DNA from: an uncultured Phycisphaerales bacterium
GTDB lineage: Bacteria; Planctomycetota; Phycisphaerae; Tepidisphaerales; Tepidisphaeraceae
Length of the DNA stretch: 64,000 nucleotides
Assembly (NCBI GenBank): GCA_963758525.1
Contig: CAVWVQ010000003.1
Coordinates: 4,352,001 to 4,416,000, forward strand
Direction of reading: 5' to 3'
The notes under the pieces are model-generated. The model had not been told where the DNA came from. It worked only from the letters and a program-made list of their open reading frames with translations, and did not search any database. The number at the start of each line of letters is the position of its first letter. Within the stretch, counting starts at the first letter, position 1. This document shows positions 1 to 64,000 of the stretch, piece after piece. The translations under genes and the position numbers were made by a program.

Positions 1-1178
1 TGATCGTGCCGTTCTTGAATCCCCGGCTAATTCCCGGGTCAGCTGTGCGATGATTCGTTCTTCGTCGGTGGGAATGACGCGTACGCTCACAGCGGATCGT
101 GGAAGGGAAATGACCCCGGCGTTACTCGCGTTGGCGGCGGTATCGACCCGGATCCCGAGAAATTCCAGGCCAGCACAGATCGATGCGCGGACGGCGGGGC
201 AGTGCTCGCCAATGCCGGCGGAGAAGACCAGCGTGTCGATGCCGCCGAGCGTTGCAGCGAGTGCGGCGATGAACTTCCTCGCCTGGAGACAGAACAGCTC
301 AATGGCATCGTCGGCGCGCGGGTCGGTGGACTGCAGGGCGAGCAGGTCGCGCATGTCGCCGCTGGTCTGTGAGATGCCCAGGAGCCCATAGCGGGCGGAA
401 ATCAGCTTCTCCATCTGCTCTGCTGAAAGATTTTGCGTGCGCATCAGGTAAAGCAGCAGACCGGGATCGATGTCGCCGGATCGCGTCGCCATCACCAGCC
501 CGGCGTTGGGAGTGAAGGCCATCGTCGTGTCGATCGGTGTTCCGTCGCGCACGGCGGCCATGCTCGCGCCGGCGCCGAGATGAGCGAGAACCACTCGTCC
601 GCGCACGGCATCGGCTCCGGCGAGTTCTTCGAGCCGGCGCATCAGATACGTGTACGAAAGGCCGTGAAATCCAAACCTGCGCAATCCCTGATCAGAAAGC
701 TCGCGCGGATCGGGAGCAATTGCGCCACCCGCGGCAGATTCCGAAAAAACGCCGTGTCGAAACAGGCGACTTGCGGACGCGACGGAAACTCACGTTCGAA
801 TGCTTCGATCAATTCAATTTCGCCCGGCAGATGGGCCCGGTCCATTGGGACCGCCTGCCGCAATTGTTCGAGGACATCGGGGGTGATCAGTTGGTGCTCG
901 AGCAGCCGCAGCCCCCCGTGCACCACACGATGTCCGATCGCGGTGACCGCGTCGGCGCCGAGCCGCTTCTCGATGTGCGTGACGATTGCGCGGGCCGCGT
1001 CCCCACTACGGAGGGCTTCGATCTTGCGTTCCTGGCCATCTGCAATAAGGCGGGCATCCGGTGTACCGACGCGCTCAATGCGGCCAGCAAACGCGCGGCT
1101 CAGGTCAGCAGCCAGGTAACCGGCAAATTTGACGCTGCTCGATCCGCCGTTGATGGTGAGAATCATCGATCCGGGCAT
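1..1178 (-). CDS. ackA: Acetate/propionate kinase; runs off the window start; apparent 1-nt frameshift near 705
   Basis: N-terminal ILTINGGSSSVKF, GHRVVHGG and ACFDTAF motifs in ORF 642..1418. The other frame continues with GFHGLSY, HLGAGAS, SGDIDPG, GDMRDL and GIGEH, then IPTDEE. Confidence 0.92.
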
Positions 1179-1423
1179 ATCGCTCACAGGTGCCACTTCC
1201 AGTTGCCGATCTCCGGTGATCCCTCCTTCTTGTAGCCGGGCACGTGCAGATTGCAATGATTCCGATGATTCTCGCTCAGACCGTTCTGAAACTCCCAGGG
1301 GAGGGGGAATGAGCTGCGAGCTCCCGGAACATCGGGCGCGCCCATGCGAAGCAGCAAGCCCGCAATCGAGACAATTCTGCTCGCCGCCTCTATCATTGAT
1401 CGCGACCCAGGAATCCAATCTTC

Positions 1424-4174
1424 GTGGCTAAATCCTTCTACATCATCGACGGCCACGCCCAGATTTACCGGGCCTACTTCGCGCCGTTCCGTGATCTGAC
1501 GAGCCACAGCGGAGAACCGACCAAGGCGACGTTTGTCTTCACGCAGATGCTGCTGAACCTCATCGAGCTGCGCAAGCCCGACTACCTCGCGATGGTGATT
1601 GACAGCGGGGACGAAACGGTCTTTCGCAAGGACATTTTTCCGGAGTACAAGGCCAACCGCCAGCCGCGACCGGACGATTTTTTTCCGCAGGAAGAGCGCA
1701 TCCTCCGACTGGTGCGAGACGCGGGGATTCCGATCTTCGCCAAGCCGGGATTCGAGGCGGATGATCTGATCGCGACAATGGCCCGGCGACTGGAAAACGG
1801 CGGATTCCATACCTTTCTTGTCTCCAAGGACAAGGATCTGCGGCAGATCCTCGACGAGTCCATCAGCATGTATGACGTGCAGTCCGATGAGGTGATGGAC
1901 CTGGAAGCAATGCAGAAGAAGTGCGGCTACACGCCACTGGAGGCGATCGAAATCCAGACGCTGATGGGAGACACCACGGACAATGTCCCCGGGATTCCGG
2001 GCGTTGGGGAGAAGACGGCAACCAAGCTCGTGAAGCAGTTTGGATCAGCCGACGCGGTGTTGCAGCATCTCGACGAGCTTACCCCGAAAATGCGGGAGAA
2101 TTTTGAGAAATTCGCCGATCGGCTGACGATTTCGCGGCAACTGGTCACCCTCAAGGATGACGTGGAGTTTGATTTCGACCCGGCCGTCTGCCGATTCATC
2201 GGCTTGAATCAGCCGGCGCTGCGCACGCATCTGATTGAGCTTGGTTTCGAGCACTTGCTCAAAAAGCTGCAGCCCGAGCCGCCGAAGCCCAAGCCGCGCC
2301 GGCCCGAGCCCCCGGGATTGTTCGATACGGTCATTGAGCCGGAGCTAGGCGTCGGCAGCGGCGCCCAATGCAAGTACGAGCTGGTGGATACCGAGGAGAA
2401 GCTTGGGGAATTTCTCGCCGGCCTCCGCAAGCAGAAGCGTTTTGCGTTTGACACGGAAACCGATGCGCTGGGGGCAATGAATTCGAATCTGGTGGGAATG
2501 AGCTTCAGTTGGGAAAAGGCGAGCGGTTATTACATTCCCGTTTGCGGGCCGTCCGGGTCGACGCATCTGCCATGCGATCACGTACTGGCAGCGGTGAAGC
2601 CGATTCTTGAAGACGAGAAAATCAAAAAAGTCGGGCACAACATCAAGTACGACCTGCTGGTGATGCGCAAGGCGGGGGTAGAGCTGCGCGGGGTCTGGCT
2701 GGATTCGATGGTGGCGGCGTTTTTGATCGACCCGAGCCGGATGACCTATGGAATCGATCGGCTCGCGCTGGATTATCTCAACTTCCGCAAAGTTCCCACC
2801 GCGGAACTCATCGGCTCGGGCAGGAATCAGTTGTCGATGGATCGGGTCGAACTGCAGAGAATCGCCTGCTACGCGTCGGAGGATGCCGACATCGCGTTGC
2901 GATTGGCCGATCTGATGGAAGAACGGCTCGATGAGCTTCCGGCGGTGCGCAAGCTGTGCGACGACCTGGAAACGCCCCTCATTGACGCTCTGGCAGAGCT
3001 GGAGTTCAACGGCATTTCGATCGACCCGGCGATTCTCAAGGAGCAGAGCGCGGTTTTGGCGACGCGCGTCGAAGAGCTCCGCGAAAGAATCTGGCAGGAG
3101 GCGGGAATGGAGTTCAACCCCGACTCGCCGAAACAGCTTGCGGACGTGCTGTACACGAAGCTGCAGCTCAAGATTCCCAAGCGGACCAAGACGGGCCCCA
3201 GCACCGACGTGGAAGCGCTGGAGAAGCTCGCGCATGCGCATCCGGTCCCGAAGCTGATTCTTGAATATCGAAGCCTGGTGAAGTTGAAGAACACGTATCT
3301 CGACAATCTCGGCGATTACGTCAACCCGAAAACGCATCGCATCCATGCAAGCTTCAACCAGACCGGCGCGGCAACGGGGCGGTTGAGCTGCAGCGATCCA
3401 AATCTGCAGAACATCCCGATTCGCACCGACGAAGGCCGGCGCATTCGCCTGGCGTTTGTGCCGGGGGACCCGGCCAACGTGCTGCTGACTGCCGACTACA
3501 GTCAGGTGGAGCTTCGGCTGCTGGCGCATTTCACAGGTGAGACGGCGTTGGTCAAAGCCTTTGAGGCCGATGAGGACATTCACCGTGCCGTGGCAGCGGA
3601 GGTATTCAACACGCCGCTTGAGCAGGTGACGCGCGAGCAGCGGTCGCACGCCAAGACGATCAACTTCGGCATTATCTATGGCGTCAGCGCTTACGGCCTC
3701 GCCTGGCGCATCGAAGGTTTGACGGTTCAATCGGCCGGCGAGCTGATCAATTCCTATAACAAGCGTTTCCCCGGCATCGCCCGCTTTCTCGACGAATGCG
3801 TGATGCAGGCGCAGGCGCAGGGATACGTGACGACGATCCTCGGCCGGCGGCGTCCGATTCCGGACATCGATAGCCGGGTGCTCAGCCAGCGGCGCCTCAG
3901 CGAACGAATGGCCATCAACAGCGTGGTGCAGGGGTCTGCCGCGGATTTGATCAAGCTCGCGATGCTGAACATTCATCGCCGGATCAAGCGGGAGAAGCTC
4001 AGGAGCCGGATGTTGCTGCAGGTGCATGACGAGCTGGTGTTTGAAACCCCAGCCGACGTCGCCGAGGCCGACGCGGCCATCGTGCGTGAAGAGATGATCG
4101 GCGCCATGAAACTCAATGTTCCGCTGAAAGTCGACATCGGCTGGGGAAAGAACTGGCAGGAAGTGAAAGGGTAG
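1424..4174 (+). CDS. polA: DNA polymerase I
   Basis: 5'-3' exonuclease (IIDGH, YKANR, EADD), 3'-5' exonuclease (FDTET, GHNIKYD) and family A motifs (TGRLS, ADYSQVELR, KTINFGIIYG, QVHDEL). Confidence 0.98.
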   Translation: MAKSFYIIDGHAQIYRAYFAPFRDLTSHSGEPTKATFVFTQMLLNLIELRKPDYLAMVIDSGDETVFRKDIFPEYKANRQPRPDDFFPQEERILRLVRDAGIPIFAKPGFEADDLIATMARRLENGGFHTFLVSKDKDLRQILDESISMYDVQSDEVMDLEAMQKKCGYTPLEAIEIQTLMGDTTDNVPGIPGVGEKTATKLVKQFGSADAVLQHLDELTPKMRENFEKFADRLTISRQLVTLKDDVEFDFDPAVCRFIGLNQPALRTHLIELGFEHLLKKLQPEPPKPKPRRPEPPGLFDTVIEPELGVGSGAQCKYELVDTEEKLGEFLAGLRKQKRFAFDTETDALGAMNSNLVGMSFSWEKASGYYIPVCGPSGSTHLPCDHVLAAVKPILEDEKIKKVGHNIKYDLLVMRKAGVELRGVWLDSMVAAFLIDPSRMTYGIDRLALDYLNFRKVPTAELIGSGRNQLSMDRVELQRIACYASEDADIALRLADLMEERLDELPAVRKLCDDLETPLIDALAELEFNGISIDPAILKEQSAVLATRVEELRERIWQEAGMEFNPDSPKQLADVLYTKLQLKIPKRTKTGPSTDVEALEKLAHAHPVPKLILEYRSLVKLKNTYLDNLGDYVNPKTHRIHASFNQTGAATGRLSCSDPNLQNIPIRTDEGRRIRLAFVPGDPANVLLTADYSQVELRLLAHFTGETALVKAFEADEDIHRAVAAEVFNTPLEQVTREQRSHAKTINFGIIYGVSAYGLAWRIEGLTVQSAGELINSYNKRFPGIARFLDECVMQAQAQGYVTTILGRRRPIPDIDSRVLSQRRLSERMAINSVVQGSAADLIKLAMLNIHRRIKREKLRSRMLLQVHDELVFETPADVAEADAAIVREEMIGAMKLNVPLKVDIGWGKNWQEVKG

Positions 4175-4250
4175 GAGGAAGGCACGAAGGCACAGAGGCA
4201 TCCCGGCGCGCCGGGACCTTGTTGCGGCACGAAGGGTGAGGAGGTGGGAT
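4175..4250. repeat. GGCACGAA-family repeat element with internal hairpin
   Basis: GAAGGCACGAAGGCACAGAGGCATCCCGGCGCGCCGGGACCTTGTTGCGGCACGAAGG; a near reverse-complement copy lies at about 23745-23803 inside dnaE2. Confidence 0.8.
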
Positions 4251-4325
4251 GCTGTCCTCCCCGTTTAGCGGCTGCCCTTCGGGCAGCGCCTTGCGCCCCG
4301 GGGTGCAATTGAGACCAGGAGTGCG

Positions 4326-4874
4326 TTGTTGAGCGAAATAGACTTCGAAAATCCTGAATCACCCTTACCACGCCCCTCTCCGGGGTTGCCGGGAGGGATT
4401 GCCGGCGCCGGCGTGCCACGGAGTGTCCAAGAGCTTGCAGAACCGATCGAGCTCTCGGAGAGCGCGAACGCTTCGGTTACAGTCGACGACTTGCCGCGCA
4501 TGGTTGAACCGCCCCCGGTGAAACTGGTCACAGTGCAGGATGCGAAGTTGCTGGCTGGCGCCGGATCGGAACCGCAGCTCGACGCGTTTTACGTCGATAT
4601 GCTCAAGTTCGATCGCGATCCGCAGCTTCCGCTGGCATACCGGGCGGCGAATTTCGCGATCGTCTTTCAGGTTGACGAGCCCCCGATCCAGCATGAGAGC
4701 ATGCGCGCGATCGGCATCGAAGTGCAATCGCTGTCAATCGCCCGCCAGCAGTTGATCGATCGGGAAATCGATCACACCCTGCAGCGCGGATTGTTGCCGG
4801 GACATCTGTCGATTCTGCTGCAGGACCCCGCGGGCAACTGGATCGAGTTGATCGAAGCCCGCATCGTCGCGTGA
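4326..4874 (+). CDS. VOC/glyoxalase-like hypothetical protein; start uncertain
   Basis: FYVDMLKF and C-terminal LQDPAGNWIELIE resemble VOC-fold motifs; lies between polA and coaE. Confidence 0.65.
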   Translation: MLSEIDFENPESPLPRPSPGLPGGIAGAGVPRSVQELAEPIELSESANASVTVDDLPRMVEPPPVKLVTVQDAKLLAGAGSEPQLDAFYVDMLKFDRDPQLPLAYRAANFAIVFQVDEPPIQHESMRAIGIEVQSLSIARQQLIDREIDHTLQRGLLPGHLSILLQDPAGNWIELIEARIVA

Positions 4875-4880
4875 ATAATC

Positions 4881-5495
4881 ATGTATGCGGGGAAACCCAT
4901 CATCGGACTGGCCGGGGGCGTCGGCAGCGGGAAGAGCTTCGCGGCGCGCCTGCTGAAGGAGATGGGCTGCGCCGTCATCGATTCTGATGCACAGGTTCGC
5001 GCGGCATACGAAACGGACGTCGTCCGCCAGCAACTGCGCACCTGGTGGGGCGATACGGTGTTCACCCAGGCGGGACAAGTGGACCGGCGGGCGATCGCCC
5101 AGCGCGTCTTTGCCAAGCCGGAGGAGCGGAAACGCCTGGAACAGTTGATTCATCCCCTGGTTGCGGCCGCGCGGGACGCCCAAATGCGGCAATTTGCAGA
5201 ACTTCCGCAGGCACTTGCTTTCGTATGGGATACCCCGCTATTGTTTGAGACAGGGCTGAACCGCGATTGCGACGCCGTGATCTTCGTCGACGCTGACTTG
5301 GAACAACGTCTGCGGCGCGTCGCAGAATCACGCGGCTGGTTCGAAGAAGAACTGCTCCGGCGAGAAAAATTTCAGTGGCCTCTGGACAAGAAGCGACTTT
5401 TTTCCGATTATGTGGTGAAGAACGCTGCGGACCCCGAGGAGTTTCGCGCTAAGATTCGTGAAACGCTCTCTTTGATTCTCGCGAACCACCAATAA
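4881..5495 (+). CDS. coaE: Dephospho-CoA kinase
   Basis: IIGLAGGVGSGKS P-loop, IDSD, LEQLIHP and DTPLLFE motifs. Confidence 0.95.
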   Translation: MYAGKPIIGLAGGVGSGKSFAARLLKEMGCAVIDSDAQVRAAYETDVVRQQLRTWWGDTVFTQAGQVDRRAIAQRVFAKPEERKRLEQLIHPLVAAARDAQMRQFAELPQALAFVWDTPLLFETGLNRDCDAVIFVDADLEQRLRRVAESRGWFEEELLRREKFQWPLDKKRLFSDYVVKNAADPEEFRAKIRETLSLILANHQ

Positions 5496-5769
5496 TAACT
5501 TGAACATCCGGCACCGGCCGAATGTAGTATTTTCAATCCCATGAATGAATGTTTTTTCCGCCTGGATGGGTGGAAATGAAAGCAGGTTGCCCTGGACGGG
5601 TGATCTGGAGATTTGGACGGAGTCCACCTTCCCATTCTCACCGATTCTGAAACGGCAAATTCGCAGGTCAGACGGCCGGCACGACGTACAACGTTCGCGG
5701 CGGTCGATGAAAGTCCGCATATCGGCTCACCGATAGCATCAATCCTTCTCTCACCGGAGGCCTAGCCAA

Positions 5770-7248
<1,479 letters not shown>

Positions 7249-7265
7249 TAGCTCGACGTCTCCAC

Positions 7266-7320
7266 GTAGCACAGCCGTCCCGGCTGTGGCCCGCAATCAC
7301 AGCCGAGACGGCCGTGCTAC
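7266..7320. repeat. GTAG-type REP doublet downstream of rho; may act as terminator
   Basis: GTAGCACAGCCGTCCCGGCTGTG...CACAGCCGAGACGGCCGTGCTAC inverted pair; related copy at 42716-42765. Confidence 0.8.
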
Positions 7321-7335
7321 GGGGGAATGTCTTGA

Positions 7336-7737
7336 TTATTGCATCGGCCCGGCGAGTTCCGTTGGCGACGGGAGTTGATTGACCGAATCCTGCTCGCGGA
7401 GAAAGCGGATCGCCGATTCGCGCGGGGCCATGTACGCGCTGTCCTTCTCTCGATCCCAAACCAGCACGTGCGTCGCGGCGCCGCCGCGCGTTCCAAAATT
7501 CACGTTGTAGAGAAATCCAAGGGGACGGACGAAGCGGGAAAACGTGAAATTTTCTCCGCGGCCGAGACCGGGCTGGCGTCCGTCGTCCCAGACGGCGCCG
7601 CCAACCGCATTGTCCCAGTAGAAGCCGACGAACCGCGCCTCGCCCATGTAGCCGAGAATCCCGAGCCGGCTCGTGCCGGGAAGTACGATGGTCACCGGAA
7701 CAAAATCAGCCGGGAACGAGGTTCGGGCGGGGCTCAT
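7336..7737 (-). CDS. Hypothetical protein
   Basis: 133-aa ORF with protein-like composition filling the intergenic gap; no recognised motif. Confidence 0.6.
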   Translation of the reverse strand: MSPARTSFPADFVPVTIVLPGTSRLGILGYMGEARFVGFYWDNAVGGAVWDDGRQPGLGRGENFTFSRFVRPLGFLYNVNFGTRGGAATHVLVWDREKDSAYMAPRESAIRFLREQDSVNQLPSPTELAGPMQ

Positions 7738-7799
7738 GCGGCAAACTGTAGAAGTCCACTGTTAAGATTTTATGAATCATGGTCTTCATCAACATCGTG

Positions 7800-7942
7800 G
7801 GGTGTGGCGCTCGAAAGTGGCGATCGGCTCCGAGTAGGGCGGGATTCATCCCGCCGATTTGTTGGCCGGCTGAGAAAACGGCGGGATGAATCCCGCCCTA
7901 CGATCGCAAAATCTGCAATCGCCACAAATAAAAGTTACACCC
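7800..7942. mobile_element. 143-bp MITE, copy 1, containing a GTAG REP doublet
   Basis: Ends GGGTGTGGC...GTTACACCC (imperfect terminal inverted repeat); flanked by the 8-bp direct repeat ACATCGTG (7792-7799, 7943-7950); near-identical to 54397-54539. Confidence 0.9.
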
Positions 7943-8045
7943 ACATCGTGGGGCGTGCTCACGTTGAAGAGATCGATTCTGCGTGCGGCTTTCAAATCCC
8001 TGCGAGACGAGTTCGCAAACCGGAGTGAGCCACAGCCGCGGTTCA

Positions 8046-9501
8046 TCAATCCTGATCGGTTTTCACTGGTGCTCCCTGCGGGGCAATAGAGGCAGGCGCA
8101 AACGTAATGGTCGAGGTCTGCATTGCGGGGACTACCGCATCACCAGCGCCGGCCAGCATCAGCCGGCCCGCGAACGCCTCTGCCTGGTCAACTTCACCAT
8201 GCACGACATATGTCCGCGTCTGAGGCGTCAGCAACGGAGTCAGAAAGCGCAGCAGCTCGTCGCCGTCGGCGTGGGCGCTGAGCCCATGGATGGTGCGGAC
8301 CTGGCAGCGCACATCGTACCACCGGTCGTAGATGCGCACGCGTTTTTCTCCCTGCTGAATTCTTCGGCCGAGCGTTTCCGGAGGAATCCAGCCCACGAAT
8401 ACGACCAGATCGTTGGGCTGCTCGACGCTCTGTTCGAGGTGATGGAGGATTCGACCGAACTCACATGTCGGGCTGGACGCGATGATCACGCATGGCCCGC
8501 GCTGCGCGTTAATCTGTTTGCTCTGATCGACCGACGAGGCAAATGTCACCTTGGAAAGCCCGAAGAGATCTCCCTTGCCGATGAGCGCTCGCGTCTCGTC
8601 GTCAAAATCCTCTGGAAACATGGTGTGAATCCGGCTGACCTCGACGCCCATCGGGCTGTCGACGAAAATCGGGATCGCCGGGATTTTTCCTTCGTGGATG
8701 AACTTTTGCATGTACCACAAAACCGTCTGGGTGCGTCCCACGGCAAATGATGGAATAAGCAGCCGGCTGCGATGGTCGACGCAGAACTTGACGGCGTCGA
8801 GAAACTGCGGACCGACGTCGCCGATCTGGCCGTGCGAAACGTTGCCATAGGTGCTTTCCGTAATGACAAGATCGACAGGACCCGGCGGCGTTACCGGATC
8901 CCGCAAAATCGGCGTGTCGTAGCGACCGATGTCGCCGGTAAACAGGAGCCTTCGCGCGGCGGACTGTCCCTTGTTCGTCTGCGCCCATTCCACCAGCACG
9001 CTTGCCGAGCCGAGGATGTGGCCGGCATCGAAGAATGTGAAAGTGACGCCGCGACCGAGGTCCGTTTTCTGATTGTAGTTCACGCGGCTGAACAGTTTGG
9101 TGACGGCCGGGATGTCGGATGAGCCAAAGAGCGGCGGCGTCGCGCGTTCATCCGGCCGGCGCGCGCGGCGGTTCAGGAACGCGACGTCCTCCTCTTGAAT
9201 CCTGGCTGCGTCCGTGAGGACGATGCGCGCCACTTCCGCGGTCGCGGGGGTGCAATAGATCGGGCCCTTGAATCCCGCGCAGCGCCACGGGAAGTTTGCC
9301 GCAATGATCGAGATGGCCATGGGACAGAATAATCGCGTCGGCCGATCGCACGTCAGCCGGAAGCGTCTGATTGATCTGCCGGGCCTCGTCGCGCCGGCCC
9401 TGGTACATCCCCATGTCGAGGAACAGACGCAGCCCGTTGACCTCAATTAAATGGCTCGATCCCGTGACCGTGCGATCCGCTCCGCAGAATTGAATGCGCA
9501 T
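8046..9501 (-). CDS. MBL-fold/beta-CASP ribonuclease; apparent frameshift near 9278
   Basis: VTGSSHL, LSHGHLDHCG, AGHILGS, FTGDIG, ESTYG, FAVGRTQ, SAHAD and VHGE motifs spread over two ORFs. Confidence 0.92.
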
Positions 9502-9514
9502 CGACGCAGGCTAC

Positions 9515-9640
9515 AGGGGCAGGAGCGAAGGGGGAAGGGAAGATAGAGCGGAAGATAGAGCGAAGGCATGAAGGGGAAGGCACGAAGGCACGGAGGCAGT
9601 CGCCGCGGCGACTAAACTGCGGCACGAAGGGGAGGAAGGC
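9515..9640. repeat. GGCACGAA-family repeat element (purine arm)
   Basis: GAAGGCACGAAGGCACGGAGGCAGTCGCCGCGGCGACTAAACTGCGGCACGAAGG; the same core occurs in imuA (twice) and imuB. Confidence 0.85.
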
Positions 9641-9797
9641 GAATCGACTGATGCGCCTTGGCGCAGGTTAGCCGCGACGCGCAGCGGAGCGCGTATTCGA
9701 ACACCAAACGCCGCCATTTCACCGCTTGCCCCAATTCCACGTGTACGCGTCCGTTGCCAGTCGTTCCAATCGGGTTCTGAGCAAGCGGACACAATTT

Positions 9798-11761
9798 TCA
9801 CTGCGGCGGCGTAGCCGGGGGAGTTGTCCCAGGCGCGGGAGTCGCTCCGGGCGCTGGCGTCGCGGCCGGCGGAGTTGCATCAGGGGCGGGTGCCGTCGGT
9901 GCGGGGGTTGCGCCGGGTGCTGGAGTAGCGGGGGGCGTTGCGGGAGCAGCCGGGGCGGGAGTCGATCCGTCAGGCGCGCTAAATACGCCGGACCCCGGCG
10001 TGCCTGGAGCGGCGGGCGCCGCTGCCGGGGGAGCGGGAGCGGCTGCTGGCGCTGTTGCGGGCGCGGAGGCGGGAGGAGCAGACGCATCAACCGGAGCCAG
10101 CGCGATTTCCGGCGGCAGGGCGGGCAGGGGCGTGCCTGACGCCTGTGCCTGGTCGCGCGCATCGCGGCTCTGTTTCAACAGGTCCTGTGCGGTTTTTGCG
10201 TCCCCCATAGCTTGAGCGAATTTCGCGTGAGCGTAGAGCTCCACAACCTGCACTGCCGCGGCGGCGCCTTCGCGCTCTTGCCGAGGGGGCCGGCGGACGG
10301 GGCCTTCTGCACATCAATGAGAAGCTGGTCGGCATCGCCGAAGGCCGTTTCTGCTTTGGAGCGGGCTTGTGCTAGGTCGGCGTCCGCTACGCCAGGTTTC
10401 AGTGTATCGGGGGCGCTGAGGGAAGCAGGGGTGACGGCCGCGTCGACGAGCTTGGCGGAGAGGACGCGATTGGAAGTCGTGCTGGCCCAATCGGAATAGA
10501 GCCGGGCCAATCGAAGATCGACCAGGGCCATCTGAAGCTTCAGATCAGACGGGTTGAAGACATCCATCATCCCCTGCCATGCTTCGCGCTGCGGGTACTC
10601 CTTGAGGTTCTGATTGTTGACGTTTGTTGCGTAGCTGCGCGCGAGCGTCGCCCGGGAGGTGTCGGCTTTCTTCAGGGCGTCCAAAGCATCATTCAGATAT
10701 TTCTCCGCGAGGCCGCGCGAAGTGTAGTTGTCGGTCTTGAGCTTATCGATGGCGGCTGCGGCTGCGGCAATCGTGCTCGGCGTCGCGCTGCCAGCCGCCG
10801 CGGCTGCGGGCGCGGCTGGCGCGTCCGCGGGGGGCGGGCCGGCGCTGGCATCGGAAGCAGCAGCGGTCACTAAAGCCGCGTTTTGGTCCGAACGGTCGCC
10901 GATGAGCTTCTGCAGGTCGGCCCAACCCTGCTTCATCTGATCGGACTGCTTGCTCAGCGAATCCAAAGCAACGTCGATCTGCTTCGCGGTTGCCTCGGCG
11001 AGTGCCAGGTCCTGCTGTTTCGCGGAAATCTGCGCGTCGATTCCCTCCGACTGCAGCGCCAGACCCGCCGCCTGCTTGGTCAGGTCGGCGGACTGCGTGA
11101 ACAAGTCAACGCTGGTTTTCCCCTTGGCGGCGTCTGACTGATTCCGCAGCGTTTCCGCCTGCTGAAGCAGTTGGGCGCGTTGCGTCTCCAGGTTGTTTTT
11201 CTGCGTGTTGAGCTTGTCGATTTCATCCTTCAGCGCGGCGACGTTTGCCTTGGCGCCGGCAGCAGAGGGGATCACGCCGCCGTCGGCTGGCATCCAGGGA
11301 GCGCCGTCGGAGCCGCCTTGTGCGGCAGCCTGCAACTTTGCCAGTGCGTCTTGCGCCGCTTTCGGATCCAGCGCCTTGAGCCCTGCAATCTGGGTGTTGT
11401 TGGCTGCGATTCGGTTGGCCTGTTGATCGATCAGCGAGGTGAGGCTGATGATATCCGCCTGCCGCTGCTCGATCTTGTCGATCAGCGCATCGCCGGCGCG
11501 GGCGTTGGCAGCAGCCAGCGCCAACTGCGATCGAATTTTGCCCTCATTCGATGTATCAGCAAGCGCCGCCGCCTTTTGGAAATACGAGATGGCGACCGCG
11601 GGATCCTGCTGAGGTTTGTCCAGTTGTTCGTGGGCGACGACCAATTGCTGCCGAAGGGCATCATCCGCCTTCTCGGAAGGTTGCTTGCAGCCGCTGAGGA
11701 TGGCCGCGACACAGGAAGCTGCCCAGGCGACTTTCGCCGCTGATTTCAAAGGTGCTTGCAT
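9798..11761 (-). CDS. Large coiled-coil lipoprotein with Pro/Ala-rich tail; apparent frameshift near 10260
   Basis: Lipobox-like AILSGC, long Ala/Gln/Lys helical repeats; the PATPAP tail lies in ORF 9798..10253. Confidence 0.7.
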
Positions 11762-11908
11762 CAAAGATTCTCCTGATGCGATTTTCCCAGGTGATGGAGC
11801 ATGCATGAACAACCGCACCCCCGCCGGTGAAGCAAAATTGTGCCAGTCATCCGGTGAAATGTCAAAATGATCTTGCGGAACCGTCGGATTTTATCGGCCG
11901 TGCCAAGG

Positions 11909-12083
11909 GTGAGGGTTCAGGGTTCTGGGGTCAGGGTTCAGGGGTAGACTCGCCAGGGTCAGCACAGGGTTCAGATCAGTATGATAGTTTCTTGAGCCGT
12001 TCGCGCTCTCTGCGGCGCTGATATCCGCGCTCCACCGGAACCCTGAACTCCTTAACCCTGAACCCTGAACCCTGAACCCTGAC
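11909..12083. repeat. (GGGTTCA)n/(TGAACCC)n inverted heptamer-repeat hairpin
   Basis: GGGTTCA-like units at 11909-11972 and TGAACCC units at 12038-12083. Confidence 0.9.
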
Positions 12084-12175
12084 GCCTCACAAGGGTTTTT
12101 CCCCTTCCATCGAAGCTTGACGCGTCTATGATGCGGTGAAAGCTCGAATGCTTGCCAACTCCAGCGGGAGCCGTG

Positions 12176-12622
12176 ATGTCTCTGAAACTCGCGACCGAAC
12201 AACCCTTCGGAAAGCTTGCCCGTCAGGCGAACAAGTTGATGGACCAGCTGCAGAAAGGGTACTACAACTTCTATCCCGGCGAGGCATGGACGCCAAACGT
12301 CAATCTCTACGAGACGGAGAATTCGTATCTCGTCTGCGTCGACCTGTCGGGTGTGGACAAAAACAAAATTGACCTCGAAATCCACAACAACCGGCTGAAG
12401 ATCAAGGGGTCCAGGCCGGTGCCGATACAGGAGTCCGCCTCCGGTGCCGAGGCGGGGCGTGAAGCGGAAACTCCTCGAAAGATGCGTGTCCATCTGATGG
12501 AGATTGATCACGGCGCGTTCGCTCGCGAGGTGGAGCTGCCCGAAGGGTCCTCGCACCAGCAGATCACCGCGGTCTACCGCAACGGATTACTGTGGGTCGA
12601 GATTCCAAAAATGTCCGCGTAA
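12176..12622 (+). CDS. Hsp20/alpha-crystallin small heat-shock protein
   Basis: WTPNVNLYET, VDLSGV, EIDHGAFAREVELP and YRNGLLWVEIPK motifs; upstream of lon. Confidence 0.93.
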   Translation: MSLKLATEQPFGKLARQANKLMDQLQKGYYNFYPGEAWTPNVNLYETENSYLVCVDLSGVDKNKIDLEIHNNRLKIKGSRPVPIQESASGAEAGREAETPRKMRVHLMEIDHGAFAREVELPEGSSHQQITAVYRNGLLWVEIPKMSA

Positions 12623-12702
12623 TATTTGGTGATGATGCCCGCCACGCGGGGGCGCCAGGGTCCCTGGACCACTGAACACGCCAACAACCCAGAAAACATT
12701 CC

Positions 12703-15120
12703 ATGGCCGAATCTCAGATCATCGAAAGAACCGAAACCGCCACCACGATCCGCACGGGGGGCAACGGCCAGCGCACGGTCCTTCCCAACGTCCTGCCGAT
12801 TCTTCCGATTCGCAATATTGTCGTCTTTCCCGGCACCGTGATGCCGCTCAACGTCGGCCGGCCCAAGAGCAAGGCGCTGCTGGACGAAGTGATGCCGGGG
12901 GAGAAAATCATCGGCGTCTGCACCCAGAAAAATGCCGATGTCGAAGACCCGCAATACACCGACTTGCACACCGTTGGCGTCGCGTGCGTGATCCTCAAGC
13001 TTTTCAAGCTCCCTGACGGAAACCAATCGATCATCGTGCATGGCTTGGCGCGATTTCGTCTTTTGTCGCTGGAGCAGACCGAGCCTTTCGCGACCGGGCG
13101 GATCGAAGTGCTGGAAGACACGCTCACCCCCGGCCCGTCGCTGGACGCGCTGGTCGCATCCGTGCGGCAGCAGGCCAATCGCGTCATCGAGCTTTCGCCC
13201 AATACGCCCGACGAGGCGCAGCAGGTGTTGAACAGCATCACCAATCCGTCGGCGCTGGCCGATTTCCTGGCGGCTAATCTCCAGGCCGACACAATCGACA
13301 AGCAGCAGATGCTCGAAGAGCTCGACGTGGAAAAGCGCCTGCGGATGATCGCTTCAAAGTTGGCCACCCAGCTCGACGTCCTGGAATTGCAGAGCAAGAT
13401 TCAGTCACAGGTCAAGGAAAACATCGACAAGTCGCAGCGGCGCTATTACCTGCAGGAGCAGTTGAAGGCGATCCGCAAGGAACTGGGCGAGACCGAAGCC
13501 GGCGGGGGTGGAAGCGAAGTCGATCTGCTCCGCACCAAACTCGAAGCGGCCAAGCCTCCCGAAATCGTCATGAAGGAGGCGTTGCGCGAGCTCAACCGCC
13601 TGGAGAGCATCCCCAGCGCTTCCCCGGAATATGGCGTCATTCGCACTTACCTGCAGATTCTCAGCGAACTGCCATGGAGCGTTGAGACAACCGACAAGAT
13701 CGATCTGCCCGAAGCGCGGGCGGTTCTTGATCGCGATCATCACGACCTGGACAAGGTCAAACGCCGGATCATTGAGTACCTGGCGGTTCGCAAGCTCAAG
13801 CCGGAAGGCGGCGGAGCGATTCTCTGCTTCGTCGGTCCGCCCGGCGTCGGGAAAACATCGTTGGGGAAGAGCATCGCCGAGGCGATGGGCCGCAAGTTCA
13901 TCCGCGTAGCCCTCGGAGGGGTGCGCGACGAGGCCGACATTCGCGGCCATCGCCGGACATACATCGGTTCGATGCCCGGGCGCATCATTGCCGAGCTTCG
14001 CAAAGCCGGCACGCGCAATCCGGTGATGATGCTCGACGAGATCGACAAGCTCGGCGCCGACTTCCGCGGCGACCCCGCGTCGGCACTGCTCGAGGTGCTC
14101 GATCCGGCTCAGAACCACACGTTTACCGACCATTACCTCGACGTGCCCTTCGATCTGTCGAAAGTGATGTTCATCGCGACCGCCAACACGATGGACACGG
14201 TGCCCGGCCCGCTGCGCGACCGCATGGAAGTGATCGAGATTCCCGGGTACACCGAATCCGACAAGCTCAACATCGCCCGCCGCTATCTTGTTCCCCGCCA
14301 GCTCGAAGCCAACGGGGTGGCGCCCAAGCAGGTGAAGTTCATTGACGCGGCACTCCGATGGATCATCGAGGGTTACACCCGCGAAGCGGGGGTGCGGAAT
14401 CTCGAGCGGAATATCGGCGCGGTCTGTCGCGCTATCGCAGCCGACATCGTGGGCGGCAAAACCGAGAAGGTTACCGTCGATCGTGACATGGTCAGCAAAG
14501 TGCTCGGGCCGCGCCGATTCGAGCCGGAACTGGCGTCGCGCACCAGCGTTCCCGGCGTGGCCACGGGTCTCGCCTACACCCCCGTCGGCGGAGAGATACT
14601 CTTCATCGAAGCCACGCGGTTCCCCGGTAAAGGGAATATTACGCTCACCGGCCAGATCGGCGATGTCATGAAGGAATCGGCAACGGCGGCGTTCAGCCTG
14701 ATGCGCTCGTGCGCCGAGTCGCTGGGCATTAACGCCAAGCTGCTTGCCGAGAGTGATATTCACATTCACATTCCTGCCGGCGCCATTCCCAAGGACGGCC
14801 CCAGCGCCGGCGTCGCCATGTTCACCGCGCTGGCGTCGCTGCTGATGAATCGCCCGGTGCGCCACGACGTTGCCATGACCGGAGAAATCACCCTGCGCGG
14901 CCTCGTGCTTCCGATCGGTGGGCTCAAAGAAAAAACCCTGGCCGCCAAGCGCGCTGGCATCAAGCAGGTCATCGTTCCCAAGCGAAATGAGAAAGACCTG
15001 CCGGACATCCCCGATGAAGTGAAGGCGAGCCTGAAGTTCAATTTCGTCGAAACAGTCGACGACGTACTGGCAATCGCGCTGGGCGCTGGCCGTAAGGTGA
15101 AGGCGCCTGCGAAAAGTTGA
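12703..15120 (+). CDS. lon: ATP-dependent Lon protease
   Basis: LON N-domain, GPPGVGKTS, GHRRTYIG, LDEIDK, PKDGPSAG (catalytic Ser) and IGGLKEK motifs. Confidence 0.99.
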   Translation: MAESQIIERTETATTIRTGGNGQRTVLPNVLPILPIRNIVVFPGTVMPLNVGRPKSKALLDEVMPGEKIIGVCTQKNADVEDPQYTDLHTVGVACVILKLFKLPDGNQSIIVHGLARFRLLSLEQTEPFATGRIEVLEDTLTPGPSLDALVASVRQQANRVIELSPNTPDEAQQVLNSITNPSALADFLAANLQADTIDKQQMLEELDVEKRLRMIASKLATQLDVLELQSKIQSQVKENIDKSQRRYYLQEQLKAIRKELGETEAGGGGSEVDLLRTKLEAAKPPEIVMKEALRELNRLESIPSASPEYGVIRTYLQILSELPWSVETTDKIDLPEARAVLDRDHHDLDKVKRRIIEYLAVRKLKPEGGGAILCFVGPPGVGKTSLGKSIAEAMGRKFIRVALGGVRDEADIRGHRRTYIGSMPGRIIAELRKAGTRNPVMMLDEIDKLGADFRGDPASALLEVLDPAQNHTFTDHYLDVPFDLSKVMFIATANTMDTVPGPLRDRMEVIEIPGYTESDKLNIARRYLVPRQLEANGVAPKQVKFIDAALRWIIEGYTREAGVRNLERNIGAVCRAIAADIVGGKTEKVTVDRDMVSKVLGPRRFEPELASRTSVPGVATGLAYTPVGGEILFIEATRFPGKGNITLTGQIGDVMKESATAAFSLMRSCAESLGINAKLLAESDIHIHIPAGAIPKDGPSAGVAMFTALASLLMNRPVRHDVAMTGEITLRGLVLPIGGLKEKTLAAKRAGIKQVIVPKRNEKDLPDIPDEVKASLKFNFVETVDDVLAIALGAGRKVKAPAKS

Positions 15121-15130
15121 GGATTTCGCG

Positions 15131-17202
15131 TTACGCGGAGTGCTCGATGCGGGGCGCAACGCCGCCGATGTTAAGAATGCGCGTCGTCAGCGAAGAAGGG
15201 GTCGGCCCGGCGGGCCCGCGGTCCAGAATGTCCTCGGCATAGCATCGCAGCAGTTCTCCGGTGGCGATCGCGCACGCGATCGTGCCGCCAGGCGCATGCG
15301 GCGCATCGCCGTCAAACAATTCGTTGATCAACCCGAGCCCCGCTCCCCGCAGTCGATCGAGACACGGTTGAAGTAATGCCGCCGCATGCGCACGGGCTTC
15401 GTCGCTGCGGCCGCTCAACCGGAGGCTGGCTGAGATGTAGGGGCCCATCAGCCAGGGGAAGACGGTGCCGTTGTGATACGCCCGGTCTCGCGAGACAATC
15501 GCGCCGTTGTAATGTCCGATATAGTTCGCGTCGCGCGGCGAAAGCGTTCGCAGGCCAAATGGCGTCAGCAGGTCGCGACGCAAGAGTTCGAGAACCCTTT
15601 CGCAGCGGTCCGCCTGCAGCACTGGGAAGGGAAGGGACAGGGCCAGCACCTGGTTTGGACGGATCGAACCATCGGGAACCTCGTCTCCGACGACGTCGAA
15701 ACAGCACCCGGCCATGTCGTTCCAGAATCTTCGGTTAAACGCCTGATGCACGGAGTGCGCCAGATCAGCCAGCTCCGTTGAGAGAGGAGTGCGTCCAAGC
15801 CGCTCGGCGAAATCCGCCGCGATGCACAGGGCGTTATGCCACAGCGCATTCAATTCCACCGGCCGGCCCGCGCGGTGTGACCACCCAATCGCCGGCCTTG
15901 GCGTCCATCCACGTTGTTGGAATCCCCGGCTCCCGCGTCGAAATCAGTCCGTCCCGATCCATGCGGATGCCCAGGTCCGTCCCCTTTCGATACGCCTCGA
16001 TGATCTTCATCACCACGTCAAACAGTTGTCGAACGGTGGCTTGGTCATCGCTGTATCGGAAGTACTGAAACACCGCGTGAACGAACCAGAGGGAGACATC
16101 CGCGCCGTGATAGAGCGGCTCATCAATCTCCTCCGAAAAATCGGTGGGCAACAAGCCATTCTTCAGATGCGAGGAAATCTCCAGGAGCAGATTCCGCGCC
16201 TCGGCAAAACGCCCGGTCGTGAGGTACAGGCCGGTAAACGCAATCAGCGTGGCGCGCGGAGAGGGAGCAAACCAGTGGTATCCCGCGATACAGGCCGCAA
16301 CGGCTTGTTCGTCGCCGCGCCGCGGCAATGAGACCGGGAAGCAGTCCGCCGCGCGGCGCAGCGCATCGAACGCCGGATCGGGAGAGGGCTCACCGTTGCG
16401 ATTGACGGCTTTGATGTCTCCCTGCATCGACGCAAACGTCTGTGCGTTCACCTTCTGGATTGCTTCCGCAAGTACGATCGGATCGGCCGAGCAGACGAAA
16501 TGCGCCGCCTCTCCGGGTACTAGCTTGAGATGCAGCACGCCGGGGCTCCACAGATCCTCCAGACCCCCGTAGCCGCGTTCGCGTTCCCGCCGATAGATCG
16601 TGTTGAGGTACCAGCAGGGCGCATCGTGAAAGTCGCCGCTGCTGGCGAAGAACACCTCGGGGCTTTTGCTGGTGGGGGCTACCTGATAATGGCCCGGCGA
16701 GCGCAATTGTGCCGCGAGCCGGCCGTTGCCCTGGTAAGTAAGTTCGTGAATGGGACGCAGGGCGAAGAGCGGGCGAACTTCCAACTCGACCGACCGTTCC
16801 GCGCCCAGTAATGTGTATGTCAGAACCACCGCGTTTTCGCCGCGCAGAAGGCGGACCTGCTTTTCGAGCGTCCAGCCGGCCGACTGATATGCCCAGCGCG
16901 GATGCGGCTCATTGCTGAAGGCGCAAGAGCTGATCCCCACGGGGAAAGATCGCGCCGGGATATTCGTTGCAACCCAGATCGGCGTGGCCGGAGTTCCAAA
17001 CAACGGTTTCTTCAACACGCGACAGCAAAACGTGACGCCGCACCGGTGGCGCCATCGCGGCAACGAGCAATCCATGATAGCGGCGGGTATTCAAGCCTGG
17101 GATCGACGAGCTGGCATACCCACCAATCCCATTGGTGATCAGCCATTCCCGGGAGATCAGAGTGTCAAAATCCAAATCGGCTGGCGACAATCCCTCGTCC
17201 AC
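15131..17202 (-). CDS. Amylo-alpha-1,6-glucosidase (glycogen debranching, GDE_N + GDE_C); apparent frameshifts near 16920 and 15870
   Basis: EWLITNGIGGYAS, TRRYHGLL, IAGYHWF, TWMDAK, IRPNQ and YHNGTVFPWL motifs across three ORFs. Confidence 0.9.
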
Positions 17203-17293
17203 AACTACCTCCCGTACCCCAATACACCATTATCTTTCGCCAACATGAGGGATCAAGGCGTGTTCCAGTAAACGCGCATCAGGAAATTACTGA

Positions 17294-18577
17294 TCAATAC
17301 TGCGGGCCACCGGGGTTAACGTCTTTGTTCCAGAGCGAAATCCCCCCGGCCATGCTCTTCACGTCCTTGAAGCCTGCCTGTCGCAACGCCTGCGTGAAAT
17401 TCATCGATCGGCCGCCGCTCTTGCAATGCACAACGACCTTCTCGCTCGCGTGCGGCTGAAGCTCGCCCAGCCGTTGCGAGAGGTGCTGCAGCGGAATCAA
17501 CTGCGTCCCCTCAATGTGCGTGATCTGGTACTCATTCGGGAGCCGGCAGTCGACAAAAAAGAACTTCTCTCCCTTGTCGAGCATTGCCTTCACCTCGCGC
17601 GGCGTCACTTCCCAATCGGGCTTGAAGGGATAGCCGGGGGGAAGGCCGCGGCTGTCCAGGTTGGACGCCGGCGCTGCGGCGGGGGTCACGGGATTTTTGG
17701 CGTGTTGCACTTCTGCCTCTGTTTCCGCGGCGGACTTGGGATCGAGAATCGGCACGCCGCAAAACTGTTCGTAATCGATCGGCTTGGTAATGGTCGGATG
17801 CTCGCCGCAAACCGGGCAAGCCGGGTCGCGCCGCACCTTGAACGTCTTGAACTCCAGATCGAGCGAGCTGTATGTCGTCAACCGGCCGATCGCGGGCCGC
17901 CCGATGCCGAGAATCAGCTTCACCGTTTCATTGGCCTGCATGCTGCCGACAGTTCCGCAGATGACGCCCAGAACGCCTCCCTCGGCGCAACTCGGCACCG
18001 ACCCGGGATCAGGCGGCTCGGGATACATGCAGCGATAACACGGCCCGGCTTCCTTCGTATCCGGATTCTGCAAATGCGGCGCGAAGACGGTGACCATTCC
18101 TTCAAACCGGAAGATCGAGCCATACACGTTGGGCTTCTTGAGAATCACGCAAGCGTCGTTAACGCAGTAGCGCGTCGGAAAATTGTCGGTGCCGTCGATG
18201 ATGATGTCGTAATCTTTGATGAGATCCAGGACGTTGGAACTGTTGACGACGGTTTTATGCTCGATCAGCTTGAGGTCGGGGTTGAGATCCTTCAGCCGCT
18301 TGCTGGCAGCTTTCACTTTGTCTTCGCCGATGTTGCTGACGCCAAAGAGAATCTGTCGCTGCAGATTGCTCGGGCTGACCACGTCGATGTCCGCCAGGCC
18401 GATGGTCCCAACGCCGGCCGCGGCAAGGTAAAGACTGATCGGACAACCCAGCCCGCCGGCGCCGATGCAGAGCACCTTCGCGGCCAGCAGGCGCTTCTGC
18501 CCTTCCACTCCCACTTCCGGCAGCAGCAGGTGCCGCTTATAGCGGTTGATTTGTTCGGGGCTCAATTGGCTGGCCAT
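17294..18577 (-). CDS. moeB: MoeB/MoeZ-type adenylyltransferase with C-terminal rhodanese domain
   Basis: RYKRHLLL, GAGGLG, SNLQRQ, DGTDNFPTRY, two CxxC motifs and rhodanese HCKSGGRS. Confidence 0.93.
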   Translation of the reverse strand: MASQLSPEQINRYKRHLLLPEVGVEGQKRLLAAKVLCIGAGGLGCPISLYLAAAGVGTIGLADIDVVSPSNLQRQILFGVSNIGEDKVKAASKRLKDLNPDLKLIEHKTVVNSSNVLDLIKDYDIIIDGTDNFPTRYCVNDACVILKKPNVYGSIFRFEGMVTVFAPHLQNPDTKEAGPCYRCMYPEPPDPGSVPSCAEGGVLGVICGTVGSMQANETVKLILGIGRPAIGRLTTYSSLDLEFKTFKVRRDPACPVCGEHPTITKPIDYEQFCGVPILDPKSAAETEAEVQHAKNPVTPAAAPASNLDSRGLPPGYPFKPDWEVTPREVKAMLDKGEKFFFVDCRLPNEYQITHIEGTQLIPLQHLSQRLGELQPHASEKVVVHCKSGGRSMNFTQALRQAGFKDVKSMAGGISLWNKDVNPGGPQY

Positions 18578-18990
18578 ATATATCTCGCAAAACAAGAAAA
18601 CCATGCCGCTGATCGGCATGGCCCTGATACTCACGCGGTCCAGCAGACTCTAGGAGTGCCCGCCGAGTTCGTCAAGAAAGCCGATTCTCCGCGGGGCCGG
18701 CACCGTCCGGCACCGCGCCAGGGAGTCAAAAGTTGAGAATCAAAGGTGAATGGACATTCCGAAAGCCAAATGGATTGCCATCCGTTGGTCTTCCTCTCGA
18801 TTGGAAGATCCGCCCTTTACGCATCCCGTCGAACCGACCTTTCAGACGTAAAGGTGTAAGACTCCATTCCCGCGCCACGCCCAGGAAACCGCGATCAGCT
18901 TTACGCTTCTTTACGTTTTTTTACGTTTGCGGGCCGCCCAATCAATGTTGACAAAGTCTGCCTGGCGTACCGCGGCGGCGCGGCGCGGGG

Positions 18991-19169
18991 AAACGGCGAG
19001 CATGCTCGCCGGCTACACGAAGAGATGCGCAGATGCGAAAAAACCCGGAATCCGGTCCCGTCGTTCCTCTTTTCCCCGTGTAGCCGGTGGGCATGCCCAC
19101 CGGTTTCCCCCTTCCGACCTGTCGTCTCCGCCCCTGAAAATTCACGGCGAGCATGCCTGTCGGCTACAC
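18991..19169. repeat. Three GTAG-type REP palindromes upstream of RAYT
   Basis: GTGTAGCCGGTGGGCATGCCCACCGG-like units at 18991-19018 (-), 19078-19104 (+) and 19144-19169 (-, degenerate). Confidence 0.9.
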
Positions 19170-19179
19170 TGAAGAGAGA

Positions 19180-19776
19180 ATGGTCCGCTGGTATCACGCG
19201 ATCTTCAGCGCTTACGGATTCTGGCTTCCGAACGATCCGCGGGGGTCGTGGTCGGACTTTGTGGGGTCGTGGGAGCTGTTGAAATTTGGGTGCGCAACCA
19301 CGACGGGCGAGAAGCGGTCGCTCGCGGCGGTAGCGCATGACGCGGATGTGCGCCGGAGGGCGAAATTAGCGCTGAAATATCCGCCGGTGCGGTTCAACGA
19401 CGCCCAGCGTCTCGCGATCGGAGCAGGCATCACCCAGGCCTGCGCCGAATCGAAGATCATTCTTCACGCCTGTGCGATTGGCTTCGATCACGTTCACATC
19501 GTCGCCGCCCGACATACGAAACGCGTGGAGCAGATCGTCGGACAATTGAAGGGCCGATCCACGCAGCACATGGGGGCGGCTGGATGTCATCCGATGCAGG
19601 CGGCGCTCCCGTCGACACGACCGCTGCCTACACCGTGGTCCGAGGGGTGCTGGTCCGTCTTTATCAATGACCACGAGCAACTCAGATGTGCGATCAAATA
19701 CGTCGAGCGCCATCCGCAAAAGGAAGGCCTCCCAGCGCAACGATGGACCTTCGTCCGTTCCGTCTCCTACGTGTAG
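19180..19776 (+). CDS. REP-associated tyrosine transposase (RAYT, HUH/Y1 IS200-like superfamily)
   Basis: YHAIFSAYGFWLPNDPRGS N-terminus, HUH motif DHVHIV, W..G.W segment and catalytic Tyr in IKYVERHP; flanked by REPs on both sides. Confidence 0.88.
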   Translation: MVRWYHAIFSAYGFWLPNDPRGSWSDFVGSWELLKFGCATTTGEKRSLAAVAHDADVRRRAKLALKYPPVRFNDAQRLAIGAGITQACAESKIILHACAIGFDHVHIVAARHTKRVEQIVGQLKGRSTQHMGAAGCHPMQAALPSTRPLPTPWSEGCWSVFINDHEQLRCAIKYVERHPQKEGLPAQRWTFVRSVSYV

Positions 19777-19911
19777 CCGGTGGGCATGCCCACCGTTTTC
19801 TTTGGGTGTGGAAGACGTCGGACGGGGGGAAACGGCGAGCATGCTCGCCGGCTACACAAAAATACTTGCTGATTTCCCACTCTTCGTTTAGCCGGCGGGC
19901 ATGCCCGCCGT
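19771..19911. repeat. Three REP palindromes downstream of RAYT
   Basis: Units at 19771-19797 (+), 19830-19857 (-) and 19888-19911 (+, TTAG foot). The RAYT stop codon is the TAG of the first unit's GTAG. Confidence 0.9.
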
Positions 19912-19945
19912 GGTCCTTCGCGTTGAAAATCTTTTCACCGCCGTA

Positions 19946-19991
19946 TTGACAAGATTTCCATTCCGAACGTATACCTAACATTGTACGAACA
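19946..19991 (+). promoter_or_regulatory. Putative imuA promoter with overlapping LexA-like direct repeats
   Basis: TTGACA (19946-51), 18 nt spacer, TATACC (19970-75); GAAC-N7-TAAC-N7-GAAC at 19965-19990. Confidence 0.6.
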
Positions 19992-19994
19992 GAG

Positions 19995-20975
19995 ATGAGC
20001 CATGCGATTTGTTTCCTGTCACGACGGCAAGCTTCAGGTGTTAAGTCCGCAGGAGTTCCGCGCCCGACCGCCCAGGCTTTCACCACCGGCTTGGCACCGC
20101 TGGACGCACTGGCGCCAGGAGGGGCGTTTGCCCGGGGAGCGGTGCATGAAATTCTCACCGCCCCCGAGCATGGCGCCGCCCTTTTTTTTGCGACGCTCCT
20201 GGCCGGAGCGTCGGCAGCGCCGCCGGGAGGCACGGGGGATGGGGAAGGCACGAAGGCAGTCGCCGCGGCGACTAAACTGCGGCACCAAGGCACAGGGGGA
20301 AGGATGGAGGAGGGATTCAGAGAGGGTTCAGGGTTCAGGGTTCAGACTTCAGCACAAAAATCCCCTTCCTCCCCTTCGTGCCGCAGTTTAGTCGCCGCGG
20401 CGACTGCCTCTGTGCCTTCGTGCCTTCCCCCTGATCCCCCTTCGTGCCTTGGTGCCTCCGTGCCTTCGTGCCGGCGATTCATCTGCTGGTGCGATCCCAC
20501 GCGGGAAATTTATCCGCCGGCGTTGGCGAGTCATGGCATCGCATTGACGCATTTATTTCTTCTGCATCCGAACGGCCCGCGCGATCTGCTCTGGGCGATT
20601 TCTGAATCTTTGCGATGCAAGGGGGTCGCCGCCGTCGTGGCCGCTCCGCCACGTCTCTCGCGCGTCATGGCGCGCCGTCTTCAGCTTTCCGCCGAGCGCG
20701 GCGGCGGCGTCGGATTGCTGCTGCGCAGCACCAACGCGCCGGGAATTGATTGCTATGCCGCCGCCACCCGCTGGCTGGTGCGCCCCCAGGCTGGGGAGCG
20801 CACCGTGCAACGATGGAACGTTCAACTGATTCACGGTCATGGAGGATGTATCGGACAGACCGTCATCCTGGAGGTAAGCCGTGAAAACCATTCTGTGCGT
20901 GCACTTGAATCGCTGGCCAATCGACCGATGGAGAAGAGCACAGGACAAACTTCGGGCGTTGCCAAGGCCTCGTGA
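19995..20975 (+). CDS. imuA: ImuA (RecA/SulA-like) with in-frame repeat insertion
   Basis: TGLAPLDAL.PGG.F.RGAVHEI, WCDP..EIYPPAL, ESLRC, RRLQLSAERGG and AATRWLV motifs; upstream of imuB and dnaE2. Confidence 0.9.
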   Translation: MSHAICFLSRRQASGVKSAGVPRPTAQAFTTGLAPLDALAPGGAFARGAVHEILTAPEHGAALFFATLLAGASAAPPGGTGDGEGTKAVAAATKLRHQGTGGRMEEGFREGSGFRVQTSAQKSPSSPSCRSLVAAATASVPSCLPPDPPSCLGASVPSCRRFICWCDPTREIYPPALASHGIALTHLFLLHPNGPRDLLWAISESLRCKGVAAVVAAPPRLSRVMARRLQLSAERGGGVGLLLRSTNAPGIDCYAAATRWLVRPQAGERTVQRWNVQLIHGHGGCIGQTVILEVSRENHSVRALESLANRPMEKSTGQTSGVAKAS

Positions 20976-22873
20976 TTGCCAAGCCGTTCCTCCTCAAAAA
21001 CAAATTCAAAACTTCCGGAACGCCACCCCCTCTCCCGGTACTCCGGGAGAGGGCAGGGGTGAGGGTGATTTCGAGCACCAACGGCACTTGACGTTCCAAA
21101 TCACCCTCACCCCAACCCTCTCCCGGAGTACCAGGAGAGGGGACAATCAAGCAGCCTCTCTCCTCAATACACATTCTTCCCAAGTTCCCCTGGTCATCGT
21201 TCGCACCGTCGCCGATCGGCAGGTGATTGTTTCTCTGTGCGACCTGGCCGCCCAGCGGGGAATTCGCCGGGGGATGACGCTCACGCAGGCCCGGGCGCTG
21301 TGCGCCGATGTCGAGCATGCCGAACACGACCCGCCGGCTGACCGTCGGGCGCTGGAGGCGCTGGGTCGCTGGCTCACGCGTTTTACGCCGACTGTGGCGC
21401 TGGACGCCAGTGAATCCGCCGACGGCATTTTCCTCGACATCACCGGCTGCGACCGGCTGTTTGGAAGCGTTGAAAATATTGTCCATCAGGTGATCGACGC
21501 CTTGGCTCGCCTGCGCATCAGCGCCCGCGTCGCAGTTGCTCCCACGCCTGGGGCGGCCTGGGCCTTGGCTGTCGCGGGGGAAAACGGCGATATCGCGTCC
21601 ATCGACACGCTGGCGGATATGCTTGCGCCGCTTCCTCCTGCCGCATTGCGCATCAGCGACGATCTTGCCGCGGCATTGCATCACCTGGGGCTGGTCCGCA
21701 TCCATCAGGTGATCGACCTTCCCCGCGGCCTGCTCCCGGTACGTTTCGGTCCCGAATTGCTTTTGCGCATTGATCAGGCACTGGGCCGAATCTCCGAGCC
21801 GCTGGTTCCGCTCCAATATCTTCCCCCCATCATTGCGCGTATGGATTTTGACGGCCGAGTCTCTTCGCTCGAAGCCATCTGGGCAGTCTTTCAGCAATTG
21901 ATCGGGCAGATCATCGCGCAGCTGACGCATCGCGGCTGCGGCGCTCGCCGGCTCGATATCGAGTTGCTCCATCTCCACGAGCCACCGGTCCGCAAAAGCA
22001 TTTTTCTCTCCCGTCCCTCGCGCGATGCGGTGAATTTGTTTAATTTATTTCGGTGTGGGATGGAGGAGGGGAGGGAAGGGACAAAGGGACAGAGGGACAA
22101 AGGGACAAAGGGAAGACAAGAAGGCACGAAGGCAGTCGTGGCGACTGCCTCCGTGCCTTCGTGCCTCTCTTCCCCTCCCCCTTTGTCCCTTTCCCCTTCC
22201 CTCTCCGACGACGGTTACAGCGGCATGATCCTCCATGTCCCCTTATTTGAGCCAATTTCCGATCAGCAACTCGGCCTTCTCGGCCAGGAAGAATATGACG
22301 GGCAACTCGAGCTCGATCGTCTCATCGAACGGCTGCGGATTCGCCTGGGAGAACAGACCGTCATGAGCACCCAATTAACCGAATCCTACATCCCCGAGCG
22401 CGCCTGGAGCGCCTGCGCGAGAAAGCAGGGCAGTAAAGCAGTTGAAAGGAAAGAAGAATTCCCACTCTAAAGCATCCCCTTCCTCCCCTTCGTGCCGCAG
22501 TTTAGTCGCCGCGGCGACTGCCTTCGTGCCTTGGTGCCTTCCCCCTGATTCCCCTTCGTCCCTTGGTCCCTTTGTCCCTTTGTCCCTTCCTCCTCCCATC
22601 CGTCCCCTTCACTTATTCCTTCATCCCATCGAAATCCGCGTGATGGTCAGCCCGTCGGATGATGCCGAAGGGCAGCCCGCCGCGTTTACGCATGAGGGGC
22701 AGGTCCGCACGATCGTTCACGCCGTCGGCCCCGAGCGTATTGCCGGGCGGTGGTGGGACGGCCACGACAAAACCCGCGATTACTTCGACGTGGAGGACGC
22801 CAGTGCCAGAAGGTTCTGGCTCTTCCGCGTGCGGGAAACCGGGCGGTGGTATTTGCATGGAGGGTTTGAGTGA
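20881..22873 (+). CDS. imuB: ImuB (Y-family polymerase-like) with three repeat insertions; apparent frameshift near 22410
   Basis: WPIDR, GMTLTQARAL, RFTPTV, LDITGCDRLFG and APTPGAAWALA; C-terminal GPERIAGRWW, RDYFDVED and WYLHGGFE lie in ORF 22442..22873. Confidence 0.9.
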
Positions 22874-22874
22874 A

Positions 22875-23155
22875 GAAGCCCGGGGAGAAGTCAGGAGCAA
22901 GAAGCCAGAAGTAAGAAGCAGGAATTGCAAATTGAGGATTGCAAATTGCAAAATTGAAGGGCGGCAATTTGAGATTTGAGATATTTGAGATTTGAAATAT
23001 TTGAGTCCTGGTGACCCAAAGGAGTAAGAACCATAAGGAGACAAAAAAGCCCCGTCCCCCAAAATTTGCATTTTGCAATCCTCAATTTGCATTTTGCAAT
23101 TCCCTCTTCTGACTCCTGGCTTCTGGCTCCTGGCTTCTGACTCCCTACTTCTCCA
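22875..23155. repeat. Compound inverted-repeat hairpin between imuB and dnaE2
   Basis: AGAAGCC-like and TTGCAAA-like heptamers on the left are mirrored by TTTGCAA/GGCTTCT units on the right; GAGATTT units lie in the loop. Confidence 0.9.
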
Positions 23156-23159
23156 AAAA

Positions 23160-26100
23160 ATGCCCGAAGCTCCCAACCCCAAACTTCGCGAAGCTCCGCC
23201 GCCAGCATTGAAATCGGTGGCTCCCTCCTCCTGCGCCTATGCGGAGCTGGACGTCAAAACCAACTTCTCTTTTCTCCGCGGCGCTTCGCATGCCGACGAA
23301 CTGGTCTATCGTGCCGCGGAGCTGGGATATCGCGCGATCGGCATCACCGACATCAACTCTCTCGCCGGTGTCGTTCGTGCCCATGACGCGGCCAAGGAAG
23401 TCGGCCTGAAGCTTCTCGTCGGCTCCCGCCTCACGTTTTCCGACGCTCCCGACCTGCTCGTCTGGGCCAGCAATCGCGCGGGATACGCCAGGCTTTGCAG
23501 AATGCTAACCCTGGGAAAACGCCGGACCGAAAAAGGAGAATGCGATTTAAGGCTGGAGGATTTTTTGAATGATAATGAGGGGTTGGTGGCGGCCGTGGAG
23601 GGGGATCAAAGAGAGGCACGAAGGGAAGGAAGGAAGCAGGAGTCAGGAGCCAGAAGCCAGAAGTCAGAAGAGGAAACCGAAGATTGCAAATTGAGGATTG
23701 CAAATTGCAAATTGCAAATTGAAGAACACCTCCTCTCCCCTTCCTCCCCCTTCGTGCCGCAGCAAGGTCCCGCGCGCGCGGGATGCCTTCGTGCCTCCGT
23801 GCCTGCATTAATTTCCCTCCGCTCCTCCCTCGGCTCGCGTCTCTCGCTGATTGCCGCCTGCTCTTATGGCTCGGACGATTCCTCACATCTGCGCCGGTTG
23901 GCGGAGCTGTCGCGCCAATGCCATATTCCTCTTCTGGCGACCAATGCGGTTCACTATCACGACCCGTCCCGCCGGCGGCTGCAGGACGTGCTCACGTGCG
24001 TTCGCCATGGCTGCACCATCGACGAAGCGGGCTTTCGTCTGTTTCCAAACGGCGAACGCTATCTCAAATCGCCGCTGCAGATGCATCGGCTCTTTGCCGA
24101 CTATCCGCAGGCGCTGCGGCGGGGGATCGAGATTGCCGAGCAATGCGACTTTCAACTCGATTCGCTACGCTATGAATATCCCGACGAACTGGTTCCGGCC
24201 GGGAAATCTCCCATCGAACATCTGGGCAATCTCGCCTGGGCCGGGGCGGCTGAGCACTATCCAGCCGGCATTCCTCAAAAAGTGCGCGATCTGCTCAACC
24301 ACGAGCTGACGCTGATCGCACAACTCAAATTCGAAGCCTATTTTCTCACCGTCCATGATCTGGTGTGCTACGCGCGATCGCGCGGCATCCTCTGTCAGGG
24401 GCGCGGATCGGCCGCCAATTCCGCGGTCTGTTTCTGCATCGGGGTCACGTCGGTCAACCCTGTCGAAGTCGATTTGCTTTTCGAGCGGTTTATCAGTGCC
24501 GCCCGCAATGAGCCGCCGGACATTGACATCGATTTCGAACACGAGCGCCGCGAGGAGGTGATTCAATACATCTACGAAAAGTATGGCCGCGAGCGCGCCG
24601 GGATGACCGCCGAGGTAATCACCTATCGCGGTCGCTCCGCGGTCCGCGACGTGGGCAAAGCGATGGGCCTCACGCTTGACATGGTCGACACGATGGCCTC
24701 GAAGCTCGACTGGTGGCATCGCGGCGTGCTGAGCGAGCCGCAACTGCAGGAGTGCGGCCTGGACCCCGCGGATCGGACGATTCGTCGAGTCATTGCGCTT
24801 GCCACCGAGTTGCTGGGTTTTCCCCGCCACTTGAGCCAGCACGTCGGAGGGATGGTGATGACGCGCGGACCGTTGTGCGAACTGGTGCCGATTGAAAATG
24901 CGAGCATGCCGGATCGAACTGTCATTGAGTGGGATAAGAATGACATTGACTCGCTGGGGATTTTGAAAGTTGATGTGCTGGCGTTGGGAATGCTGACGTG
25001 TATTTCGAAGGCGCTTAAGTTGATCAGTTGGACAAATGTCAGAGACGAAGGGACAAAGGGACAAAGGGACGAAGGGGCGGAGGGGGGAAGGGACGAAGGG
25101 ACAGAGGGACGAAGGGACAAAGGGGCGGAGGGGGGAAGGGACGAAGGGACAGAGGGACGAAGAGACAAAGGGGAATGTGGGGAGGGGGATAAAGAGGCGA
25201 TATCTGATGCACAAAGTCAATACGTTTCGGGATCTGGTTGCTTGGCAACGAGGGATGGAACTGGCGCAAACGACGTATTCAGTGATCCTGAGGATGCCAC
25301 AAGCGGAGAGGTTTCGTCTTTTCAACCAGATGTGGCGGGCCGCGTACTCGATCCCGTCCAACATCGCGGAGGGATACGCCCGACAATCCCGCCCGGATTA
25401 TTTGAAGTTTCTGCGGATTGCTCGCGGTTCACTGGCAGAGCTGTCTACTCAAGTCGAATTAGCAATCAATCTTCGAATTATTACTCCGTGTGCACAACTG
25501 CAGAACCTGGAGAATCTGCTGATGGAGGAGGATCGAATTCTACAGGCGCTGATTATGAGCCTCCAACGCAAAACGCGACAGGAAGAGCAAATGAGGGGAG
25601 GGGCAAAGGGACAAAGGGACTAAGGGACGGAGGGACAGAGGGTAAGGCAAATCCCTCCGCCCCTTTGTCCCTGTGTCCCTCTGTCCCTTCGTCCCTCCCT
25701 TCCTCTGCCCCTTCGTCCCTTCTCCCTCCCTTGTCCCTCTCCTCCTTCCGTCCCACCGATCCCGCTGTCTACCAAATGATGTCGAATGCCGACACGGTCG
25801 GCGTTTTCCAGATTGAGAGCCGGGCGCAGATGTCCATGCTGCCGCGGCTGCGACCCAACTGCTTTTACGATCTCGTGATCGAAGTCGCGATCGTGCGCCC
25901 AGGCCCAATTCAGGGAAACATGGTTCACCCCTATTTGCGACGCCGTTGCGGCGAAGAAAAAGTCACATTCCCCAATGAAAAACTGCGCGAAGTGTTGAGC
26001 AAAACCCTCGGGGTTCCGCTTTTTCAGGAACAGGCGATGCGCATTGCAATGGTCGCGGCGGGTTTTACCGCCGACGAGGCGGACAAGTTGCCGCGCCATG

Positions 26101-27468
26101 GCAGCATGGCGTCGGACCAGCGCGCTGGAGGCATTTCATCAGAAAATCGTCCAAGGCATGCTTGCCAATGGGTACGAACAGGAATTCGCCGAACAGTGTT
26201 TCGATCAGATCAAGGGGTTCGGCGAATATGGATTTCCCGAGAGTCACGCCGCGTCGTTTGCGCTGCTGGTGTATGTCTCAGCCTGGATCAAACGTTACCA
26301 TCCCGCGGCCTTCGCGGCGGCGCTGATCAACAGCCAGCCGATGGGTTTTTATATGCCTGCACAAATCGTGCGCGATGCCAAAGAGCATGGGGTGGAAGTG
26401 CTTCCCGTGGATGTGAACCGGAGCCAATGGGATTGCACATTGGAGGGGGGAAGGGACGAAGGGACAGAGGGACATAGGGACGAAGGGACGAAGGGACAAA
26501 GGGACAAAGAGGTAGAGGGACAAAGGGACGAAGGGACAGAGGGACATAGGGACAAATGTGCAGAGGGAACAGATGGAGGGATGAAAGGACAAAGTGCGAA
26601 GATGACATGGGGGGCCGGGGGACCAGTATTGCGATTGGGGTTCCGTCTCATCAAGGGATTTCGCGAAACGCATGCACAACAGATTGCCGAAGCCCGTGCA
26701 AAATGGAAATGTTTTATTTCCATCGCGCAATTGCATCGGACGACGCGGCTGCCTGTCGCATCGTTGCGCATTCTTGCTGAAGCCGATGCGTTTGGATCAT
26801 TGGGAATCACCCGCCGTGAGGCGTTGTGGGAGGTGCTGGAGTTGAAGGATGAGGAGGCAGGGTTGTTTGAAGGGGGGGAGGGAGAAGGGACAAAGGGACA
26901 GAGGGACAAAGGGACAAAGTGCAAAGACGCCATTCCCGCTGCCCCTTTGTCCCTTCGTCCCTTCGTCCCTTCGTCCCTTCTCCCTCCCCTGCCCGCTGCC
27001 CCTTTGTCCCTTTGTCCCTCAGTCCCTTCGTCCCTTCTCCCTCCCATGCCCCTCGGCCAGGAAGTCATGACCGATTACGCGACGGCCGGCCTTTCGCTCA
27101 AGCAACATCCTGTTGCGCTGTTGCGCGATGAACTGCAGCGCAGAAAGATCATTCGTTCCATAGACCTGGATCCGTTACGCAATGGGCGATGGGTTAGCGT
27201 CGCGGGATTGGTGCTGATCCGGCAGCGGCCTGGGACGGCATCAGGCATCGTCTTCGAAACCCTTGAAGACGAAACCGGCATCGTGAATCTGATTGTGAAG
27301 CCGGATATTTACGAGCGCTACCGCCGCGCCGCCCGGCATGCGGGACTGCTCCAGGCCGAGGGATATCTGCAGAAACAGGGACAGGTCGTTCACGTGGTCG
27401 CCAAACGGCTCTTCGACTTGAGCGATTTGCTGCAAGGCCACGAATTTCAGTCGCGGGATTTTCATTAG
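23160..27468 (+). CDS. dnaE2: Error-prone DNA polymerase DnaE2 (ImuC) with four insertions; apparent 2-nt frameshift near 26091
   Basis: TNFSFLRGASH PHP domain, QGRGSAANS, PPDIDIDFEHERREE, PRHLSQHVGG, KVDVLALGML, GVFQIESRAQ, YGFPESHAASFA, RQRPGTA and C-terminal SRDFH. Confidence 0.95.
25207..25623 (+). CDS. Four-helix-bundle protein (23S rRNA IVS protein/TIGR02436-like), nested in dnaE2 in the +1 frame
   Basis: FRDLVAWQRGMEL, ERFRLFNQMWRAAYSIPSNIAEGYARQS and YLKFLRIARGSLAELSTQ match the family signature; SD-like AAAGAGG at 25191-25197. Confidence 0.92.
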   Translation: MHKVNTFRDLVAWQRGMELAQTTYSVILRMPQAERFRLFNQMWRAAYSIPSNIAEGYARQSRPDYLKFLRIARGSLAELSTQVELAINLRIITPCAQLQNLENLLMEEDRILQALIMSLQRKTRQEEQMRGGAKGQRD

Positions 27469-27469
27469 A

Positions 27470-27680
27470 AGGAGAGAAACGTGAAGACGTGAAGACGTGA
27501 AACGTGAAACGTGAAACGTGAAACGTGAAACGTGAAGACGTGACAATGCGAATCCGCCCTCTCACGTTTCACGTCTTCACGTTTCAGGTCCCGTTCCACG
27601 TTCCAATCACCGGCACTGACCGCCCTCTCACGTCTTCACGTCTTCACCCCTCCCGTCACGTTCCACGTTCCAATCACCAG
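27470..27680. repeat. (ACGTGAA/ACGTGAAG)n inverted-repeat hairpin after dnaE2
   Basis: About nine ACGTGA units at 27479-27543 are followed by TTCACGT units; the right arm is duplicated. Confidence 0.9.
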
Positions 27681-27792
27681 TGCCCGTCTTTATCGCCCCC
27701 GTTGCCGGCAACTTATGTGGACTTGGGCATCTGACGATGAACCCGATACAGTCTGGTCCGGCGTGGCGTTTGCAGGCAATCTATAATTCATA

Positions 27793-28899
27793 ATGACCGC
27801 GTTCGTGGAGTCGTGTGTCGTCACCGCAGCCGATTCGGCAGCGGCGGCGGTGCGCAAGTTGCGCGGACGGCCGCATGCCAGCAAATTGCTGCGCCTTTTG
27901 GCCCACAAGAAGAACATTCTGATCACCACCCATCGGCACCCCGACCCCGATGCCCTTGCCAGCGGGGTCGCCATGATGGCGCTCCTGTCGCAGAAACTGC
28001 CCGCCAGCGTGGTCAGCATGTCGGTCAAGGGGCAGATGGCCAGCGGGCTCAATGATGCGTTTGTGCGTTACACGGACCTCAAGCTTGTGCCATGGGATGA
28101 GGCCGCGCTCCCCAATTATGACGCGATCATCCTTCTCGATACGCAGCCCGCGTTTGCCTTCAGCCCGCTGCCGGTCGGGACAACGCCGCTGGCGGTCATC
28201 GATCATCATCGCGGGCGGGGACGGCGGCCCAACGTTCCGTTCTGCGACATTCGCCCCGAAGTGGGCGCTGCGGGCTCGATCGTCTTCAGCTACTTCATGG
28301 AGCTGGAAGTTCCCATCAAACCCGATCTGGCCGCAACACTGCTGTATGGCATCGAGTCCGACCTGGCGGGCGCCGCGGGGTTTCCCGGCGAACTCGATAA
28401 CATCGCCCTCTCGAGCCTCACGCTGATCGCCGATCCGCGCAAGCTCTATCGCATGCGCTACGTCGATCTGCCGCGCAGCTACTACATCGCTTACGCAAAT
28501 GGCCTGAACCATGCCGTGGTGTATGACAACCTGCTGATCTCCCACCTCGAATCGATCGAATCGCTCGAAACCCCGGCGGTGATCGCGGACTTCCTGCTCC
28601 GGCTCGATAAAGTGGATTGGACGATGGTCAGCGCCGTTCACGATGCGAAGCTGATCGTCAGCATTCGCACCAGCAACAGCAAAATCTCCGCCGCCGACAT
28701 TGCCCGGCGGCTCGTTCGCAAAGTAGGGGAGGGCGGCGGTCATCGCGCCAAAGCCGGCGCCTACATCAATATGGACACTGCCAATCCCGCCGAGATCGAA
28801 AAGTATCGGTCGCTCCTTCGCAAAAGGTTTTTGAGGCTATTGCATACCAGCTCCACCCGGGCGCAGAAACTGGTGCCTTTGCCGGGGAAGGCCGAGTGA
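27793..28899 (+). CDS. DHH-family phosphoesterase (NrnA-like)
   Basis: HRHPDPDA, LLDT, IDHH, GIESD and GGGH motifs. Confidence 0.9.
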   Translation: MTAFVESCVVTAADSAAAAVRKLRGRPHASKLLRLLAHKKNILITTHRHPDPDALASGVAMMALLSQKLPASVVSMSVKGQMASGLNDAFVRYTDLKLVPWDEAALPNYDAIILLDTQPAFAFSPLPVGTTPLAVIDHHRGRGRRPNVPFCDIRPEVGAAGSIVFSYFMELEVPIKPDLAATLLYGIESDLAGAAGFPGELDNIALSSLTLIADPRKLYRMRYVDLPRSYYIAYANGLNHAVVYDNLLISHLESIESLETPAVIADFLLRLDKVDWTMVSAVHDAKLIVSIRTSNSKISAADIARRLVRKVGEGGGHRAKAGAYINMDTANPAEIEKYRSLLRKRFLRLLHTSSTRAQKLVPLPGKAE

Positions 28900-28928
28900 C
28901 GAAATCCGGATGAGATTGCGCAATTCGG

Positions 28929-30557
28929 CTATCCCCCCAGCGAACGCGTGACGATCTGCTGCGCCTGTTCAACGATCATCTGCAAGTGCTCCGCGCTCTG
29001 AAAGCTCTCGGCGTAGATCTTGTAAATATTTTCGGTGCCGGAGGGACGCGCGGCGAACCAGCCGGACGCCGTCGTTACCTTGAGCCCTCCGATGGACGCG
29101 TGGTTGCCAGGGGCTTGAGTGAGCTTGGCGGTGATCGTTTCTCCGGCCAATTCGATTGCGGTAACGGCTTGGGGGGTCAGCTTTTTAAACGCGGCTTTTT
29201 GTGCGGGGGTGGCTGGAGCGTCGATGCGGGTGTAGTAGGGCGTGCCGAATCGTTGGGTCAGTTCGGAGTAGTGCTGGCCTGGATCTTTGCCGGTGCGGGC
29301 GGTGATCTCGGCGGCAAGCAGATTGAGGATGATTCCGTCCTTGTCGGTGGACCAGACGGTGCCGTCGGTGCGGAGGAAGCTCGCTCCGGCGCTTTCTTCG
29401 CCGCCGAAGCAGAATCGGCCGGTGTAGAGGCCGTCGGCAAACCACTTGAAGCCGACGGGAACCTCGCAGAGCGTGCGATGCAGATCGGCAACGACGCGAT
29501 CGATCATGCTGCTGCTCACCAGCGTTTTGCCCACGGCAGCGGACGTGGGCCAGTGCGGACGATTCTGCAGGAGATACTGGATCGCAACGGCAAGGTAATG
29601 ATTGGGGTTCATCAGGCCGGCAGATGGTGTGACGATGCCATGGCGATCCGAGTCGGGATCGTTGCCGAAGGCGACCTGATAGTCGTCCTTCAGTTTCACA
29701 AGACCGGCCATCGCGTAAGGGCTTGAGCAATCCATGCGGATCTTGCCGTCGTGATCGACGGTCATGAAGGAGAACGTCGGGTCGATCTTTGAATTGACGA
29801 TCGCCAGGTCAATTCTGTAGCGGTCGCGGATCGGCCCCCAATACGTGACCGAGGCTCCGCCCAGAGGATCGACGCCCAGCTTGACGCCGGAAGAACGAAT
29901 CGCTGGCAGGTCGACGACATTCCGCAGGTCTTCAACATAAGGCGTGACAAAGTCATATCGCTCGATCGACGAGACGTCTGAAGTGCGCTTCACATCGCGA
30001 TTGGATTGCTGGAGGAGCGCGTTGGCCCGGTCCTGGACCCAATTCGTGACATCGGCGTCGGCTGGTCCGCCGTTCGGCGGGTTGTACTTGAATCCGCCAT
30101 CGGCCGGCGGATTGTGCGACGGGGTGATGATGATTCCATCCGCCAGCCCCGCGGTTTTCCCGCGGTTGTGGGTCAGTATCGCGTGTGAAATCACGGGAGT
30201 CGGCGTCGGCTCGTCGTCGCGCGCGACGCGGACACTCACGCCATTGGCCGCCAGCACTTCCAGCGCCGTTCGCTGCGCCGGCGCCGAGAGCGCGTGGGTG
30301 TCTTTCCCCATCATCACCGGGCCGTCGATTCCCCTGGATTTGCGGTATTCGCAGATTGCCTGCGAGATCGCCAGGATGTGCGCTTCGGTGAACGTGCCGT
30401 CGAGCGACGTGCCGCGATGGCCGCTGGTACCGAAGCTCACGCGCTGCGCGGGATCGGACATGTCGGGCAACGTTTGGTAATACTTTCGATCGAGCGCAGC
30501 AACGTCGATGAGAAGACTTGCGGGAGCGAGCTTACCGGCGAGAGGTGAGAGGGGCAT
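28929..30557 (-). CDS. pgm: Phosphoglucomutase
   Basis: [31 protein letters not shown] and RPSGTE motifs. Confidence 0.97.
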
Positions 30558-30619
30558 TGAAGCTCCGGGTTCAGGTTTAAGAACTCATCGTTGGGACGTC
30601 CGCTAATTTTTCCTTTTTC

Positions 30620-30702
30620 GGTTGCCATTTTTCATTTGTCATTGGTTTTCCGCCAGACCAGAGAATGAAAAATCTAAAATCTAAAATGAAAAATGAAAAA
30701 GT
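30620..30702. repeat. AT-rich heptamer (AATGAAA/AATCTAA) inverted repeats
   Basis: TTTTTCATTTGTCATT at 30627-30642 versus AATGAAAAATCTAAAATCTAAAATGAAAAATGAAAAA at 30664-30700. Confidence 0.7.
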
Positions 30703-30743
30703 GAACAACATGTTTCGAGCCCGCAAATTCCGCGGTCTGCGAC

Positions 30744-31924
30744 TCACTTCAACCGAAGGATCGTTTCTGCAAGGCGCTCGTACTGCGACGCGCCGTTATA
30801 CACCTGACAGCACGGACGAACGTGCGCGGATCCGTTCCAATGCATCACGGGCACTTCGATCCGCTCTTCATGATACAACCGGCGCTGCATTACCGCGGCA
30901 TCGGCCACGCTCAGTTGGTCGAGCGGCGCGGGAAGACGCACCGTGCACATCGATCCCAGCAATCGGCCGTCTGGCGATGTGATCGGCTCGACGCCCCATC
31001 GTTCACACAGCATCTGCTGCACCCAAACGGCCAGTTGATGATTGTACTCGCGGACGCGGTCCCATCCGAGGCCGGCGAGGAAATCCAGAGCGGCGGGAAT
31101 CGCCAGCCAGGCGGCGACATCGCGCGTTCCCTGCCAGGAAAACTCGGCGGCAAACCCATCCCCCAGATAATGGCTGATGATCAACGGATGAATCGCGGAT
31201 TGACGATCCGGCCGAACCCATAAAAACGCGCTCCCTTTGGGGGCGCAGACCCATTTGTGCAGATTGCCGGCGTAGTACGCCGCCCCCAGCGCGCTCACTT
31301 GAAGGGGGAGCATGGCCGGCGGCATGTCGCGCCGTCGATGAGAACATCAATGCCCCGCGCAGCGCAGGCAGCGACGATTGCCTCGACGGGAAAGATCAGC
31401 GCGGTCGGCGAGGTGACATGATCGATGATGAGCAGCCGGGTCGAACGAGATAGTGCCGCGACAATGCGCCCTTCAATCTCCGCGGGAGAACGGATCGGCG
31501 TCGGAATGTCAATTTCGCGAACGACTGCCCCTGCTCGGCTGGCAACGTAGCGCATTGCCTGGCGGACCGCGTGATAAACGTGCGTCGTGGTCAGCAATTC
31601 GTCGCCGGCTCGAAGCTCGAGCGATCGAAGCACCGCGTTCACCCCTTCGGTGGCGTTGGTCACCATGCCGAAATCTTGTTCCGCCATGCCGAACGTCGCG
31701 CCGATGGCTCGCTTGACGTCGCCCAGCAAAGCCGGTGCGCTGCGATAAAGCAGCTCGATCGGCTCGGCTTCGACGCGCTCGCGCCACGCCGTGTGCGCGT
31801 CAAACACCACGCGCGGGACCGCGCCGAACGACCCGTGATTGAGAAACGTGATGCGCGGATCGAGCATCCATTGCTTCTCGATGTCCAGACCAAATGGGGA
31901 GGGTGAGTCAGCCAGGGCACGCAC
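30744..31924 (-). CDS. Class V PLP aminotransferase (isopenicillin-N epimerase/hercynylcysteine lyase-like); apparent frameshift near 31325
   Basis: FLNHGSFGA, NATEG, DHVTSPTA, IDGA, GNLHKW and WQGTRD motifs. Confidence 0.9.
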
Positions 31925-32020
31925 GACTGCAACTTATCGGCAAAGCGCGTCTGGGAAAAGACTGCCATCGCAACAGACTGCCATCGCAAAATTTATTCGC
32001 TTGAGCCGAGAACGATGAAA

Positions 32021-32737
32021 CCTACGCGACGCCCGGAGCCTGACGATGAACCGCGGCTCGCGGAACGATATCGGCCAAATCGTTGGCGATCATTCGGTCG
32101 ATCAGCTCTGTCACGCCGGCGCCGCGGCGCCGAGGGTCGTCAGATCCGCATCGGCCTTGACGGAAGCGAGCGCGTTTGCCACGGCGACCGCGATTCCGCT
32201 GAGGCGCATGAAGGCATGATCATTCTCAGCATCGCCGACGGCGACGGTTTGCGCGAGGGAGATTCCGAGTTCCTTGACTGCCGGGACCAGACCGGTCGCC
32301 TTGGTGACGCCGGCGGGCAGCACCATCACCGAGCCCTTGTTGAAGATGACGTGCCACTCCAGTCCGAGGTCGCGGATTGCATCCAGCACTGCGTGCTCAT
32401 GCGGTTCCACCGTCCCCAGGATGGAGCGGCCGACCGAGAGGGGGACGCCCTTGGCGCGCAGGGCCTCGATGAGCTTCGGCGGGGGTGATGGCGCCAGCGA
32501 TCGTGAAGCGCCGGTCGATGGCTCGTACAGAAGCGCGCCATTTTCCGCGACGATCCGGTCGAACAAATCACAGGATGGGAAGACCTCAAGCAGTTCGCTC
32601 AGCTCTCGACCGGTCACCATGATCAGCTTGCGACCCGAGCGGCGCAGCCGCTGCAGCGCGGCGATGGTTGGCGCGTCCACCCGGCCGTCATGGGCAAGGG
32701 TGCCGTCGTAGTCGGTAGCAAGAGCGTGATACTGCAT
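32021..32737 (-). CDS. HAD subfamily IIB hydrolase; apparent frameshift near 32125
   Basis: ATDYDGTL, VTGR, ENGA, GVTKATGL and GDAEND; the tail GVTELIDRM lies in another frame. Confidence 0.88.
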
Positions 32738-32750
32738 GGTCACCTTCGCT

Positions 32751-33449
32751 TCAGAGAACGCGCCAGGCAAAGGACGGACGGCGATCGTGCGGCTCGACGA
32801 TATCTTCCCACAAGCGCGCGCCGCCCGCGATCGCGTCGTCGTTTCCGCCACGGCGAACCTGTGCGGGGAGCGGATCGACCAGGTCGGCGTTACCGCCGCC
32901 CAGCAGGACATAGTCGGCGGCGAAAGCCTCCTTCAAGTTGGCTGTCGCTTCAGCGACCTCGCGCTGCCAGGCGCCGAGCCCGTTGGCGGCCAATCCCTTT
33001 TTGCCTAGTCGGTCGGCGAGCATCTGGCCCGACGCATGGCGCAGGCAGCCGAGCTCGAGGGCGATGACGACACGCTCCGCAATGAGAGTGGAGCCGAGTC
33101 CGGTTCCCACGCCGAGGAACAGCATGCGCCCTCCCTTGTATCCGCCCAGCGCCTGAAGCGCCGCGTCATTGACGACGCGAACGGAACAGTTGAACGCTCG
33201 TTCAAAATCAAAACCGACCCATCCGCGCCCGAGATTGCCGGGATCGGCTGATGGGCTTGTAGCGTAGACGAGGCCGGGATAGCCGAGCGAGATCGCCTCA
33301 AAACTCCAGCCTTGGGTGAGCCGGCGGGTTTCGCTCACGAGCATTTCGGGAGTGAGGTCGGGCCCGGATTCGAAATCCGCCCTCGCTGGCCGACCAGCGA
33401 CTGCCAGCTTGACGTGTGAGCCGCCGACATCGATCACCAGCACTTCCAT
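32751..33449 (-). CDS. ROK-family/polyphosphate glucokinase-like kinase
   Basis: VIDVGGSHVK, GYPG, VNDAALQA, GVGTGLGS and LELG motifs. Confidence 0.88.
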   Translation of the reverse strand: MEVLVIDVGGSHVKLAVAGRPARADFESGPDLTPEMLVSETRRLTQGWSFEAISLGYPGLVYATSPSADPGNLGRGWVGFDFERAFNCSVRVVNDAALQALGGYKGGRMLFLGVGTGLGSTLIAERVVIALELGCLRHASGQMLADRLGKKGLAANGLGAWQREVAEATANLKEAFAADYVLLGGGNADLVDPLPAQVRRGGNDDAIAGGARLWEDIVEPHDRRPSFAWRVL

Positions 33450-33719
33450 CGTCGGCGATGCTAAAGCTTGATGACGGGATTGAACACGGCCAAATTCAAG
33501 AGCGGACGCGGTCGTGCAGAGCACGCCTTGGAACCTGCGCACGCTCCGCCCTTGGTCAGCCGCGCGCCTTGAAGCCGAAGCGAAGGGTGTGCAGCGTCTA
33601 TGGGCATCATCAGTCAAAATTAAGAGAATCCCCGATGGCATGCGGCGACGCCGCGAGTAGGATTCTGCAAGCGTGGACGGGTCGCCAAGTCTCTTGTCAA
33701 ATTTCGCTGGAGGTTTCTC

Positions 33720-34331
33720 ATGTCGCAGATGATTGAATCGATCGAGTCACGGTTGCTTCTTACCGCAGCTCCCGAAGTCATTCTTGCCGACCTCGGCGCC
33801 CTCAAGGCCACCGTGGTAGCGTCCAAGGCTGATCTGAAAGCTGCGCTGAACACCGCGAAAGCCGACGTCAAGGCGCTGAGGACGAGCGTTACCGCCGCGC
33901 ATCCGACTGCCGCACAACGGGCGCCGCTGAATACTCTTGTCAAGGATGAGACCGCCGCCGTCGTGAAATACAGGGCGCGGGTAACCGGCCTTCTCAACTC
34001 CGGGACCCGGGAGGGCCTTAACCTTCTGGCGGCGCTGAAGAACCTGAAGGCGCATCCGAACAGTATCGTATTCAAGGCGAAGGTCACAACCGATCTCGCT
34101 CTGTTGCAGGGCCTTTTCTCCACCACAAACGTCTCGAACATCGAAAGCAACGCCACCGCGACCGTCGGCATTCTCAACACGGATTTGAACGCGATCGCCA
34201 CCGCCATTCCGGCCACGCAATCCGCGGTGCACACATTCAACACTGACTTGGATAACGATCTCACGACCCTCTCAACGAAAGCGACTGACATCCAGACTGG
34301 AATTGCGACTCTGGCGAATGACCTGGCGTAA
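33720..34331 (+). CDS. Putative secreted helical protein with planctomycete LEPR-XLL-like leader
   Basis: N-terminal IESIESRLLL; SD GGAGG upstream. Confidence 0.7.
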   Translation: MSQMIESIESRLLLTAAPEVILADLGALKATVVASKADLKAALNTAKADVKALRTSVTAAHPTAAQRAPLNTLVKDETAAVVKYRARVTGLLNSGTREGLNLLAALKNLKAHPNSIVFKAKVTTDLALLQGLFSTTNVSNIESNATATVGILNTDLNAIATAIPATQSAVHTFNTDLDNDLTTLSTKATDIQTGIATLANDLA

Positions 34332-34469
34332 CGAAGTTTTCACGGGGACTGCAACGCCGCGCGGAGCGGATGGCGTGCAGGTGCCGTGGCGGTCGGGTTG
34401 CAAAAGGGGGGGCAGTGCCTCGCATGAACGTAGAGCCGCCACGTGGCAAGGTCGCGTCGGCAAGCGTCT

Positions 34470-36287
34470 TCAGGCTTTCCGCTCCTCCAATTGCTCCCAT
34501 CGCGCATAGAGTTCGGCGACGCGGTTCTGAGCGGAGTCTGCCGCGGCGCATGCTTCGCGCAGCTTCACATGGTCTTTCAGCACGGCGGGATCCTCCATCT
34601 TTTGCTGGTGCGCGTGAAGAAGTTCCTCGGCTGCGAGGATTTTTTCCTCCATCGCCTCCAGCTCGCGCTGCTCGGACCAAGTCAGTTTTTTCTTTGCCGG
34701 CGGCACCGATGCATCGGGGACCGCGGATCGGGCAGGCGACCCGCGGGCGGCAACAGCACTTGCCTGCATCTCCGTATCGCGCGCCGATTCCCATTGGGAA
34801 AAATCGACGAAGCGGCGCGCGGCTCCCTTGCCGTCCAGCGCGAGAAGCTCGGTGGAAATGCGGTCGAGCATGAAGCGGTCGTGCGTGACGAGCACCAGTG
34901 CGCCGGGAAACTCGGCCAGGCTGTCTTCGAGCACTTCCAGCGAGGGAATATCCAGATCGTTGGTCGGCTCATCAAGAATCAGAAGATCAGCAGGGCGGGC
35001 GACCAGATCGGCCAGGAGAATGCGGGCCTGCTCTCCGCCGGAAAGATCGCCGACGCGCATATCAAGCTGATCGAGGCGGAAGAGAAACTTCCGCGCCCAG
35101 GCCGAGACGTGCATGGGCGCGCCGCGATACACGAAGTTGTCGCCCGCCGGCGCCAATGCGCGGCGAACCGTTTGCGTCGGATCGATCTGCGCGCGCTTCT
35201 GATCGAAATGAACGACGCGCAGCCCGTCGGCGCGCCAGACCTCGCCGGTATCCGCGGCAAGCTCGCCGGTCAGCAGGCGGATGAGGGTGCTCTTTCCCGA
35301 GCCATTGCGGCCGAGCAGGCCGAGCTTCATGCCGGGGGACAAGACCAGATTGACATGCGAGAAGAGGGTTCGGCCGCCGAGGCTTTTCGACACGTCCTTG
35401 AGGGTGAGCAGCTTTCTGGTCTGACGGTGCGTAGCGCTGAAGTCGATCTCAACAGTTCGCGCTTGCGCGTTGCGAGCCTTTAGGGCGGCGAGGTCCTCCA
35501 TCATCTCCCCCGCCTGCTGGATGCGGCCCTTGGCCTTGGTGGTGCGCGCCTTCGCGCCCCGTTGCAGCCAGGTGATCTCCCGCCGCACACGGCTCGCGAC
35601 CGCCTGCTGTTGAGCGGATTGGGCCATCAGGTATTCTTCACGACGCTGAAGAAAATCGCTGTAGGCGCCGGTCACGCTCAAGTAGCCGTCGGCATATGCC
35701 GTGTTCAACTCGACGACGCGGTTGGTCGCGTTTTCAAGGAGATACCGATCGTGCGTGCAGAGGACGAAAGAGAAACTGGCCGAGCCGAGCAGTTTCTCCA
35801 GCCAGAGAATTCCTTCCAGATCGAGATGATTCGTCGGCTCATCGAGGAGCAGCAGATCGGGCGACTGGATCAACTCCCGGGCAAGCGACAGGCGTTTCCG
35901 CCAGCCCCCCGAGAGCGTGTCGACGGACTGCTCAAGGTCGGTAAATCCCATTTTATCGAGGAGGATCTGCGCTGCAGTGAATCGCTCGTGCTCATCGGAG
36001 TGCCCGTCGCTCATGGCTTCCAGAACGACTTGGCCGACCGTTTTCGCCGGCGGGAACACATCTTGCTGCGCGAGGTAGCCGAGCCGAAGTTTGCGACGGG
36101 AGGTAATCCCGCCCGTATCGGCGGCTTCGAGCCCGGCAAAAATTTTCAGCAGCGTCGATTTGCCGGCTCCGTTGGGCCCGATCAGCCCGGTCCGGTCCTG
36201 ATCGTCGAAGCTAATGGAGATGTCATTGAACAGCGCGCGGGAGCCGAACGACTTGCTCAGCGATTCAGTAGAAAGAAGAAGGCTCAT
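34470..36287 (-). CDS. ABC-F family ATPase (Uup-like)
   Basis: Two ABC domains (GPNGAGKS/LSGG/LLDEPTNHLD and GRNGSGKS/LSGGE/LDEPTNDLD), KARTTK linker and coiled-coil C-terminus. Confidence 0.93.
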   Translation of the reverse strand: MSLLLSTESLSKSFGSRALFNDISISFDDQDRTGLIGPNGAGKSTLLKIFAGLEAADTGGITSRRKLRLGYLAQQDVFPPAKTVGQVVLEAMSDGHSDEHERFTAAQILLDKMGFTDLEQSVDTLSGGWRKRLSLARELIQSPDLLLLDEPTNHLDLEGILWLEKLLGSASFSFVLCTHDRYLLENATNRVVELNTAYADGYLSVTGAYSDFLQRREEYLMAQSAQQQAVASRVRREITWLQRGAKARTTKAKGRIQQAGEMMEDLAALKARNAQARTVEIDFSATHRQTRKLLTLKDVSKSLGGRTLFSHVNLVLSPGMKLGLLGRNGSGKSTLIRLLTGELAADTGEVWRADGLRVVHFDQKRAQIDPTQTVRRALAPAGDNFVYRGAPMHVSAWARKFLFRLDQLDMRVGDLSGGEQARILLADLVARPADLLILDEPTNDLDIPSLEVLEDSLAEFPGALVLVTHDRFMLDRISTELLALDGKGAARRFVDFSQWESARDTEMQASAVAARGSPARSAVPDASVPPAKKKLTWSEQRELEAMEEKILAAEELLHAHQQKMEDPAVLKDHVKLREACAAADSAQNRVAELYARWEQLEERKA

Positions 36288-36545
36288 CGTTTATTGCGTG
36301 AAAGCGCGCCGAAGCGGCGGAGAGCATCTTATGGAAATGTTCCGCACGAGTCCCGTGCTGACTCTTTTGCGAATCGCGTCGGGGCGATGCTCAATCCATG
36401 TTCATCAATATCCGATGTGATTCTGCCTGCGATGAGCTTCTCCAAATGGTTTTCCTCGAAATCCGCTCGCTGGCAAAAAATTCGCTGATTCGAGACCTTC
36501 GCGTGTCGATATTAGGGGCTGCCCCTAATACGATGGCATCGTTGT

Positions 36546-37925
36546 ATGAGCAGAACGTACTCGGAATTAAATATCGGAGCCTATCCCTCGGAATCGCGTG
36601 TTTCGACGCCTGCACGGCTGTTGGGCCTGTTAAACAGCAGGCCCGTCTGGACGATTGCCGACCAAGCGATTGTCAGCTTAGGGAACTTCCTCAGCGGCGT
36701 CATCCTCGCCCGGCACTTGCCCGAAACGGGGTACGGGGCGTACGCGCTGTTGCTGGAGACGATGCTCTTTCTCAACAGTCTGCAGGCGGCGATCGTCACC
36801 TACCCGATGAGCGTTCGCGGGGCCACGCACGACTCGCGGAATCTTCGGAGATTTGCCTCGGCAGCGCTGTGGCTGACGCTGGCTCTGCTGCCGGCATTGG
36901 GGGCTGCAATGGGAATCGCCGTGTTGTGCGGCGCACAAATGGGGATGAGCGGGGTGGGAAGTTTGCCCCTCGCGATTGGGGCGATTGCGGGGATGGTGCT
37001 TTGGCAAATGCAGGAGACGATGCGGCGCGCTCTCATGGCCGAGTTCCGGTTCGGGGCATGCATTCCGGGTGATGCGCTCAGCTATCTTGGGCAGGTTGGG
37101 CTCCTGTCGCTGTTGGCGACCTTCGGGGCACTGACGTTGCCGCGGGCTTTTTTTGTGATCGGAAGCACCTCCGCGCTCGCGGTTGTGCTGCAGGCGATGC
37201 AAGTTGGCATCGTCCGCGTGTCGTTTGCCGAATTTGTGGAAATCGCCCGCGATTTCTGGAAGCTCGGGAGCTGGACGCTGCTGGCGAACATTGCCATGGT
37301 GCTCACCACCATGGGATACACCTGGATGCTCAAGCTCCTTCGGGGCCTTGACGCGACGGCGGATTTTGCCGCGATCCTCGTCCCGTTCCGTCTTGCCAAT
37401 CCTTTGTTGCTGGGCATCGGCAATCTGCTGGTGCCCGCGGTCGCCCGAGCGGCCAGGAAAGACGGCGTTCGTGCGAGCGCGCGCGCCGCGGGCCGATACT
37501 CGCTGCTGGGCGGCGCTGTGATCTTCACCTACTACGGCGTGCTGTGCGCCTTCCCCTCGCTGGCGCTGCGGCTGGTTTTCGGATCAGGCTCTCCCTACCT
37601 CAATGAGGGGACCTGGCTGCGGCTCTACGCACTCAACATGTGCGTGATGTACGTCGAACTGGTATTGCAGGGCTGGCTCAGCGGGCTGGGCGAAAGCCGC
37701 GCCAATTTTATGACGCAGATCGTCCAGGCCGCCGCAACGTTGAGCGTTACGCTTCCCGCGACCGCCCTGTATGGCATTCCCGGTCTGATCGGCGGCGCGT
37801 TCGTCGGGACAACGCTCTGCGTGATCGCCCAGTCGTTCATGTTGGGCAAGGCGCTTCGCGTCAGGATAGTCGCGAGCTGGCCCCCGATCAGATCGTTTGG
37901 CGAATCACTTCCTGCACCTGACTGA
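36546..37925 (+). CDS. Polysaccharide flippase (Wzx/MOP superfamily)
   Basis: DQAIVSLGNF...LAR.L....YG signature and many hydrophobic helices. Confidence 0.8.
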   Translation: MSRTYSELNIGAYPSESRVSTPARLLGLLNSRPVWTIADQAIVSLGNFLSGVILARHLPETGYGAYALLLETMLFLNSLQAAIVTYPMSVRGATHDSRNLRRFASAALWLTLALLPALGAAMGIAVLCGAQMGMSGVGSLPLAIGAIAGMVLWQMQETMRRALMAEFRFGACIPGDALSYLGQVGLLSLLATFGALTLPRAFFVIGSTSALAVVLQAMQVGIVRVSFAEFVEIARDFWKLGSWTLLANIAMVLTTMGYTWMLKLLRGLDATADFAAILVPFRLANPLLLGIGNLLVPAVARAARKDGVRASARAAGRYSLLGGAVIFTYYGVLCAFPSLALRLVFGSGSPYLNEGTWLRLYALNMCVMYVELVLQGWLSGLGESRANFMTQIVQAAATLSVTLPATALYGIPGLIGGAFVGTTLCVIAQSFMLGKALRVRIVASWPPIRSFGESLPAPD

Positions 37926-39261
37926 TTCTTGCTTCAGCGGCTTCCCGATCCGGCGCTTCGGCGATGACGCGCATGATCGGCTCGGTGTTGCTCGGGCGGG
38001 CGTGGACCCACGCGTCGGCCCAGTCGATGCGAATGCCATCCTGCGTGTCCAGCCTCTCATTGCCAAAATGCCGGAGCAGTGCCGCCACGGCGCGCTGGGC
38101 ATCGTCGCGGCGGCATTCAAACTTGGTTTTGACAATCTGATACCGCGGAAGCTCCGCGACGAGCTGGGCAACGCTTTTCCCGGTGTTCGCCATCAACTGC
38201 AGCACGTATGCCATGCCCACCAGGCTGTCGCGTCCAGCGACAATGCGCGGATCGATGACGCCGCCGTTGCCTTCGCCGCCGATGACCGCTTCGTGGGCGA
38301 ACATCGCGTCGACCACGTTCGCTTCCCCCACCGGCGTGCGAATCACCCGTCCTCCATGCGCGGCAGCAATATCGTCGAGCATCCGGCTGGTTGATAAATT
38401 CGCCACCGCCACTCCGGGCGTTTTTGACAGGATCAGCTTCGCGGCCAGCGCCAGCGAATATTCTTCGCCGATATATGTTCCGTTTTCATCCACGATCGCC
38501 AGACGGTCCGCATCCGGATCCTGCGCAAAGCCCACATGCGCGCGCTGCCGGCGCACCTCGTCGGCAAGCTGCGTCAGGTTGCTCGCGGTCGGCTCCGGAT
38601 CGTGCGGAAACTGCCCATTGGGTGTCGCGTTGATGTGAACGAGCTGGCATCCGAGCTTGCTCAGCAGTGTCGCCGTCGCGACGCAACCGGCGCCGTTGAC
38701 GCTGTCGAGGACGACCTTATAGCGTTTGGTGGAGATGCCCAGCACATCAACGTGATCGAGCACGCGCTTGACGTGCAGTGCGTGCGTCTCGGAATTCGGC
38801 CGGGGCGCTGTGAGAGACTCAACGCGGACAAAATCCGAGCGGCCATCATCGTACAGTTGCTTGATCGCTGCCGCGTCAGAAGGCGGCGGCGCCACCGCCC
38901 GGCGGTTGAGAAACTTCAGCCCGTTCCACCGGATCGGATTGTGCGAGGCGGTGGCGATCATCGCCGCATCGGCGCCCAGATGCTTGAGCATCATCGCCAC
39001 GCCGGGAGTCGTGACGATGTCCAGATCGATCACCGCGATGCCGCTGGCCGTCAGCGCGGCGATCGCCGCGTCGCGCACCCACGTTCCGCTGGGACGCGAG
39101 TCGCGCCCGAAGACGACGACCGGAGCTTTCGCGGAAGACGACTGCTGCGACTTGAGCCACACCGCAAAGGCGGCGGCCATGCGCCCGACCACCGGCGGCG
39201 TCAGCGTCCCGCCGACCGTCCCGCGCATCCCGGAGACGCCGATCATGAGGGCTTCCATCAT
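37888..39261 (-). CDS. Phosphoglucosamine mutase/phosphomannomutase
   Basis: SGMRG, GRDSR, TASHNP, DPDADR, GGEGNGG and RPSNTEP motifs. Confidence 0.93.
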   Translation of the reverse strand: MMEALMIGVSGMRGTVGGTLTPPVVGRMAAAFAVWLKSQQSSSAKAPVVVFGRDSRPSGTWVRDAAIAALTASGIAVIDLDIVTTPGVAMMLKHLGADAAMIATASHNPIRWNGLKFLNRRAVAPPPSDAAAIKQLYDDGRSDFVRVESLTAPRPNSETHALHVKRVLDHVDVLGISTKRYKVVLDSVNGAGCVATATLLSKLGCQLVHINATPNGQFPHDPEPTASNLTQLADEVRRQRAHVGFAQDPDADRLAIVDENGTYIGEEYSLALAAKLILSKTPGVAVANLSTSRMLDDIAAAHGGRVIRTPVGEANVVDAMFAHEAVIGGEGNGGVIDPRIVAGRDSLVGMAYVLQLMANTGKSVAQLVAELPRYQIVKTKFECRRDDAQRAVAALLRHFGNERLDTQDGIRIDWADAWVHARPSNTEPIMRVIAEAPDREAAEARISQVQEVIRQTI

Positions 39262-39418
39262 GGTAACGTTATCGGGAGCAAGGGGCGGCCGCCATAGCGC
39301 GTCAATGGAAGTACGCGAGCGATCGGAGTGCTGCGCAGGCATTGAGAAAGGCCGTCGATTTGCCCCCCGAGCGGCGGCGCTCTTATCATCAGCGACCCCC
39401 GCTGACTGAAAGAGGAAC

Positions 39419-40380
39419 ATGGATCGTCAAGAGCTGGAAAGCAAGCTGCCGGAGCTGGTCGCCGCGCTGGTGCAAAGCGTGGCGGCCGAGCCGCGCATGC
39501 AGCACCTGAACCGCGTGCTGCTTCCCAATCGCGATCAGATCATCGCCTGCATCGCCGGGCTTCGGCAGATCGTTTTTCCCGGATATTTCGGCCAGCAGGG
39601 ACTGACCCCCGAACACCTGGGCGCGCGCCTTACCGAATTGGCGCTGGAAGTGTCTGACGCATTGTTCGAGCAGGTGCGTTGCTGCCTGCGCTATCGGCGG
39701 CAATTGACCTCTGCCCAGCCGCAGTCCAGCGAATGCGTCGAATGCGATCAGGAGGCGGCCGACGTGGTCGGGAAGTTCGTCTCTCGCATCCCGGCGGTGC
39801 GCGATGCGCTCTCCCACGATGTGCAGGCCGCATTTGACGGGGACCCCGCCGCTCACAGCACGGATGAGACGATCTTCTGCTATCCGGGGCTGTTTGCCAT
39901 TTTCGTGCAGCGGATGGCACACGAATTCTACAACATGGAGATTCCGCTGCTGCCGCGCATCATGACGGAGCATGCCCACAGCCTCACGGGAATTGACATT
40001 CACCCCGGCGCGCGGCTGGGCGCAGCTTTTTTATCGACCACGGCACGGGCGTGGTCATCGGCGAAACCACGGAGATCGGCGAAAACGTCAAGATTTATCA
40101 GGGCGTCACGCTGGGCGCACTGCCGCCCGCGTTTGGCCAGAAGCTGCGCGGTCAGAAGCGGCACCCGACCATCGAAGACGATGTGACGATCTACGCCGGC
40201 GCCACGATATTGGGTGGAAGCACAATTATCGGCAAAGGCGCGTTGATCGGCGGCAACGTCTTCATTACGTCGAGCGTTCCGCCGCTGAACCAGGTCACGG
40301 CTGAGCCGCCGAAGCTCAAGTATCGCGACCGCCGGCCGCGATCGGGCCGGGGTGCGGACTTTCTCGACTTTCAAATCTGA
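39419..40380 (+). CDS. cysE: Serine O-acetyltransferase; apparent 1-nt frameshift near 40020
   Basis: [30 protein letters not shown] and KRHPT motifs. Confidence 0.9.
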
Positions 40381-40392
40381 GGGGTGCGGTGG

Positions 40393-40485
40393 AGGGTTCA
40401 GGGTTTAGGGTTCAGGGTTCAGGGTTCAGGGTTCAGGGTGTCAGGGTTCAGGGTGTCAGGGTTCAGGGGTGTCAGGAGTCAGGAT
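40393..40485 (+). repeat. (GGGTTCA/GGGTGTCA)n tandem array, essentially single-armed
   Basis: About eleven GGG-containing 7-8 nt units directly after the cysE stop. Confidence 0.9.
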
Positions 40486-40601
40486 CACGGATACCGTTGA
40501 ACCCTCCACACTTCCTTGATGCTTTCACGCCACATCCGTCATAATCGGACCAACGTTACACCGACAGGTCGCCTTGGCACTGGGTTTGAAATGAGAACGG
40601 C

Positions 40602-40949
40602 GTGAAGAGACTTTTCTTGATCGTCGCTACGATCCTGGCAACGGGCTGCGCCATGAATCGCCCGGGTACGACAGGCCAACTTTCGGCCCAGCAGCCCGGG
40701 GCCGCGACCGAGCGGGCGTATCAGCCGTCACCGGCGAGCGCGCTGGTTTTCGACTCAGCGGTTATGCCCAACTTTCCGCTGCCGGGCTTGGACCGCCAGG
40801 CGCGCGAGCCTTCCGCATTTCTCGGATTTGACCAGAGCACCACCGAGTCATTCTTCATCTTCACCGACGACGAACAAAGCAGCTTTCCCTATCAGGATTC
40901 GTACGACCGCGAGTCGGTCTCCGCCAGGATCGGCACCCGAAGCCGCTGA
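40602..40949 (+). CDS. Small lipoprotein
   Basis: KRLFLIVATILATGC signal peptide with lipobox. Confidence 0.7.
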   Translation: MKRLFLIVATILATGCAMNRPGTTGQLSAQQPGAATERAYQPSPASALVFDSAVMPNFPLPGLDRQAREPSAFLGFDQSTTESFFIFTDDEQSSFPYQDSYDRESVSARIGTRSR

Positions 40950-41069
40950 ATTCCCCGGATTTCGGGGCGGGAAGGCGCTGGGGGAATTAATTCTTGAATT
41001 TCCCAATCCCGCCGGTCATATTGTTTAAGTTCGTTTCCCATCTGGTGTTAAACCACCCTTGAGGGAAGT

Positions 41070-41453
41070 ATGGCCACCATCACGAAGAAAGAGCTCATTG
41101 ATCGCATCGCCGACGGGTCCGGTAATCGGCGGGTGCAGGTCAAAAAAGTGATACAGCAGTTTCTCGACGAAATCGTCAACGAACTCGGCAAAGGGAATCG
41201 CCTTGAATTTCGCGATTTCGGCGTGTTTGAGACGAAACTTCGCAAAGCCCGCAAAGCTCAGAATCCCAAGACCCTCGAACCCGTCGCCGTACCGGAAAAG
41301 CGGACCGTGAAGTTCAAGGTCGGGCGGCTGATGAAGCAACGGCTCGGCGACCTGACCGGCGCTGCCGTCGATGACGAGGCGGGCGATGTCGCCGAGATGA
41401 GCGAGGGCGCCGGCGACGAAGAAGAGGCGTCCAATCAGCAGGCCGAGGCATGA
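41070..41453 (+). CDS. HU/IHF-family DNA-binding protein with acidic tail
   Basis: TKKELI, EFRDFGVF, AQNPKT and VKFK motifs. Confidence 0.95.
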   Translation: MATITKKELIDRIADGSGNRRVQVKKVIQQFLDEIVNELGKGNRLEFRDFGVFETKLRKARKAQNPKTLEPVAVPEKRTVKFKVGRLMKQRLGDLTGAAVDDEAGDVAEMSEGAGDEEEASNQQAEA

Positions 41454-42676
41454 AGCCATTGGCGTCTGATGCCGTCCCCGTCCGGGCGGTCGATGCGCCA
41501 AGCGGTTCCTGGGATCGGCTGCTGCAGGGGGATCTTGCCGAGGTGCGGGCGGCCGACCTCTATCGCGTTCGGCAACTGGTTCGTCCGCTTGATGCCGTGC
41601 ATGTCGAAATCGCCGGCCGGCGATTGGTCAATTTCGCCTCCAACAACTACCTGGGACTTACACATCACCCTCACGTGATCAATGCGCTCACCCGCTGCGC
41701 AAGGCGCGACGGGGCCGGCAGCGGCGCTGCCTCGCTCATCAGCGGCTGGACGCCTGCCCATGCCTCGGCCGAGGCGCGACTTGCACGCTGGAAGGGCGTC
41801 GAGTCGGCGGTGCTCCTCTCCAGCGGCTACCAGGCGAATCACGCGGCCATCCAAACGATTGCCGCCTGTGCGGCCAGTCGCGGAGGGGTTCGCTTCCTGA
41901 TCGATAAGCTCAGCCATGCCTCGCTCATCGACGCGGTACGCGCCAGCAACGCTCCCTTGCGCGTCTTCCCGCACAATCATCTGGGGAAGCTTCGCCGGCT
42001 GCTGGAAGGCGCAGAAGCAGGGGAGCTTCAAGTTGTTGTCACGGAATCCATTTTCAGCATGGACGGAGATGCCGCCGACCTGGCGGGACTTGCGGAACTG
42101 CGGCAACTGTTTGAGTTCGTCTGGGTGCTTGACGAAGCGCACGCGACGGGAGTCTACGGCCCGCAGGGAAACGGGCTGGCCGCGGAGTTGGGCGTGACTG
42201 CGCTGGTCGACATTCAGATCGTCACGCTGTCCAAGGCGTTGGGCGGCATCGGCGGAGCGATCTGCGCGTCAACCGCGTGCTGTGACGCGGTGATCAACCA
42301 CGGTCGGGCATACATGTTTTCGACGAGCATCCCGCCGGCCTCTGCGGCCGCGGCCGAGGCCGCGATCGACATCATCGAGCGCGAGCCGCAGCGTCGTGAA
42401 CGTTTGCGCGCGAACGCCCGGCGGGTGCGCGAGCGACTGGGCATGGGAGGAGACTCGCCGATCGTGCCGGTCATTCTCGGGACGGAGATCGCCGCGCTGA
42501 AGGCCGCGGCATATTTACGCGAACGCGGAATGCTGGTCGGTGCGGTGCGCCCGCCAACAGTTGCCCGCGATACCAGTCGCCTGCGGATCGCACTCTCCTG
42601 CGAGCATTCGGACGCCGAAATCGAGAGGCTGATCGAGGCGGTGAGCGCGGGGTGCGACGTCTCCACGCACGAATAA
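41450..42676 (+). CDS. bioF: 8-amino-7-oxononanoate synthase
   Basis: FASNNYLGL, HASLID, ESIFSMDGD, DEAHA, TLSKALG and RPPTV motifs. Confidence 0.92.
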   Translation: MKPLASDAVPVRAVDAPSGSWDRLLQGDLAEVRAADLYRVRQLVRPLDAVHVEIAGRRLVNFASNNYLGLTHHPHVINALTRCARRDGAGSGAASLISGWTPAHASAEARLARWKGVESAVLLSSGYQANHAAIQTIAACAASRGGVRFLIDKLSHASLIDAVRASNAPLRVFPHNHLGKLRRLLEGAEAGELQVVVTESIFSMDGDAADLAGLAELRQLFEFVWVLDEAHATGVYGPQGNGLAAELGVTALVDIQIVTLSKALGGIGGAICASTACCDAVINHGRAYMFSTSIPPASAAAAEAAIDIIEREPQRRERLRANARRVRERLGMGGDSPIVPVILGTEIAALKAAAYLRERGMLVGAVRPPTVARDTSRLRIALSCEHSDAEIERLIEAVSAGCDVSTHE

Positions 42677-42715
42677 CTTGACCAGAAAAATTTGCAGACA
42701 GCAGGGCTTTCTCCT

Positions 42716-42765
42716 GTAGCACAGCCGTCCCGGCTGTGATTCCGGCGACAGTCGAGACGGCCACG
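42716..42765. repeat. GTAG-type REP related to 7266-7320
   Basis: GTAGCACAGCCGTCCCGGCTGTG is identical to the rho-downstream unit; the second half is degenerate. Confidence 0.75.
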
Positions 42766-43140
42766 AAATGGCTGTGGTACATATTTGCGTCACCCAATGC
42801 TTTCATTCAAGATTTGCGAACATTTTACGCGTAGGTGATTTGCCCCGTATTTCGGCGTTGACACAGGATTGCCCCCTAGTAGATACTGCATTGGTTGAAC
42901 CAAAACCGCCGGTCGCGTATGTCGCCAATGAATCAAGCGCCGCCAGGCAAAATGCAGTGCGGTGGCGCGCCCAGTTGTGGCCTTTGGGGATGCCGTCGCA
43001 CTGTTTGCCCCAGGCGTCTTTTCGCACTATGACTCGGCTCTGCGCGCGGCAGCGCAATCCCGCGCAGTCGAACACAGCCAATATTGGTTCCCTCACGGCG
43101 ATCGCACGGTCCGTTGTGCGTCGTATCGAGGAGTTGAGTC

Positions 43141-44736
43141 ATGGCGCAGTCCCTCCGAATGTCGCCTTCCGTTCGCAACGGGGAGCGGCGCCTGTCGTCA
43201 CCATTCACCGTTCGATTCGTCCGTACGCTGATGCCCGTCGTCGTTCTGCTGGCGGGCGTCGGCGCAGTCGCATTCGTCGTGTTCAGCGACTCCGTGGAAG
43301 GTGCTTTCAAACTTCGCGATGCGGGGATCGCGGCGCTGGTTACCCTGTTGCTGCTGTTTGTCTGGGTGTTGTTTCTGAGCGGCCTCAGATGGCGCCGCCG
43401 GGTGCAGTTGCTGCTGGCTGGCGTCACCGTGCCGGTAGTTGGCGTATTTGTTCTTCACCACTTCGTCCGGCGCGAAGGCTCAGTTGATGGTTCAGGGATG
43501 CCGCGGATCGTCTGGCGCAGCGAGATGAGCGCGGAACTGCCCGCAGTCCAGGCCACAGCCCCTTCGGGAAGTGCAGTCGAACTCGTGAGCGGCCCCGAAG
43601 ATTATCCGCGGTTCCTCGGCGTGGGCGGTAATAATCGTGTCGAGGGCGTTCACCTCTCCCGCGACTGGAAGACCACTCCGCCGAAGGAATTATGGCGTCG
43701 GCCGATCGGGCTGGGATGGGGCTCTTTTGCGATCGTGAACGGCTTTGCCGTGACGCAGGCGCAACGCGAGGCCGACGAGGTCACCACCTGTCTGGATATG
43801 AAGACAGGGGAGGTTCGCTGGCGACATCTCAACGCGGCGCGCTTCCACGAATCGTATGGAGGCGACGGCCCCAGGGCCACGCCGACGGTCTCCGACGGAC
43901 GTGTGTATGTCATGGGCGCCACCGGTTTGCTCGACTGTCTCGACGGCGCCACGGGCAAGCCCATCTGGTCGCGCGACATACTGGCAGACGCGCACGCAGC
44001 CAACTTGGAATGGGGAAAAAGTTGTTCCCCGCTGATCTGCGACCGCCTCGTGGTGGTCAGTGGCGGCGCGCGCGGTCCATCGCTCCTGGCCTACGACAAA
44101 GTGAGCGGCGCGCCGGCCTGGCAGTCTGGAACGGATGCCGCGTCCTATGCCTCCCCGACGCTGGCGATGCTCGCCGGACGCCGGATGCTGCTGAGCGTCA
44201 ATGCTCACAGCGTGGGCGGGTACGATCCGGCCAGCGGGGACGTCGTCTTCAACTACGCCTGGCCGGGCGATTGGCCGAAGGCTGCACAGCCGGTGCCGCT
44301 GGAGGATGATAGAGTCTTCATCTGCGCCGGGTACGGTCTGGGGAGCGAGGTGCTGAAAGTCAATGCTGGTGCGGCAGCCCCGCGCGTGCTCTGGCACAAC
44401 CTCCGACTCAAGGCTGAGTACAGCAATGTCGTTGTCCGTGACGGATTCGTTTATGGGCTGGACGACGGCGTGCTCACTTGTCTGGACCTGAAAAACGGCA
44501 AGCGGCGGTGGCGCGACGGCCGGTACGGCCACGGCGAGATTCTGCTCGTTGACGATCTCATTCTCGTTCAAACCGAGCCTGGCGATCTCGCGCTGGTGGA
44601 GGCGACGCCGGACAGGTTCAACGAACTCGCAACCGCTCCCGCGCTGAATGGAAAGACCTGGAACAACCCGGCGCTCTCGGGCCATGTGTTGCTGGTCCGA
44701 AACGATCATGAGGCCGTTGCGCTTCAGCTGCCGTAG
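43141..44736 (+). CDS. Membrane-anchored PQQ-like beta-propeller protein
   Basis: Three N-terminal hydrophobic helices followed by GPRATP, CLD..TG..W, YASP and TWNNPA repeats. Confidence 0.88.
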   Translation: MAQSLRMSPSVRNGERRLSSPFTVRFVRTLMPVVVLLAGVGAVAFVVFSDSVEGAFKLRDAGIAALVTLLLLFVWVLFLSGLRWRRRVQLLLAGVTVPVVGVFVLHHFVRREGSVDGSGMPRIVWRSEMSAELPAVQATAPSGSAVELVSGPEDYPRFLGVGGNNRVEGVHLSRDWKTTPPKELWRRPIGLGWGSFAIVNGFAVTQAQREADEVTTCLDMKTGEVRWRHLNAARFHESYGGDGPRATPTVSDGRVYVMGATGLLDCLDGATGKPIWSRDILADAHAANLEWGKSCSPLICDRLVVVSGGARGPSLLAYDKVSGAPAWQSGTDAASYASPTLAMLAGRRMLLSVNAHSVGGYDPASGDVVFNYAWPGDWPKAAQPVPLEDDRVFICAGYGLGSEVLKVNAGAAAPRVLWHNLRLKAEYSNVVVRDGFVYGLDDGVLTCLDLKNGKRRWRDGRYGHGEILLVDDLILVQTEPGDLALVEATPDRFNELATAPALNGKTWNNPALSGHVLLVRNDHEAVALQLP

Positions 44737-44819
44737 GATTTTGTCACGGAGTTCGCGGCCCTGGTAGTGCCGGGAGGGGGCGACCAGATTGGACTTCTTC
44801 GGCTGCATTCCCCGCAAAA

Positions 44820-46325
44820 TCAGCGAGGCAACGGTTCATCCGAGCGGACGACGAGAGTTCCGGCGGCGACGTCGCCGGTGCGCTGGCGCAACGGGGAGAG
44901 AATGACGACAACCAACGGGACAAATCCCAGTCCGACGTCGATCACGCGCAAAACATTTCGCAGCAGCAGGGAAATCAGCGGCGGGCGCTGGCCGGTCAGA
45001 CTGACGACGCGCATGCCCAGCAGCCATTTCCCCAGGGTCCGGCAAGTCAACATCTCGCCCAGCGCGGTGTGCAGCAAATAGACGCCGATGGACGCCGCCA
45101 TGACGATCTCGCGTGACTGACTGGAGAGCGGCTGCTCAAACACCGCGATTCCAATGATGAACGGAAACAGGTCGATCAATCCTGCGCTGGCCCGACGCGC
45201 CAACGGCGCGATGTGCATCTTTTCCAGGTCGAAAGTCATTCCCTGCATCCGGCGTCGCCAGCGCATCGCTCCGAGAATGGCGACAAACAGCGCCGTCCAG
45301 ACGACGTACTGCATCACGCGAACGATCCCCGAAACCGGCACTTCAGCGGGAAACGAAATCTTCGTGACGGTTCCGGCGATGCTCCCATCGGCAACATCGA
45401 GATCCTGCTCGCTGACCGAAGCTCCGGAACTGAACAGCACGCGTATCCGGCCCAACGCGCAGGCAACTGCGACACTGTCAGCGGACGCAGGAACAAACGA
45501 CAGTGCGACGTGCCGGGCCGGCGTGGCGCCGCTAAAAAAGTCGAGCGTGTCGGCAGCGTGCTCGCGAGCGATCCAGACCACCAGCCTCGAGGTTCCGCGC
45601 AGAAGCCTGGCGGTGGTCACTGGAGCATCACTGGAGAGCAGGGCAACGGTTCTCCATTCAGAGCCGTCAAACTGCACGACGCGCACGACGCGCGTGCCAT
45701 CGACAAACGCCAGGCAGGGGACGTGGTCGATGATCGCAAGACTCGATCGCTCGACGCCGATCGTGGCCGCGCGCGGAATGGGGCCCAGCGATTTCCAGAC
45801 CCCGTCGTCGAGGCGGAACAAAGACGGGGGGAAGGCGACAGACTGCGTGGTCGCTGGCGCCGCGTTGGTCGTCGGCGCGGTGGAGGGCTCGGTGGGAACG
45901 GTTGCGGGCGCTGGGATGACGCCGCCGGTTCCGATCGCCCAGAACGTATCGTCACCGCCAGCCAAATCGATCACCTGCGCGCCGCCCGGCAGCGGCGGGC
46001 CTTCCGAGCTGGTGCCAGCGTCCGATGCCATGACCCATTCCCCGCCTTCCAGCAGCAATCCCAGTTGCTCGCCGCGATGAGCCAGCGCCAGAATGTGACC
46101 GCCCGCTTCACGAAAGCGAAAAAAACTCGAATCACCCGCGCCGCGGACATACACCACCGTGTGAGGCGGGACATCGGGTTGGCTCGCGGACTTGGGCACA
46201 TATTGGGCGATCCAGAACCGATCTTCGGCTCCGTGAGCGAGCAGATTCTCGTTGCGCGCTTCGGCGAGCGCCGCCGACGGGGCCGCGACGATCAGGCTGA
46301 GAATGAGTAATCGGAGCAATGGCAA
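44820..46325 (-). CDS. Signal-peptide protein with C-terminal RDD domain
   Basis: RRASAGLID, TLGKWLLGMRVV, RNVLRVID and QRTGDVAAGTLVV motifs. Confidence 0.85.
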   Translation of the reverse strand: MPLLRLLILSLIVAAPSAALAEARNENLLAHGAEDRFWIAQYVPKSASQPDVPPHTVVYVRGAGDSSFFRFREAGGHILALAHRGEQLGLLLEGGEWVMASDAGTSSEGPPLPGGAQVIDLAGGDDTFWAIGTGGVIPAPATVPTEPSTAPTTNAAPATTQSVAFPPSLFRLDDGVWKSLGPIPRAATIGVERSSLAIIDHVPCLAFVDGTRVVRVVQFDGSEWRTVALLSSDAPVTTARLLRGTSRLVVWIAREHAADTLDFFSGATPARHVALSFVPASADSVAVACALGRIRVLFSSGASVSEQDLDVADGSIAGTVTKISFPAEVPVSGIVRVMQYVVWTALFVAILGAMRWRRRMQGMTFDLEKMHIAPLARRASAGLIDLFPFIIGIAVFEQPLSSQSREIVMAASIGVYLLHTALGEMLTCRTLGKWLLGMRVVSLTGQRPPLISLLLRNVLRVIDVGLGFVPLVVVILSPLRQRTGDVAAGTLVVRSDEPLPR

Positions 46326-46331
46326 TTGAGC

Positions 46332-47336
46332 TCACTGGATCAGAATTGCACGGCTGTCGCCTTGTGGCGGACGCTGGAAGCTCCGGTCGCTGGGGACCGC
46401 TCGTGAGCCTTCTCCACGATGGAGCATGACGTCTTTGAGCGTAATCTCCATCTTCGAGCCGTTTTCGGGGAAGTAGAGGCTGTATTTTCCCGGCACCCAC
46501 GGCCAGTCCTTCTGCGCCGCATTCGGCGCCTCCACCTGGCGATGGTCGGATAAAATCGCGCGGACAACCACCCGTCCATTCACATCGAACAGAAAGACGT
46601 AGATCGGCCGAAGTGAATCGACGTCGTACCAGACCTCGCGCTGCGCCACCCAGCGGTCAGGCAGCTTCGTGTTCCAGACGATCATGTAGGCGCGCGCGTC
46701 ATTATTGAATCGGAGCGTCGGGACGGGGAGCTCATTGAGGTTGCTGTCGATCGTCCCCAATCCCAGAACCTGCAGAATCATGTCCGGCTGAATGGGAATC
46801 TGATTCCTCTCCAGTGCGCCGGCCGTCAGATCGGCGAAGTTGCCATACCAAAGGGTGTTGACCTCGGGGACAACGCGGAACCAGTAATCCGTTGCGTTGG
46901 TGCCCATGTCGAAGACGGTGCCGAGAAGATCCTTGGATCCATTCAGCCGGAAATCGGAAGGAGATCGATAGAGCAGAACGCCGTCACCGTTCACGAAGTG
47001 AGGCCTTTTCATGTCGTCGACGATCGTGGCTTCGTAGTAGTCGCTTGCCCAGAGCGTCGGGAGCTTCTGGTTGTTGGCGTTAATCGCGCTGATCAGCTCC
47101 TGCATGGTCTTGGTCGGCCCATGATAGGGGGGAACAACACGCACATTTGCCCCGGAACTGTTGCTGAGGCAGCCCACACAGCAGAGCGAGAACAGAGACA
47201 CAGCGCAGAGTGAGGTCGCGGCGGACAACGAATTCCGTCGCCAGGCAGCGGGAGCGCGATAAGGGTGGAGATGCGTAATGCCGGCTCTTCCGCACGAGCT
47301 GCGGCCCGTGCAACAAAAGGTTTCACAGCTCTTCAC
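46332..47336 (-). CDS. Hypothetical lipoprotein-like protein; start uncertain
   Basis: Long ORF in an operon-like run; hydrophobic stretch ending CCVGC. Confidence 0.7.
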   Translation of the reverse strand: MKSCETFCCTGRSSCGRAGITHLHPYRAPAAWRRNSLSAATSLCAVSLFSLCCVGCLSNSSGANVRVVPPYHGPTKTMQELISAINANNQKLPTLWASDYYEATIVDDMKRPHFVNGDGVLLYRSPSDFRLNGSKDLLGTVFDMGTNATDYWFRVVPEVNTLWYGNFADLTAGALERNQIPIQPDMILQVLGLGTIDSNLNELPVPTLRFNNDARAYMIVWNTKLPDRWVAQREVWYDVDSLRPIYVFLFDVNGRVVVRAILSDHRQVEAPNAAQKDWPWVPGKYSLYFPENGSKMEITLKDVMLHRGEGSRAVPSDRSFQRPPQGDSRAILIQ

Positions 47337-47847
47337 TGAGAATTTGCCCGAGTTGCTGACTGACCTCGGCGATCTGCTGCTCGGTCAATTTCGGGTCGAT
47401 CAGATCGAGGCGTTCTTCCTTCCCCTTCATCCGTACGATCCAAAAGTCGCGGTCTCCCTCTTGCCGGCTCCCTTCGTAAACGACCAGCCGTTTGCGCATC
47501 AGGATCAGTCCGAGCACAAAGCGGAATTGCACCTTCAACGGTTCCTGGGCGTCAGCGAGACGCTCGAAGAGCTGCGAGAGGACTTCGTCATCGACAAACA
47601 GTTTTTTCTTCTCCTCGCCGGGCGCCGGCATGGTTGTCTGCCAGAAGCCGAGCAACGATTCGCGATCGAACGAGTTCCAGCAATTGAGGGAGAGATCGAT
47701 TCGTTCGAGCCCGGCGGGCGTTTCGCGCACCGCCGTCACAAACTTCGCACCCGGCAGAATCGCTTCGCCGCACAAGGCACACTGTCCGAGGGGTCGGGGA
47801 ACGTCATACCCCGCTTTTGCAATTTTTGGTCCAGCCGCCGTGCTCAT
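47323..47847 (-). CDS. Conserved hypothetical protein (CxxC)
   Basis: 174-aa ORF with CALC and LILMRKR; overlaps its neighbour in operon fashion. Confidence 0.7.
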   Translation of the reverse strand: MSTAAGPKIAKAGYDVPRPLGQCALCGEAILPGAKFVTAVRETPAGLERIDLSLNCWNSFDRESLLGFWQTTMPAPGEEKKKLFVDDEVLSQLFERLADAQEPLKVQFRFVLGLILMRKRLVVYEGSRQEGDRDFWIVRMKGKEERLDLIDPKLTEQQIAEVSQQLGQILSEEL

Positions 47848-47884
47848 TCACTGCCTCCATGTCGGGCAAGACTATAACCGGAAA

Positions 47885-48045
47885 TGGAGGGGAGGGAAGA
47901 TCTGGGGAGGGCACGAAGGCACGGAGGCACGAAGGCACGAAGGGGGGAGGGACGAAGCGCGAAGTTGAGGGAGAGGACAGGGGACGAAGTGGGGGAGGGA
48001 CAAAGCGCGAAGTGGAGGGAGGATACGGGGAACGAAGTGGGGATC
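47885..48045 (+). repeat. Purine-rich GGCACGAA/GGGACGAA repeat arm
   Basis: GGCACGAAGGCACGGAGGCACGAAGGCACGAAG followed by duplicated GGGAC(G/A)AAGCGCGAAGT(T/G)GAGGGAG units. Confidence 0.8.
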
Positions 48046-48169
48046 GATGGAACTTGCCAACATCGCCGGAAGTGGCTTGCCCTTCGCGGAAGACTCAAAG
48101 TCTTCGCAGGGACAGTGGAACCTGATCTGCGAGACACGGCGCCAGGGTCTGCCGCCTCGCTTCGCGCAG

Positions 48170-48427
48170 TCATGAAACTCGGAAGAATCGCGAGGAGGTT
48201 CCCCCGTCACCGACGTTGAAGCGCACCTTTCCGCCGCAGCGCGGGCAGGCGCCGGCGTAGTGGGTTCCGTCGGCGGAGCGGTAGATGCGCTGATAAACGC
48301 CGCAGCAGTCGAATTGAACGCTCAGCCAGGGTCGCGGGCGGGGGGCGTGGTTCGCTGGCTCGACGGGTTGGCTGTCAGACTTCAACCCGCTGATGTCGAG
48401 TTTGTAGTCGCGTGGATCGCCGCTCAT
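48170..48427 (-). CDS. Small putative zinc-binding protein
   Basis: FDCCGVYQRIY and CPRCG motifs. Confidence 0.75.
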   Translation of the reverse strand: MSGDPRDYKLDISGLKSDSQPVEPANHAPRPRPWLSVQFDCCGVYQRIYRSADGTHYAGACPRCGGKVRFNVGDGGTSSRFFRVS

Positions 48428-49045
48428 ATGCCTTGATCGTGACGCTGCCAGATTCTGGGGCTCACGCGCTGGATAAGCAGTGCGGCCCGGGAGAGCAATT
48501 GCGTCGTGGTGGACTCAATATTTTGGCGTTCCGCCGGCGTTAATTCGGTGAGATTGACGCGCACGTTGTAGACCGCGCAGTGCGCGGTCGCCATCGCCAG
48601 ATCCGAGCAGACGGCCAAATCGGACAGCAGGTGGTAATTGACGAAGTTGATGATGCGGTCGGTCAGCTCCAGCACCGCCACCGCAGCGGCGGCGATCGCC
48701 TGGGGAATTCGGATCGACGCCAGCAGCGCGGGAGGGAATGACGCGGTGCGCTCGGGAGACCCGGCAGGGAACTTGCGCGCGGGAAACCGCCTCGTAGGCG
48801 GCCTGGTCTTCCAGCATCAGGTTGAGCATCAAGTGCCTGGCTCGGTGCAATTCCGTCAAGACCGGCTTCAGCTCGCCGGTGAATGCTTCGAGGCCCTTTT
48901 TGCCGAGACTGTAGTTCACGACCATCTCGCCGATGGCGGCGGAAAGAGCGCCGGTCAGTGCCGCGACACTGCCTCCCCCAGGCGTCGGTTGACGGGCGGC
49001 CGTTGCGTCCAGAAACAAATTCAGCGGAGTGCGATCATCGTACAT
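48424..49045 (-). CDS. Formiminotetrahydrofolate cyclodeaminase/cyclohydrolase family; apparent frameshift near 48775
   Basis: PTPGGGSVAAL, EDQAAY, LLSDL and YNVRVNL motifs in two frames. Confidence 0.88.
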
Positions 49046-49244
49046 CAGGTCATTGCTCGTTTTCGATTGTTGCTCTCCGGTCCTGGATCTGCATTCCTCT
49101 CCCGCAAAAATCTACCCCTGCTGAGACCTGCCGTTGGATTATCACGGAATTATATCTCGCAAATTCTTGCTGGCAAGCGATTGAAACACGCCACAAGTTG
49201 GAAGGGTCGGAAGGGGTCTTGACACTTTTCGCGGGGTTGCGCTT

Positions 49245-49377
49245 TCCCCCTCCCCTGGTACTCCGGGGGACGGTTGGGGTGGGGGCGGTATCGTCCGCGA
49301 GTGCTCTGTCGCGTCGCCCAAGCCTTTCCCCATCTGGCCCCGACTATAGCCCTACCCCGGTGTACCAAGGGAGGGGA
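49245..49377. repeat. CCCTCTCCC-type palindromic repeat (degenerate)
   Basis: TCCCCCTCCCCTGGTACTCCGGGG...CCCCGGTGTACCAAGGGAGGGGA; related to 21027-21142 in imuB. Confidence 0.75.
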
Positions 49378-49425
49378 CAGGCCCGCCGGAAGCCTCACGC
49401 ACTCAGATCGACCAGGTCGCCTCTG

Positions 49426-52390
49426 CTATTTCGCCGCTCCGCCGGTGTCATGCTGAATACCCCGGGGTGTCAGCTCGACTGGTGGAAACGCCGTATAAAC
49501 GCGCGGGCCCTTGCGAACTTCAACCGACTCCGGCGTCGGCGTACTGATCGTCACGATGCACGAATTCAGCCGTTGCCGCGCGATCTGCTGCACATCCGCA
49601 AGCGTGACGCCCTTGATTCGATCGGCAAACTGAGCGTGAAAGTCATAGCCAAGCCCAAATAATTCGTCCAGCGCGGCGCTGGTTGCCTGTTCGGCGGGCG
49701 ATTCGTGGTCCATCGCGTCGGCCAGCGTAATCAGCTCCTTGGAGCGATCGAACCACTTCGGGTTGATATCGGCGGCCGTCCCCTGCTCACGGGCGATATT
49801 CTGCAAACAAGTTTCCACTACTTCATTCACTTTGGACGGCGCGCACCCGGCAAATACGAAGAAACTGCCGGGAAGACTGGTGGTGCGGCCAGGAGAATTC
49901 ACTGCTTCCACAACATACACCAGGCCCCGGCCGCGAAGCGTTTCAAAGAGGTAGCCGGTCGGAAATGTGTATCCGCCGGCAATCGTTTGGGCTACTGTCA
50001 GCGGGTACATCTCAGGCGAGCCGATCACGGCATTCGAGTGAAAACCGATGACAATCCCCGCCAGTTCCTGATCGGTCTTCTGCACGGCCACCTGCTCGAC
50101 ATTCACGGTCGGAACCGATGGCTGCGTCGTGGCGGGCGGCGCTTCGTGCGCGATGGCGTCAGCAGCCGTCGAAGGCTTGGGGCCTTTGCCTAAAAATTGG
50201 TTCGCGAGCGACCTGGCCTTCTCGAGGTCGACATCTCCGTAAATCGCCAGCACGCGTTTCTGGCCCAGGATTTTCGAATGATACCAGTCGCGCACCATGC
50301 CGGGACTGAAACTGTTCACGTTGTCGGCGCTGCCGAGCGGAACAAACTGATACGGAGAGTCGAGCGGGCCGAAATACTTCTGCTTGAAGAAGCGAATGGC
50401 CTGCGCCGACCAATCGGCGTCTTCGCCGGCGATGCGCGGAAATCCGCCGCTTCATCTGATCGACTTCCTTGGGATCGAACGCCGGGTTATTGACGATATC
50501 GGCGTACACGTCGAGCGTCTTTTCGAGGTCCCCTTTCAGGCATGTCGCGGTCCACGACCACGTATTGTTGCCGCAGGCGGTTTCCATCTCCCCGCCGATG
50601 GAGGAGAAGAATCTTGAGATGTCGTCGGCGCTGCGGGTCGCGGTGCCGCGCGGAAGCGAGAGCATGGTCAGATTGCCCAGCCCGTTGGTCTTCGCGTCTT
50701 CTGCGGTGATTCCGCCCACGGCGTACATCTGCACGACAATCAGCGGCGACGTGGAAATCCGCTTGAGGAGCAGAATCGTTCCGTTGTCGAGCTCGGCGCG
50801 CACGACTTGTGATGCAGGCGACGCAGCCGCCGGCTGGGTCGTTGACGCCCCGGCGGAGCCGATCGGCCGGATCAGATCGACGGCGCGGGGCAGACCCTGC
50901 GCGCCGGCGTATTCCGCCGGCAACATGGCGCTGGTCAGCAGCCTGGTGCGATCGAGATATTTGCCGGCAACACGCTTCACGTCAGCGCCCGTCAACGCAT
51001 CAATTCGCTTTACATACAATTCGCTGAAGTGGGCATCGCCGGTGGTCATGTAATCTTCGGCCAGCGAGGAGGCGATTTCTTCCGTTGTCTGCAGCCGTTT
51101 GACCAGGGCAACGCGGATGTCGGTCTTGGCGCGGGCGAGGGATTCGTCATCCACACCGTTCTTCTTGATCGATTCGAGCATCGCGAGCACCGCGTCGGTG
51201 GCCGGCTGCACTTTTTCCGGATCCAGTTCCATGTCGATGCTGAACGTCCCGGCCGCGTAGGAAGGCGTCTCATCGTCAACGGAGATCGTGTTGACCAGTT
51301 GCTGCTTGTCGCGAATTTCGCGAACCAGCAGGGAGCTTTCGCTTCCGCCGAGCACGTCGGCCAATAAATCCAGCGCGTAGAGATCGGGGTCGTCCATCCG
51401 GACCGACGGGAAGCCCAACTGCAATTTCGCCTGTCCGAGCTTGGGAAACGTGGCGACGACGGTTCGCGGCGACATCACCTGCGGCTCGGCAGCAATATCA
51501 TGCGAAGAGACGCGCCCCGGCTTGGCGTCGGAGACATATTTTCTCACCGACAGCAGCATCTGCTCGGGATCGATGTCGCCGGCAACGGCGAAGAGCATGT
51601 TGTTGGGCTGATACGCGAGCTTGTAATACGAATAGACGTCGTCGCGCGAGAGCCCCTGAATCACCTCCTGATATCCGATGACCGGCACGCGCGCGGGGCT
51701 TACCTTGTAGCGGTTGGTCGCGGAGAGGTAATAAAATTGCCGGTCCGGCTCGCCCTTGCCCATCTCCAGCTCACGCTGCACAACCTGATATTCGCGGCGA
51801 TATTCCGCCGGCGTGATCAAAGCGCCGAGCATCCAGCCGGTGACGAGGTCCACTGCTTCGTCCATGTGCCCGGTGGTCGTATTCACGAAAAACGCGGTAT
51901 GATCCTCGCTGGTGTACGCGTTGGAGTTATTGCCGATGCGTTGCAGCAGATCGCGGTTTTGCGCTTCGGTGCGGCGCTGGTTGCTTCCGCCCGCAACGAG
52001 GTGTTCGAGCAGATGGCTCAGGCCGCCCCCGAGCCATTTCCCTTCATACACGCCGCCGGTGAAGCAGTATCCGCGAACCGAGGCTACCGGGGACGGAACG
52101 CGCTTGGCGATCACGACCATCCCGTTGCGGAGCACGGAGATAATCTCGTCTTTCCGATCGACCACGCGCGAGATTTCCGCGCCGTACCCGGCCATCTGCG
52201 ACTTGTTCTGCAGCAGCTCATTTCCCTGCGCGTCGCCGCCCGCAGGCGGGACGGTCGTGGATGGCTGGGTTGTCGGCGGCGCCTCCGCGGGTGTTGTTGC
52301 CGCGTTGGGCTGCGTCGCCGGCGGGGACGATGTCTGACACGCCAGGTTCAAGAGTCCAAAACCGGTCAAGAGAATCATCCAACACTTCAT
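49426..52390 (-). CDS. M16 (pitrilysin-family) zinc peptidase lipoprotein; apparent frameshift near 50435
   Basis: HLLEH inverted zinc motif, NAYTS, second M16 half and lipobox LNLAC. Confidence 0.92.
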
Positions 52391-52437
52391 GTGGTTTGCT
52401 CCGCTGCCAGCTACGCTGGAAAGATCAGGATTCTGTC

Positions 52438-52929
52438 TTAGAACGCCGCTTCGTCGTCCTGCTCGATTTCATGCAGATAGGTAAGAGCTCGCTCCAACTC
52501 GCCCTTGAGGTGCCGAACGCGCAGCAGGCTCTTGACGCGCGTCAGCAGTTCAAATTTATTGACGGGCTTGCTCACAAAATCGTCGGTTCCATATTCGGTG
52601 GCACGCTCGATGTCGCCCAGCTCGTTGAGCGCGGTGACCATTAAAATCTGAATGTCGCGGGTTTTCGGATCGCTCTTGAGCCGCTTGCAGACCTCAAATC
52701 CGCTCATGTGCGGCATCATGATGTCGAGCAGGATGAGATCGGGCGCCGATTCGCGCACCTGATTGAGCGCTTCAACGCCGTCGGCTGCCGTGACGATCCG
52801 CACGTGCAGCGACTCGAGGAATGCCTGAAGCAACTCCACGTTTTGCGGATTGTCATCAACGATGAGGACGGTAGATTGCGGCAGGGCCGCGTCCGCCGAT
52901 TGCGGGTTTGCGGGTTCAATGTCGGCCAT
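52438..52929 (-). CDS. Single-domain response regulator
   Basis: LIVDD, LLDIMMP, MVTA and FVSKP motifs. Confidence 0.93.
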   Translation of the reverse strand: MADIEPANPQSADAALPQSTVLIVDDNPQNVELLQAFLESLHVRIVTAADGVEALNQVRESAPDLILLDIMMPHMSGFEVCKRLKSDPKTRDIQILMVTALNELGDIERATEYGTDDFVSKPVNKFELLTRVKSLLRVRHLKGELERALTYLHEIEQDDEAAF

Positions 52930-53012
52930 ACGGGCGCTCCGGGTCGATGCGACAGCATTGCCGCGTTGCCCGACGACGGGGACTATACGCGCACCGCGCG
53001 GGCATGTAAACA

Positions 53013-53256
53013 AGGGGTCAGGGCTCAGAGAGGGTTCAGGGTTGAGGGTTGAGGGTTCAGGGTTCAGGGTTCGGCGGATTAGAGTATCGGGGCCAACGTG
53101 TCTAGTGTTTCAGGTCGTTGGGTTAGACTGCCTGTTAGGCACCAACTCTCCAAACCCTGAAACCCCCCTGAACCCTGACACCCTGAACCCTGACACCCTG
53201 AACCCTGACACCCTGAACCCTGAACCCTGAACCCTGAACCCTGACACCCTGAACCC
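53013..53256. repeat. (GGGTTCA)n/(TGAACCC, TGACACCC)n inverted-repeat hairpin
   Basis: Left arm 53013-53072 and right arm 53153-53256, which abuts the glycosyltransferase stop codon. Confidence 0.92.
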
Positions 53257-54335
53257 TACTCCGCCTCCAGACGCAGCAACTTCTTGTACAGCGGCAGCAC
53301 AGTTTCCCACGTGAACTTCCGCATGACGTGATTGCGGCCGATGAGAATGAGCTTCCGTCGGAGCGCGGAATTGTCGGCGACCATCGCGATCAGCTCCGCG
53401 AGCCGGCGCGGCGATCGCACCGGCGCGAGCAGGCCTGTCGTTCCGTGGCGCACGACATCGCGGATTCCCGGAACGTGCGTCGCAACGACCGGAACGCCGG
53501 CGGCCATTGCCTCGATCAGCACCAGCCCGAATCCTTCGGCCTCCGAAGGGAGCACCAATACATCTATCTTCGCCAGCGCCTCCTGCGGCCGCTCCACCGC
53601 GCCGTGAAACGTCACATGATTCTCCAGGTGCTTGCGCGTCACCATCGCATCCAGCCGCTCGCGTTCGCTTCCGGCGCCGAAGAGATGAAGATGCACCGCA
53701 TCACCCAGGAATGCGACGGCGCGAATCAGATCGGGGATGCGCTTGATCGGATCGAGCCGCCCGATGAATCCCACGCGCACCGGCCGCGAGGGCATGGACG
53801 TATCGCGTCCGGCAAGCTCGGCGAATTCGGCCGGGTCGATCGCGTTCGGAATGATAACGAGCTTTTGGGCGGGAATGTGCGATCGTTCCTGCGCCACTTG
53901 CGCCACCGACTGCGACGGCACGATCACCGCCTTTGCCGCGCGATGCACGATCCATTGCAGTCGCCAGTGCCAGCGGGGCTTTGGCTGCGTCGTTTGAATG
54001 GACTGAAGAAATCGAACCCCTCGCATCCGCAGCGATCCCACGGCAGCGACCACATTCGCGTGCAGCAGAAAGCTGACGACGGTGTCGTATGATTCGGCCC
54101 GCAGGAGGGCGACGAACCGATTAAAAACGCCGAGGTCTTTGCTGCCATGGGCGTCGAGCGTCCTGACGGAAATGCCCCGCGCCTCGAGCTGATCCGCCAC
54201 GGGCCCGCGGCCAGCCAGGCACGCCACGTCCACGCGCACTTCCGGGGGATGATGCAGTCTCAGCGCCAATTCGCGAACGACCGTCGGCGTGCCGCCGATT
54301 TCAAGATCCGTGATGAGCAGGAGAATGCGCCTCAC
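53256..54335 (-). CDS. GT4-family glycosyltransferase
   Basis: IGG, IPNAID, FIGRLDPIKR and EGFGLVLIEAMAAG motifs. Confidence 0.93.
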   Translation of the reverse strand: MRRILLLITDLEIGGTPTVVRELALRLHHPPEVRVDVACLAGRGPVADQLEARGISVRTLDAHGSKDLGVFNRFVALLRAESYDTVVSFLLHANVVAAVGSLRMRGVRFLQSIQTTQPKPRWHWRLQWIVHRAAKAVIVPSQSVAQVAQERSHIPAQKLVIIPNAIDPAEFAELAGRDTSMPSRPVRVGFIGRLDPIKRIPDLIRAVAFLGDAVHLHLFGAGSERERLDAMVTRKHLENHVTFHGAVERPQEALAKIDVLVLPSEAEGFGLVLIEAMAAGVPVVATHVPGIRDVVRHGTTGLLAPVRSPRRLAELIAMVADNSALRRKLILIGRNHVMRKFTWETVLPLYKKLLRLEAE

Positions 54336-54396
54336 AGCCGCAGTGTAGACAAAACACCGCGACAGAGCAGCGATGAGATGGAAAATCCGAGGACCA

Positions 54397-54539
54397 GGGT
54401 GTGGCGCTCGAAAGTGGCGATCGGCTCCGAGTAGGGCGGGATTCATCCCGCCGATTTGTTGGCCGGCCGAGAAAACGGCGGGATGAATCCCGCCCTACGA
54501 TCGCAAAATCTGCAATCGCCACAAATAAAAGTTACACCC
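54397..54539. mobile_element. 143-bp MITE, copy 2
   Basis: Near-identical to 7800-7942; flanked by GAGGACCA/GACGACCA (7 of 8 match). Confidence 0.88.
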
Positions 54540-54607
54540 GACGACCAACTCCCATTGCTAAATGGCGCTACGCGATCCTGCCCGGTCCGCGGTGACCGAA
54601 AAATGCA

Positions 54608-54705
54608 GAACACGAATCGACACCAATTTCGCACGAATCTTCACGAAGAAGGTTTCCCCGCATTTATTCGTGAGGATTCGTGCCCATTGGTGCAGATTCG
54701 TGTTC
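54608..54705. repeat. CACGAAT/ATTCGTG inverted-repeat hairpin
   Basis: GAACACGAATC...GCACGAATCTTCACGAA mirrored by TTCGTGAGGATTCGTGC...GATTCGTGTTC. Confidence 0.85.
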
Positions 54706-54796
54706 CCTGTTCATGGATTCGCGCGGATCCCGGGAGATGCCGGGACTGTTCGCAGCAAGGTCATTAAAGAGGTCGTGCGATGTTCTGGAACGTCCT

Positions 54797-55084
54797 CTAA
54801 GCGGGATGGCTGGCGGCTTGGCCGAGATCCAGTTCTCGCCGGGGCGCGTCGCCGCGGCCGCTGGACTCGATCCGATCCAGCGTGCGCGCCACCAGACCTT
54901 TCGGCGGCTCTGGAACCTGATGCAGATCGATTAACTGGAGCAATCGCTCCAGCCGCTGCACACGCGGGCGCAGCGGAGCATTCGCGCCGGCGTACACCGC
55001 CTGACCATTGCCTTTGGCAGATGCCATGCGATCCATCAGCAGATCGATTGCGTGCCGGTCCTCTCGATGAAGTTTCGCGCTCAT
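54797..55084 (-). CDS. Small hypothetical protein, possibly anti-sigma-like
   Basis: 95-aa ORF downstream of an ECF sigma factor; PEPPKGLVARTL resembles anti-sigma segments. Confidence 0.55.
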   Translation of the reverse strand: MSAKLHREDRHAIDLLMDRMASAKGNGQAVYAGANAPLRPRVQRLERLLQLIDLHQVPEPPKGLVARTLDRIESSGRGDAPRRELDLGQAASHPA

Positions 55085-55240
55085 GAATGTTTCCCGTACG
55101 TGGCCGACCTGATTGTCGGCGACCGCTCCATCCTGAAGCAACCATAGCCTTTCGATCCGTCGAAAAGCTTCAGGTTTAGTCGCGCCAGCCTCACGGCCGA
55201 GATGTGATTACGCGCTGAACACTGTTCTCTCTACGTATCT

Positions 55241-55915
55241 CTACGATGCGTTTCGCCGCCGGTTCGAGGCTCTCCATCGATCCGCGAAATGTGCCACGGC
55301 CGCATGCAGCCGGGACTTCACCGTGCCCAGCGGAATGTCGAGGATGTCGCTGATCTGCTTGTAGGGAAACTGATGGAAGTAGCTGAGCAACAGGATCTCC
55401 CGCAGGTTCTCAGGCATCGTGCCGATCGTGTTCTGCACCAACTGCTGAAGCTCGCGCTTTTCCATCTCGGCGCCGGGGGCTTCGCCCACGGATTCCATCA
55501 GATCGATAAACTCGCCGCCCTCTTCGTCGTTCGGACTGATCGATGCCTGCAGCGGATTTGCCGGCCGACGCGCCTGGGCACGGATCAGATCGCGGGCCTT
55601 GTTGGCCGCTATCGTGAAAAGCCACGGCCGAAACCGGCGCTGCGTGTCGAACGTTTCCGCGGATTGATGGACTTGGAGGAACGTTTCCTGAAACACATCC
55701 TCGGCGCTGGCGTGGTTACTGAGAAACCGGACGAGGAAATGATAGACTTCGCGATGATATCGGTTGACGAGCTGCGCGAAGCATGCTCGGTCACCCTGGC
55801 GATACTCTTCAAGCAGGCGCTCATCCGAGATTGCGGCCGTTGCCGCGGAGCGCGCGAACGCCGCGTGTGGATGTGATACGTCGCCGAGTTTGTCTCGACT
55901 GGTGCCGGGCAACAC
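55241..55915 (-). CDS. ECF RNA polymerase sigma factor
   Basis: AEDVFQETFL, FRPWLFTIAANKARD and IPLGTVKSRLH motifs; AGGAGG precedes the GTG. Confidence 0.93.
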   Translation of the reverse strand: MLPGTSRDKLGDVSHPHAAFARSAATAAISDERLLEEYRQGDRACFAQLVNRYHREVYHFLVRFLSNHASAEDVFQETFLQVHQSAETFDTQRRFRPWLFTIAANKARDLIRAQARRPANPLQASISPNDEEGGEFIDLMESVGEAPGAEMEKRELQQLVQNTIGTMPENLREILLLSYFHQFPYKQISDILDIPLGTVKSRLHAAVAHFADRWRASNRRRNAS

Positions 55916-56095
55916 GTTGGCACCTCCTGTCCCCCTGCGGTTTGAATGTTCCGACACCCCGCGCCCACGATGGGGCGATTGTGCCGCGAGCGTTCTCTCC
56001 GGCTTCGAGGCCTTCATTGCAGCACACAAGGTAAACCGGTAATGTTCACGACGTCAACCACAATCCCTCAAGTTCTTGCACTCTTTGCAGATCAT

Positions 56096-57169
56096 ATGCC
56101 GCCAGACGAGGTGGATTCGACGGTCCTGCGGTTTTTCGGGGAAGATGCCGCGCAATTCGACGCTCACATGGCCGCCTGGGGGTGGCCGGTATTTCGAGCC
56201 AAACAGATCCGCGATTGGGTCTACGACAAGTCGATCGCCGATCCGGCGAAGATGTCCAACCTGTCGCAGTGCGACCGCGAAACGCTGGGGCAACGCGTGG
56301 CTTTCCGGTCGGCAGGCATCGCGAACCGCCAGCAGAGCAGCGACGGCACGCTCAAGCTCGTGCTCACCTGGCCCGACGGCGCGAATGCCGAGACGGTGAT
56401 GATCCCCGATGGCGACCGTCGCACCGCGTGCATCAGCTCGCAGGTTGGATGTCCCGTCGGCTGTAAGTTCTGCGCCAGCGGAATCAACGGCGTGAAGGGC
56501 AACCTGCCGGCAGCCCGGATCGTCGAGCAGGTGTATGAGCTGAATTTGGAACTGAAGCCGCTGCGGGAGCGGATCACCAACATCGTCTTCATGGGCATGG
56601 GCGAGCCGATGGCCAATTACGCCAATGTCATGCAGGCGGTCCGCGTGCTGCACGATCCGGGTTGCTTCAATATCGGCGCGCGGCGCATCACCATTTCCAC
56701 CGTCGGCGTGCCGCCGCGCATGCGCGATCTGGCCCGCGAAGGGCTTCCGATCAATCTTGCCATTTCCCTGCACGCTCCGACTGAGGCGCTGCGAAAGGAA
56801 CTGATTCCCTGGGCCGAGCACTTCTCGCTGGAAGATATTCTCGACGCCGCCCGATATTATTTTGATGAGACGGGCCGGGAGATCACGCTCGAATATATTC
56901 TGCTGAGCGGCGTCAATGACCGTCCGGAGCATGCCCGGCAGCTGGCCAAGCTCTGCAAGACGTTGCGGGCGAACGTGAATCTCATCCGGTATAACGAGGT
57001 GGAAGGGCTTCCCTTCGGCCGGCCGAAAGCGGATGACGTGATGAAATTCCAGGAGATTTTGCGGGAGAGCGGCATCAACGCGCATGTCCGCAAGTCGCGC
57101 GGGCGCGACATCGACGCCGCCTGCGGGCAGCTGCGGCGCAAGACGATCCCGATGCCGGTAATCGCATGA
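56096..57169 (+). CDS. rlmN: 23S rRNA/tRNA m2A methyltransferase (radical SAM)
   Basis: CISSQVGCPVGCKFCA, MGMGEP, ISLHA and DIDAACGQL motifs. Confidence 0.97.
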   Translation: MPPDEVDSTVLRFFGEDAAQFDAHMAAWGWPVFRAKQIRDWVYDKSIADPAKMSNLSQCDRETLGQRVAFRSAGIANRQQSSDGTLKLVLTWPDGANAETVMIPDGDRRTACISSQVGCPVGCKFCASGINGVKGNLPAARIVEQVYELNLELKPLRERITNIVFMGMGEPMANYANVMQAVRVLHDPGCFNIGARRITISTVGVPPRMRDLAREGLPINLAISLHAPTEALRKELIPWAEHFSLEDILDAARYYFDETGREITLEYILLSGVNDRPEHARQLAKLCKTLRANVNLIRYNEVEGLPFGRPKADDVMKFQEILRESGINAHVRKSRGRDIDAACGQLRRKTIPMPVIA

Positions 57170-58008
57170 GATCAAGACGTGCTTTCAGCCTTGCCGAGTT
57201 GCTTGTGGTGCTGGGAATTCTCGGAATTCTCATCGCAATCCTGTTGCCGTACCTGGAGAAAGTGCGCGAATCGGAGCGGCGCGTGCAGTGCGCCAGCAAT
57301 CTGAAAACGATCATGCAGGCGCTGAGCGCCTACGCAAATTCCAATGCTCATTTTTACCCGCGCACGACTTTCGATAAATCGCACAGCGGATACACGTGCT
57401 ACACCGGAGCCGAGTCGCTCGATCCTTTTGCCAAAGACTCGAAGGTGCAGCCGAACGATGTGACCGCGTCGCTGTGGCTCCTGGTGCGCGAGGGGTATAC
57501 GCAGCCCAAGCTGTTCGTCTGTCCGGGCTCCGGCGATGATGTGGATCGCATGCGCAGCGGCGGTGAGGTGGTCAGCGCCGACAAGCGATCCAACTTCACG
57601 TCAGGCCAGTATCTCAGCTACTCGTATTCGTCGCCGTTCAGCACCGCGCCGGGCTACGAGATGAACGACACCCAGCAGGCGGATTTTGCGATCATGGCCG
57701 ACATGAATCCCGGCGTGATCGGGCCGGCGTACGATGCTTCGCCGTTTGAATTGGCGAAGAGCAACTCCAACAACCATCAGAAAGCCGGACAGAACGTGCT
57801 CTACGCGGACGGACACGTGCAATTTCAGATGACCCCGTATTGCGGCGCGGGGGAGGCCGATCGCCGCGATAACATTTACACGGCGCGGGCGCCGATCCCG
57901 CTCGCTGCCAGCCAGTTGCCGCCGCCGGAGAGCACCGGCTTTCCCGGGCGCGACATCTCCCCGGCCGGCACCAACGACAGCTATCTGGTTCCGACGGACG
58001 ATGATTGA
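57166..58008 (+). CDS. Prepilin-type N-methylation protein (DUF1559/H-X9-DG class)
   Basis: AFSLAELLVVLGILGILIAILLP, QCASNL and NHQKAGQNVLYADGHV motifs. Confidence 0.9.
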   Translation: MRSRRAFSLAELLVVLGILGILIAILLPYLEKVRESERRVQCASNLKTIMQALSAYANSNAHFYPRTTFDKSHSGYTCYTGAESLDPFAKDSKVQPNDVTASLWLLVREGYTQPKLFVCPGSGDDVDRMRSGGEVVSADKRSNFTSGQYLSYSYSSPFSTAPGYEMNDTQQADFAIMADMNPGVIGPAYDASPFELAKSNSNNHQKAGQNVLYADGHVQFQMTPYCGAGEADRRDNIYTARAPIPLAASQLPPPESTGFPGRDISPAGTNDSYLVPTDDD

Positions 58009-58040
58009 ATTCAGCTCGTGACGGCATAGGATCACCCCAT

Positions 58041-61000
58041 ATGAGTTCAACCCTTCCCGACGCCATCGGGCGGCTGCTCGCTGCGCGCCCGCTCCAGGAT
58101 CTCGCCAAATCGCTGGCCGAAACGACCGCGCTGTCGGCCAGCGGTTTGTGGGGCAGCAGCGTCGCGGCAGTTGTCGCGGCAGTCGAAAAGACGCTCCAGC
58201 GTCCGGTGCTGGTGGTATGCGGGCATCTCGACGAAGCCGACGACCTCTCCGACGACATCGAGTTATTCTCGGGAAAACGCCCTGAGGTGCTCCCCGCACT
58301 GGAGATGGGCGGCAGCCTGGGGCATATGAGCGAGGAGCTGGTCTCCAACCGGCTCGGATTGCTGTCGCGAATGAGCGTCGACGGCGGAATGCCTCGGTTT
58401 CTCATCGCATCGATCCAGGCGCTGATGCAGCCGGTCCCATCTCGCAGGCAACTGGACGAACTGCTCTTCACCGTGAAGTCCGGCCAGAAGCTCGAACCCG
58501 AGAAGCTGATCGTCTGGCTCTCCGATCACGGATACAACCGCCTCGAGCAGGTTGAAGTCCCCGGAGATTTCGCCGTCCGCGGCGGCATTATCGACGTTTA
58601 CATCCCGGGCGAATTTGAAGTCTCCGGCGAAGAGGTCGGACTCGCGGCCCGCATCGATTTCTTTGACGATCAGATCGAGTCGATCAAGCGCTTTGATCTC
58701 GACACGATGGGATCACTCCAGACGCTGGAATCGGTGCGCCTTGTCGATCTCAAAGGCGCTCTGCCCGACAGTGGCGAATCGACGAGCCTCTTCCGCTATC
58801 TCCCCGCCGACACGATTGTCGCGCTCTGGGCCCCGCTGGAAATTGCCGAGCAGGGGAAGAGCTATCTCGACCGGCTCAACGACGTAAAAGGGATGTATCC
58901 GCTGAGCGCCCTGCTTCAGCAGGCGCAAGGCTTCGCCCGCCTGGAGCTGAGCCAATTCGATCAGGGAACCTCCGCCGGCCCGAGCCTGGTCGGCGGCAAG
59001 GCCGTTCCGCACGTGAAGCTTCCGGTGCGATCGCTGCAGCGGTTCGAGACGGAAGCAAAGAAAGCCATCGGCGAGCTTGCGGAGCTGGCGGAGACGTCAA
59101 AAGTCACGATCTTTTGCGAGAACGCCGGGGAGATGCAGCGATTCAGCGAGCTGGTGGAGACGGAACGGCCGGGGCTAGCCCAGCGAATCGACGTGCGGCT
59201 CGGCTATTTGCATCGCGGGTTTATTTGGGAAGAAGGGGAGGAAGAAAGGCACGAAGGCACGGAGGCAGTCGCCGCCGTGCCTTCGTGCCTTTCTTCTGTC
59301 GCTCTCCTCGGCCATCACGAACTTTTCCACCGCTATGAGCAGCGACGGCATGTCAGGAAGGTGATCGCCTCGCGGCCGGTCGATTCATTTCTCGATCTCA
59401 AATCGGGCGATTACGTGGTGCATGTGGCCCACGGCATCGCCCGGTTCACCGGAATGCAGACGATCTCGAAGGACGGGCACAGCGAAGAATATCTCACCCT
59501 GCGATTTGCCGAGAACGCGACGCTGCACGTGCCGGCCGCGCGAATCAACCTGATTCAAAAATACGTCGGCAGCTTCCAGGGCCATCCGACGCTTTCGCGC
59601 CTCGGCAGCGGATCATGGGAAAAGCAGAAGGCTAAAGTCGCCGAAGCGGTCATGGACATGGCCGCCGAGCTGCTCGAAATCCAGGCGGCCCGAGCGGCGG
59701 AGCCGGGGATGGCGTATCCGCCGGACACGGACTGGCAGCGCGAATTCGAAGCGGAGTTTCCCTATGAGCCGACGGGCGACCAGGTGATCGCCGCGGAAGA
59801 AATCAAACAGGACATGCAGAAGGCCCGGCCGATGGACCGGCTTCTCTGCGGCGATGTCGGCTACGGCAAAACCGAAATGGCGATGCGCGCGGCGTTCAAA
59901 ACGATCGAGTTTGGCAAGCAGGTTGCCGTGCTCGTCCCCACCACGATTCTGGCCGAGCAGCATTACCGCTCGTTTCGCGAGCGGATGGTCAACTATCCGT
60001 TCGCCGTCGAATCCATCAGCCGGTACAAATCCGCCGCCGAGCAGAAGGAGACCGTCAAACGACTGGCCAAGGGCGAAATTGACATTCTCATCGGCACGCA
60101 CCGCCTGATCAGCAAGGATGTGAAATTCGCCGATCTCGGGCTGGTCGTCATCGACGAGGAACAGCGCTTCGGCGTGACCCACAAGGAGCGATTGAAGCAG
60201 ATGCGCAAGACCGTCGACGTGCTGACGATGTCGGCAACGCCGATTCCCCGCACGCTCCATATGAGCATGCTCGGCCTGCGCGACATCAGCTCCCTCACGA
60301 CCGCGCCGCAAGACCGGCGAAGCATCGTCACCGAGGTGATCGCATACGACAAGCAGCGCATTCAGCAGGCGGTGTTGCGCGAGCTCAACCGGGAGGGGCA
60401 GGTCTATTTTGTTCACAACCGCGTGAACAATATTCTCGAGCAGGCCGATGAGATTCAGCGGATGGTCCCTGACGCGCGGATCATCGTCGGCCACGGTCAG
60501 ATGGCCCAGGGAGAGCTGGAAGAGGTGATGCTGAAATTCGTGCGCCACGAAGCGGACATCCTCGTCTGCACGACCATCATCGAAAGCGGCCTGGACATTC
60601 CCAACGTGAACACAATCCTCATCAACGCGGCAGACCGCTTCGGGCTCAGCGAACTGCATCAGCTCCGCGGACGCGTGGGACGCTACAAGCACCGGGCGTA
60701 TTGCTATTTGTTGCTGCCATCCGATCGGCCGATCACAGACATCGCGGCAAAGCGCCTCAAGGCAATCGAGGAATACAGCCATCTGGGCGCCGGCTTCAAG
60801 ATCGCCATGCGCGATCTGGAAATCCGCGGCGCCGGCAACATCCTCGGGCCCGAGCAGTCGGGCCATATCGCGACGGTGGGTTATGAAATGTATTGCCAGC
60901 TTCTGGAAGAGGCGACTCGCCAGCTCAAGAACGAGCCGAAGAAATCGACGCCCGAGGCGCACGTCGATATCGGCGTCACCGCGTTTCTGCCCAAGACCTA

Positions 61001-61454
61001 CATCCCCGGCGATCGACCCAGAATGGACCTATATCGCCGGCTGACGCGATGCACCGACATGCACATGCTGGCGATGCTGGAGCAGGACATGAAAGACGCC
61101 TTCGGCGATCCGCCACGCCAGGCGCTGGTGTTTCTCGCGCTGACGGAACTGCGCCTGTTGGCCCAGATTTATGGCATCAGCAGCATCATCCGCAAAGAGC
61201 CCGACGTGGTCCTGACCGTGCAGGACGCGAAGAAGGCGCAAGCAGCCCTGACAGGCGCTCCCGGCACCCTCCGCGTGATCGATGACAAAACCGTCTATCT
61301 AAGAATGCCGGCAACTTTTCTTGAGTCTGAAACGTTGTTGATGGTGCTGCGCAATCTGCTGCGCGGGGCGTACGATCGGGACGCGAATGTGACCCCATCC
61401 CCGCAAACCGCAGCACCGCCGAAAGCGATGGCGGCCGTAAAAGTTTCCAACTGA
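58041..61454 (+). CDS. mfd: Transcription-repair coupling factor with small in-frame hairpin insertion
   Basis: VRGGIIDV, VVHVAHGIARF, GDVGYGKTE, DEEQRFG, SATPIPRTL, QLRGRVGR and DLEIRGAGN motifs. Confidence 0.98.
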   Translation: MSSTLPDAIGRLLAARPLQDLAKSLAETTALSASGLWGSSVAAVVAAVEKTLQRPVLVVCGHLDEADDLSDDIELFSGKRPEVLPALEMGGSLGHMSEELVSNRLGLLSRMSVDGGMPRFLIASIQALMQPVPSRRQLDELLFTVKSGQKLEPEKLIVWLSDHGYNRLEQVEVPGDFAVRGGIIDVYIPGEFEVSGEEVGLAARIDFFDDQIESIKRFDLDTMGSLQTLESVRLVDLKGALPDSGESTSLFRYLPADTIVALWAPLEIAEQGKSYLDRLNDVKGMYPLSALLQQAQGFARLELSQFDQGTSAGPSLVGGKAVPHVKLPVRSLQRFETEAKKAIGELAELAETSKVTIFCENAGEMQRFSELVETERPGLAQRIDVRLGYLHRGFIWEEGEEERHEGTEAVAAVPSCLSSVALLGHHELFHRYEQRRHVRKVIASRPVDSFLDLKSGDYVVHVAHGIARFTGMQTISKDGHSEEYLTLRFAENATLHVPAARINLIQKYVGSFQGHPTLSRLGSGSWEKQKAKVAEAVMDMAAELLEIQAARAAEPGMAYPPDTDWQREFEAEFPYEPTGDQVIAAEEIKQDMQKARPMDRLLCGDVGYGKTEMAMRAAFKTIEFGKQVAVLVPTTILAEQHYRSFRERMVNYPFAVESISRYKSAAEQKETVKRLAKGEIDILIGTHRLISKDVKFADLGLVVIDEEQRFGVTHKERLKQMRKTVDVLTMSATPIPRTLHMSMLGLRDISSLTTAPQDRRSIVTEVIAYDKQRIQQAVLRELNREGQVYFVHNRVNNILEQADEIQRMVPDARIIVGHGQMAQGELEEVMLKFVRHEADILVCTTIIESGLDIPNVNTILINAADRFGLSELHQLRGRVGRYKHRAYCYLLLPSDRPITDIAAKRLKAIEEYSHLGAGFKIAMRDLEIRGAGNILGPEQSGHIATVGYEMYCQLLEEATRQLKNEPKKSTPEAHVDIGVTAFLPKTYIPGDRPRMDLYRRLTRCTDMHMLAMLEQDMKDAFGDPPRQALVFLALTELRLLAQIYGISSIIRKEPDVVLTVQDAKKAQAALTGAPGTLRVIDDKTVYLRMPATFLESETLLMVLRNLLRGAYDRDANVTPSPQTAAPPKAMAAVKVSN

Positions 61455-61472
61455 CTCGGTCGTGCGTTTTTT

Positions 61473-61525
61473 GTGGTGCAGGCTTCCAGCCTGCTTCCCA
61501 TGAGCAGGCTGGAAGCCTGCACCAC
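61473..61525. repeat. GTGG-footed REP doublet between convergent genes; likely terminator role
   Basis: GTGGTGCAGGCTTCCAGCCTGCT...AGCAGGCTGGAAGCCTGCACCAC perfect inverted repeat. Confidence 0.8.
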
Positions 61526-61551
61526 GAAAAGGCGAAATCCACCGCTGCGTG

Positions 61552-62133
61552 TTACCGCAGTAATGGCCGAATGACTCTCAGCGCCGCGTCGAGCACAACG
61601 CCATAGACCAGGTGGCCTGCAAGCCCAGTGGCGTGCGACGACCACGGGCTCTGACGGGGAGGCTTCGCGAGCTTCAGCGCCGGCAGCGCGAGTTCCTCTG
61701 CCCCGAGCCAGACGGCAGTTCCATACGCGGTTCCGTTTCCGAGCGACACTACATCGAAATGCTCGGCCAGCGCGCCGTAGATGCCGCCAACGAGCGTTCC
61801 GAATGCGATGGGAATGATGCCGGCGGCCGTCGCGCGCTCATCGTGGGTCAGTTGATGACTGAACAAGCCGCGCGAGATCGCGGTGGCCGTGCGCTTCGTC
61901 GCCACCGTCGCCTGTTCCGCATTCTCGAGCGGACCCGCGCCAAGCCCCTCGCCGGCAGCTACCTTCGCCGCGCCCTCCCGCGTCTGGGCGTGGCGGGTTT
62001 CCAACTGGTCGGCGACTGCCACTGTCGCCGCTTGGGCGGCGCTCATGATCCACGTCGCGATAAAGCCACCGGCACACCCTGCCGCGAACCCGCTCAGCGT
62101 GCATGGCTCGGTGTCATTTTTGAGGTTGAACAT
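61552..62133 (-). CDS. DUF1440-like membrane protein
   Basis: GGFIATWIMS, FGTLVGGIYG and HLVYG motifs. Confidence 0.75.
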   Translation of the reverse strand: MFNLKNDTEPCTLSGFAAGCAGGFIATWIMSAAQAATVAVADQLETRHAQTREGAAKVAAGEGLGAGPLENAEQATVATKRTATAISRGLFSHQLTHDERATAAGIIPIAFGTLVGGIYGALAEHFDVVSLGNGTAYGTAVWLGAEELALPALKLAKPPRQSPWSSHATGLAGHLVYGVVLDAALRVIRPLLR

Positions 62134-62308
62134 ATTTGTCTCCCTGTGTGGTGAGACACTCGGGCCGCAAATATTGGGCCGAGCGCACTGAGCAGCCTTT
62201 GGTTCATCCCCAGGATCGCCATTAAAGCTGACTCATCTGTACTGGTCGCCCGCAAATTGCACTGCTGCGACAGCTCTGTTTTCAGCCGCCCTTCTCGGGC
62301 CGTCGCAT

Positions 62309-62707
62309 TCACGGATCCGCCTCTGCCAACTTGCCCGACTGCAACTCGGCTTCGATCAGTTCCCGCAGAAGCGATCGGTGGCAGCGTGATTCGCGAATGC
62401 AAGCCGACGAGCAGAGCAGCGTGATCGTTTCGCCGGCGCGCACTCGATCGGCCAGGGCGATGATGCGGGCGCGCTGCATCTTCATCTCATCGAGATAACG
62501 CCGTCGGTAGCTCGCCCAGGGCAGCGTCGACGCGTCCTGAGAATACATTGCCGCGTGCAGCGCTTTCCCTGGCCCCAGATGGGGATCCCACGCATCCCAG
62601 GTTTCGTCGGCTTTCGCAACACCGCGCGGACGATAGCGGCACACCAGCAGACGATAGCCGTCGCCGGGCTCAGGTGGGTCGTTCCAACGTCGGGTTCGGA
62701 TGGGCAC
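62309..62707 (-). CDS. DUF488-family protein
   Basis: DGYRLLVCRYRPRGVAK, YRRRYLDEM, ITLLCS and CHRSLL motifs. Confidence 0.85.
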   Translation of the reverse strand: MPIRTRRWNDPPEPGDGYRLLVCRYRPRGVAKADETWDAWDPHLGPGKALHAAMYSQDASTLPWASYRRRYLDEMKMQRARIIALADRVRAGETITLLCSSACIRESRCHRSLLRELIEAELQSGKLAEADP

Positions 62708-62778
62708 AGCGCGGAATTGTAGCGCCCTATTCGCGCCGCGAGGTCAAAGCACCGCGGATCGATCAGACCGTAACTACC

Positions 62779-63255
62779 TCAAAAGCAGGTAAAAAACGAC
62801 AGATGCAACTCGCAATGCCGAAGGTTCAAATTGATCCACTCATCATGGGTGAGAGGCCCGAAGATCGGATGCGGCAGGGTCGGCGCTTCAGATTGGAGCC
62901 GGTCGAAGGATTGGTGGAATCGCGGCAGCGCCGTGTCGAGCGGCTCTTGCACGATGGCAAGTGTCCCGGCGGGAATCCGCGGGATGCGAAGACCGGCTGG
63001 CATCGGTTTGTGGATCGCCCGCTGTTTCATCGGTCGAAACATGATGCGGAGTGCCAAGGGAATCTTGATGGGAAGGCCGTCGTAGGCGTAGTCAGCCCAT
63101 GAGGCGAGATGATGCATCGCCTGCCCAAGGCGCCACGTGCCGGCGCAGCGAAGTTGGCCGGCGCGCTCCGACACCGCCAGCGCGTCCGCGTCGGCGAGCA
63201 TCTGTTCGATGCTTGCGAACCGAAGAACCCGGCGAACTGGAACTTCTTCAGCCAT
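62779..63255 (-). CDS. DUF1569/DinB-like protein
   Basis: GTWRLGQAMHHL and HPIFGPLT..EW....LRHCELHLSF motifs. Confidence 0.85.
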   Translation of the reverse strand: MAEEVPVRRVLRFASIEQMLADADALAVSERAGQLRCAGTWRLGQAMHHLASWADYAYDGLPIKIPLALRIMFRPMKQRAIHKPMPAGLRIPRIPAGTLAIVQEPLDTALPRFHQSFDRLQSEAPTLPHPIFGPLTHDEWINLNLRHCELHLSFFTCF

Positions 63256-63276
63256 GGGTGCGGTTTCGAACCGCTT

Positions 63277-64000
63277 CTACACCAGCAGGCGGTCGCGTGT
63301 GCCGGCATAAACGAAGTTGCGAACCATGTCCTTCTCATAAAACTCATGCGGAAAGCCGAGGGCGATTCGGCTCGCGTCGTCCAGCGCATGAATTTGATCC
63401 GGCGAGAGTTTGATTTCGATCGCTCCGAGATTGTCGTGCAGTTGATTGATCTTCTTCGCGCCGATGATCGAGATGATCGGCTGCGAGCGCTGGTTGAGCC
63501 AAGCGAGGGCGATTTGTGCCGGGCTCTTTTCAAGTTGCCTGGCGACTGTCTTCAGCGCGGTCACGATGCGCTCGGAGCGCTGGGATTCGGGCTTGAACTG
63601 GTCCATTCCTTCACGCGACAGACGGCCATCGCTGGCGTCGCCGCCGTGATATTTTCCGCTGAGAACGCCGCCTGCCAGCGGTGACCAGGCAGTGACGCCG
63701 AGATTCAAAGCGGCTGCCATCGGGAGCAGCTCGCGTTCCACAGTGCGCTCGATCAGGCTGTACTCAATCTGCAAGCCGACGAATTTGGTCTGCCCGCGCA
63801 TCTCGGCAATCGTATTCGCCCGGGCGATCCACCAGGCCGGTGCATCGGAAACGCCGGCGTAGAGAATCTTGCCCATGCGCTGCAAATCGTCGAACCCGCG
63901 CATCACTTCTTCCGTCGGCGTGATCTTGTCCCAGATGTGCAGCCAATAGAGGTCGATGTAATCGGTCTTCAGGCGTTTGAGCGACGCGTCGACGGCGGCG
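63277..64000 (-). CDS. Aldo/keto reductase; 5' part outside the window
   Basis: SLKRLKTDYIDLYWLH, GKILYAGVSD, QIEYSL, WSPLAGGVLSGKY and QIALAW motifs. Confidence 0.95.
   Translation of the reverse strand, partial: AAVDASLKRLKTDYIDLYWLHIWDKITPTEEVMRGFDDLQRMGKILYAGVSDAPAWWIARANTIAEMRGQTKFVGLQIEYSLIERTVERELLPMAAALNLGVTAWSPLAGGVLSGKYHGGDASDGRLSREGMDQFKPESQRSERIVTALKTVARQLEKSPAQIALAWLNQRSQPIISIIGAKKINQLHDNLGAIEIKLSPDQIHALDDASRIALGFPHEFYEKDMVRNFVYAGTRDRLLV

Follow-up and report, generated by a model that had tools for sequence, protein, structure and literature searches.

Described repeat-armed elements and the window

To our knowledge, many bacteria have an excess of heptamer repeats for which there is no agreed cause, and we know of no function for the large protein families PF05635 and PF13366. 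The arm of a REP sequence is a GTAG-type palindrome. MITEs and abortive-gap-repair derivatives of DNA transposons are internally deleted copies retaining both ends, and inteins and homing elements in DnaE reside at specific sites of a polymerase gene. REPINs have been described as inverted doublets with very diverse spacers, decaying singlets and tandem clusters, and the repeats flank a low-copy RAYT gene and are commoner in genomes carrying it (PMC8049555). In the Ssn GIY-YIG/NTS/SRM systems a small single-domain nuclease gene of demonstrated activity, namely site-specific cleavage of ssDNA, lies between its own repeats, with many empty copies and many gene-repeat pairs (PMC11893778). The 23S rRNA IVS of Coxiella, which is excised by RNase III and patchily distributed, holds a PF05635 ORF in a terminal stem with heptamers before its start (PMC4990558). 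Rehm 2015 reported convergent pairs of GGGAATC heptamer arrays in Xanthomonas (70 and 75 cases), with the G-rich arm just past stop codons, the C-rich arm just before start codons and strain-level length change, and read this single family as quadruplex-forming SSRs (PMC4692102). The main text of that paper does not contain xcc0516 or a link to the four-helix gene discussed below; the main text of MacGregor 2015 (PMC4679880) held no four-helix or IVS link, and that of Holder 2015 (PMC4666352) no mention of DUF559. Published work covers the Xanthomonas heptamer pairs and the Coxiella IVS heptamers; a pairing of gene and repeat unit was not found in the main texts examined, the supplements of which could list genes near repeats.

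The window, i.e., the whole stretch of 64,000 nucleotides analysed here, and the 6.47 Mb genome around it share with REPINs the inverted doublet, the diverse spacer, the singlets, the tandem clusters and a low-copy gene flanked by its own repeat, which is more abundant where the gene is present. However, the arms are tandem 7-10-mers and not GTAG-type palindromes, the enclosed genes belong to PF05635 or PF13366 and not to the RAYT (HUH) transposases, and many unit-gene pairs occur within one genome. A separate GTAG doublet is present at 54432-54500. The layout also recalls Ssn, with a small nuclease-fold gene of the GxxExxY class between its own repeats, many empties and many gene-repeat pairs, but the arms consist of tandem units, the activity is putative, and the cargo is not GIY-YIG: the GxxExxY protein has a PD-(D/E)XK-like fold and the four-helix protein is a non-catalytic helical bundle. 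As in the 23S rRNA IVS, a PF05635 ORF lies inside a terminal stem, heptamers precede its start codon and the distribution is patchy; in contrast to the IVS, the elements are found at operon junctions and in protein genes, with hundreds of gene-less copies; the cassette of the window lies in dnaE2, the other inspected flanks are protein genes or spacers, and none of them is in 23S rRNA. The inserts in genes appear to be read through and not excised, and the open host frame argues against rejoining. MITEs are resembled by the internally deleted copies of the GxxExxY 10-mer family, which keep both ends, and not by the four-helix families; the parent has no transposase, no target duplication of more than 1 nt was seen at the single clean junction, and the four-helix-type spacers are unique. 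Like an intein or homing element, the cassette occupies a specific site in a polymerase gene and is scattered among empty alleles, but its passenger lies in another frame, no splicing or endonuclease domain was found in NCBIfam, and the host protein would carry a junk loop of 160-230 residues. The predicted fold of the four-helix protein recalls the Avd-like pentameric helical bundle of diversity-generating retroelements, but there is no adjacent reverse transcriptase, the nearest being 63 kb away. Compared with simple sequence repeats, a paired and polarised layout and a linked gene are present.

Polarised arms and their cargo genes

All arrays named in the initial annotation were found where it had placed them, and the genome-wide scan that it had suggested recovered 285 arrays of period 7, 290 of period 8 and 37 of period 10 (score of at least 40, at least three copies), as compared to none at any of these periods in one codon-shuffled copy of the genome under identical thresholds. 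Among 1018 merged arrays, those rich in purines had their inverted partner downstream in 207 cases, upstream in 18, on both sides in 27 and nowhere in 190, and those rich in pyrimidines had it upstream in 207 and downstream in 19, with a chance rate of 1.8% for such calls at the threshold used. In the simple two-arm clusters of one family, as defined by 13 hand-written family patterns, the family's first arm leads in 163 of 163. The 7-mer pair ATTTTTC/AATGAAA at 30606-30705 is pyrimidine-first, and polarity is a property fixed per family, not universally purine-first. CACGAAT at 54608-54705 is not a 7-8-mer but a pair of 10-nt boxes, and the same arms flank the GxxExxY gene G000:C3:1855542. 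Nor are all families unrelated, since GGCACGAA, GGGACAAA and GGGACGAA are related to one another. Five of the listed arrays (4180, 9577, 26450, 40393-40485, 47910) are solitary first arms that lack a nearby partner: a GGCACGAA arm past the polA stop (4178-4240), a second one with a palindrome (9561-9640), a GGGACAAA arm in frame in loop 3 of dnaE2 (26443-26570), a GGGTTCA arm 3' of a stop codon (40393-40485) and a GGCACGAA/GGGACGAA arm (47910-48042).

The arms are stereotyped. Of the 80 arms that contain an 8-nt variant unit, 58 have it in second position; composite arms of 60 nt correspond to those of the cassette; and in three families the left arm differs heritably from the right one. Because the dispersed arms are stereotyped copies of the arms of the cognate cassette, the reiteration of a short template put forward in the initial annotation is unsupported. 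Arms as mirror copies of each other showed a slight excess only for GGGTTCA (23/1000 permutations) and none in five other families.

Two types of cargo were found between the arms, i.e., four-helix-bundle (PF05635) and GxxExxY nuclease-fold (PF13366) genes, both of which had been anticipated. DUF559, also anticipated, was rejected as cargo of tandem arms (0/5 loci), BoxC-like palindromes being found instead in two of the five, and host genes between distant arms were judged to be neighbours of two separate elements. Arms flank 63/96 four-helix loci and 29/33 GxxExxY loci in the family, as compared to 2/300 host genes, and across phyla they are present at 64/78 four-helix loci. The eight four-helix genes of one genome have mostly different units. 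A Mantel test over 75 genes with 59 units from 30 related genomes, a set that includes non-independent kin, gave r -0.44 (p<=0.0005) between unit and protein: among the pairs below 30% protein identity 1% have units that differ by at most one mismatch, as compared to 55% at 60-70%, and pairs from the same genome are hardly more similar than others (0.449 vs 0.480). For GxxExxY the relation is r -0.47 (n=26). The unit thus tracks the protein lineage and not the host, a correlation that simple linkage alone would produce and that does not amount to recognition. GGGTTCA arrays (at least 10 matches) were present in six of 41 genomes, with the full cognate gene in four of these six and in 0/35 of the rest; the gene was not found in G021, which is richest in these arrays and 81% complete, nor in G051. 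The 10-mer pattern is accompanied by its gene clade in 7/10 genomes vs 5/31 of the others. No cognate gene was found in this genome for the ATTGCAA and GAGATTT families. The four-helix protein is of the IVS family and 45% identical to the pentameric XCC0516; its fold resembles DGR Avd, matching 4DWL/8UB8 at E ~0.02 with a TM of 0.82-0.84 by target, and its match to NF033474 is weak (26 bits vs a cut-off of 80). The GxxExxY residues E-D-ExK and QxxxY are kept in 30/30, and the fold is like that of the Cas4/lambda-exonuclease nucleases; a sequence search of the PDB gave no match.

Gene-less copies, nesting and the dnaE2 operon

The initial annotation suggested that the arrays may be empty or non-autonomous versions of the cassette carrying the four-helix gene at 25207. 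The first half of this reading is borne out by a deletion series, by the arms shared with cognate cassettes and by the co-occurrence of unit and gene, but not the second: about a dozen different cassettes with two unrelated protein families appear to supply the arms. One GxxExxY cassette of the 10-mer family has about nine gene-less or part-gene loci with differing internal deletions. About eight of the junctions were read by eye, several being at short shared sequences; two aligned copies were 87-95% identical to the parent, and two copies have one junction in common. This series is direct support for empty versions, and it could equally be decay after insertion of the whole cassette. No gene trace was found in the spacers of the four-helix-type families. 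Most spacers are unique in GGGTTCA (24/24), GAATGAC (21/22), ATTGCAA (9/9), AGAAGCC (13/14) and GGCACGAA (44/56), and shared in GACGCGAA (26/32) and ACACAAAA (8/10). A spacer of pre-existing host sequence was ruled out for the GGGTTCA pair at 11909-12083, and no such sequence was seen in the PheS, RimO-like or dnaE2 loops; capture from elsewhere in the genome was also rejected, most spacers being without a match. Because the arms match the mirror-image arms of the cassettes and the unit is specific to the gene lineage, the hairpins are very likely gene-less offspring of small, selfish one-gene cassettes.

The elements are net insertions, which come, go and replace one another at orthologous sites. 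The pair at 11909-12083, between divergent genes, is missing from three relatives that retain the host flanks; at the hsp20-lon junction two relatives carry an element with unrelated spacers and this genome none; and the PheS loop of related genomes holds three or four different families at one site. Empty paralogous sites were searched for footprints, and none of 10 candidates among 275 sites was clean. The re-use of existing sites, as proposed earlier, is supported by 88 of 526 clusters having two or more families (31-49 expected) and by 55/61 concentric arrangements (23 by shuffle); mixed-family pairs had the inward order in 28 and the reversed order in none, with five nested and none crossed. 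Nesting is confirmed: the nest at 22886-23154, spanning the imuB stop to the dnaE2 start, consists of AGAAGCC outside ATTGCAA outside GAGATTT. Two further paired elements lie next to genes: GAAACGT/TGATTGG at 27476-27678, directly past the dnaE2 stop (cognate four-helix gene G000:C3:86416), and GGGTTCA at 53013-53257, which ends at the stop of a gene on the minus strand (cognate four-helix gene G000:C3:3097241).

Inserts inside genes are predicted to be read through in frame, as long loops in the core proteins PheS, Mfd, RimO-like and DnaE2. At least eight of 275 sites are of this kind; the count is a lower bound because the home-made gene caller missed insert-rich genes, and it covers in-frame inserts only. 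In the window, a short GGCACGAA pair lies in frame in mfd (59229-59296). The imuA-like gene (19995-20975, plus strand) carries an in-frame GGCACGAA pair (20220-20472), between the arms of which lie a short palindrome and a single GGGTTCA arm. The imuB-like gene (20881-22873, plus strand) has two in-frame inserts, i.e., a BoxC/TM-like palindrome doublet (21027-21142), the motif of which recurs on both sides of two DUF559 genes at other places in the genome, and a GGGACAAA/GGCACGAA composite pair (22065-22200); a frame change near 22440-22470, where lone second arms of the GGCACGAA and GGGACAAA types lie (22475-22600), splits the ORF, which is single in relatives. Contigs from one public read run, in which 5% of the words occurred, covered neither this frame change nor the break in dnaE2. 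The dnaE2 gene (23160-27468, plus strand), which encodes an error-prone DNA polymerase and has a frame break near 26090 that is real or an assembly error, has four in-frame inserts: the mixed AGAAGCC/ATTGCAA/GGCACGAA insert in the PHP loop (23610-23810), the full cassette, the lone arm in loop 3 mentioned above and a GGGACAAA pair in loop 4 (26876-27045).

The full cassette (25036-25760, plus strand) is an in-frame insert of about 225 codons, composed of a first GGGACGAA/GGGACAAA arm, the four-helix gene (PF05635/TIGR02436; 25207-25623, plus strand) and a second arm. The gene is read in a frame other than that of dnaE2, and the latter is stop-free. The site comprises 266 aa here vs 34-46 aa in 9/16 relatives, and 15 distinct cassette-bearing alleles are scattered among empty ones. 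In 14 nested bodies the dnaE2 frame has no stop, and 93 of 5000 synonymous recodings leave this frame open. Because the host frame is kept stop-free, inserts in genes would be translated and not spliced out. Conservation is 30% in the dnaE2-frame translation vs 59% in the four-helix frame. On a quick tree of 29 rows (the unit-protein tree is likewise a quick one), nested and empty alleles require eight changes, and 74/500 shuffles are as low; a single clade of nested alleles is rejected (p-AU 7e-6), and the scatter does not separate gain from loss. Cassette identity is uncorrelated with dnaE2 identity (r 0.007), which may reflect saturation.

Possible routes of spread

The best explanation overall, which we consider rather probable, is that of REPIN- or Ssn-like selfish cassettes, the empties of which arise by break-and-copy repair. 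Spread would probably take place during the repair of a DNA break, into which a cassette or an empty is copied. A hairpin, or the DNA next to it, would be cut by the GxxExxY nuclease itself; at units to which the four-helix pentamer would bind, a nuclease of the host or of a helper would be recruited for this step. Each end of the break would then be extended inwards, with a cassette or an empty as template. As this would usually halt early, the products would be a pair of arms around a gene fragment or unrelated filler, a single arm, or a left and a right arm of different families. Breaks would fall preferentially in old elements, so that concentric nests arise, and later slippage would vary the unit number. 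For the GxxExxY class, we judge this putative route to have an even chance; it is rated lower for the four-helix class, in which we know of no catalytic site.

It is unlikely that a transposase of the RAYT/IS200 type, distinct from the cargo, moves the cassette-derived empties in the form of single-stranded hairpins, with the cargo genes as passengers. The inverted arms, very diverse spacers, decaying singlets and tandem clusters of REPINs (PMC8049555) would agree with it, as would the only clean junction of a nested element, where no target-site duplication above 1 nt was seen, and the 38 RAYT-model matches in the genome, one of them over the cut-off and one, at 19153-19776, adjoining imuA. 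But the units agree with the tree of the four-helix or GxxExxY proteins, for which linkage would be the only reason if these were passengers, and dozens of unrelated units would require as many transposase specificities. Among the wide-gap pairs listed, no Y1 enzyme lies between cassette-type arms, and one Y1-type ORF sits between arms of an unrelated unit. The RAYT matches and the six reverse transcriptase matches of the genome could act in trans.

Spread via RNA is likewise unlikely; here RNase III would cut out the long stem, as in the 23S rRNA IVS, and a reverse transcriptase of the host would copy the RNA bound by the Avd-like pentamer. The IVS family membership of the protein, the heptamers and RNase III excision of the Coxiella IVS (PMC4990558), the reverse transcriptases and the clustering of element ends at stop codons (98/254 within -10 to +20 nt vs about 12 in the control) are consistent with it. 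However, no reverse transcriptase lies closer than 63 kb to any cassette, the inserts in genes leave the host frame stop-free, and the GxxExxY cassettes have the identical layout with a nuclease as cargo.

Ordinary slippage microsatellites, retained at gene ends as hairpins useful to the host (terminators, mRNA stability) with the small genes incidental, form a very improbable explanation. The unit number is freely variable, the lengths of left and right arms show no correlation, about 45 units make up one of the arms, 469/1018 arrays have no partner inside 1.5 kb, and for heptamers slippage has been suggested in print (as cited in PMC4692102). But the distribution is not that of slippage microsatellites without inverted pairing, an outcome to which the initial annotation had drawn attention: the 163:0 polarity, the stereotyped variant positions, the mostly different units of the eight four-helix genes, the unit-protein correlation, the deletion series and the presence or absence at orthologous sites all speak against it. 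As an origin, slippage is largely refuted; it may still account for retention and length change. Least probable of all is a telomerase-like activity adding a short templated unit repeatedly to both 3' break ends, joined with filler DNA, which corresponds to the reiterated template of the initial annotation. It would explain without extra assumptions why the first arm is followed by its complement, why spacers are unique, why some arms stand alone and why arm lengths vary independently, and the protein is Avd-like as such a partner might be; but it is opposed by the fixed variant positions, the long composite arms laid out as in the cassette, the heritable left-right differences, the gene fragments within GxxExxY-type empties and the lack of a reverse transcriptase or template linked to any cassette.

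Returning to the selfish cassettes with break-and-copy repair, we tentatively propose a widespread class of selfish DNA: each of its tiny proteins would recognise a cognate unit of 7-10 nt and cause repeat-armed shells to be copied, with no transposase involved. The units would co-diversify with the proteins into dozens of specificities, several of which coexist and overwrite each other in one genome, and one lineage would home into the damage-inducible dnaE2 in an overlapping frame. In the dnaE2 case, a conserved gene shares its DNA with a polymerase gene read in a different frame, in at least 15 distinct alleles. The pairing of unit and gene gives predictions that can be tested in vitro, protein by unit, as was done for the Ssn nucleases, and the GxxExxY set might supply new small sequence-specific nucleases. 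If true, the proposal would explain the long-noted heptamer excess in bacteria and would assign a function to two protein families, the IVS four-helix and the GxxExxY one.

Repeat arrays and their cargo genes

The repeat-cassette phenomenon in this genome is real. In the 6.47-Mb assembly (G000; 61% GC, 91% complete; window at C3:4352001-4416000), arrays number 285 for period 7, 290 for period 8 and 37 for period 10 genome-wide, and a codon-shuffled copy of the genome gave zero arrays of these periods; all arrays listed by the initial annotation were found in the window. The shared paired layout that it had proposed, usually with the purine arm first, holds for most pairs, the purine-richer arm being first in 340/405 paired elements (spacer <250 nt in 294 of those 340, median 70) and the family order being kept in 163/163 simple pairs scored with family patterns, but several of the sites it named are lone arms and one family is pyrimidine-first. 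Genome-wide, 469/1018 arrays had no partner. Stop codons lay within -10..+20 nt of 98/254 element ends, versus ~12 in the control, with lone purine arms after stops (58:11) and lone pyrimidine arms before starts (18:5), and the arm placement published for Xanthomonas GGGAATC agrees with this (PMC4692102). Entire empty elements also form BIME-like head-to-tail chains (C3:573937-575616, 925670-927036, 3463987-3465021 and 4092533-4093823), and AGAAGCC arms flank a tRNA-like gene on both sides (C1:281390-281574). A GTAG-type REP doublet, which is a distinct repeat system, lies beside the CACGAAT element (window 54432-54500), and another dispersed palindrome with a GCCGCGGC core, frequently joined to GGCACGAA arms, occurs at window 20260-20400, 9600-9640 and 22490-22520.

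The genome has eight matches to the four-helix family PF05635, four to the GxxExxY family PF13366 and six to DUF559 at five loci. As judged by eye, the four-helix arms are AGAAGCC, GGGACAAA, GGGTTCA, TAGTGAA, GAATGAC, TGATTGG/GGAACGT, AAATGGA-like and TAGAGCAG/TTGCA-type, and the GxxExxY arms are CGCGAAGG, GAACGCAGAT, CACGAAT and ACACAAAA. Of the cargo types that the initial annotation had listed for examination, four-helix and GxxExxY genes lie between tandem arms, but DUF559 genes do so at 0/5 loci, and two of them carry BoxC-like palindromes instead. These BoxC/TM-like palindromes bracket two nuclease-fold DUF559 genes (C3:1103306 and C3:1210856), an empty copy lies in imuB (window 21027-21142), and in two relatives dnaE2 has in-frame inserts of similar motifs. 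Together with DUF559 they are a third repeat-gene pairing, which is not mentioned in the main text of the paper from which the BoxC motif was taken for comparison (PMC4666352).

Within the family, PF05635 was present in 38/41 genomes and PF13366 in 36/41; these and the other tallies over 41 genomes include one unpublished genome (G004) adding just a zero row. Among the loci retrieved (97 of ~155 PF05635 and 33 of ~95 PF13366 matches, biased to top scores), inverted arms were found at 63/96 four-helix and 29/33 GxxExxY scorable loci versus 2/300 host genes, and the unit period was mostly 7 for four-helix (63/79) and 8-10 for GxxExxY. Across phyla, inverted arms surround 64/78 four-helix loci. 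For the window protein, modelling gave four helices (pLDDT 91), with a match at 45% identity to XCC0516 (2GSC, five chains) and a weaker one to DGR Avd. The GxxExxY model (pLDDT 95) is closest to Cas4 and lambda-type exonucleases with modest scores (E 3e-4 to 1e-2), and its invariant residues are E34, D63, E73, K75, Q87 and Y91. Two further loci were noted: a small GIY-YIG ORF with a four-helix fragment behind it, immediately 3' of an apparent tmRNA/tRNA gene end by eye (C3:4322171-4322602), and a GxxExxY gene with a frame break whose 3' end and arm are duplicated in tandem (C3:1855400-1855900).

Unit identity and gene-less copies

Of 96 four-helix genes, 21 were excluded for weak period or short protein; in the remaining 75 a unit could be called, two of these units being set by hand, and was compared with the protein. 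Protein identity predicted unit similarity (r -0.44, p<=0.0005, n=75), while units within one genome were about as dissimilar as those of between-genome pairs; for GxxExxY, r was -0.47 (n=26). In a quick tree, clades with a common unit included GGGTTCA (4 genomes), GAGATTT (3) and AATGATG-like (5), and the window gene's clade had GGCACGAA/AGCGACGA/GGGACGAA. Co-occurrence across genomes, which the initial annotation had put forward for examination, was borne out: GGGTTCA arrays were plentiful in 6/41 genomes, four of which held a full cognate gene, versus 0/35 of the remainder (one fragment), and the 10-mer co-occurred with its gene clade (7/10 vs 5/31 genomes). The association of the 8-mer pattern is less clean, as >40 matches were present in 4/7 genomes having the window gene's clade and in 3 other genomes without it, and GxxExxY genes employ similar 8-mers. 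Such unit-gene correlations would be expected from linkage alone.

The empties probably derive from gene cassettes, of about a dozen kinds and not all from the one at 25207 as had been supposed. At other loci, about nine relatives of the GxxExxY gene at C3:2087930 retain the arms together with more or less of each gene end; their roughly eight distinct junctions include several at short common sequences and one common to two copies (all by eye). A GACGCGAA element interrupts the right arm of this cassette without a duplication >1 nt at the insertion. Common spacers were found among GACGCGAA (26/32) and ACACAAAA (8/10) empties; four-helix-type empties had unique spacers and stereotyped arms matching the cognate cassettes. 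The 8-nt variant was the second unit from the outer end in 58/80 arms, as in the cognate cassette, the GAATGAC empties reproduce the composite arm of their cassette, and arms within an element were no closer to each other than to arms of other elements. These observations disfavor the free reiteration of a short template suggested previously. Left and right arm lengths within an element were not correlated.

Re-used sites and the dnaE2 hot spot

At least two families were present in 88/526 clusters (expected 31-49), with concentric order in 55/61 (shuffle mean 23, maximum 33) and inward order in 28 mixed pairs, reversed in 0, in agreement with the proposed nesting and re-targeting. A PheS loop holds four different repeat types in G000, G001, G002 and G015 and none in G010 and G003; the element at window 11909 is absent from three relatives; and the hsp20-lon junction carries GGGTTCA elements with unrelated spacers in G001 and G002 and none in G000. 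Part of this re-use is explained by loops and junctions being tolerant, but the concentric order requires more. A second RimO-like copy at C3:22095 lacks the insert, and its loop is nearer other genera (possible contamination (6%) or a paralogue).

The 10-kb bin of imuA-imuB-dnaE2 ranked top of 650 bins with 22 arrays (mean 1.15, next 10). Eight inserts in these genes preserve the reading frame, and dnaE2 has lineage-specific inserts in four loops among 16 relatives. A REP-associated tyrosine transposase-like ORF (weak NF047646 match; 38 such in the genome) adjoins imuA upstream (window 19153-19776). The four-helix gene (25207..25623, + strand) lies in a different frame within the open dnaE2 frame. 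Its clade occupies the same site in G015, G045, G042, G057 and G023 (where the contig stops in the right arm) and is intergenic in G008; its closest named relatives are from Phycisphaerae MAGs, and among the best 18, this dnaE2 site accounts for 11, a different dnaE2 loop and a different gene account for 1 each, and the other 5 are not nested. Locus L213 has this clade in another dnaE2 loop.

The 15 nested and 14 gene-free dnaE2 alleles were intermixed and a single clade was rejected (p-AU 7e-6), in a quick tree leaving out one duplicate and the rows missed by the pattern (1 nested, 3 empty). We read this as repeated gain at the site; a single ancient gain with many losses is possible. Conservation was 59% in the four-helix frame and 30% in the host frame. 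There were no stops in the host frame among 14 nested bodies, and 93/5000 synonymous recodings left it open, which places dnaE2 read-through under selection and makes splicing unnecessary. Over four-helix gene bodies, the +2 frame was open in 15/93 and the +1 frame in none. Frame breaks in imuB (window 22440-22470) and dnaE2 (~26090) may be assembly errors, because 5/54 loci tested in this assembly, dnaE2 included, are broken; the dnaE2 position is intact in all 16 aligned relatives. Four-helix cassettes also lie within other open host frames at L068, L089, L221 and L239, two of which are presumably DNA methylase genes by motif.

Known systems and the proposed copying

The components have been published previously, in the Xanthomonas heptamer pairs (PMC4692102), Coxiella IVS heptamers (PMC4990558) and Beggiatoa TAACTGA repeats (PMC4679880). 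In the literature searched (main texts, few subscription papers), we found no paper tying units to four-helix or GxxExxY lineages or describing the dnaE2 nesting. REPIN/RAYT (PMC8049555) and Ssn/NTS (PMC11893778) work similarly, but the cassettes fall outside both by their protein. On the best reading, the arrays would belong to selfish cassettes, each with a single gene, and to the shells of such cassettes. A cassette or shell would be copied inward from both ends of a break and copying would frequently stop early, a route that would explain lone and mixed arms, nesting, the deletion series and the absence of duplication.

Follow-up and report, generated by a model that had tools for sequence, protein, structure and literature searches.

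The imuA-imuB-dnaE2 operon of an uncultured Phycisphaerales bacterium, studied here within a stretch of 64,000 nucleotides (the window), contains eight low-complexity inserts, one of which encloses a complete four-helix-bundle (4HB) gene in a second reading frame of dnaE2. The inserts are probably hairpin-armed cassettes and gene-less remnants thereof, i.e., selfish passengers whose translation yields unstructured loops in functional ImuA, ImuB and DnaE2 proteins. Since relatives keep the polymerase frame free of stop codons, the inserts are likely translated passengers and not segments that are cut out; it is this selection that points to their read-through into protein. In the literature searched, no published description of nested 4HB/hairpin cassettes in a mutasome operon was found.

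Layout of the operon and its inserts

The three genes are arranged on a single strand in the gene order of a mutasome, with the following features (window positions).

19972..19990, plus strand: operator-like motif TACCTAAC-N7-GAAC, conserved 5' of imuA
20002..20975, plus strand: imuA; true start ATG at 20002, frame break at GCGC near 20062
20221..20476, plus strand: in-frame hairpin insert in imuA; GGCACGAA-type arms, inner GGGTTCA array; fold z -11.3
20881..22873, plus strand: imuB; IMS domain, frame break somewhere in ~22410-22467
20940..21180, plus strand: in-frame insert in the N-terminal loop of imuB; core hairpin ~21025-21145; fold z -10.2
22058..22205, plus strand: in-frame hairpin insert in imuB; GGGACAAA / GGCACGAA arms; fold z -8.6
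22420..22600, plus strand: insert in the C-terminal linker of imuB; single pyrimidine arm; fold z +0.4
22874..23159, no strand assigned: heptamer-array hairpin in the imuB/dnaE2 gap; inverted repeats I10 and I18; fold z -11.1
23160..27468, plus strand: dnaE2, error-prone polymerase; frame break at GCGC near 26091
23600..23810, plus strand: S1, loop of the PHP domain; mixed 7- and 8-mer arrays, weak hairpin
25040..25755, plus strand: S2 cassette; purine arm, 4HB gene, short purine array, pyrimidine arm
25207..25623, plus strand: nested 4HB gene, complete, 138 aa; PF05635 / TIGR02436 (IVS-type)
26445..26610, plus strand: S3, start of the HhH domain; single purine arm
26870..27045, plus strand: S4, HhH-OB linker; gene-less GGGACAAA hairpin; fold z -9.0

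The N-terminus of ImuA starting from the ATG at 20002 agrees with that of relatives, and the protein matches NF033429 below the cut-off (E 1.3e-20). The halves of imuB on either side of its break both align to single ORFs in relatives. In dnaE2, NF004225 is matched once per frame (E 3.7e-284 and 1.2e-128), the PDIDIDF and KVDVL motifs are both present with the catalytic aspartates intact, and the frames of relatives continue without interruption at the position of ~26091. As far as the accessible text of the reports on imuABC cassettes goes, gene order, domains and catalytic aspartate motifs are alike (PMC6511836; PMC3919608); unlike there, the inserts add about 550 residues in total to ImuA, ImuB and DnaE2, and a nested gene is present, whereas the available part of PMC3919608 mentions no such inserts. 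The motif upstream of imuA is kept in 17 of 34 corresponding regions of relatives, and 19972..19990 is the top-ranked site in the genome for a matrix made from relatives only, which suggests that the operon may be induced by damage. The genome encodes lexA, and the region upstream of that gene gave no match to the imuA motif.

The first-pass annotation had listed two GCGC-type errors, near 22410 and 26091. Both fit the GCGC pattern, but a third break, in imuA at ~20062, has to be added. Here, a near-identical independent contig (run X1) has one additional base behind 20062, which restores the frame. Throughout the genome, GCGC is found at 26 of 27 tightly placed frame-break junctions against a background of 22%, and breaks occur at 0.18 per kb (39 in 209 conserved loci). 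All three breaks in the operon look like instances of this genome-wide error, and those in imuA and dnaE2 are likely assembly errors. As the break near 22410 has no exact position and adjoins the 22420-22600 insert, that insert is only putatively frame-preserving.

The eight inserts, as first listed with their coordinates and translations, were borne out, and alignment with relatives agrees that conserved ImuA, ImuB or DnaE2 sequence returns after each of them. Their description as hairpins holds for the five that fold strongly (z -8.6 to -11.3); 23600-23810 folds weakly, and each of 22420-22600 and 26445-26610 consists of one arm. The loop that carries the imuA insert is 119 aa long, whereas its length in 11 relatives is 34-68 aa. 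The ~21025-21145 hairpin in imuB is 90-98% identical over 41-48 nt to the arms around a DUF559 gene elsewhere in the genome (G000:C3:1210856-1211138) and is, judged by this similarity, the empty form of those arms. The loop of the 22058..22205 insert is enlarged in 11 of 40 ImuB rows, a comparison that leaves out the C-terminal insert of the window, and the latter shares 113 nt at 90% identity with the imuA insert (repeat family D8). In DnaE2, S1 is modeled with a pLDDT of 40-58. A 268-aa "S4 insert" in the relative G127 proved to be a pattern artefact, and a single-sequence fold of the DnaE2 of a relative (pLDDT 35) was set aside.

A nested 4HB gene within dnaE2

The 25040-25755 insert had been described as low complexity, which is true of its repeat arms but overlooks the complete gene between them (25207-25623). 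The encoded protein scores 102.3 bits against PF05635 (cut-off 33.8) and 105.5 bits against TIGR02436 (cut-off 24), matches PDB 2GSC (E 3.7e-21), and finds 23S_rRNA_IVP and bAvd-like families only; no homing endonuclease is among these profile and structure matches. The Avd models remain far under their cut-offs (NF033474, 24.6 vs. 80 bits; PF22296, 21.8 vs. 40 bits), and a reverse transcriptase is absent from the ORFs scanned in the cassette. The frame of dnaE2, which is -1 relative to that of the nested gene, is open along all 716 nt of S2. The cassette is inserted at the loop that corresponds to residues 574-582 of E. coli Pol III alpha, and its arms form a predicted duplex of -189 kcal/mol, against -110 after shuffling. 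No structure is predicted for the peptide (pLDDT about 26-33), although such a low pLDDT is normal for any poorly aligned segment.

Of 110 related dnaE2 loci, 17 have the nested 4HB cassette at the same loop and in the same relative frame. It was also found in 1 of 29 loci of a phylum-wide sample and in eight DnaE proteins from the database, but not in 26 loci of other classes. Across the 4HB match, the polymerase frame is stop-free in all 17 nested genes, and the corresponding frame is stop-free in 4 of 19 other 4HB genes. T-ending codons preceding AA, AG or GA number 0 of 391 in nested genes vs. 276 of 1445 elsewhere, and synonymous recoding of the 4HB gene keeps the host frame open with a mean probability of 0.034. 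Since pN/pS is 0.37 for the 4HB frame, as opposed to 1.59 for that of the host, the 4HB protein is conserved by purifying selection and the polymerase-frame peptide is not. Exceptions are G102, in which the sequence upstream of the 4HB gene is not in frame, G153, which has lost polymerase sequence after the gene, and one nested 4HB gene (G121) with a stop.

Inserts of at least 100 nt at the S2 site are in frame and stop-free in 37 of 39 cases, and the variable loops that bear inserts here are occupied by other hairpins in relatives. Many gene-less S2 inserts belong to unrelated hairpin families, so this loop does acquire new insertions. In 13 of 13 cassettes, the arms pair more strongly than shuffled sequences, despite their differing repeat units. 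Extension of the stem into the host flanks was alike in filled and empty alleles (p 0.70), and pairing there was no better than the codon null. Among 31 alternative-frame ORFs in the long inserts of relatives, none matched Pfam. With one host-frame peptide as the query, a word-indexed search returned only the peptide itself, and an alignment search gave five matches from a crowded candidate list.

Distribution of the inserts in the genome

Arrays of period 7 or 8 number 393-395 in the genome, and in 2 Mb, 139 were counted vs. none after codon shuffling. Of 395 arrays, 14 lie in the operon, where 0.46 would be expected; with nine elements, it is the 7.5-kb segment with the highest density in the genome (the next best has four), although it was picked for being dense. 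The operon thus is far above the genome average and, with its density excess, stop-free frames and conserved core, is indeed the insertion hotspot under selection for full-length proteins that had been proposed. Elements per kb amount to 0.27 in dnaE2, 0.18 in imuB and 0.027 in dnaE1, with the reservation that the dnaE2 and dnaE1 genome sets differ and that some dnaE2 loci were picked for long frames.

The inserts are not peculiar to the mutasome operon, however. Of 22 strong in-frame elements, 15 sit elsewhere, including valS, pheS, murJ, lolCE and purL (in-frame status being scored genome-wide by the flanking coding score), and insert-type peptides are also in frame in ValS, PheS and MurJ. 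Repair genes make up 3 of these 15 other hosts (radA, rarA and a photolyase gene), and mfd is a further one. The insert in mfd, the sole exception that the first-pass annotation allowed among the housekeeping genes of the window, is real, but many housekeeping genes across the genome carry inserts. Multi-copy palindromes are present as well, part of them in frame within genes, and the arm-gene-arm layout recurs in the genome around further genes of the 4HB, DUF559 and PDDEXK_3 types. Most of the remaining inserts in the operon look like gene-less arms of such 4HB and DUF559-type cassettes.

Of the explanations first offered for the hotspot, expression tuning gained no support, nor did SOS-coupled mobility, for the five other loci that best match the imuA motif have 0-1 elements within 3 kb. 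Relaxed selection on the protein core is not seen, the dN of dnaE2 being similar to that of dnaE1 in 11 genome pairs. A looser tolerance for loops in a conditional gene is plausible: the load may be heavier than that of dnaE1 because a conditional, dispensable operon would pay little for long loops and RNA stems. An adjacent Y1/RAYT-like transposase was considered as mobiliser and rejected; its GTAG repeats are unlike the inserts, and it is missing from the loci of relatives that were examined.

Known elements, rival explanations and significance

The ShiLan domain and the Pacc40 insertion are out-of-frame HNH genes in phage DNA methylases (PMC11855218). Going by the available portion of that report, they share with S2 a whole ORF in a second host frame, a stop-free host frame, a predicted loop and a patchy distribution, whereas here the cargo is a 4HB protein without known nuclease activity, the arms are long, complementary tandem repeats, the host is a cellular C-family polymerase, and gene-less arm derivatives are common. 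The 23S rRNA of Coxiella contains an ORF-bearing intervening sequence (IVS) with S23p (PMC4990558); in the accessible text, it likewise has a PF05635 protein at the center of a long stem and is viewed as selfish. In contrast to it, S2 sits in dnaE2 mRNA, where cutting by RNase III without rejoining would destroy the message, and its ORF is under purifying selection instead of decaying, with the host frame selected to be open. Rickettsia palindromic elements, units of ~150 bp with a conserved peptide, likewise lie in frame within housekeeping genes that are unrelated to each other, and are considered compatible with protein folding (PMC10969869); the elements described here differ in being tandem arrays with short units, which fall into several families and lack a conserved peptide, in sharing arms with gene-carrying cassettes, and in being clustered in one operon. 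Finally, the Avd protein of diversity-generating retroelements (DGR) belongs to a homologous fold family and, as the consulted part of the source has it, also stands beside an error-prone polymerase (PMC10053308), but the low Avd scores and the lack of a reverse transcriptase among the scanned ORFs of the cassette set S2 apart.

How the cassette reached its present distribution bears on the first rival explanation, i.e., a single entry into dnaE2 in the ancestor of the class, followed by many losses or reductions to arms and no horizontal spread. Carriers are scattered over the DnaE2 tree (15 changes vs. a shuffled mean of 16.1), and of five host clades tested against the 4HB data, one starred clade is rejected (p 0.003). 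One old insertion with many losses is possible, because the other four clades are not rejected and a Mantel test (rho 0.16, p 0.14) speaks neither for nor against co-descent. It would agree with the grouping of all nested 4HB proteins (93/82, not starred), with three carriers that group in both trees, with the cassette-free loci of other classes, and with a repeat of at least an 11-mer of the 5' arm after the gene in 5 of 17 cassettes, which offers a route for deletion. However, very many losses would be required, since the loop is short in 59 of 106 rows, and the unrelated hairpin families at S2 testify to fresh insertions; we consider this scenario unlikely. Quite unlikely in our view, too, is the idea that the Avd-like 4HB protein serves as a mutasome accessory, or that the stems tune expression via RNase III cleavage or ribosome pausing. 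The purifying selection on the 4HB protein, the presence of RNase III, the element density over dnaE1, the repair genes among the other hosts, and the resemblance of PF05635 to Avd, which is described in the available text as essential for error-prone retrohoming (PMC10053308), would all suit such a role. Nevertheless, arm type and insert length vary freely, the same nested layout is present in methylases, kinases and CarB, pairing in the host flanks does not exceed the codon null, the other motif-bearing loci show no enrichment, and the cassette is missing from most alleles.

Handling of the inserts in the RNA, whether they are excised in the manner of an IVS and the ends rejoined, spliced out or bypassed by the ribosome, with the open frame as a leftover, is very improbable. 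Like an rRNA intervening sequence (PMC4990558), the cassette does have long paired arms that close it, and pairing is kept while repeat units change. Strict avoidance of stops in the host frame and lengths divisible by three would then be needless, though, two of the inserts are single arms, and RNase III, according to the same partial source, fragments the RNA on IVS removal (PMC4990558). No Rfam family was matched at gathering score, below which there were only generic hairpin matches; no intron model was matched, and no intein family was found in the DnaE2 ORFs. Barely credible is a decaying pseudogene or an assembly artefact behind the inserts. Three breaks in 7.4 kb, with those at ~22410 and ~26091 lying outside independent contigs, could be read in this way, but breaks at GCGC are common genome-wide, the imuA frame is restored by an independent contig, the dN of the dnaE2 core equals that of dnaE1, and 16 of the 18 first-sampled relatives have a single intact DnaE2 ORF, many with inserts.

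If the inserts are selfish passengers, the 4HB protein would be translated separately from its own start, recombination between the repeats would remove the central gene and leave an empty hairpin, and the dnaE2 cassette would probably be swapped between alleles via recombination in the conserved flanks. RNase III, which the genome encodes, could cut stems of cassette length in mRNA. The 4HB protein is not known to be a nuclease or transposase, which counts against spread of the cassette. Tentatively, a dnaE2-specific lineage of IVS-type 4HB elements may home between polymerase alleles without a nuclease of its own, as part of an undescribed class of hairpin-armed cassettes with 4HB, DUF559 and GxxExxY cargo; the empty arms would write new protein loops, and the mutasome operon would serve as a refuge, with mutator output perhaps modulated by the Avd-like protein or by the RNA stems.

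S2 represents a well-replicated natural example of a cellular DNA polymerase that harbors a whole gene in another of its reading frames, and the signature is clean: one frame is selected for protein sequence and the other only for the absence of stops. It joins three separate puzzles, i.e., the IVS proteins with their unexplained function, hairpins built from short tandem repeats, and coding palindromes that lie in frame, and cautions that annotation conceals nested genes of this kind. The inserts also provide a map of four loops in DnaE2 and several in ImuB that tolerate large insertions. Since filled and empty alleles of one site occur naturally, the function of PF05635 proteins and the movement of the cassettes are open to experimental testing.

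Inserts and frame breaks in the mutasome operon

All eight repeat or hairpin inserts that the first-pass annotation had claimed in imuA-imuB-dnaE2 were found. The features concerned are:

19153-19776, Y1/RAYT-like transposase gene, directly upstream of imuA (PF01797, just over the cut-off)
20002-20975, imuA, first gene of the operon
20881-22873, imuB, second gene
23160-27468, dnaE2, third gene
25207-25623, nested four-helix-bundle (4HB) gene, 138 aa, scoring over the cut-offs of both PF05635 and TIGR02436; a relative of PDB 2GSC

Long hairpins are present in five of the eight inserts (fold z -8.6 to -11.3 vs. 0 to -2.0 in three controls); the other three comprise one weak hairpin and two single arms. 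An array scan revealed 393 period-7/8 arrays in the genome (G000), and 2 Mb of real sequence contained 139, as opposed to none after codon shuffling of that 2 Mb. Insert density, which the annotation had proposed to compare with the genome average, is far above it, with 14 of 395 arrays in the operon vs. 0.46 expected. The operon is also the densest 7.5 kb in the genome (nine elements vs. four in the next region), a ranking affected by the fact that this region was picked for its density. An ACGTGAA heptamer-array hairpin is located directly 3' of the dnaE2 stop codon (27468-27680).

GTAG-type palindromes flank the transposase gene (near 19000-19160 and 19770-19915), a combination we take to be of the RAYT/REP type. 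The transposase has several paralogues in G000 and is absent from the operon loci of relatives. At least seven identical ACCTAACGAGCGCCGAAC sites are found across G000; this sequence probably marks one terminus of an element present in several copies.

Three frame breaks affect the operon, vs. about 1.3 expected from the genome rate, each at or beside GCGC. The two GCGC-type errors noted earlier are thus indeed GCGC-linked, but their count was too low, as a third break is located in imuA, the true start of which is ATG 20002. Alignment of proteins of three relatives to G000 revealed 39 frameshift junctions over 209 conserved loci (72,252 aa), i.e., 0.18 per kb. GCGC lies within 12 nt at 26 of the 27 junctions that were tightly placed, vs. 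22% of random coding positions. The missing imuA base is present in one near-identical 151-nt contig (depth 3.3) from another sequencing run, which covers this break and neither of the other two. Since nearly all frameshifts are at GCGC, the split genes in the G000 assembly are to be treated as probable errors; these are likely due to miscalls in long reads that are linked to DNA methylation.

A four-helix-bundle gene nested in dnaE2

The 716-nt insert S2 (25040-25755) had been read as low-complexity sequence only, and the 4HB gene within it was missed. S2 is placed after the catalytic KVDVL helix, in a loop equivalent to residues 574-582 of E. coli Pol III alpha, and is closed by purine-rich and pyrimidine-rich arms. 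The dnaE2 frame is without stop through the whole nested gene. In an alignment-based DnaE2 model, the core is confident and S2 unstructured, as expected because this segment is poorly aligned. The arm-gene-arm layout recurs, with other repeat units, at several other 4HB genes of G000; it is shared by two DUF559 genes and, clearly, by one of four genes for PDDEXK_3, which we take to be GxxExxY. At 90-98% identity, the hairpin in the N-terminal part of imuB matches the arms around a DUF559 gene. Since such arms surround 4HB, DUF559 and PDDEXK_3 genes and match the imuB hairpin, most inserts resemble the arms of such a cassette without its gene.

In the family search, the dnaE2 probe matched 102 of 141 genomes, and 110 dnaE2 loci were compared, 102 of them with both anchors. 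S2 inserts of at least 100 nt, of many hairpin types, occur in 39 loci, 37 of which keep the frame and lack a stop. As to the expectation of net lengths divisible by three, five of the 102 loci deviate from it at S2. A nested 4HB gene is present at S2 in 17 of the 110 loci. In 16 of these carriers, the polymerase sequence upstream is read in the -1 frame relative to the 4HB gene; the exception, in genome G102, is shifted upstream of the gene. The right anchor is absent in three carriers, and the 4HB gene of genome G121 contains a stop. A phylum-wide sample (dnaE2 match in 36 of 201 genomes, 29 loci returned) yielded one further carrier, of the same class, and none in the 26 loci of other classes. 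Other dnaE2 loops and imuB loops have expanded independently in many relatives. In the closest relative (G002, locus L031), the roughly 5.5 kb preceding dnaE2 gave no match to imuA or imuB.

A profile of the 4HB -1 peptide matched 608 database proteins. The 63 long matches among the 150 listed were scanned for families and comprised eight DnaE proteins, one HhH fragment, 18 methylase-type proteins, three histidine kinases, five others and 28 without family; DUF1156 is presumably methylase-associated. The matched DnaE proteins have the cassette at S2. CarB (P0006) contains heptamer arms and the peptide inside its gene. In the DnaE2 fragment P0019, the peptide is located just before the HhH motif, which suggests a second nesting site in DnaE2.

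Selection and history of the nested gene

The -1 frame across the 4HB match is stop-free in all 17 nested genes vs. four of 19 other 4HB genes, i.e., those of the available loci with an alignment over 95 residues (Fisher p 7e-7, with kin not independent). Two of these four are themselves nested in long ORFs (L199:3-2192 and L223:333-2771), for which an NCBIfam search gave no match at 1e-15; by eye, the former resembles a Type III methylase and the latter a GNAT protein. T-ending codons before AA, AG or GA are absent from the nested genes (0/391), vs. 276/1445 elsewhere and 49/421 in other 4HB genes. Differences affect 58% of third codon positions; therefore, the nested genes are not near-copies. 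pN/pS is 0.37 for the 4HB reading and 1.59 for the polymerase reading. This pattern indicates that selection keeps the 4HB protein, whilst the polymerase frame need only be readable. A GGAG, GAGG or AGGA word precedes the 4HB start in 12 of the 17 genes, which is weak evidence for that start because the arms are purine-rich. Relaxed selection, as proposed earlier for the operon, is not seen in the protein core: over 11 genome pairs, divergence of the DnaE2 core does not exceed that of DnaE1.

The nested 4HBs form one group against the 19 others (support 93/82, short of our well-supported class). Carriers are scattered on the DnaE2 tree (106 rows), with 15 changes vs. a shuffled mean of 16.1, and at least 11 of the changes are forced by well-supported branches. 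The 4HB DNA rejects one well-supported host clade (p 0.003) but not four others (p 0.09-0.37), and a Mantel test of co-descent gave rho 0.16 (p 0.14). We favor exchange of the cassette between dnaE2 alleles as the more probable history. Repeated cassette loss instead of exchange also fits the scatter, and direct repeats able to delete the gene are present in five of the 17 cassettes.

Enrichment in the operon and its possible cause

The elements are enriched in the mutasome operon without being exclusive to it. With a crude gene caller, 241 of 276 elements are mostly outside called genes. Among strong in-frame elements (20 of 31 candidates scanned), seven of 22 are in the operon and 15 elsewhere, in hosts including valS, pheS, murJ, lolCE, purL, rimO, nadA, pglX, radA, rarA and photolyase genes. 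The hotspot proposed earlier thus stands as enrichment but not as exclusivity. The exception already named, mfd (58005-61454), indeed contains a short in-frame hairpin insert of the 8-mer family of the operon inserts, at about 59230-59300. In relatives, elements per kb amount to 0.27 for dnaE2 (24 of 58 loci), 0.18 for imuB and 0.045 for imuA, and to 0.027 for dnaE1 (2 of 20) and 0.006 for other conserved genes (three repeat-poor genomes); the dnaE2 and dnaE1 sets are unpaired, and some dnaE2 loci were chosen for long frames. At the loop matching S2, DnaE1 varies by just 15-29 aa. The dnaE1 of genome G024 (L186) has a 461-aa insert beginning with Cys, intein-like by eye.

A motif, TACCTAAC-N7-GAAC, is located upstream of imuA (19972-19990). 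Its conservation across the family suggests regulation of the operon, and it may represent a hitherto undescribed operator for the damage response in Phycisphaerae. No match was found upstream of lexA. Further strong matches include G000:C3:4317233, and the gene after it resembles, we presume, a radical-SAM DNA-repair protein. The five other loci that match this motif best are not enriched in elements, and the SOS-coupled element mobility that had been offered as an explanation gains no support from them.

The feature itself is real. In a search of full-text literature that covered a minority of subscription papers, neither 4HB cassettes nor repeat hairpins turned up as insertions in dnaE2. 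The cassette would work like the ShiLan element (PMC11855218) and like coding palindromes (PMC10969869), and its cargo is of the type found in IVS (PMC4990558). Less likely alternatives to an origin as selfish elements are vertical inheritance followed by loss, domestication by the mutasome, removal at the RNA level, and decay. Translation, mobility and the reason for the enrichment are what we infer: hairpin-armed cassettes would survive in genes where they leave the frame open and sit in a loop that tolerates them. Most likely, they are selfish elements that persist in such loops and accumulate in a conditional operon.

Follow-up and report, generated by a model that had tools for sequence, protein, structure and literature searches.

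What happens at a repeat insert to leave the coding sequence on either side of it with a polarised base composition? The window analysed here, 64,000 nt from an uncultured Phycisphaerales bacterium of the Tepidisphaeraceae, carries conserved genes with hairpin inserts made of short tandem arrays, flanked by zones that we call footprints. The features concerned are listed below.

19995..20975, plus strand: imuA-like gene (NF033429, E=1.3e-20, below the curated cut-off) with a nested array hairpin at about 20220-20470; arrays at 20323-20343 and 20411-20466
20881..22873, plus strand: imuB (IMS family, PF00817), frame break near 22470 inside the second insert
22006..22060, plus strand: 5' footprint zone, C-poor, conserved imuB codons (VNLFNLFRCG)
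22060..22205, unstranded: in-frame hairpin of GAAGGGAC/AAGGCACG arrays; arms at 22076-22107 (left) and 22152-22167 (right)
22206..22270, minus strand: right-arm footprint zone (G-poor on the plus strand), conserved imuB codons
22475..22600, minus strand: variable loop of imuB with right-type arrays (22525-22588)
22600..22660, minus strand: footprint zone (G-poor on the plus strand), conserved RPLHLFLHP codons
22886..23142, unstranded: intergenic; three heptamer families (AGCCAGA, TTGCAAA, ATTTGAG) in a nested mirror arrangement
23160..27468, plus strand: dnaE2 (Pfam; alignment with 9 orthologues), four array inserts, frame break near 26090
23540..23600, plus strand: 5' footprint zone in dnaE2 (orthologue codon comparison)
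23600..23805, unstranded: in-frame composite insert with AAGGCACG, AGCCAGA and TTGCAAA left arrays and a short right arm
24925..25040, plus strand: 5' footprint zone in dnaE2 (orthologue codon comparison)
25040..25740, unstranded: largest dnaE2 insert; left arrays of GAAGGGAC at 25048-25159 and at 25606-25637, right arm at 25674-25697
25207..25623, plus strand: four-helix-bundle ORF within the largest insert (TIGR02436, E=5.4e-31), in the +1 frame relative to dnaE2
26443..26590, plus strand: left-type GAAGGGAC array insert (26451-26554) without a right arm of its own
26815..26875, plus strand: 5' footprint zone, C-poor (ALWEVLEL)
26875..27050, unstranded: in-frame array hairpin, left 26885-26916, right 26948-27036
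59180..59245, plus strand: 5' zone within mfd, a weak case when set against orthologues; several of these carry an insert of their own at this site
59246..59291, unstranded: AAGGCACG hairpin, in frame in mfd (58041-61454)
59292..59360, minus strand: right-arm footprint zone in mfd, 2 of 15 codons G-ending vs 5.5 in orthologues

Composition of the flanks in the window

An earlier note had described, by eye, coding sequence poor in C just 5' of the arms and poor in G just 3' of them. Counting bore this out on the 5' side, with one C in 41 nt at 22030-22070, 5 in 61 at 23540-23600, 13 in 111 at 24925-25035, 3 in 51 at 26820-26870 and none in 24 at 59217-59240. On the 3' side there were three G in 31 nt at 22230-22260 and one in 31 at 22600-22630; 23810-23860, which takes in a further 3' example, was not G-poor when compared with orthologues. 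For the most part these stretches consist of conserved host codons, as had been said, the last 10 nt or so of 22030-22070 being the tail of the insert. Both halves of imuB align to single orthologue ORFs, and the array inserts of dnaE2 occupy loops that its relatives also use (alignment with 9 orthologues).

At codons for the same amino acid in the orthologues, C-ending codons numbered 2 of 33 at 24925-25035 (10.9 expected from the orthologues) and 1 of 16 at 23540-23600 (6.0 in orthologues); in mfd, at 59150-59245, the deficit was weak (3 vs 4.1). The T-ending codons that had been reported rise only at C/T twofold sites; at fourfold sites it is G that replaces C.

The footprint belongs to single oriented arrays

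We counted 616 tandem arrays of period 7 or 8 in the genome, built of head-to-tail units of 7-8 nt with many dispersed copies. The commonest units are AAGGCACG (123) and AACCCTG (99), and about ten unit families are found within this one genome, some without G-tracts, with in-frame inserts at shared loops. In convergent pairs the order of the arms is fixed (29/29, 27/27, 7/7 and 6/6), AAGACGCG being the exception (17 vs 6). A hairpin is two oriented arrays facing each other, and its surroundings are therefore C-poor upstream and G-poor downstream. The polarity noted around hairpins is real, and genome-wide, but its unit is the oriented array and not the hairpin.

The earlier note had also proposed a strand-symmetric, derived footprint centred on the elements and decaying with distance. 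Both the GC skew at fourfold sites and the insert-free orthologues support it. Genome-wide, the skew lies far beyond chance and decays with distance: on the inward strand of 543 element sides it was +0.64 (0.52 to 0.75) at 0-20 bp, +0.40 at 20-40 bp, +0.27 at 40-60 bp and +0.02 at 60-80 bp. Read on the array strand, it ramps steadily from +0.76 at the 5' edge of the array to about 0 at 70 bp, and near arrays it exceeds that of controls matched for distance from the stop codon.

On the 5' side of the 122 orphan arrays, which have no partner arm, the skew was +0.61 in the first 30 bp and +0.37 in the next 30 bp, the same as 5' of paired arms (+0.56 and +0.26). On the other side, orphan arrays have a weak 3' tail of skew that declines from +0.20 to +0.10 within 300 bp and accounts for the overshoot of -0.09 seen at 100-300 bp from hairpins. 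Arrays on the coding strand (+0.58/+0.33) and on the template strand (+0.53/+0.28) gave nearly equal ramps. The ramp was present even for F9, F5 and F6 units, which have no G-tracts on the array strand: clusters containing only these units (93 sides, mostly the A/C-rich F9) gave +0.52/+0.36. Array length had little influence on flank C (0.27, 0.26 and 0.23), and one family, GCGAAGAC, showed no footprint (C 0.44-0.50, n=79 sites). Taken together, these results show that the footprint belongs to each oriented 7/8-mer array, on its own strand, over about 70 bases on its 5' side, and that the ramp is independent of partner arm, transcription direction and unit sequence.

The local bias of G versus C cuts the odds of C at silent sites two- to fourfold. 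Codons for the same amino acid in orthologues had C at 0.16 vs 0.35, and sites more than 90 bp from gene ends kept the footprint (C 0.23, n=346); within 20-30 bp of arrays, codon position 2 was skewed as well. A gene-end effect is bounded: the last 45 bp of array-free genes show some loss of C (0.28-0.35) and no gain of G (0.39-0.42), as compared with G at 0.50-0.58 beside arrays. A tie to the imuABC cassette of the window was rejected, the effect standing at C 0.11 vs 0.31 in orthologues with the window excluded. Polarisation by insert-free orthologues placed their flanks at background (C 0.44-0.45, G 0.39; 96 cases). When inserts were split into upstream and downstream sides no downstream effect was seen (C 0.39, G 0.40), because left-only inserts were pooled in that split.

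Which base replaces C

Deamination of exposed single-stranded DNA, one of the causes first suggested, did not agree with the base spectrum. At fourfold sites T was flat (0.05-0.09 near arrays vs 0.08-0.09 far from them); at twofold sites C/(C+T) was 0.45 near arrays vs 0.65. C was depleted in every dinucleotide context (odds ratio 0.35-0.77) with no motif preference, and the gain of G was strongest after G and weakest after T. A model of C>T changes only fitted with none of 4000 parameter sets at ×2, nor with any of up to 1500 sets each at ×3, ×5 and ×10. A single factor, the weight of C multiplied by 0.5, gave A.11, C.26, G.52, T.11 at fourfold sites (observed A.12, C.25, G.54, T.09) and also reproduced the twofold composition (0.48). 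In this genome such a weighting and a doubling of all C>N mutations give the same equilibrium, so that composition cannot separate them.

Substitutions beside Xanthomonas arrays

Substitutions were counted by parsimony at 8 loci in 30 Xanthomonas species. Near arrays, gains of G were raised (69 vs 40.0 expected, ×1.7), in five of seven loci and equally on terminal and internal branches (1.69 and 1.70). Losses of G were fewer than expected (102 vs 140.8, ×0.7), and here the loci differ: the deficit stems from three of the seven informative loci (purL 0.32, x500 0.59 and recR 0.27, all rates being low in recR), the four others giving 1.09-1.44. Gains of C were 26 vs 52.5 expected on internal branches and 69 vs 68.0 on terminal ones. 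C>G (×1.57, p=0.01) and A>G (×2.4, p=0.001) were raised and C>A was ×1.6 (not significant); C>T was only ×0.91-0.94, which again argues against deamination. The total substitution rate was not raised (1.80 vs 1.91), and twofold C/(C+T) was low near arrays at most loci.

Array units at one site vary between Xanthomonas species, and at dnaJ and recR arrays are present with no footprint. At the HAD locus, three species that carry the array, nested among species that lack it, show no footprint (20-22 C in 66 nt), and the 20 other array-bearing species have 11-18 C in 66 nt. The flank zone is maintained and is not decaying.

Possible causes of the footprint

The explanation that we tentatively favour is a strand-specific, DNA-level bias in which silent changes persist, G being kept and C purged. 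The array would be nicked, broken or rewritten repeatedly; the array strand would then be exposed as a 3'-ended single strand covering the flank of about 70 bases; and a C-poor tail would fare better, either by folding back less onto the array or by being better repaired or converted. Such a persistence bias on the exposed tail would keep G and purge C at silent sites. It would act without raising the total substitution rate, as the counts partly show, in Xanthomonas only. In its favour are the ramp itself with its independence of partner arm, transcription direction and unit, the single C weight that reproduces the composition, the changed balance of G gains and losses in Xanthomonas, the weaker pairing of flanks with F1/F2/F3/F7 arrays, the fixed arm order and the differing units at one Xanthomonas site. 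Against it stand the uneven G losses among loci, the equal rise of G gains on terminal and internal branches that a mutational bias would predict, the footprint-free arrays of dnaJ, recR and the GCGAAGAC family, the unreduced pairing of F9 flanks on the array strand, and a gain of G that is strongest after G, unlike the TGG preference of RecA.

A close but less probable rival is directional mutagenesis, in which tracts of repair or rewriting would begin at the array and extend up to about 70 nt 5' of it, an error-prone polymerase placing G for C and A on the array strand. Error-prone repair, which had been suggested from the start, survives in this form as the chief alternative, provided that it favours G. 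The raised C>G and A>G near Xanthomonas arrays (C>A falling short of significance), and gains of G as frequent on terminal as on internal branches and up in most loci, are what it would produce; the ramp suits tracts of variable length, no benefit has to be assumed, and neither transcription nor the sequence of the unit would matter to such a process. The unraised total rate speaks against it, as do the halved gains of C on internal branches and the low twofold C/(C+T) without any rise of C>T.

Selection on the mRNA against mispairing, with C avoided upstream of purine-rich arrays and G downstream of pyrimidine-rich ones for proper folding of arrays or start regions, is improbable. Pairing between array and flank, measured as duplex energies with RNA parameters only, was 1.5-2.4 kcal/mol less for F1/F2/F3/F7 arrays than with recoded flanks, on both strands, and F9 showed a reduction (+0.75 kcal/mol, p=0.008) for the pyrimidine strand; back-changes are also fewer on internal branches, as such selection would have it. 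On the array strand, however, F9 flanks paired no less than recoded ones (-0.68 kcal/mol, p=0.06), and the coding and template ramps are nearly identical. Moreover, orphan arrays have C at 0.22 (coding) and 0.20 (template) on the 5' side vs 0.27 and 0.31 on the 3' side, so that the asymmetry tracks the array strand and not the direction of the mRNA.

It is very unlikely that arrays land or survive only behind stretches already rich in G. In one relative (G011) all single, unpaired arrays seen are oriented like the kilobase skew domain around them, and the orphans of genome G000 lie where the composition is slightly skewed over long range (+0.05 to +0.07), as such a preference would predict; the background composition of the insert-free orthologue flanks, the three footprint-free species at the HAD locus and the maintenance of the zone all contradict it. 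One locus already suggests that young arrays can sit between flanks of background composition.

Less probable still, and largely refuted, is cytosine deamination on single-stranded DNA beside a break. Kataegis denotes strand-coordinated mutation clusters at resected breaks, and the polarity observed here, with C depleted on the 5' side of a centre and G on the 3' side, is the one that 3' tails would give at such a break; C is indeed lost at C/T twofold sites. The present zone differs from kataegis in spanning 70 bp and not kilobases, in having G and not T in place of C, in showing no motif and, in Xanthomonas, no raised rate. The flat T at fourfold sites, the failure of every C>T-only model and the C>T ratios in Xanthomonas stand against this cause.

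That selection or template switching extended the stem, or that tails of inserts have decayed and were taken for host sequence, is hardly credible and is refuted beyond about 20-30 bp: purine-rich tails do adjoin arrays, codon position 2 is skewed at that range and flanks show a slight excess of complementarity within 30 bp (mean rank 0.58), but at 30-120 bp the two flanks of a hairpin matched each other no better than flanks of different hairpins did (142 hairpins, mean rank 0.52 and 0.45 for complementarity), a stem needs a partner arm yet the 122 orphans carry the full 5' footprint, and the effect holds in same-amino-acid codons and far from gene ends.

Other lineages and transcription termination

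The same ramp was found in family relatives of the Tepidisphaeraceae bacterium (Planctomycetota) and beside GGGAATC arrays of several other phyla; the weak 3' tail was not seen beside GGGAATC arrays. The cyanobacterial DNA analysed comprised 400 kb and 27 short loci, and in Moorena the footprint was weaker (+0.33, 0.00 to 0.71, and +0.28, 0.00 to 0.51), with coding-strand intervals that exclude 0. Rho utilisation sites are stretches with more C than G, so they share with the footprint the G versus C axis and a similar length. Avoidance of such sites is nevertheless disfavoured: coding and template cases are equal, although such avoidance would act on the transcribed strand only. The weaker footprint of Moorena may point the same way, Rho (PF07497) being found in 0 of 7 genomes of that genus vs 9 of 14 controls.

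Relation to known repeats

The STRR of cyanobacteria are short tandem repeats of the heptamer type. Bacterial heptamer repeats likewise include GGGAATC of Xanthomonas and GGGGA(C/T)T of Nostoc (PMC4692102), as well as TAACTGA (PMC4679880); the discussion of PMC4692102 leaves their function and origin open, and the word 'skew' does not occur in that paper. GGGAATC arrays themselves carry the ramp, and the present genome adds some ten unit families and in-frame insertion. G-quadruplex formation through four G-tracts is counted among the traits of this class; F9, F5 and F6 units show the ramp with no G-tracts on the array strand. The arrays were already known; our literature search found no report of the footprint.

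According to passages of PMC3763553, Chi is associated with TG-rich DNA and RecA prefers TGG. Both cases have a motif with polarity, and in both the strand expected to become the 3' tail is rich in G and poor in C. The differences are that the zone here spans 70 bp, that TGG/GTG enrichment on the motif strand was not seen (T is not enriched and the gain of G is weakest after T), and that the motif is a tandem array. Interrupted palindromes are processed via breaks and hairpins by SbcCD and RecA (PMC3315005), a possible source of exposed ends; its abstract and outline mention no flank bias, and here the hairpin is not needed, since partnerless arrays carry the footprint.

The footprint constrains whatever process acts on these repeats to one that is polar, probably DNA-level and of fixed reach, and its recurrence in Planctomycetota relatives, Xanthomonadales, Gemmatimonadota and, more weakly, cyanobacteria adds to the constraint. 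It offers a measurable readout for experiments on repeat function and can serve to detect arrays that have decayed or to estimate their age, and the silent-site bias matters for codon-bias and dS analyses near repeats. A doubtful extension is that heptamer/octamer arrays across bacteria mark sites of an undescribed, telomere-like system that makes, extends and rejoins 3' DNA ends again and again; such end processing would give fixed arm order, nested mirrored arrays, unit swaps at a single site, reuse of the same loops and a strand-specific drive of G over C on the tail of about 70 bases.

The largest dnaE2 insert is a four-helix-bundle cassette, its ORF lying between inverted arms and scoring 107 bits (TIGR02436 cut-off 24), and three of the six TIGR02436 HMM matches in the genome are flanked by arrays on both sides. 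Such cargo was rejected as a requirement, since most hairpins have no ORF (210 of 218 have ORF-free loops shorter than 200 bp) and show the footprint nonetheless. The arrays also differ from REP elements in build, consisting of tandem units and not of short palindromic REP units. REP-like families exist separately in the genome, with a weaker G excess, and the ORF at 19153-19776, which scores 30.4 bits against the RAYT transposase profile (cut-off 80), sits among REP-like copies and not among arrays.

Silent sites next to the arrays

The window covers positions 4352001-4416000 of contig C3 in the source genome (6.47 Mb, 61% GC). The Rho protein of this genome groups at 90% with proteins labelled Tepidisphaeraceae and Phycisphaerales, which makes the source probably a planctomycete from that group. 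The genome carries 616 arrays from about ten unit families, as detected by a whole-genome periodicity scan. The order of paired arms is fixed; the arm that comes first is called L, and its strand is the array strand. Inserts of these tandem 7-8-nt units are present in imuA, imuB and dnaE2, the region spanned by the polarity finding, and also in mfd. The earlier note had described host sequence as C-poor 5' of the elements and G-poor 3' of them. The composition of the stretches it quoted was borne out, mostly in conserved host codons. Among the strongest cases, C-ending codons made up 2 of 33 at 24925-25035 (10.9 in orthologues) and 1 of 16 at 23540-23600 (6.0 in orthologues). The mfd upstream case and 23810-23860 were weak against orthologues.

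The skew also decays with distance genome-wide, as the earlier note had anticipated. Read on the inward strand of 543 element sides, GC skew at fourfold sites was +0.64 (0-20 bp), +0.40 (20-40), +0.27 (40-60) and +0.02 (60-80), and -0.08 at 150-300 bp. In 10-bp bins covering 582 edges, the skew started at +0.76 and shrank steadily, reaching about 0 at 70 bp; along this ramp fourfold T stayed flat at 0.07-0.09 and twofold C/(C+T) went from 0.65 to about 0.45 toward the array. The footprint persisted in 165 isolated element sides, at sites lying over 90 bp away from a gene end, and in comparison with controls matched for stop-codon distance. Genes were called with a purpose-built dicodon model whose individual calls are possibly wrong and were controlled by orthologue checks. 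Family labels F1-F11 and Xanthomonas gene names were assigned here from motifs and translations.

We also observed frames broken relative to single-ORF orthologues in imuB (22440-22480) and dnaE2 (26085-26100), which reflect either real pseudogenes or assembly error. Inside dnaE2, a four-helix-bundle ORF (25207-25623) uses the +1 frame, and dnaE2's own frame stays open across it; at the same dnaE2 loop a relative (G015, locus L024) has an insert that looks similar and has another repeat unit. An ORF in an F9 loop (contig C3, 3373129-3373516) appeared four-helix-bundle-like by eye, yet had no match in the HMM search.

The oriented array as the unit of the effect

We defined as orphans the 122 arrays that lack a partner and have no complementary sequence within 800 bp. 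On their 5' side the skew was +0.61 at 0-30 bp and +0.37 at 30-60 bp. On their 3' side, same strand, there was a weak tail from +0.20 to +0.10 over 300 bp (baseline near +0.06). An additive logistic model gave G:C log-odds of +1.43 and +0.70 on the 5' side and +0.32 to +0.11 on the 3' side. A hairpin adds up two arrays that face each other, and this accounts for the negative overshoot of hairpins farther out.

The ramp was alike whether the array strand was coding or template and in clusters having only F9, F6 or F5 units (93 sides), and it was found in every dinucleotide context. Among unit families, the GCGAAGAC family was the exception, with no footprint on 79 sites. F4 and the self-complementary F8 were left out of the 10-bp-bin, gene-end, stop-distance, isolated-side, strand/context and orphan analyses, and F8 also of the orthologue-anchored codon comparison.

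REP-like hairpins showed a weaker effect, partly explained by gene ends; in some families the G excess within 60 bp exceeded the gene-end control. At least 8 such families (318 elements) occur in the genome, and the window contains:

7800-7942, REP-like hairpin
54397-54539, REP-like hairpin

At 19077-19915 an IS200/RAYT-like Y1 ORF (19153-19776) lies amid three REP-like copies; 10 ORFs similar to it occur in the genome. Replication skew on contig C3 is very weak, and orphans there lie preferentially on the + strand beyond 2.0 Mb (38 L and 15 R) but not before that point (19 and 25).

Comparison with orthologues

In 98 aligned genes we anchored the comparison on codons whose amino acid is shared with relatives; G004, G011 (which has a long-range skew of its own) and three genomes from outside the family were left out, and none of the claims here draws on G004. 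The 148 fourfold sites no farther than 60 bp from an array had C 0.16 and G 0.66, compared with 0.35 and 0.45 at the same sites in orthologues and 0.41 and 0.42 at sites more than 1 kb from an array. By element side (n=31), C was lower than in orthologues in 22, higher in 6 and tied in 3 (p=0.004).

Insert sites are hot spots, used again by unrelated unit families. In dnaE2, mfd, valS, pheS, radA, nadA and murJ, the same protein loops have been occupied independently, from genus to genus, by inserts that belong to different 7/8-mer families. Insert-free orthologues, the comparison proposed in the earlier note, were at background at these loops (C 0.44-0.45, G 0.39; 96 cases), and relatives with their own arrays there were shifted (C 0.37, G 0.43 upstream; C 0.27, G 0.51 downstream; 32 cases).

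Direction of change in Xanthomonas

The relatives of the window share 70-80% amino-acid identity and are too distant to polarise changes; we thus used Xanthomonas (8 loci, best 30 of 37-40 matching species per locus, 80-100% DNA identity). Arrays were scored as present or absent by pattern, 8 of these calls being changed on visual inspection; at four loci every species was treated as array-bearing. Substitutions were assigned by parsimony at 0-70 bp and at >150 bp. Near arrays C>G was raised (x1.57, p=0.01) and G>C lowered (x0.71, p=0.046), both p-values overstating the significance since sites within a locus are non-independent. Fourfold A>G was x2.4, twofold G>A x0.53 and C>T x0.91 and x0.94; the total rate was 1.80 near arrays vs 1.91 far from them. 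Pooled G gains numbered 69 (40.0 expected) and G losses 102 (140.8 expected). Measured against each locus's own background, among the 7 informative loci (no radA site fell in the zone) G gains were raised in 5 and G losses lowered in only 3. C gains were halved on internal branches and normal on terminal ones.

At the HAD locus, C in the last 66 nt was 0.26 in 23 array bearers vs 0.46 in 7 array-free species. This difference was absent farther in, and three bearers nested among array-free species lacked the footprint, as did dnaJ and recR. At one site (L508-L627, Xanthomonas sequences) array variants and junction codons differ among species, which suggests that the arrays there have been rewritten repeatedly.

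Candidate mechanisms

In the source genome, halving the weight of C reproduced the fourfold and twofold site classes, and doubling all C>N mutations did so equally; this genome alone therefore cannot choose between them. The Xanthomonas rates lean towards a bias in which changes persist, beside which a mutational G excess near arrays is possible. Avoidance of fold-back onto the array is also possible: flanks pair less with their own arrays than recoded flanks do. It is not general, since F9 on the array strand is an exception. Of the explanations offered in the earlier note, deamination of exposed ssDNA was rejected on its spectrum, as no C>T-only model fits the source genome and C>T stays level near arrays in Xanthomonas, and stem extension failed because the flank complementarity test was negative and orphans carry the footprint.

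Because the effect goes with the strand of the array and is indifferent to both transcription and the sequence of the unit, we place it at the DNA level. A 3'-ended single strand terminating in the array would match the geometry of the footprint and would explain the fixed arm order too; no break or enzyme was observed in this sequence analysis. The TGG preference of RecA (PMC3763553) is unlike the dinucleotide context pattern found here. Together these results narrow the range of candidate mechanisms.

Other genomes

In same-family relatives, 111 AAGGCACG arrays had skews of +0.55 to +0.61 and +0.26 to +0.30. The GGGAATC pattern occurred at at least 125 loci, of which the GC-rich part was used for skew; uncorrected for gene ends, skews for 92 arrays among the matches listed were +0.49 to +0.51 and then +0.34, fading to about 0 past 60 bp. 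The 80 titled records listed included many Xanthomonadales and Gemmatimonadota and a few Acidobacteriota. In cyanobacteria (400 kb of Moorena bouillonii and 27 short loci), 107 arrays gave +0.33 [0.00, 0.71] and +0.28 [0.00, 0.51]. At coding-strand sites the values were +0.44 and +0.32, both intervals lying above 0; template-strand sites were too few, and gene ends without arrays were near +0.03 and -0.14. The search for Rho had hits in 0 of 7 genomes from the genus Moorena, against 9 of 14 controls.

The footprint is real and derived, and known repeats carry it across phyla. The arrays themselves are known, and the flank footprint is the apparently new part: no report of flank skew at such arrays was found in the full-text literature, judged by abstracts and titles and with most subscription papers outside its scope, and it has apparently not been described before.

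In the relative G011 (loci L051, L052, L029, L053 on contig C175, and L054) we observed multi-kilobase G-rich or C-rich domains that switch sharply, even mid-gene, and in which third positions reach 32 C against 1 G. These domains exceed the 70-bp ramp in scale; two C-rich ones start at a ~200-bp element, and other contigs are flat.
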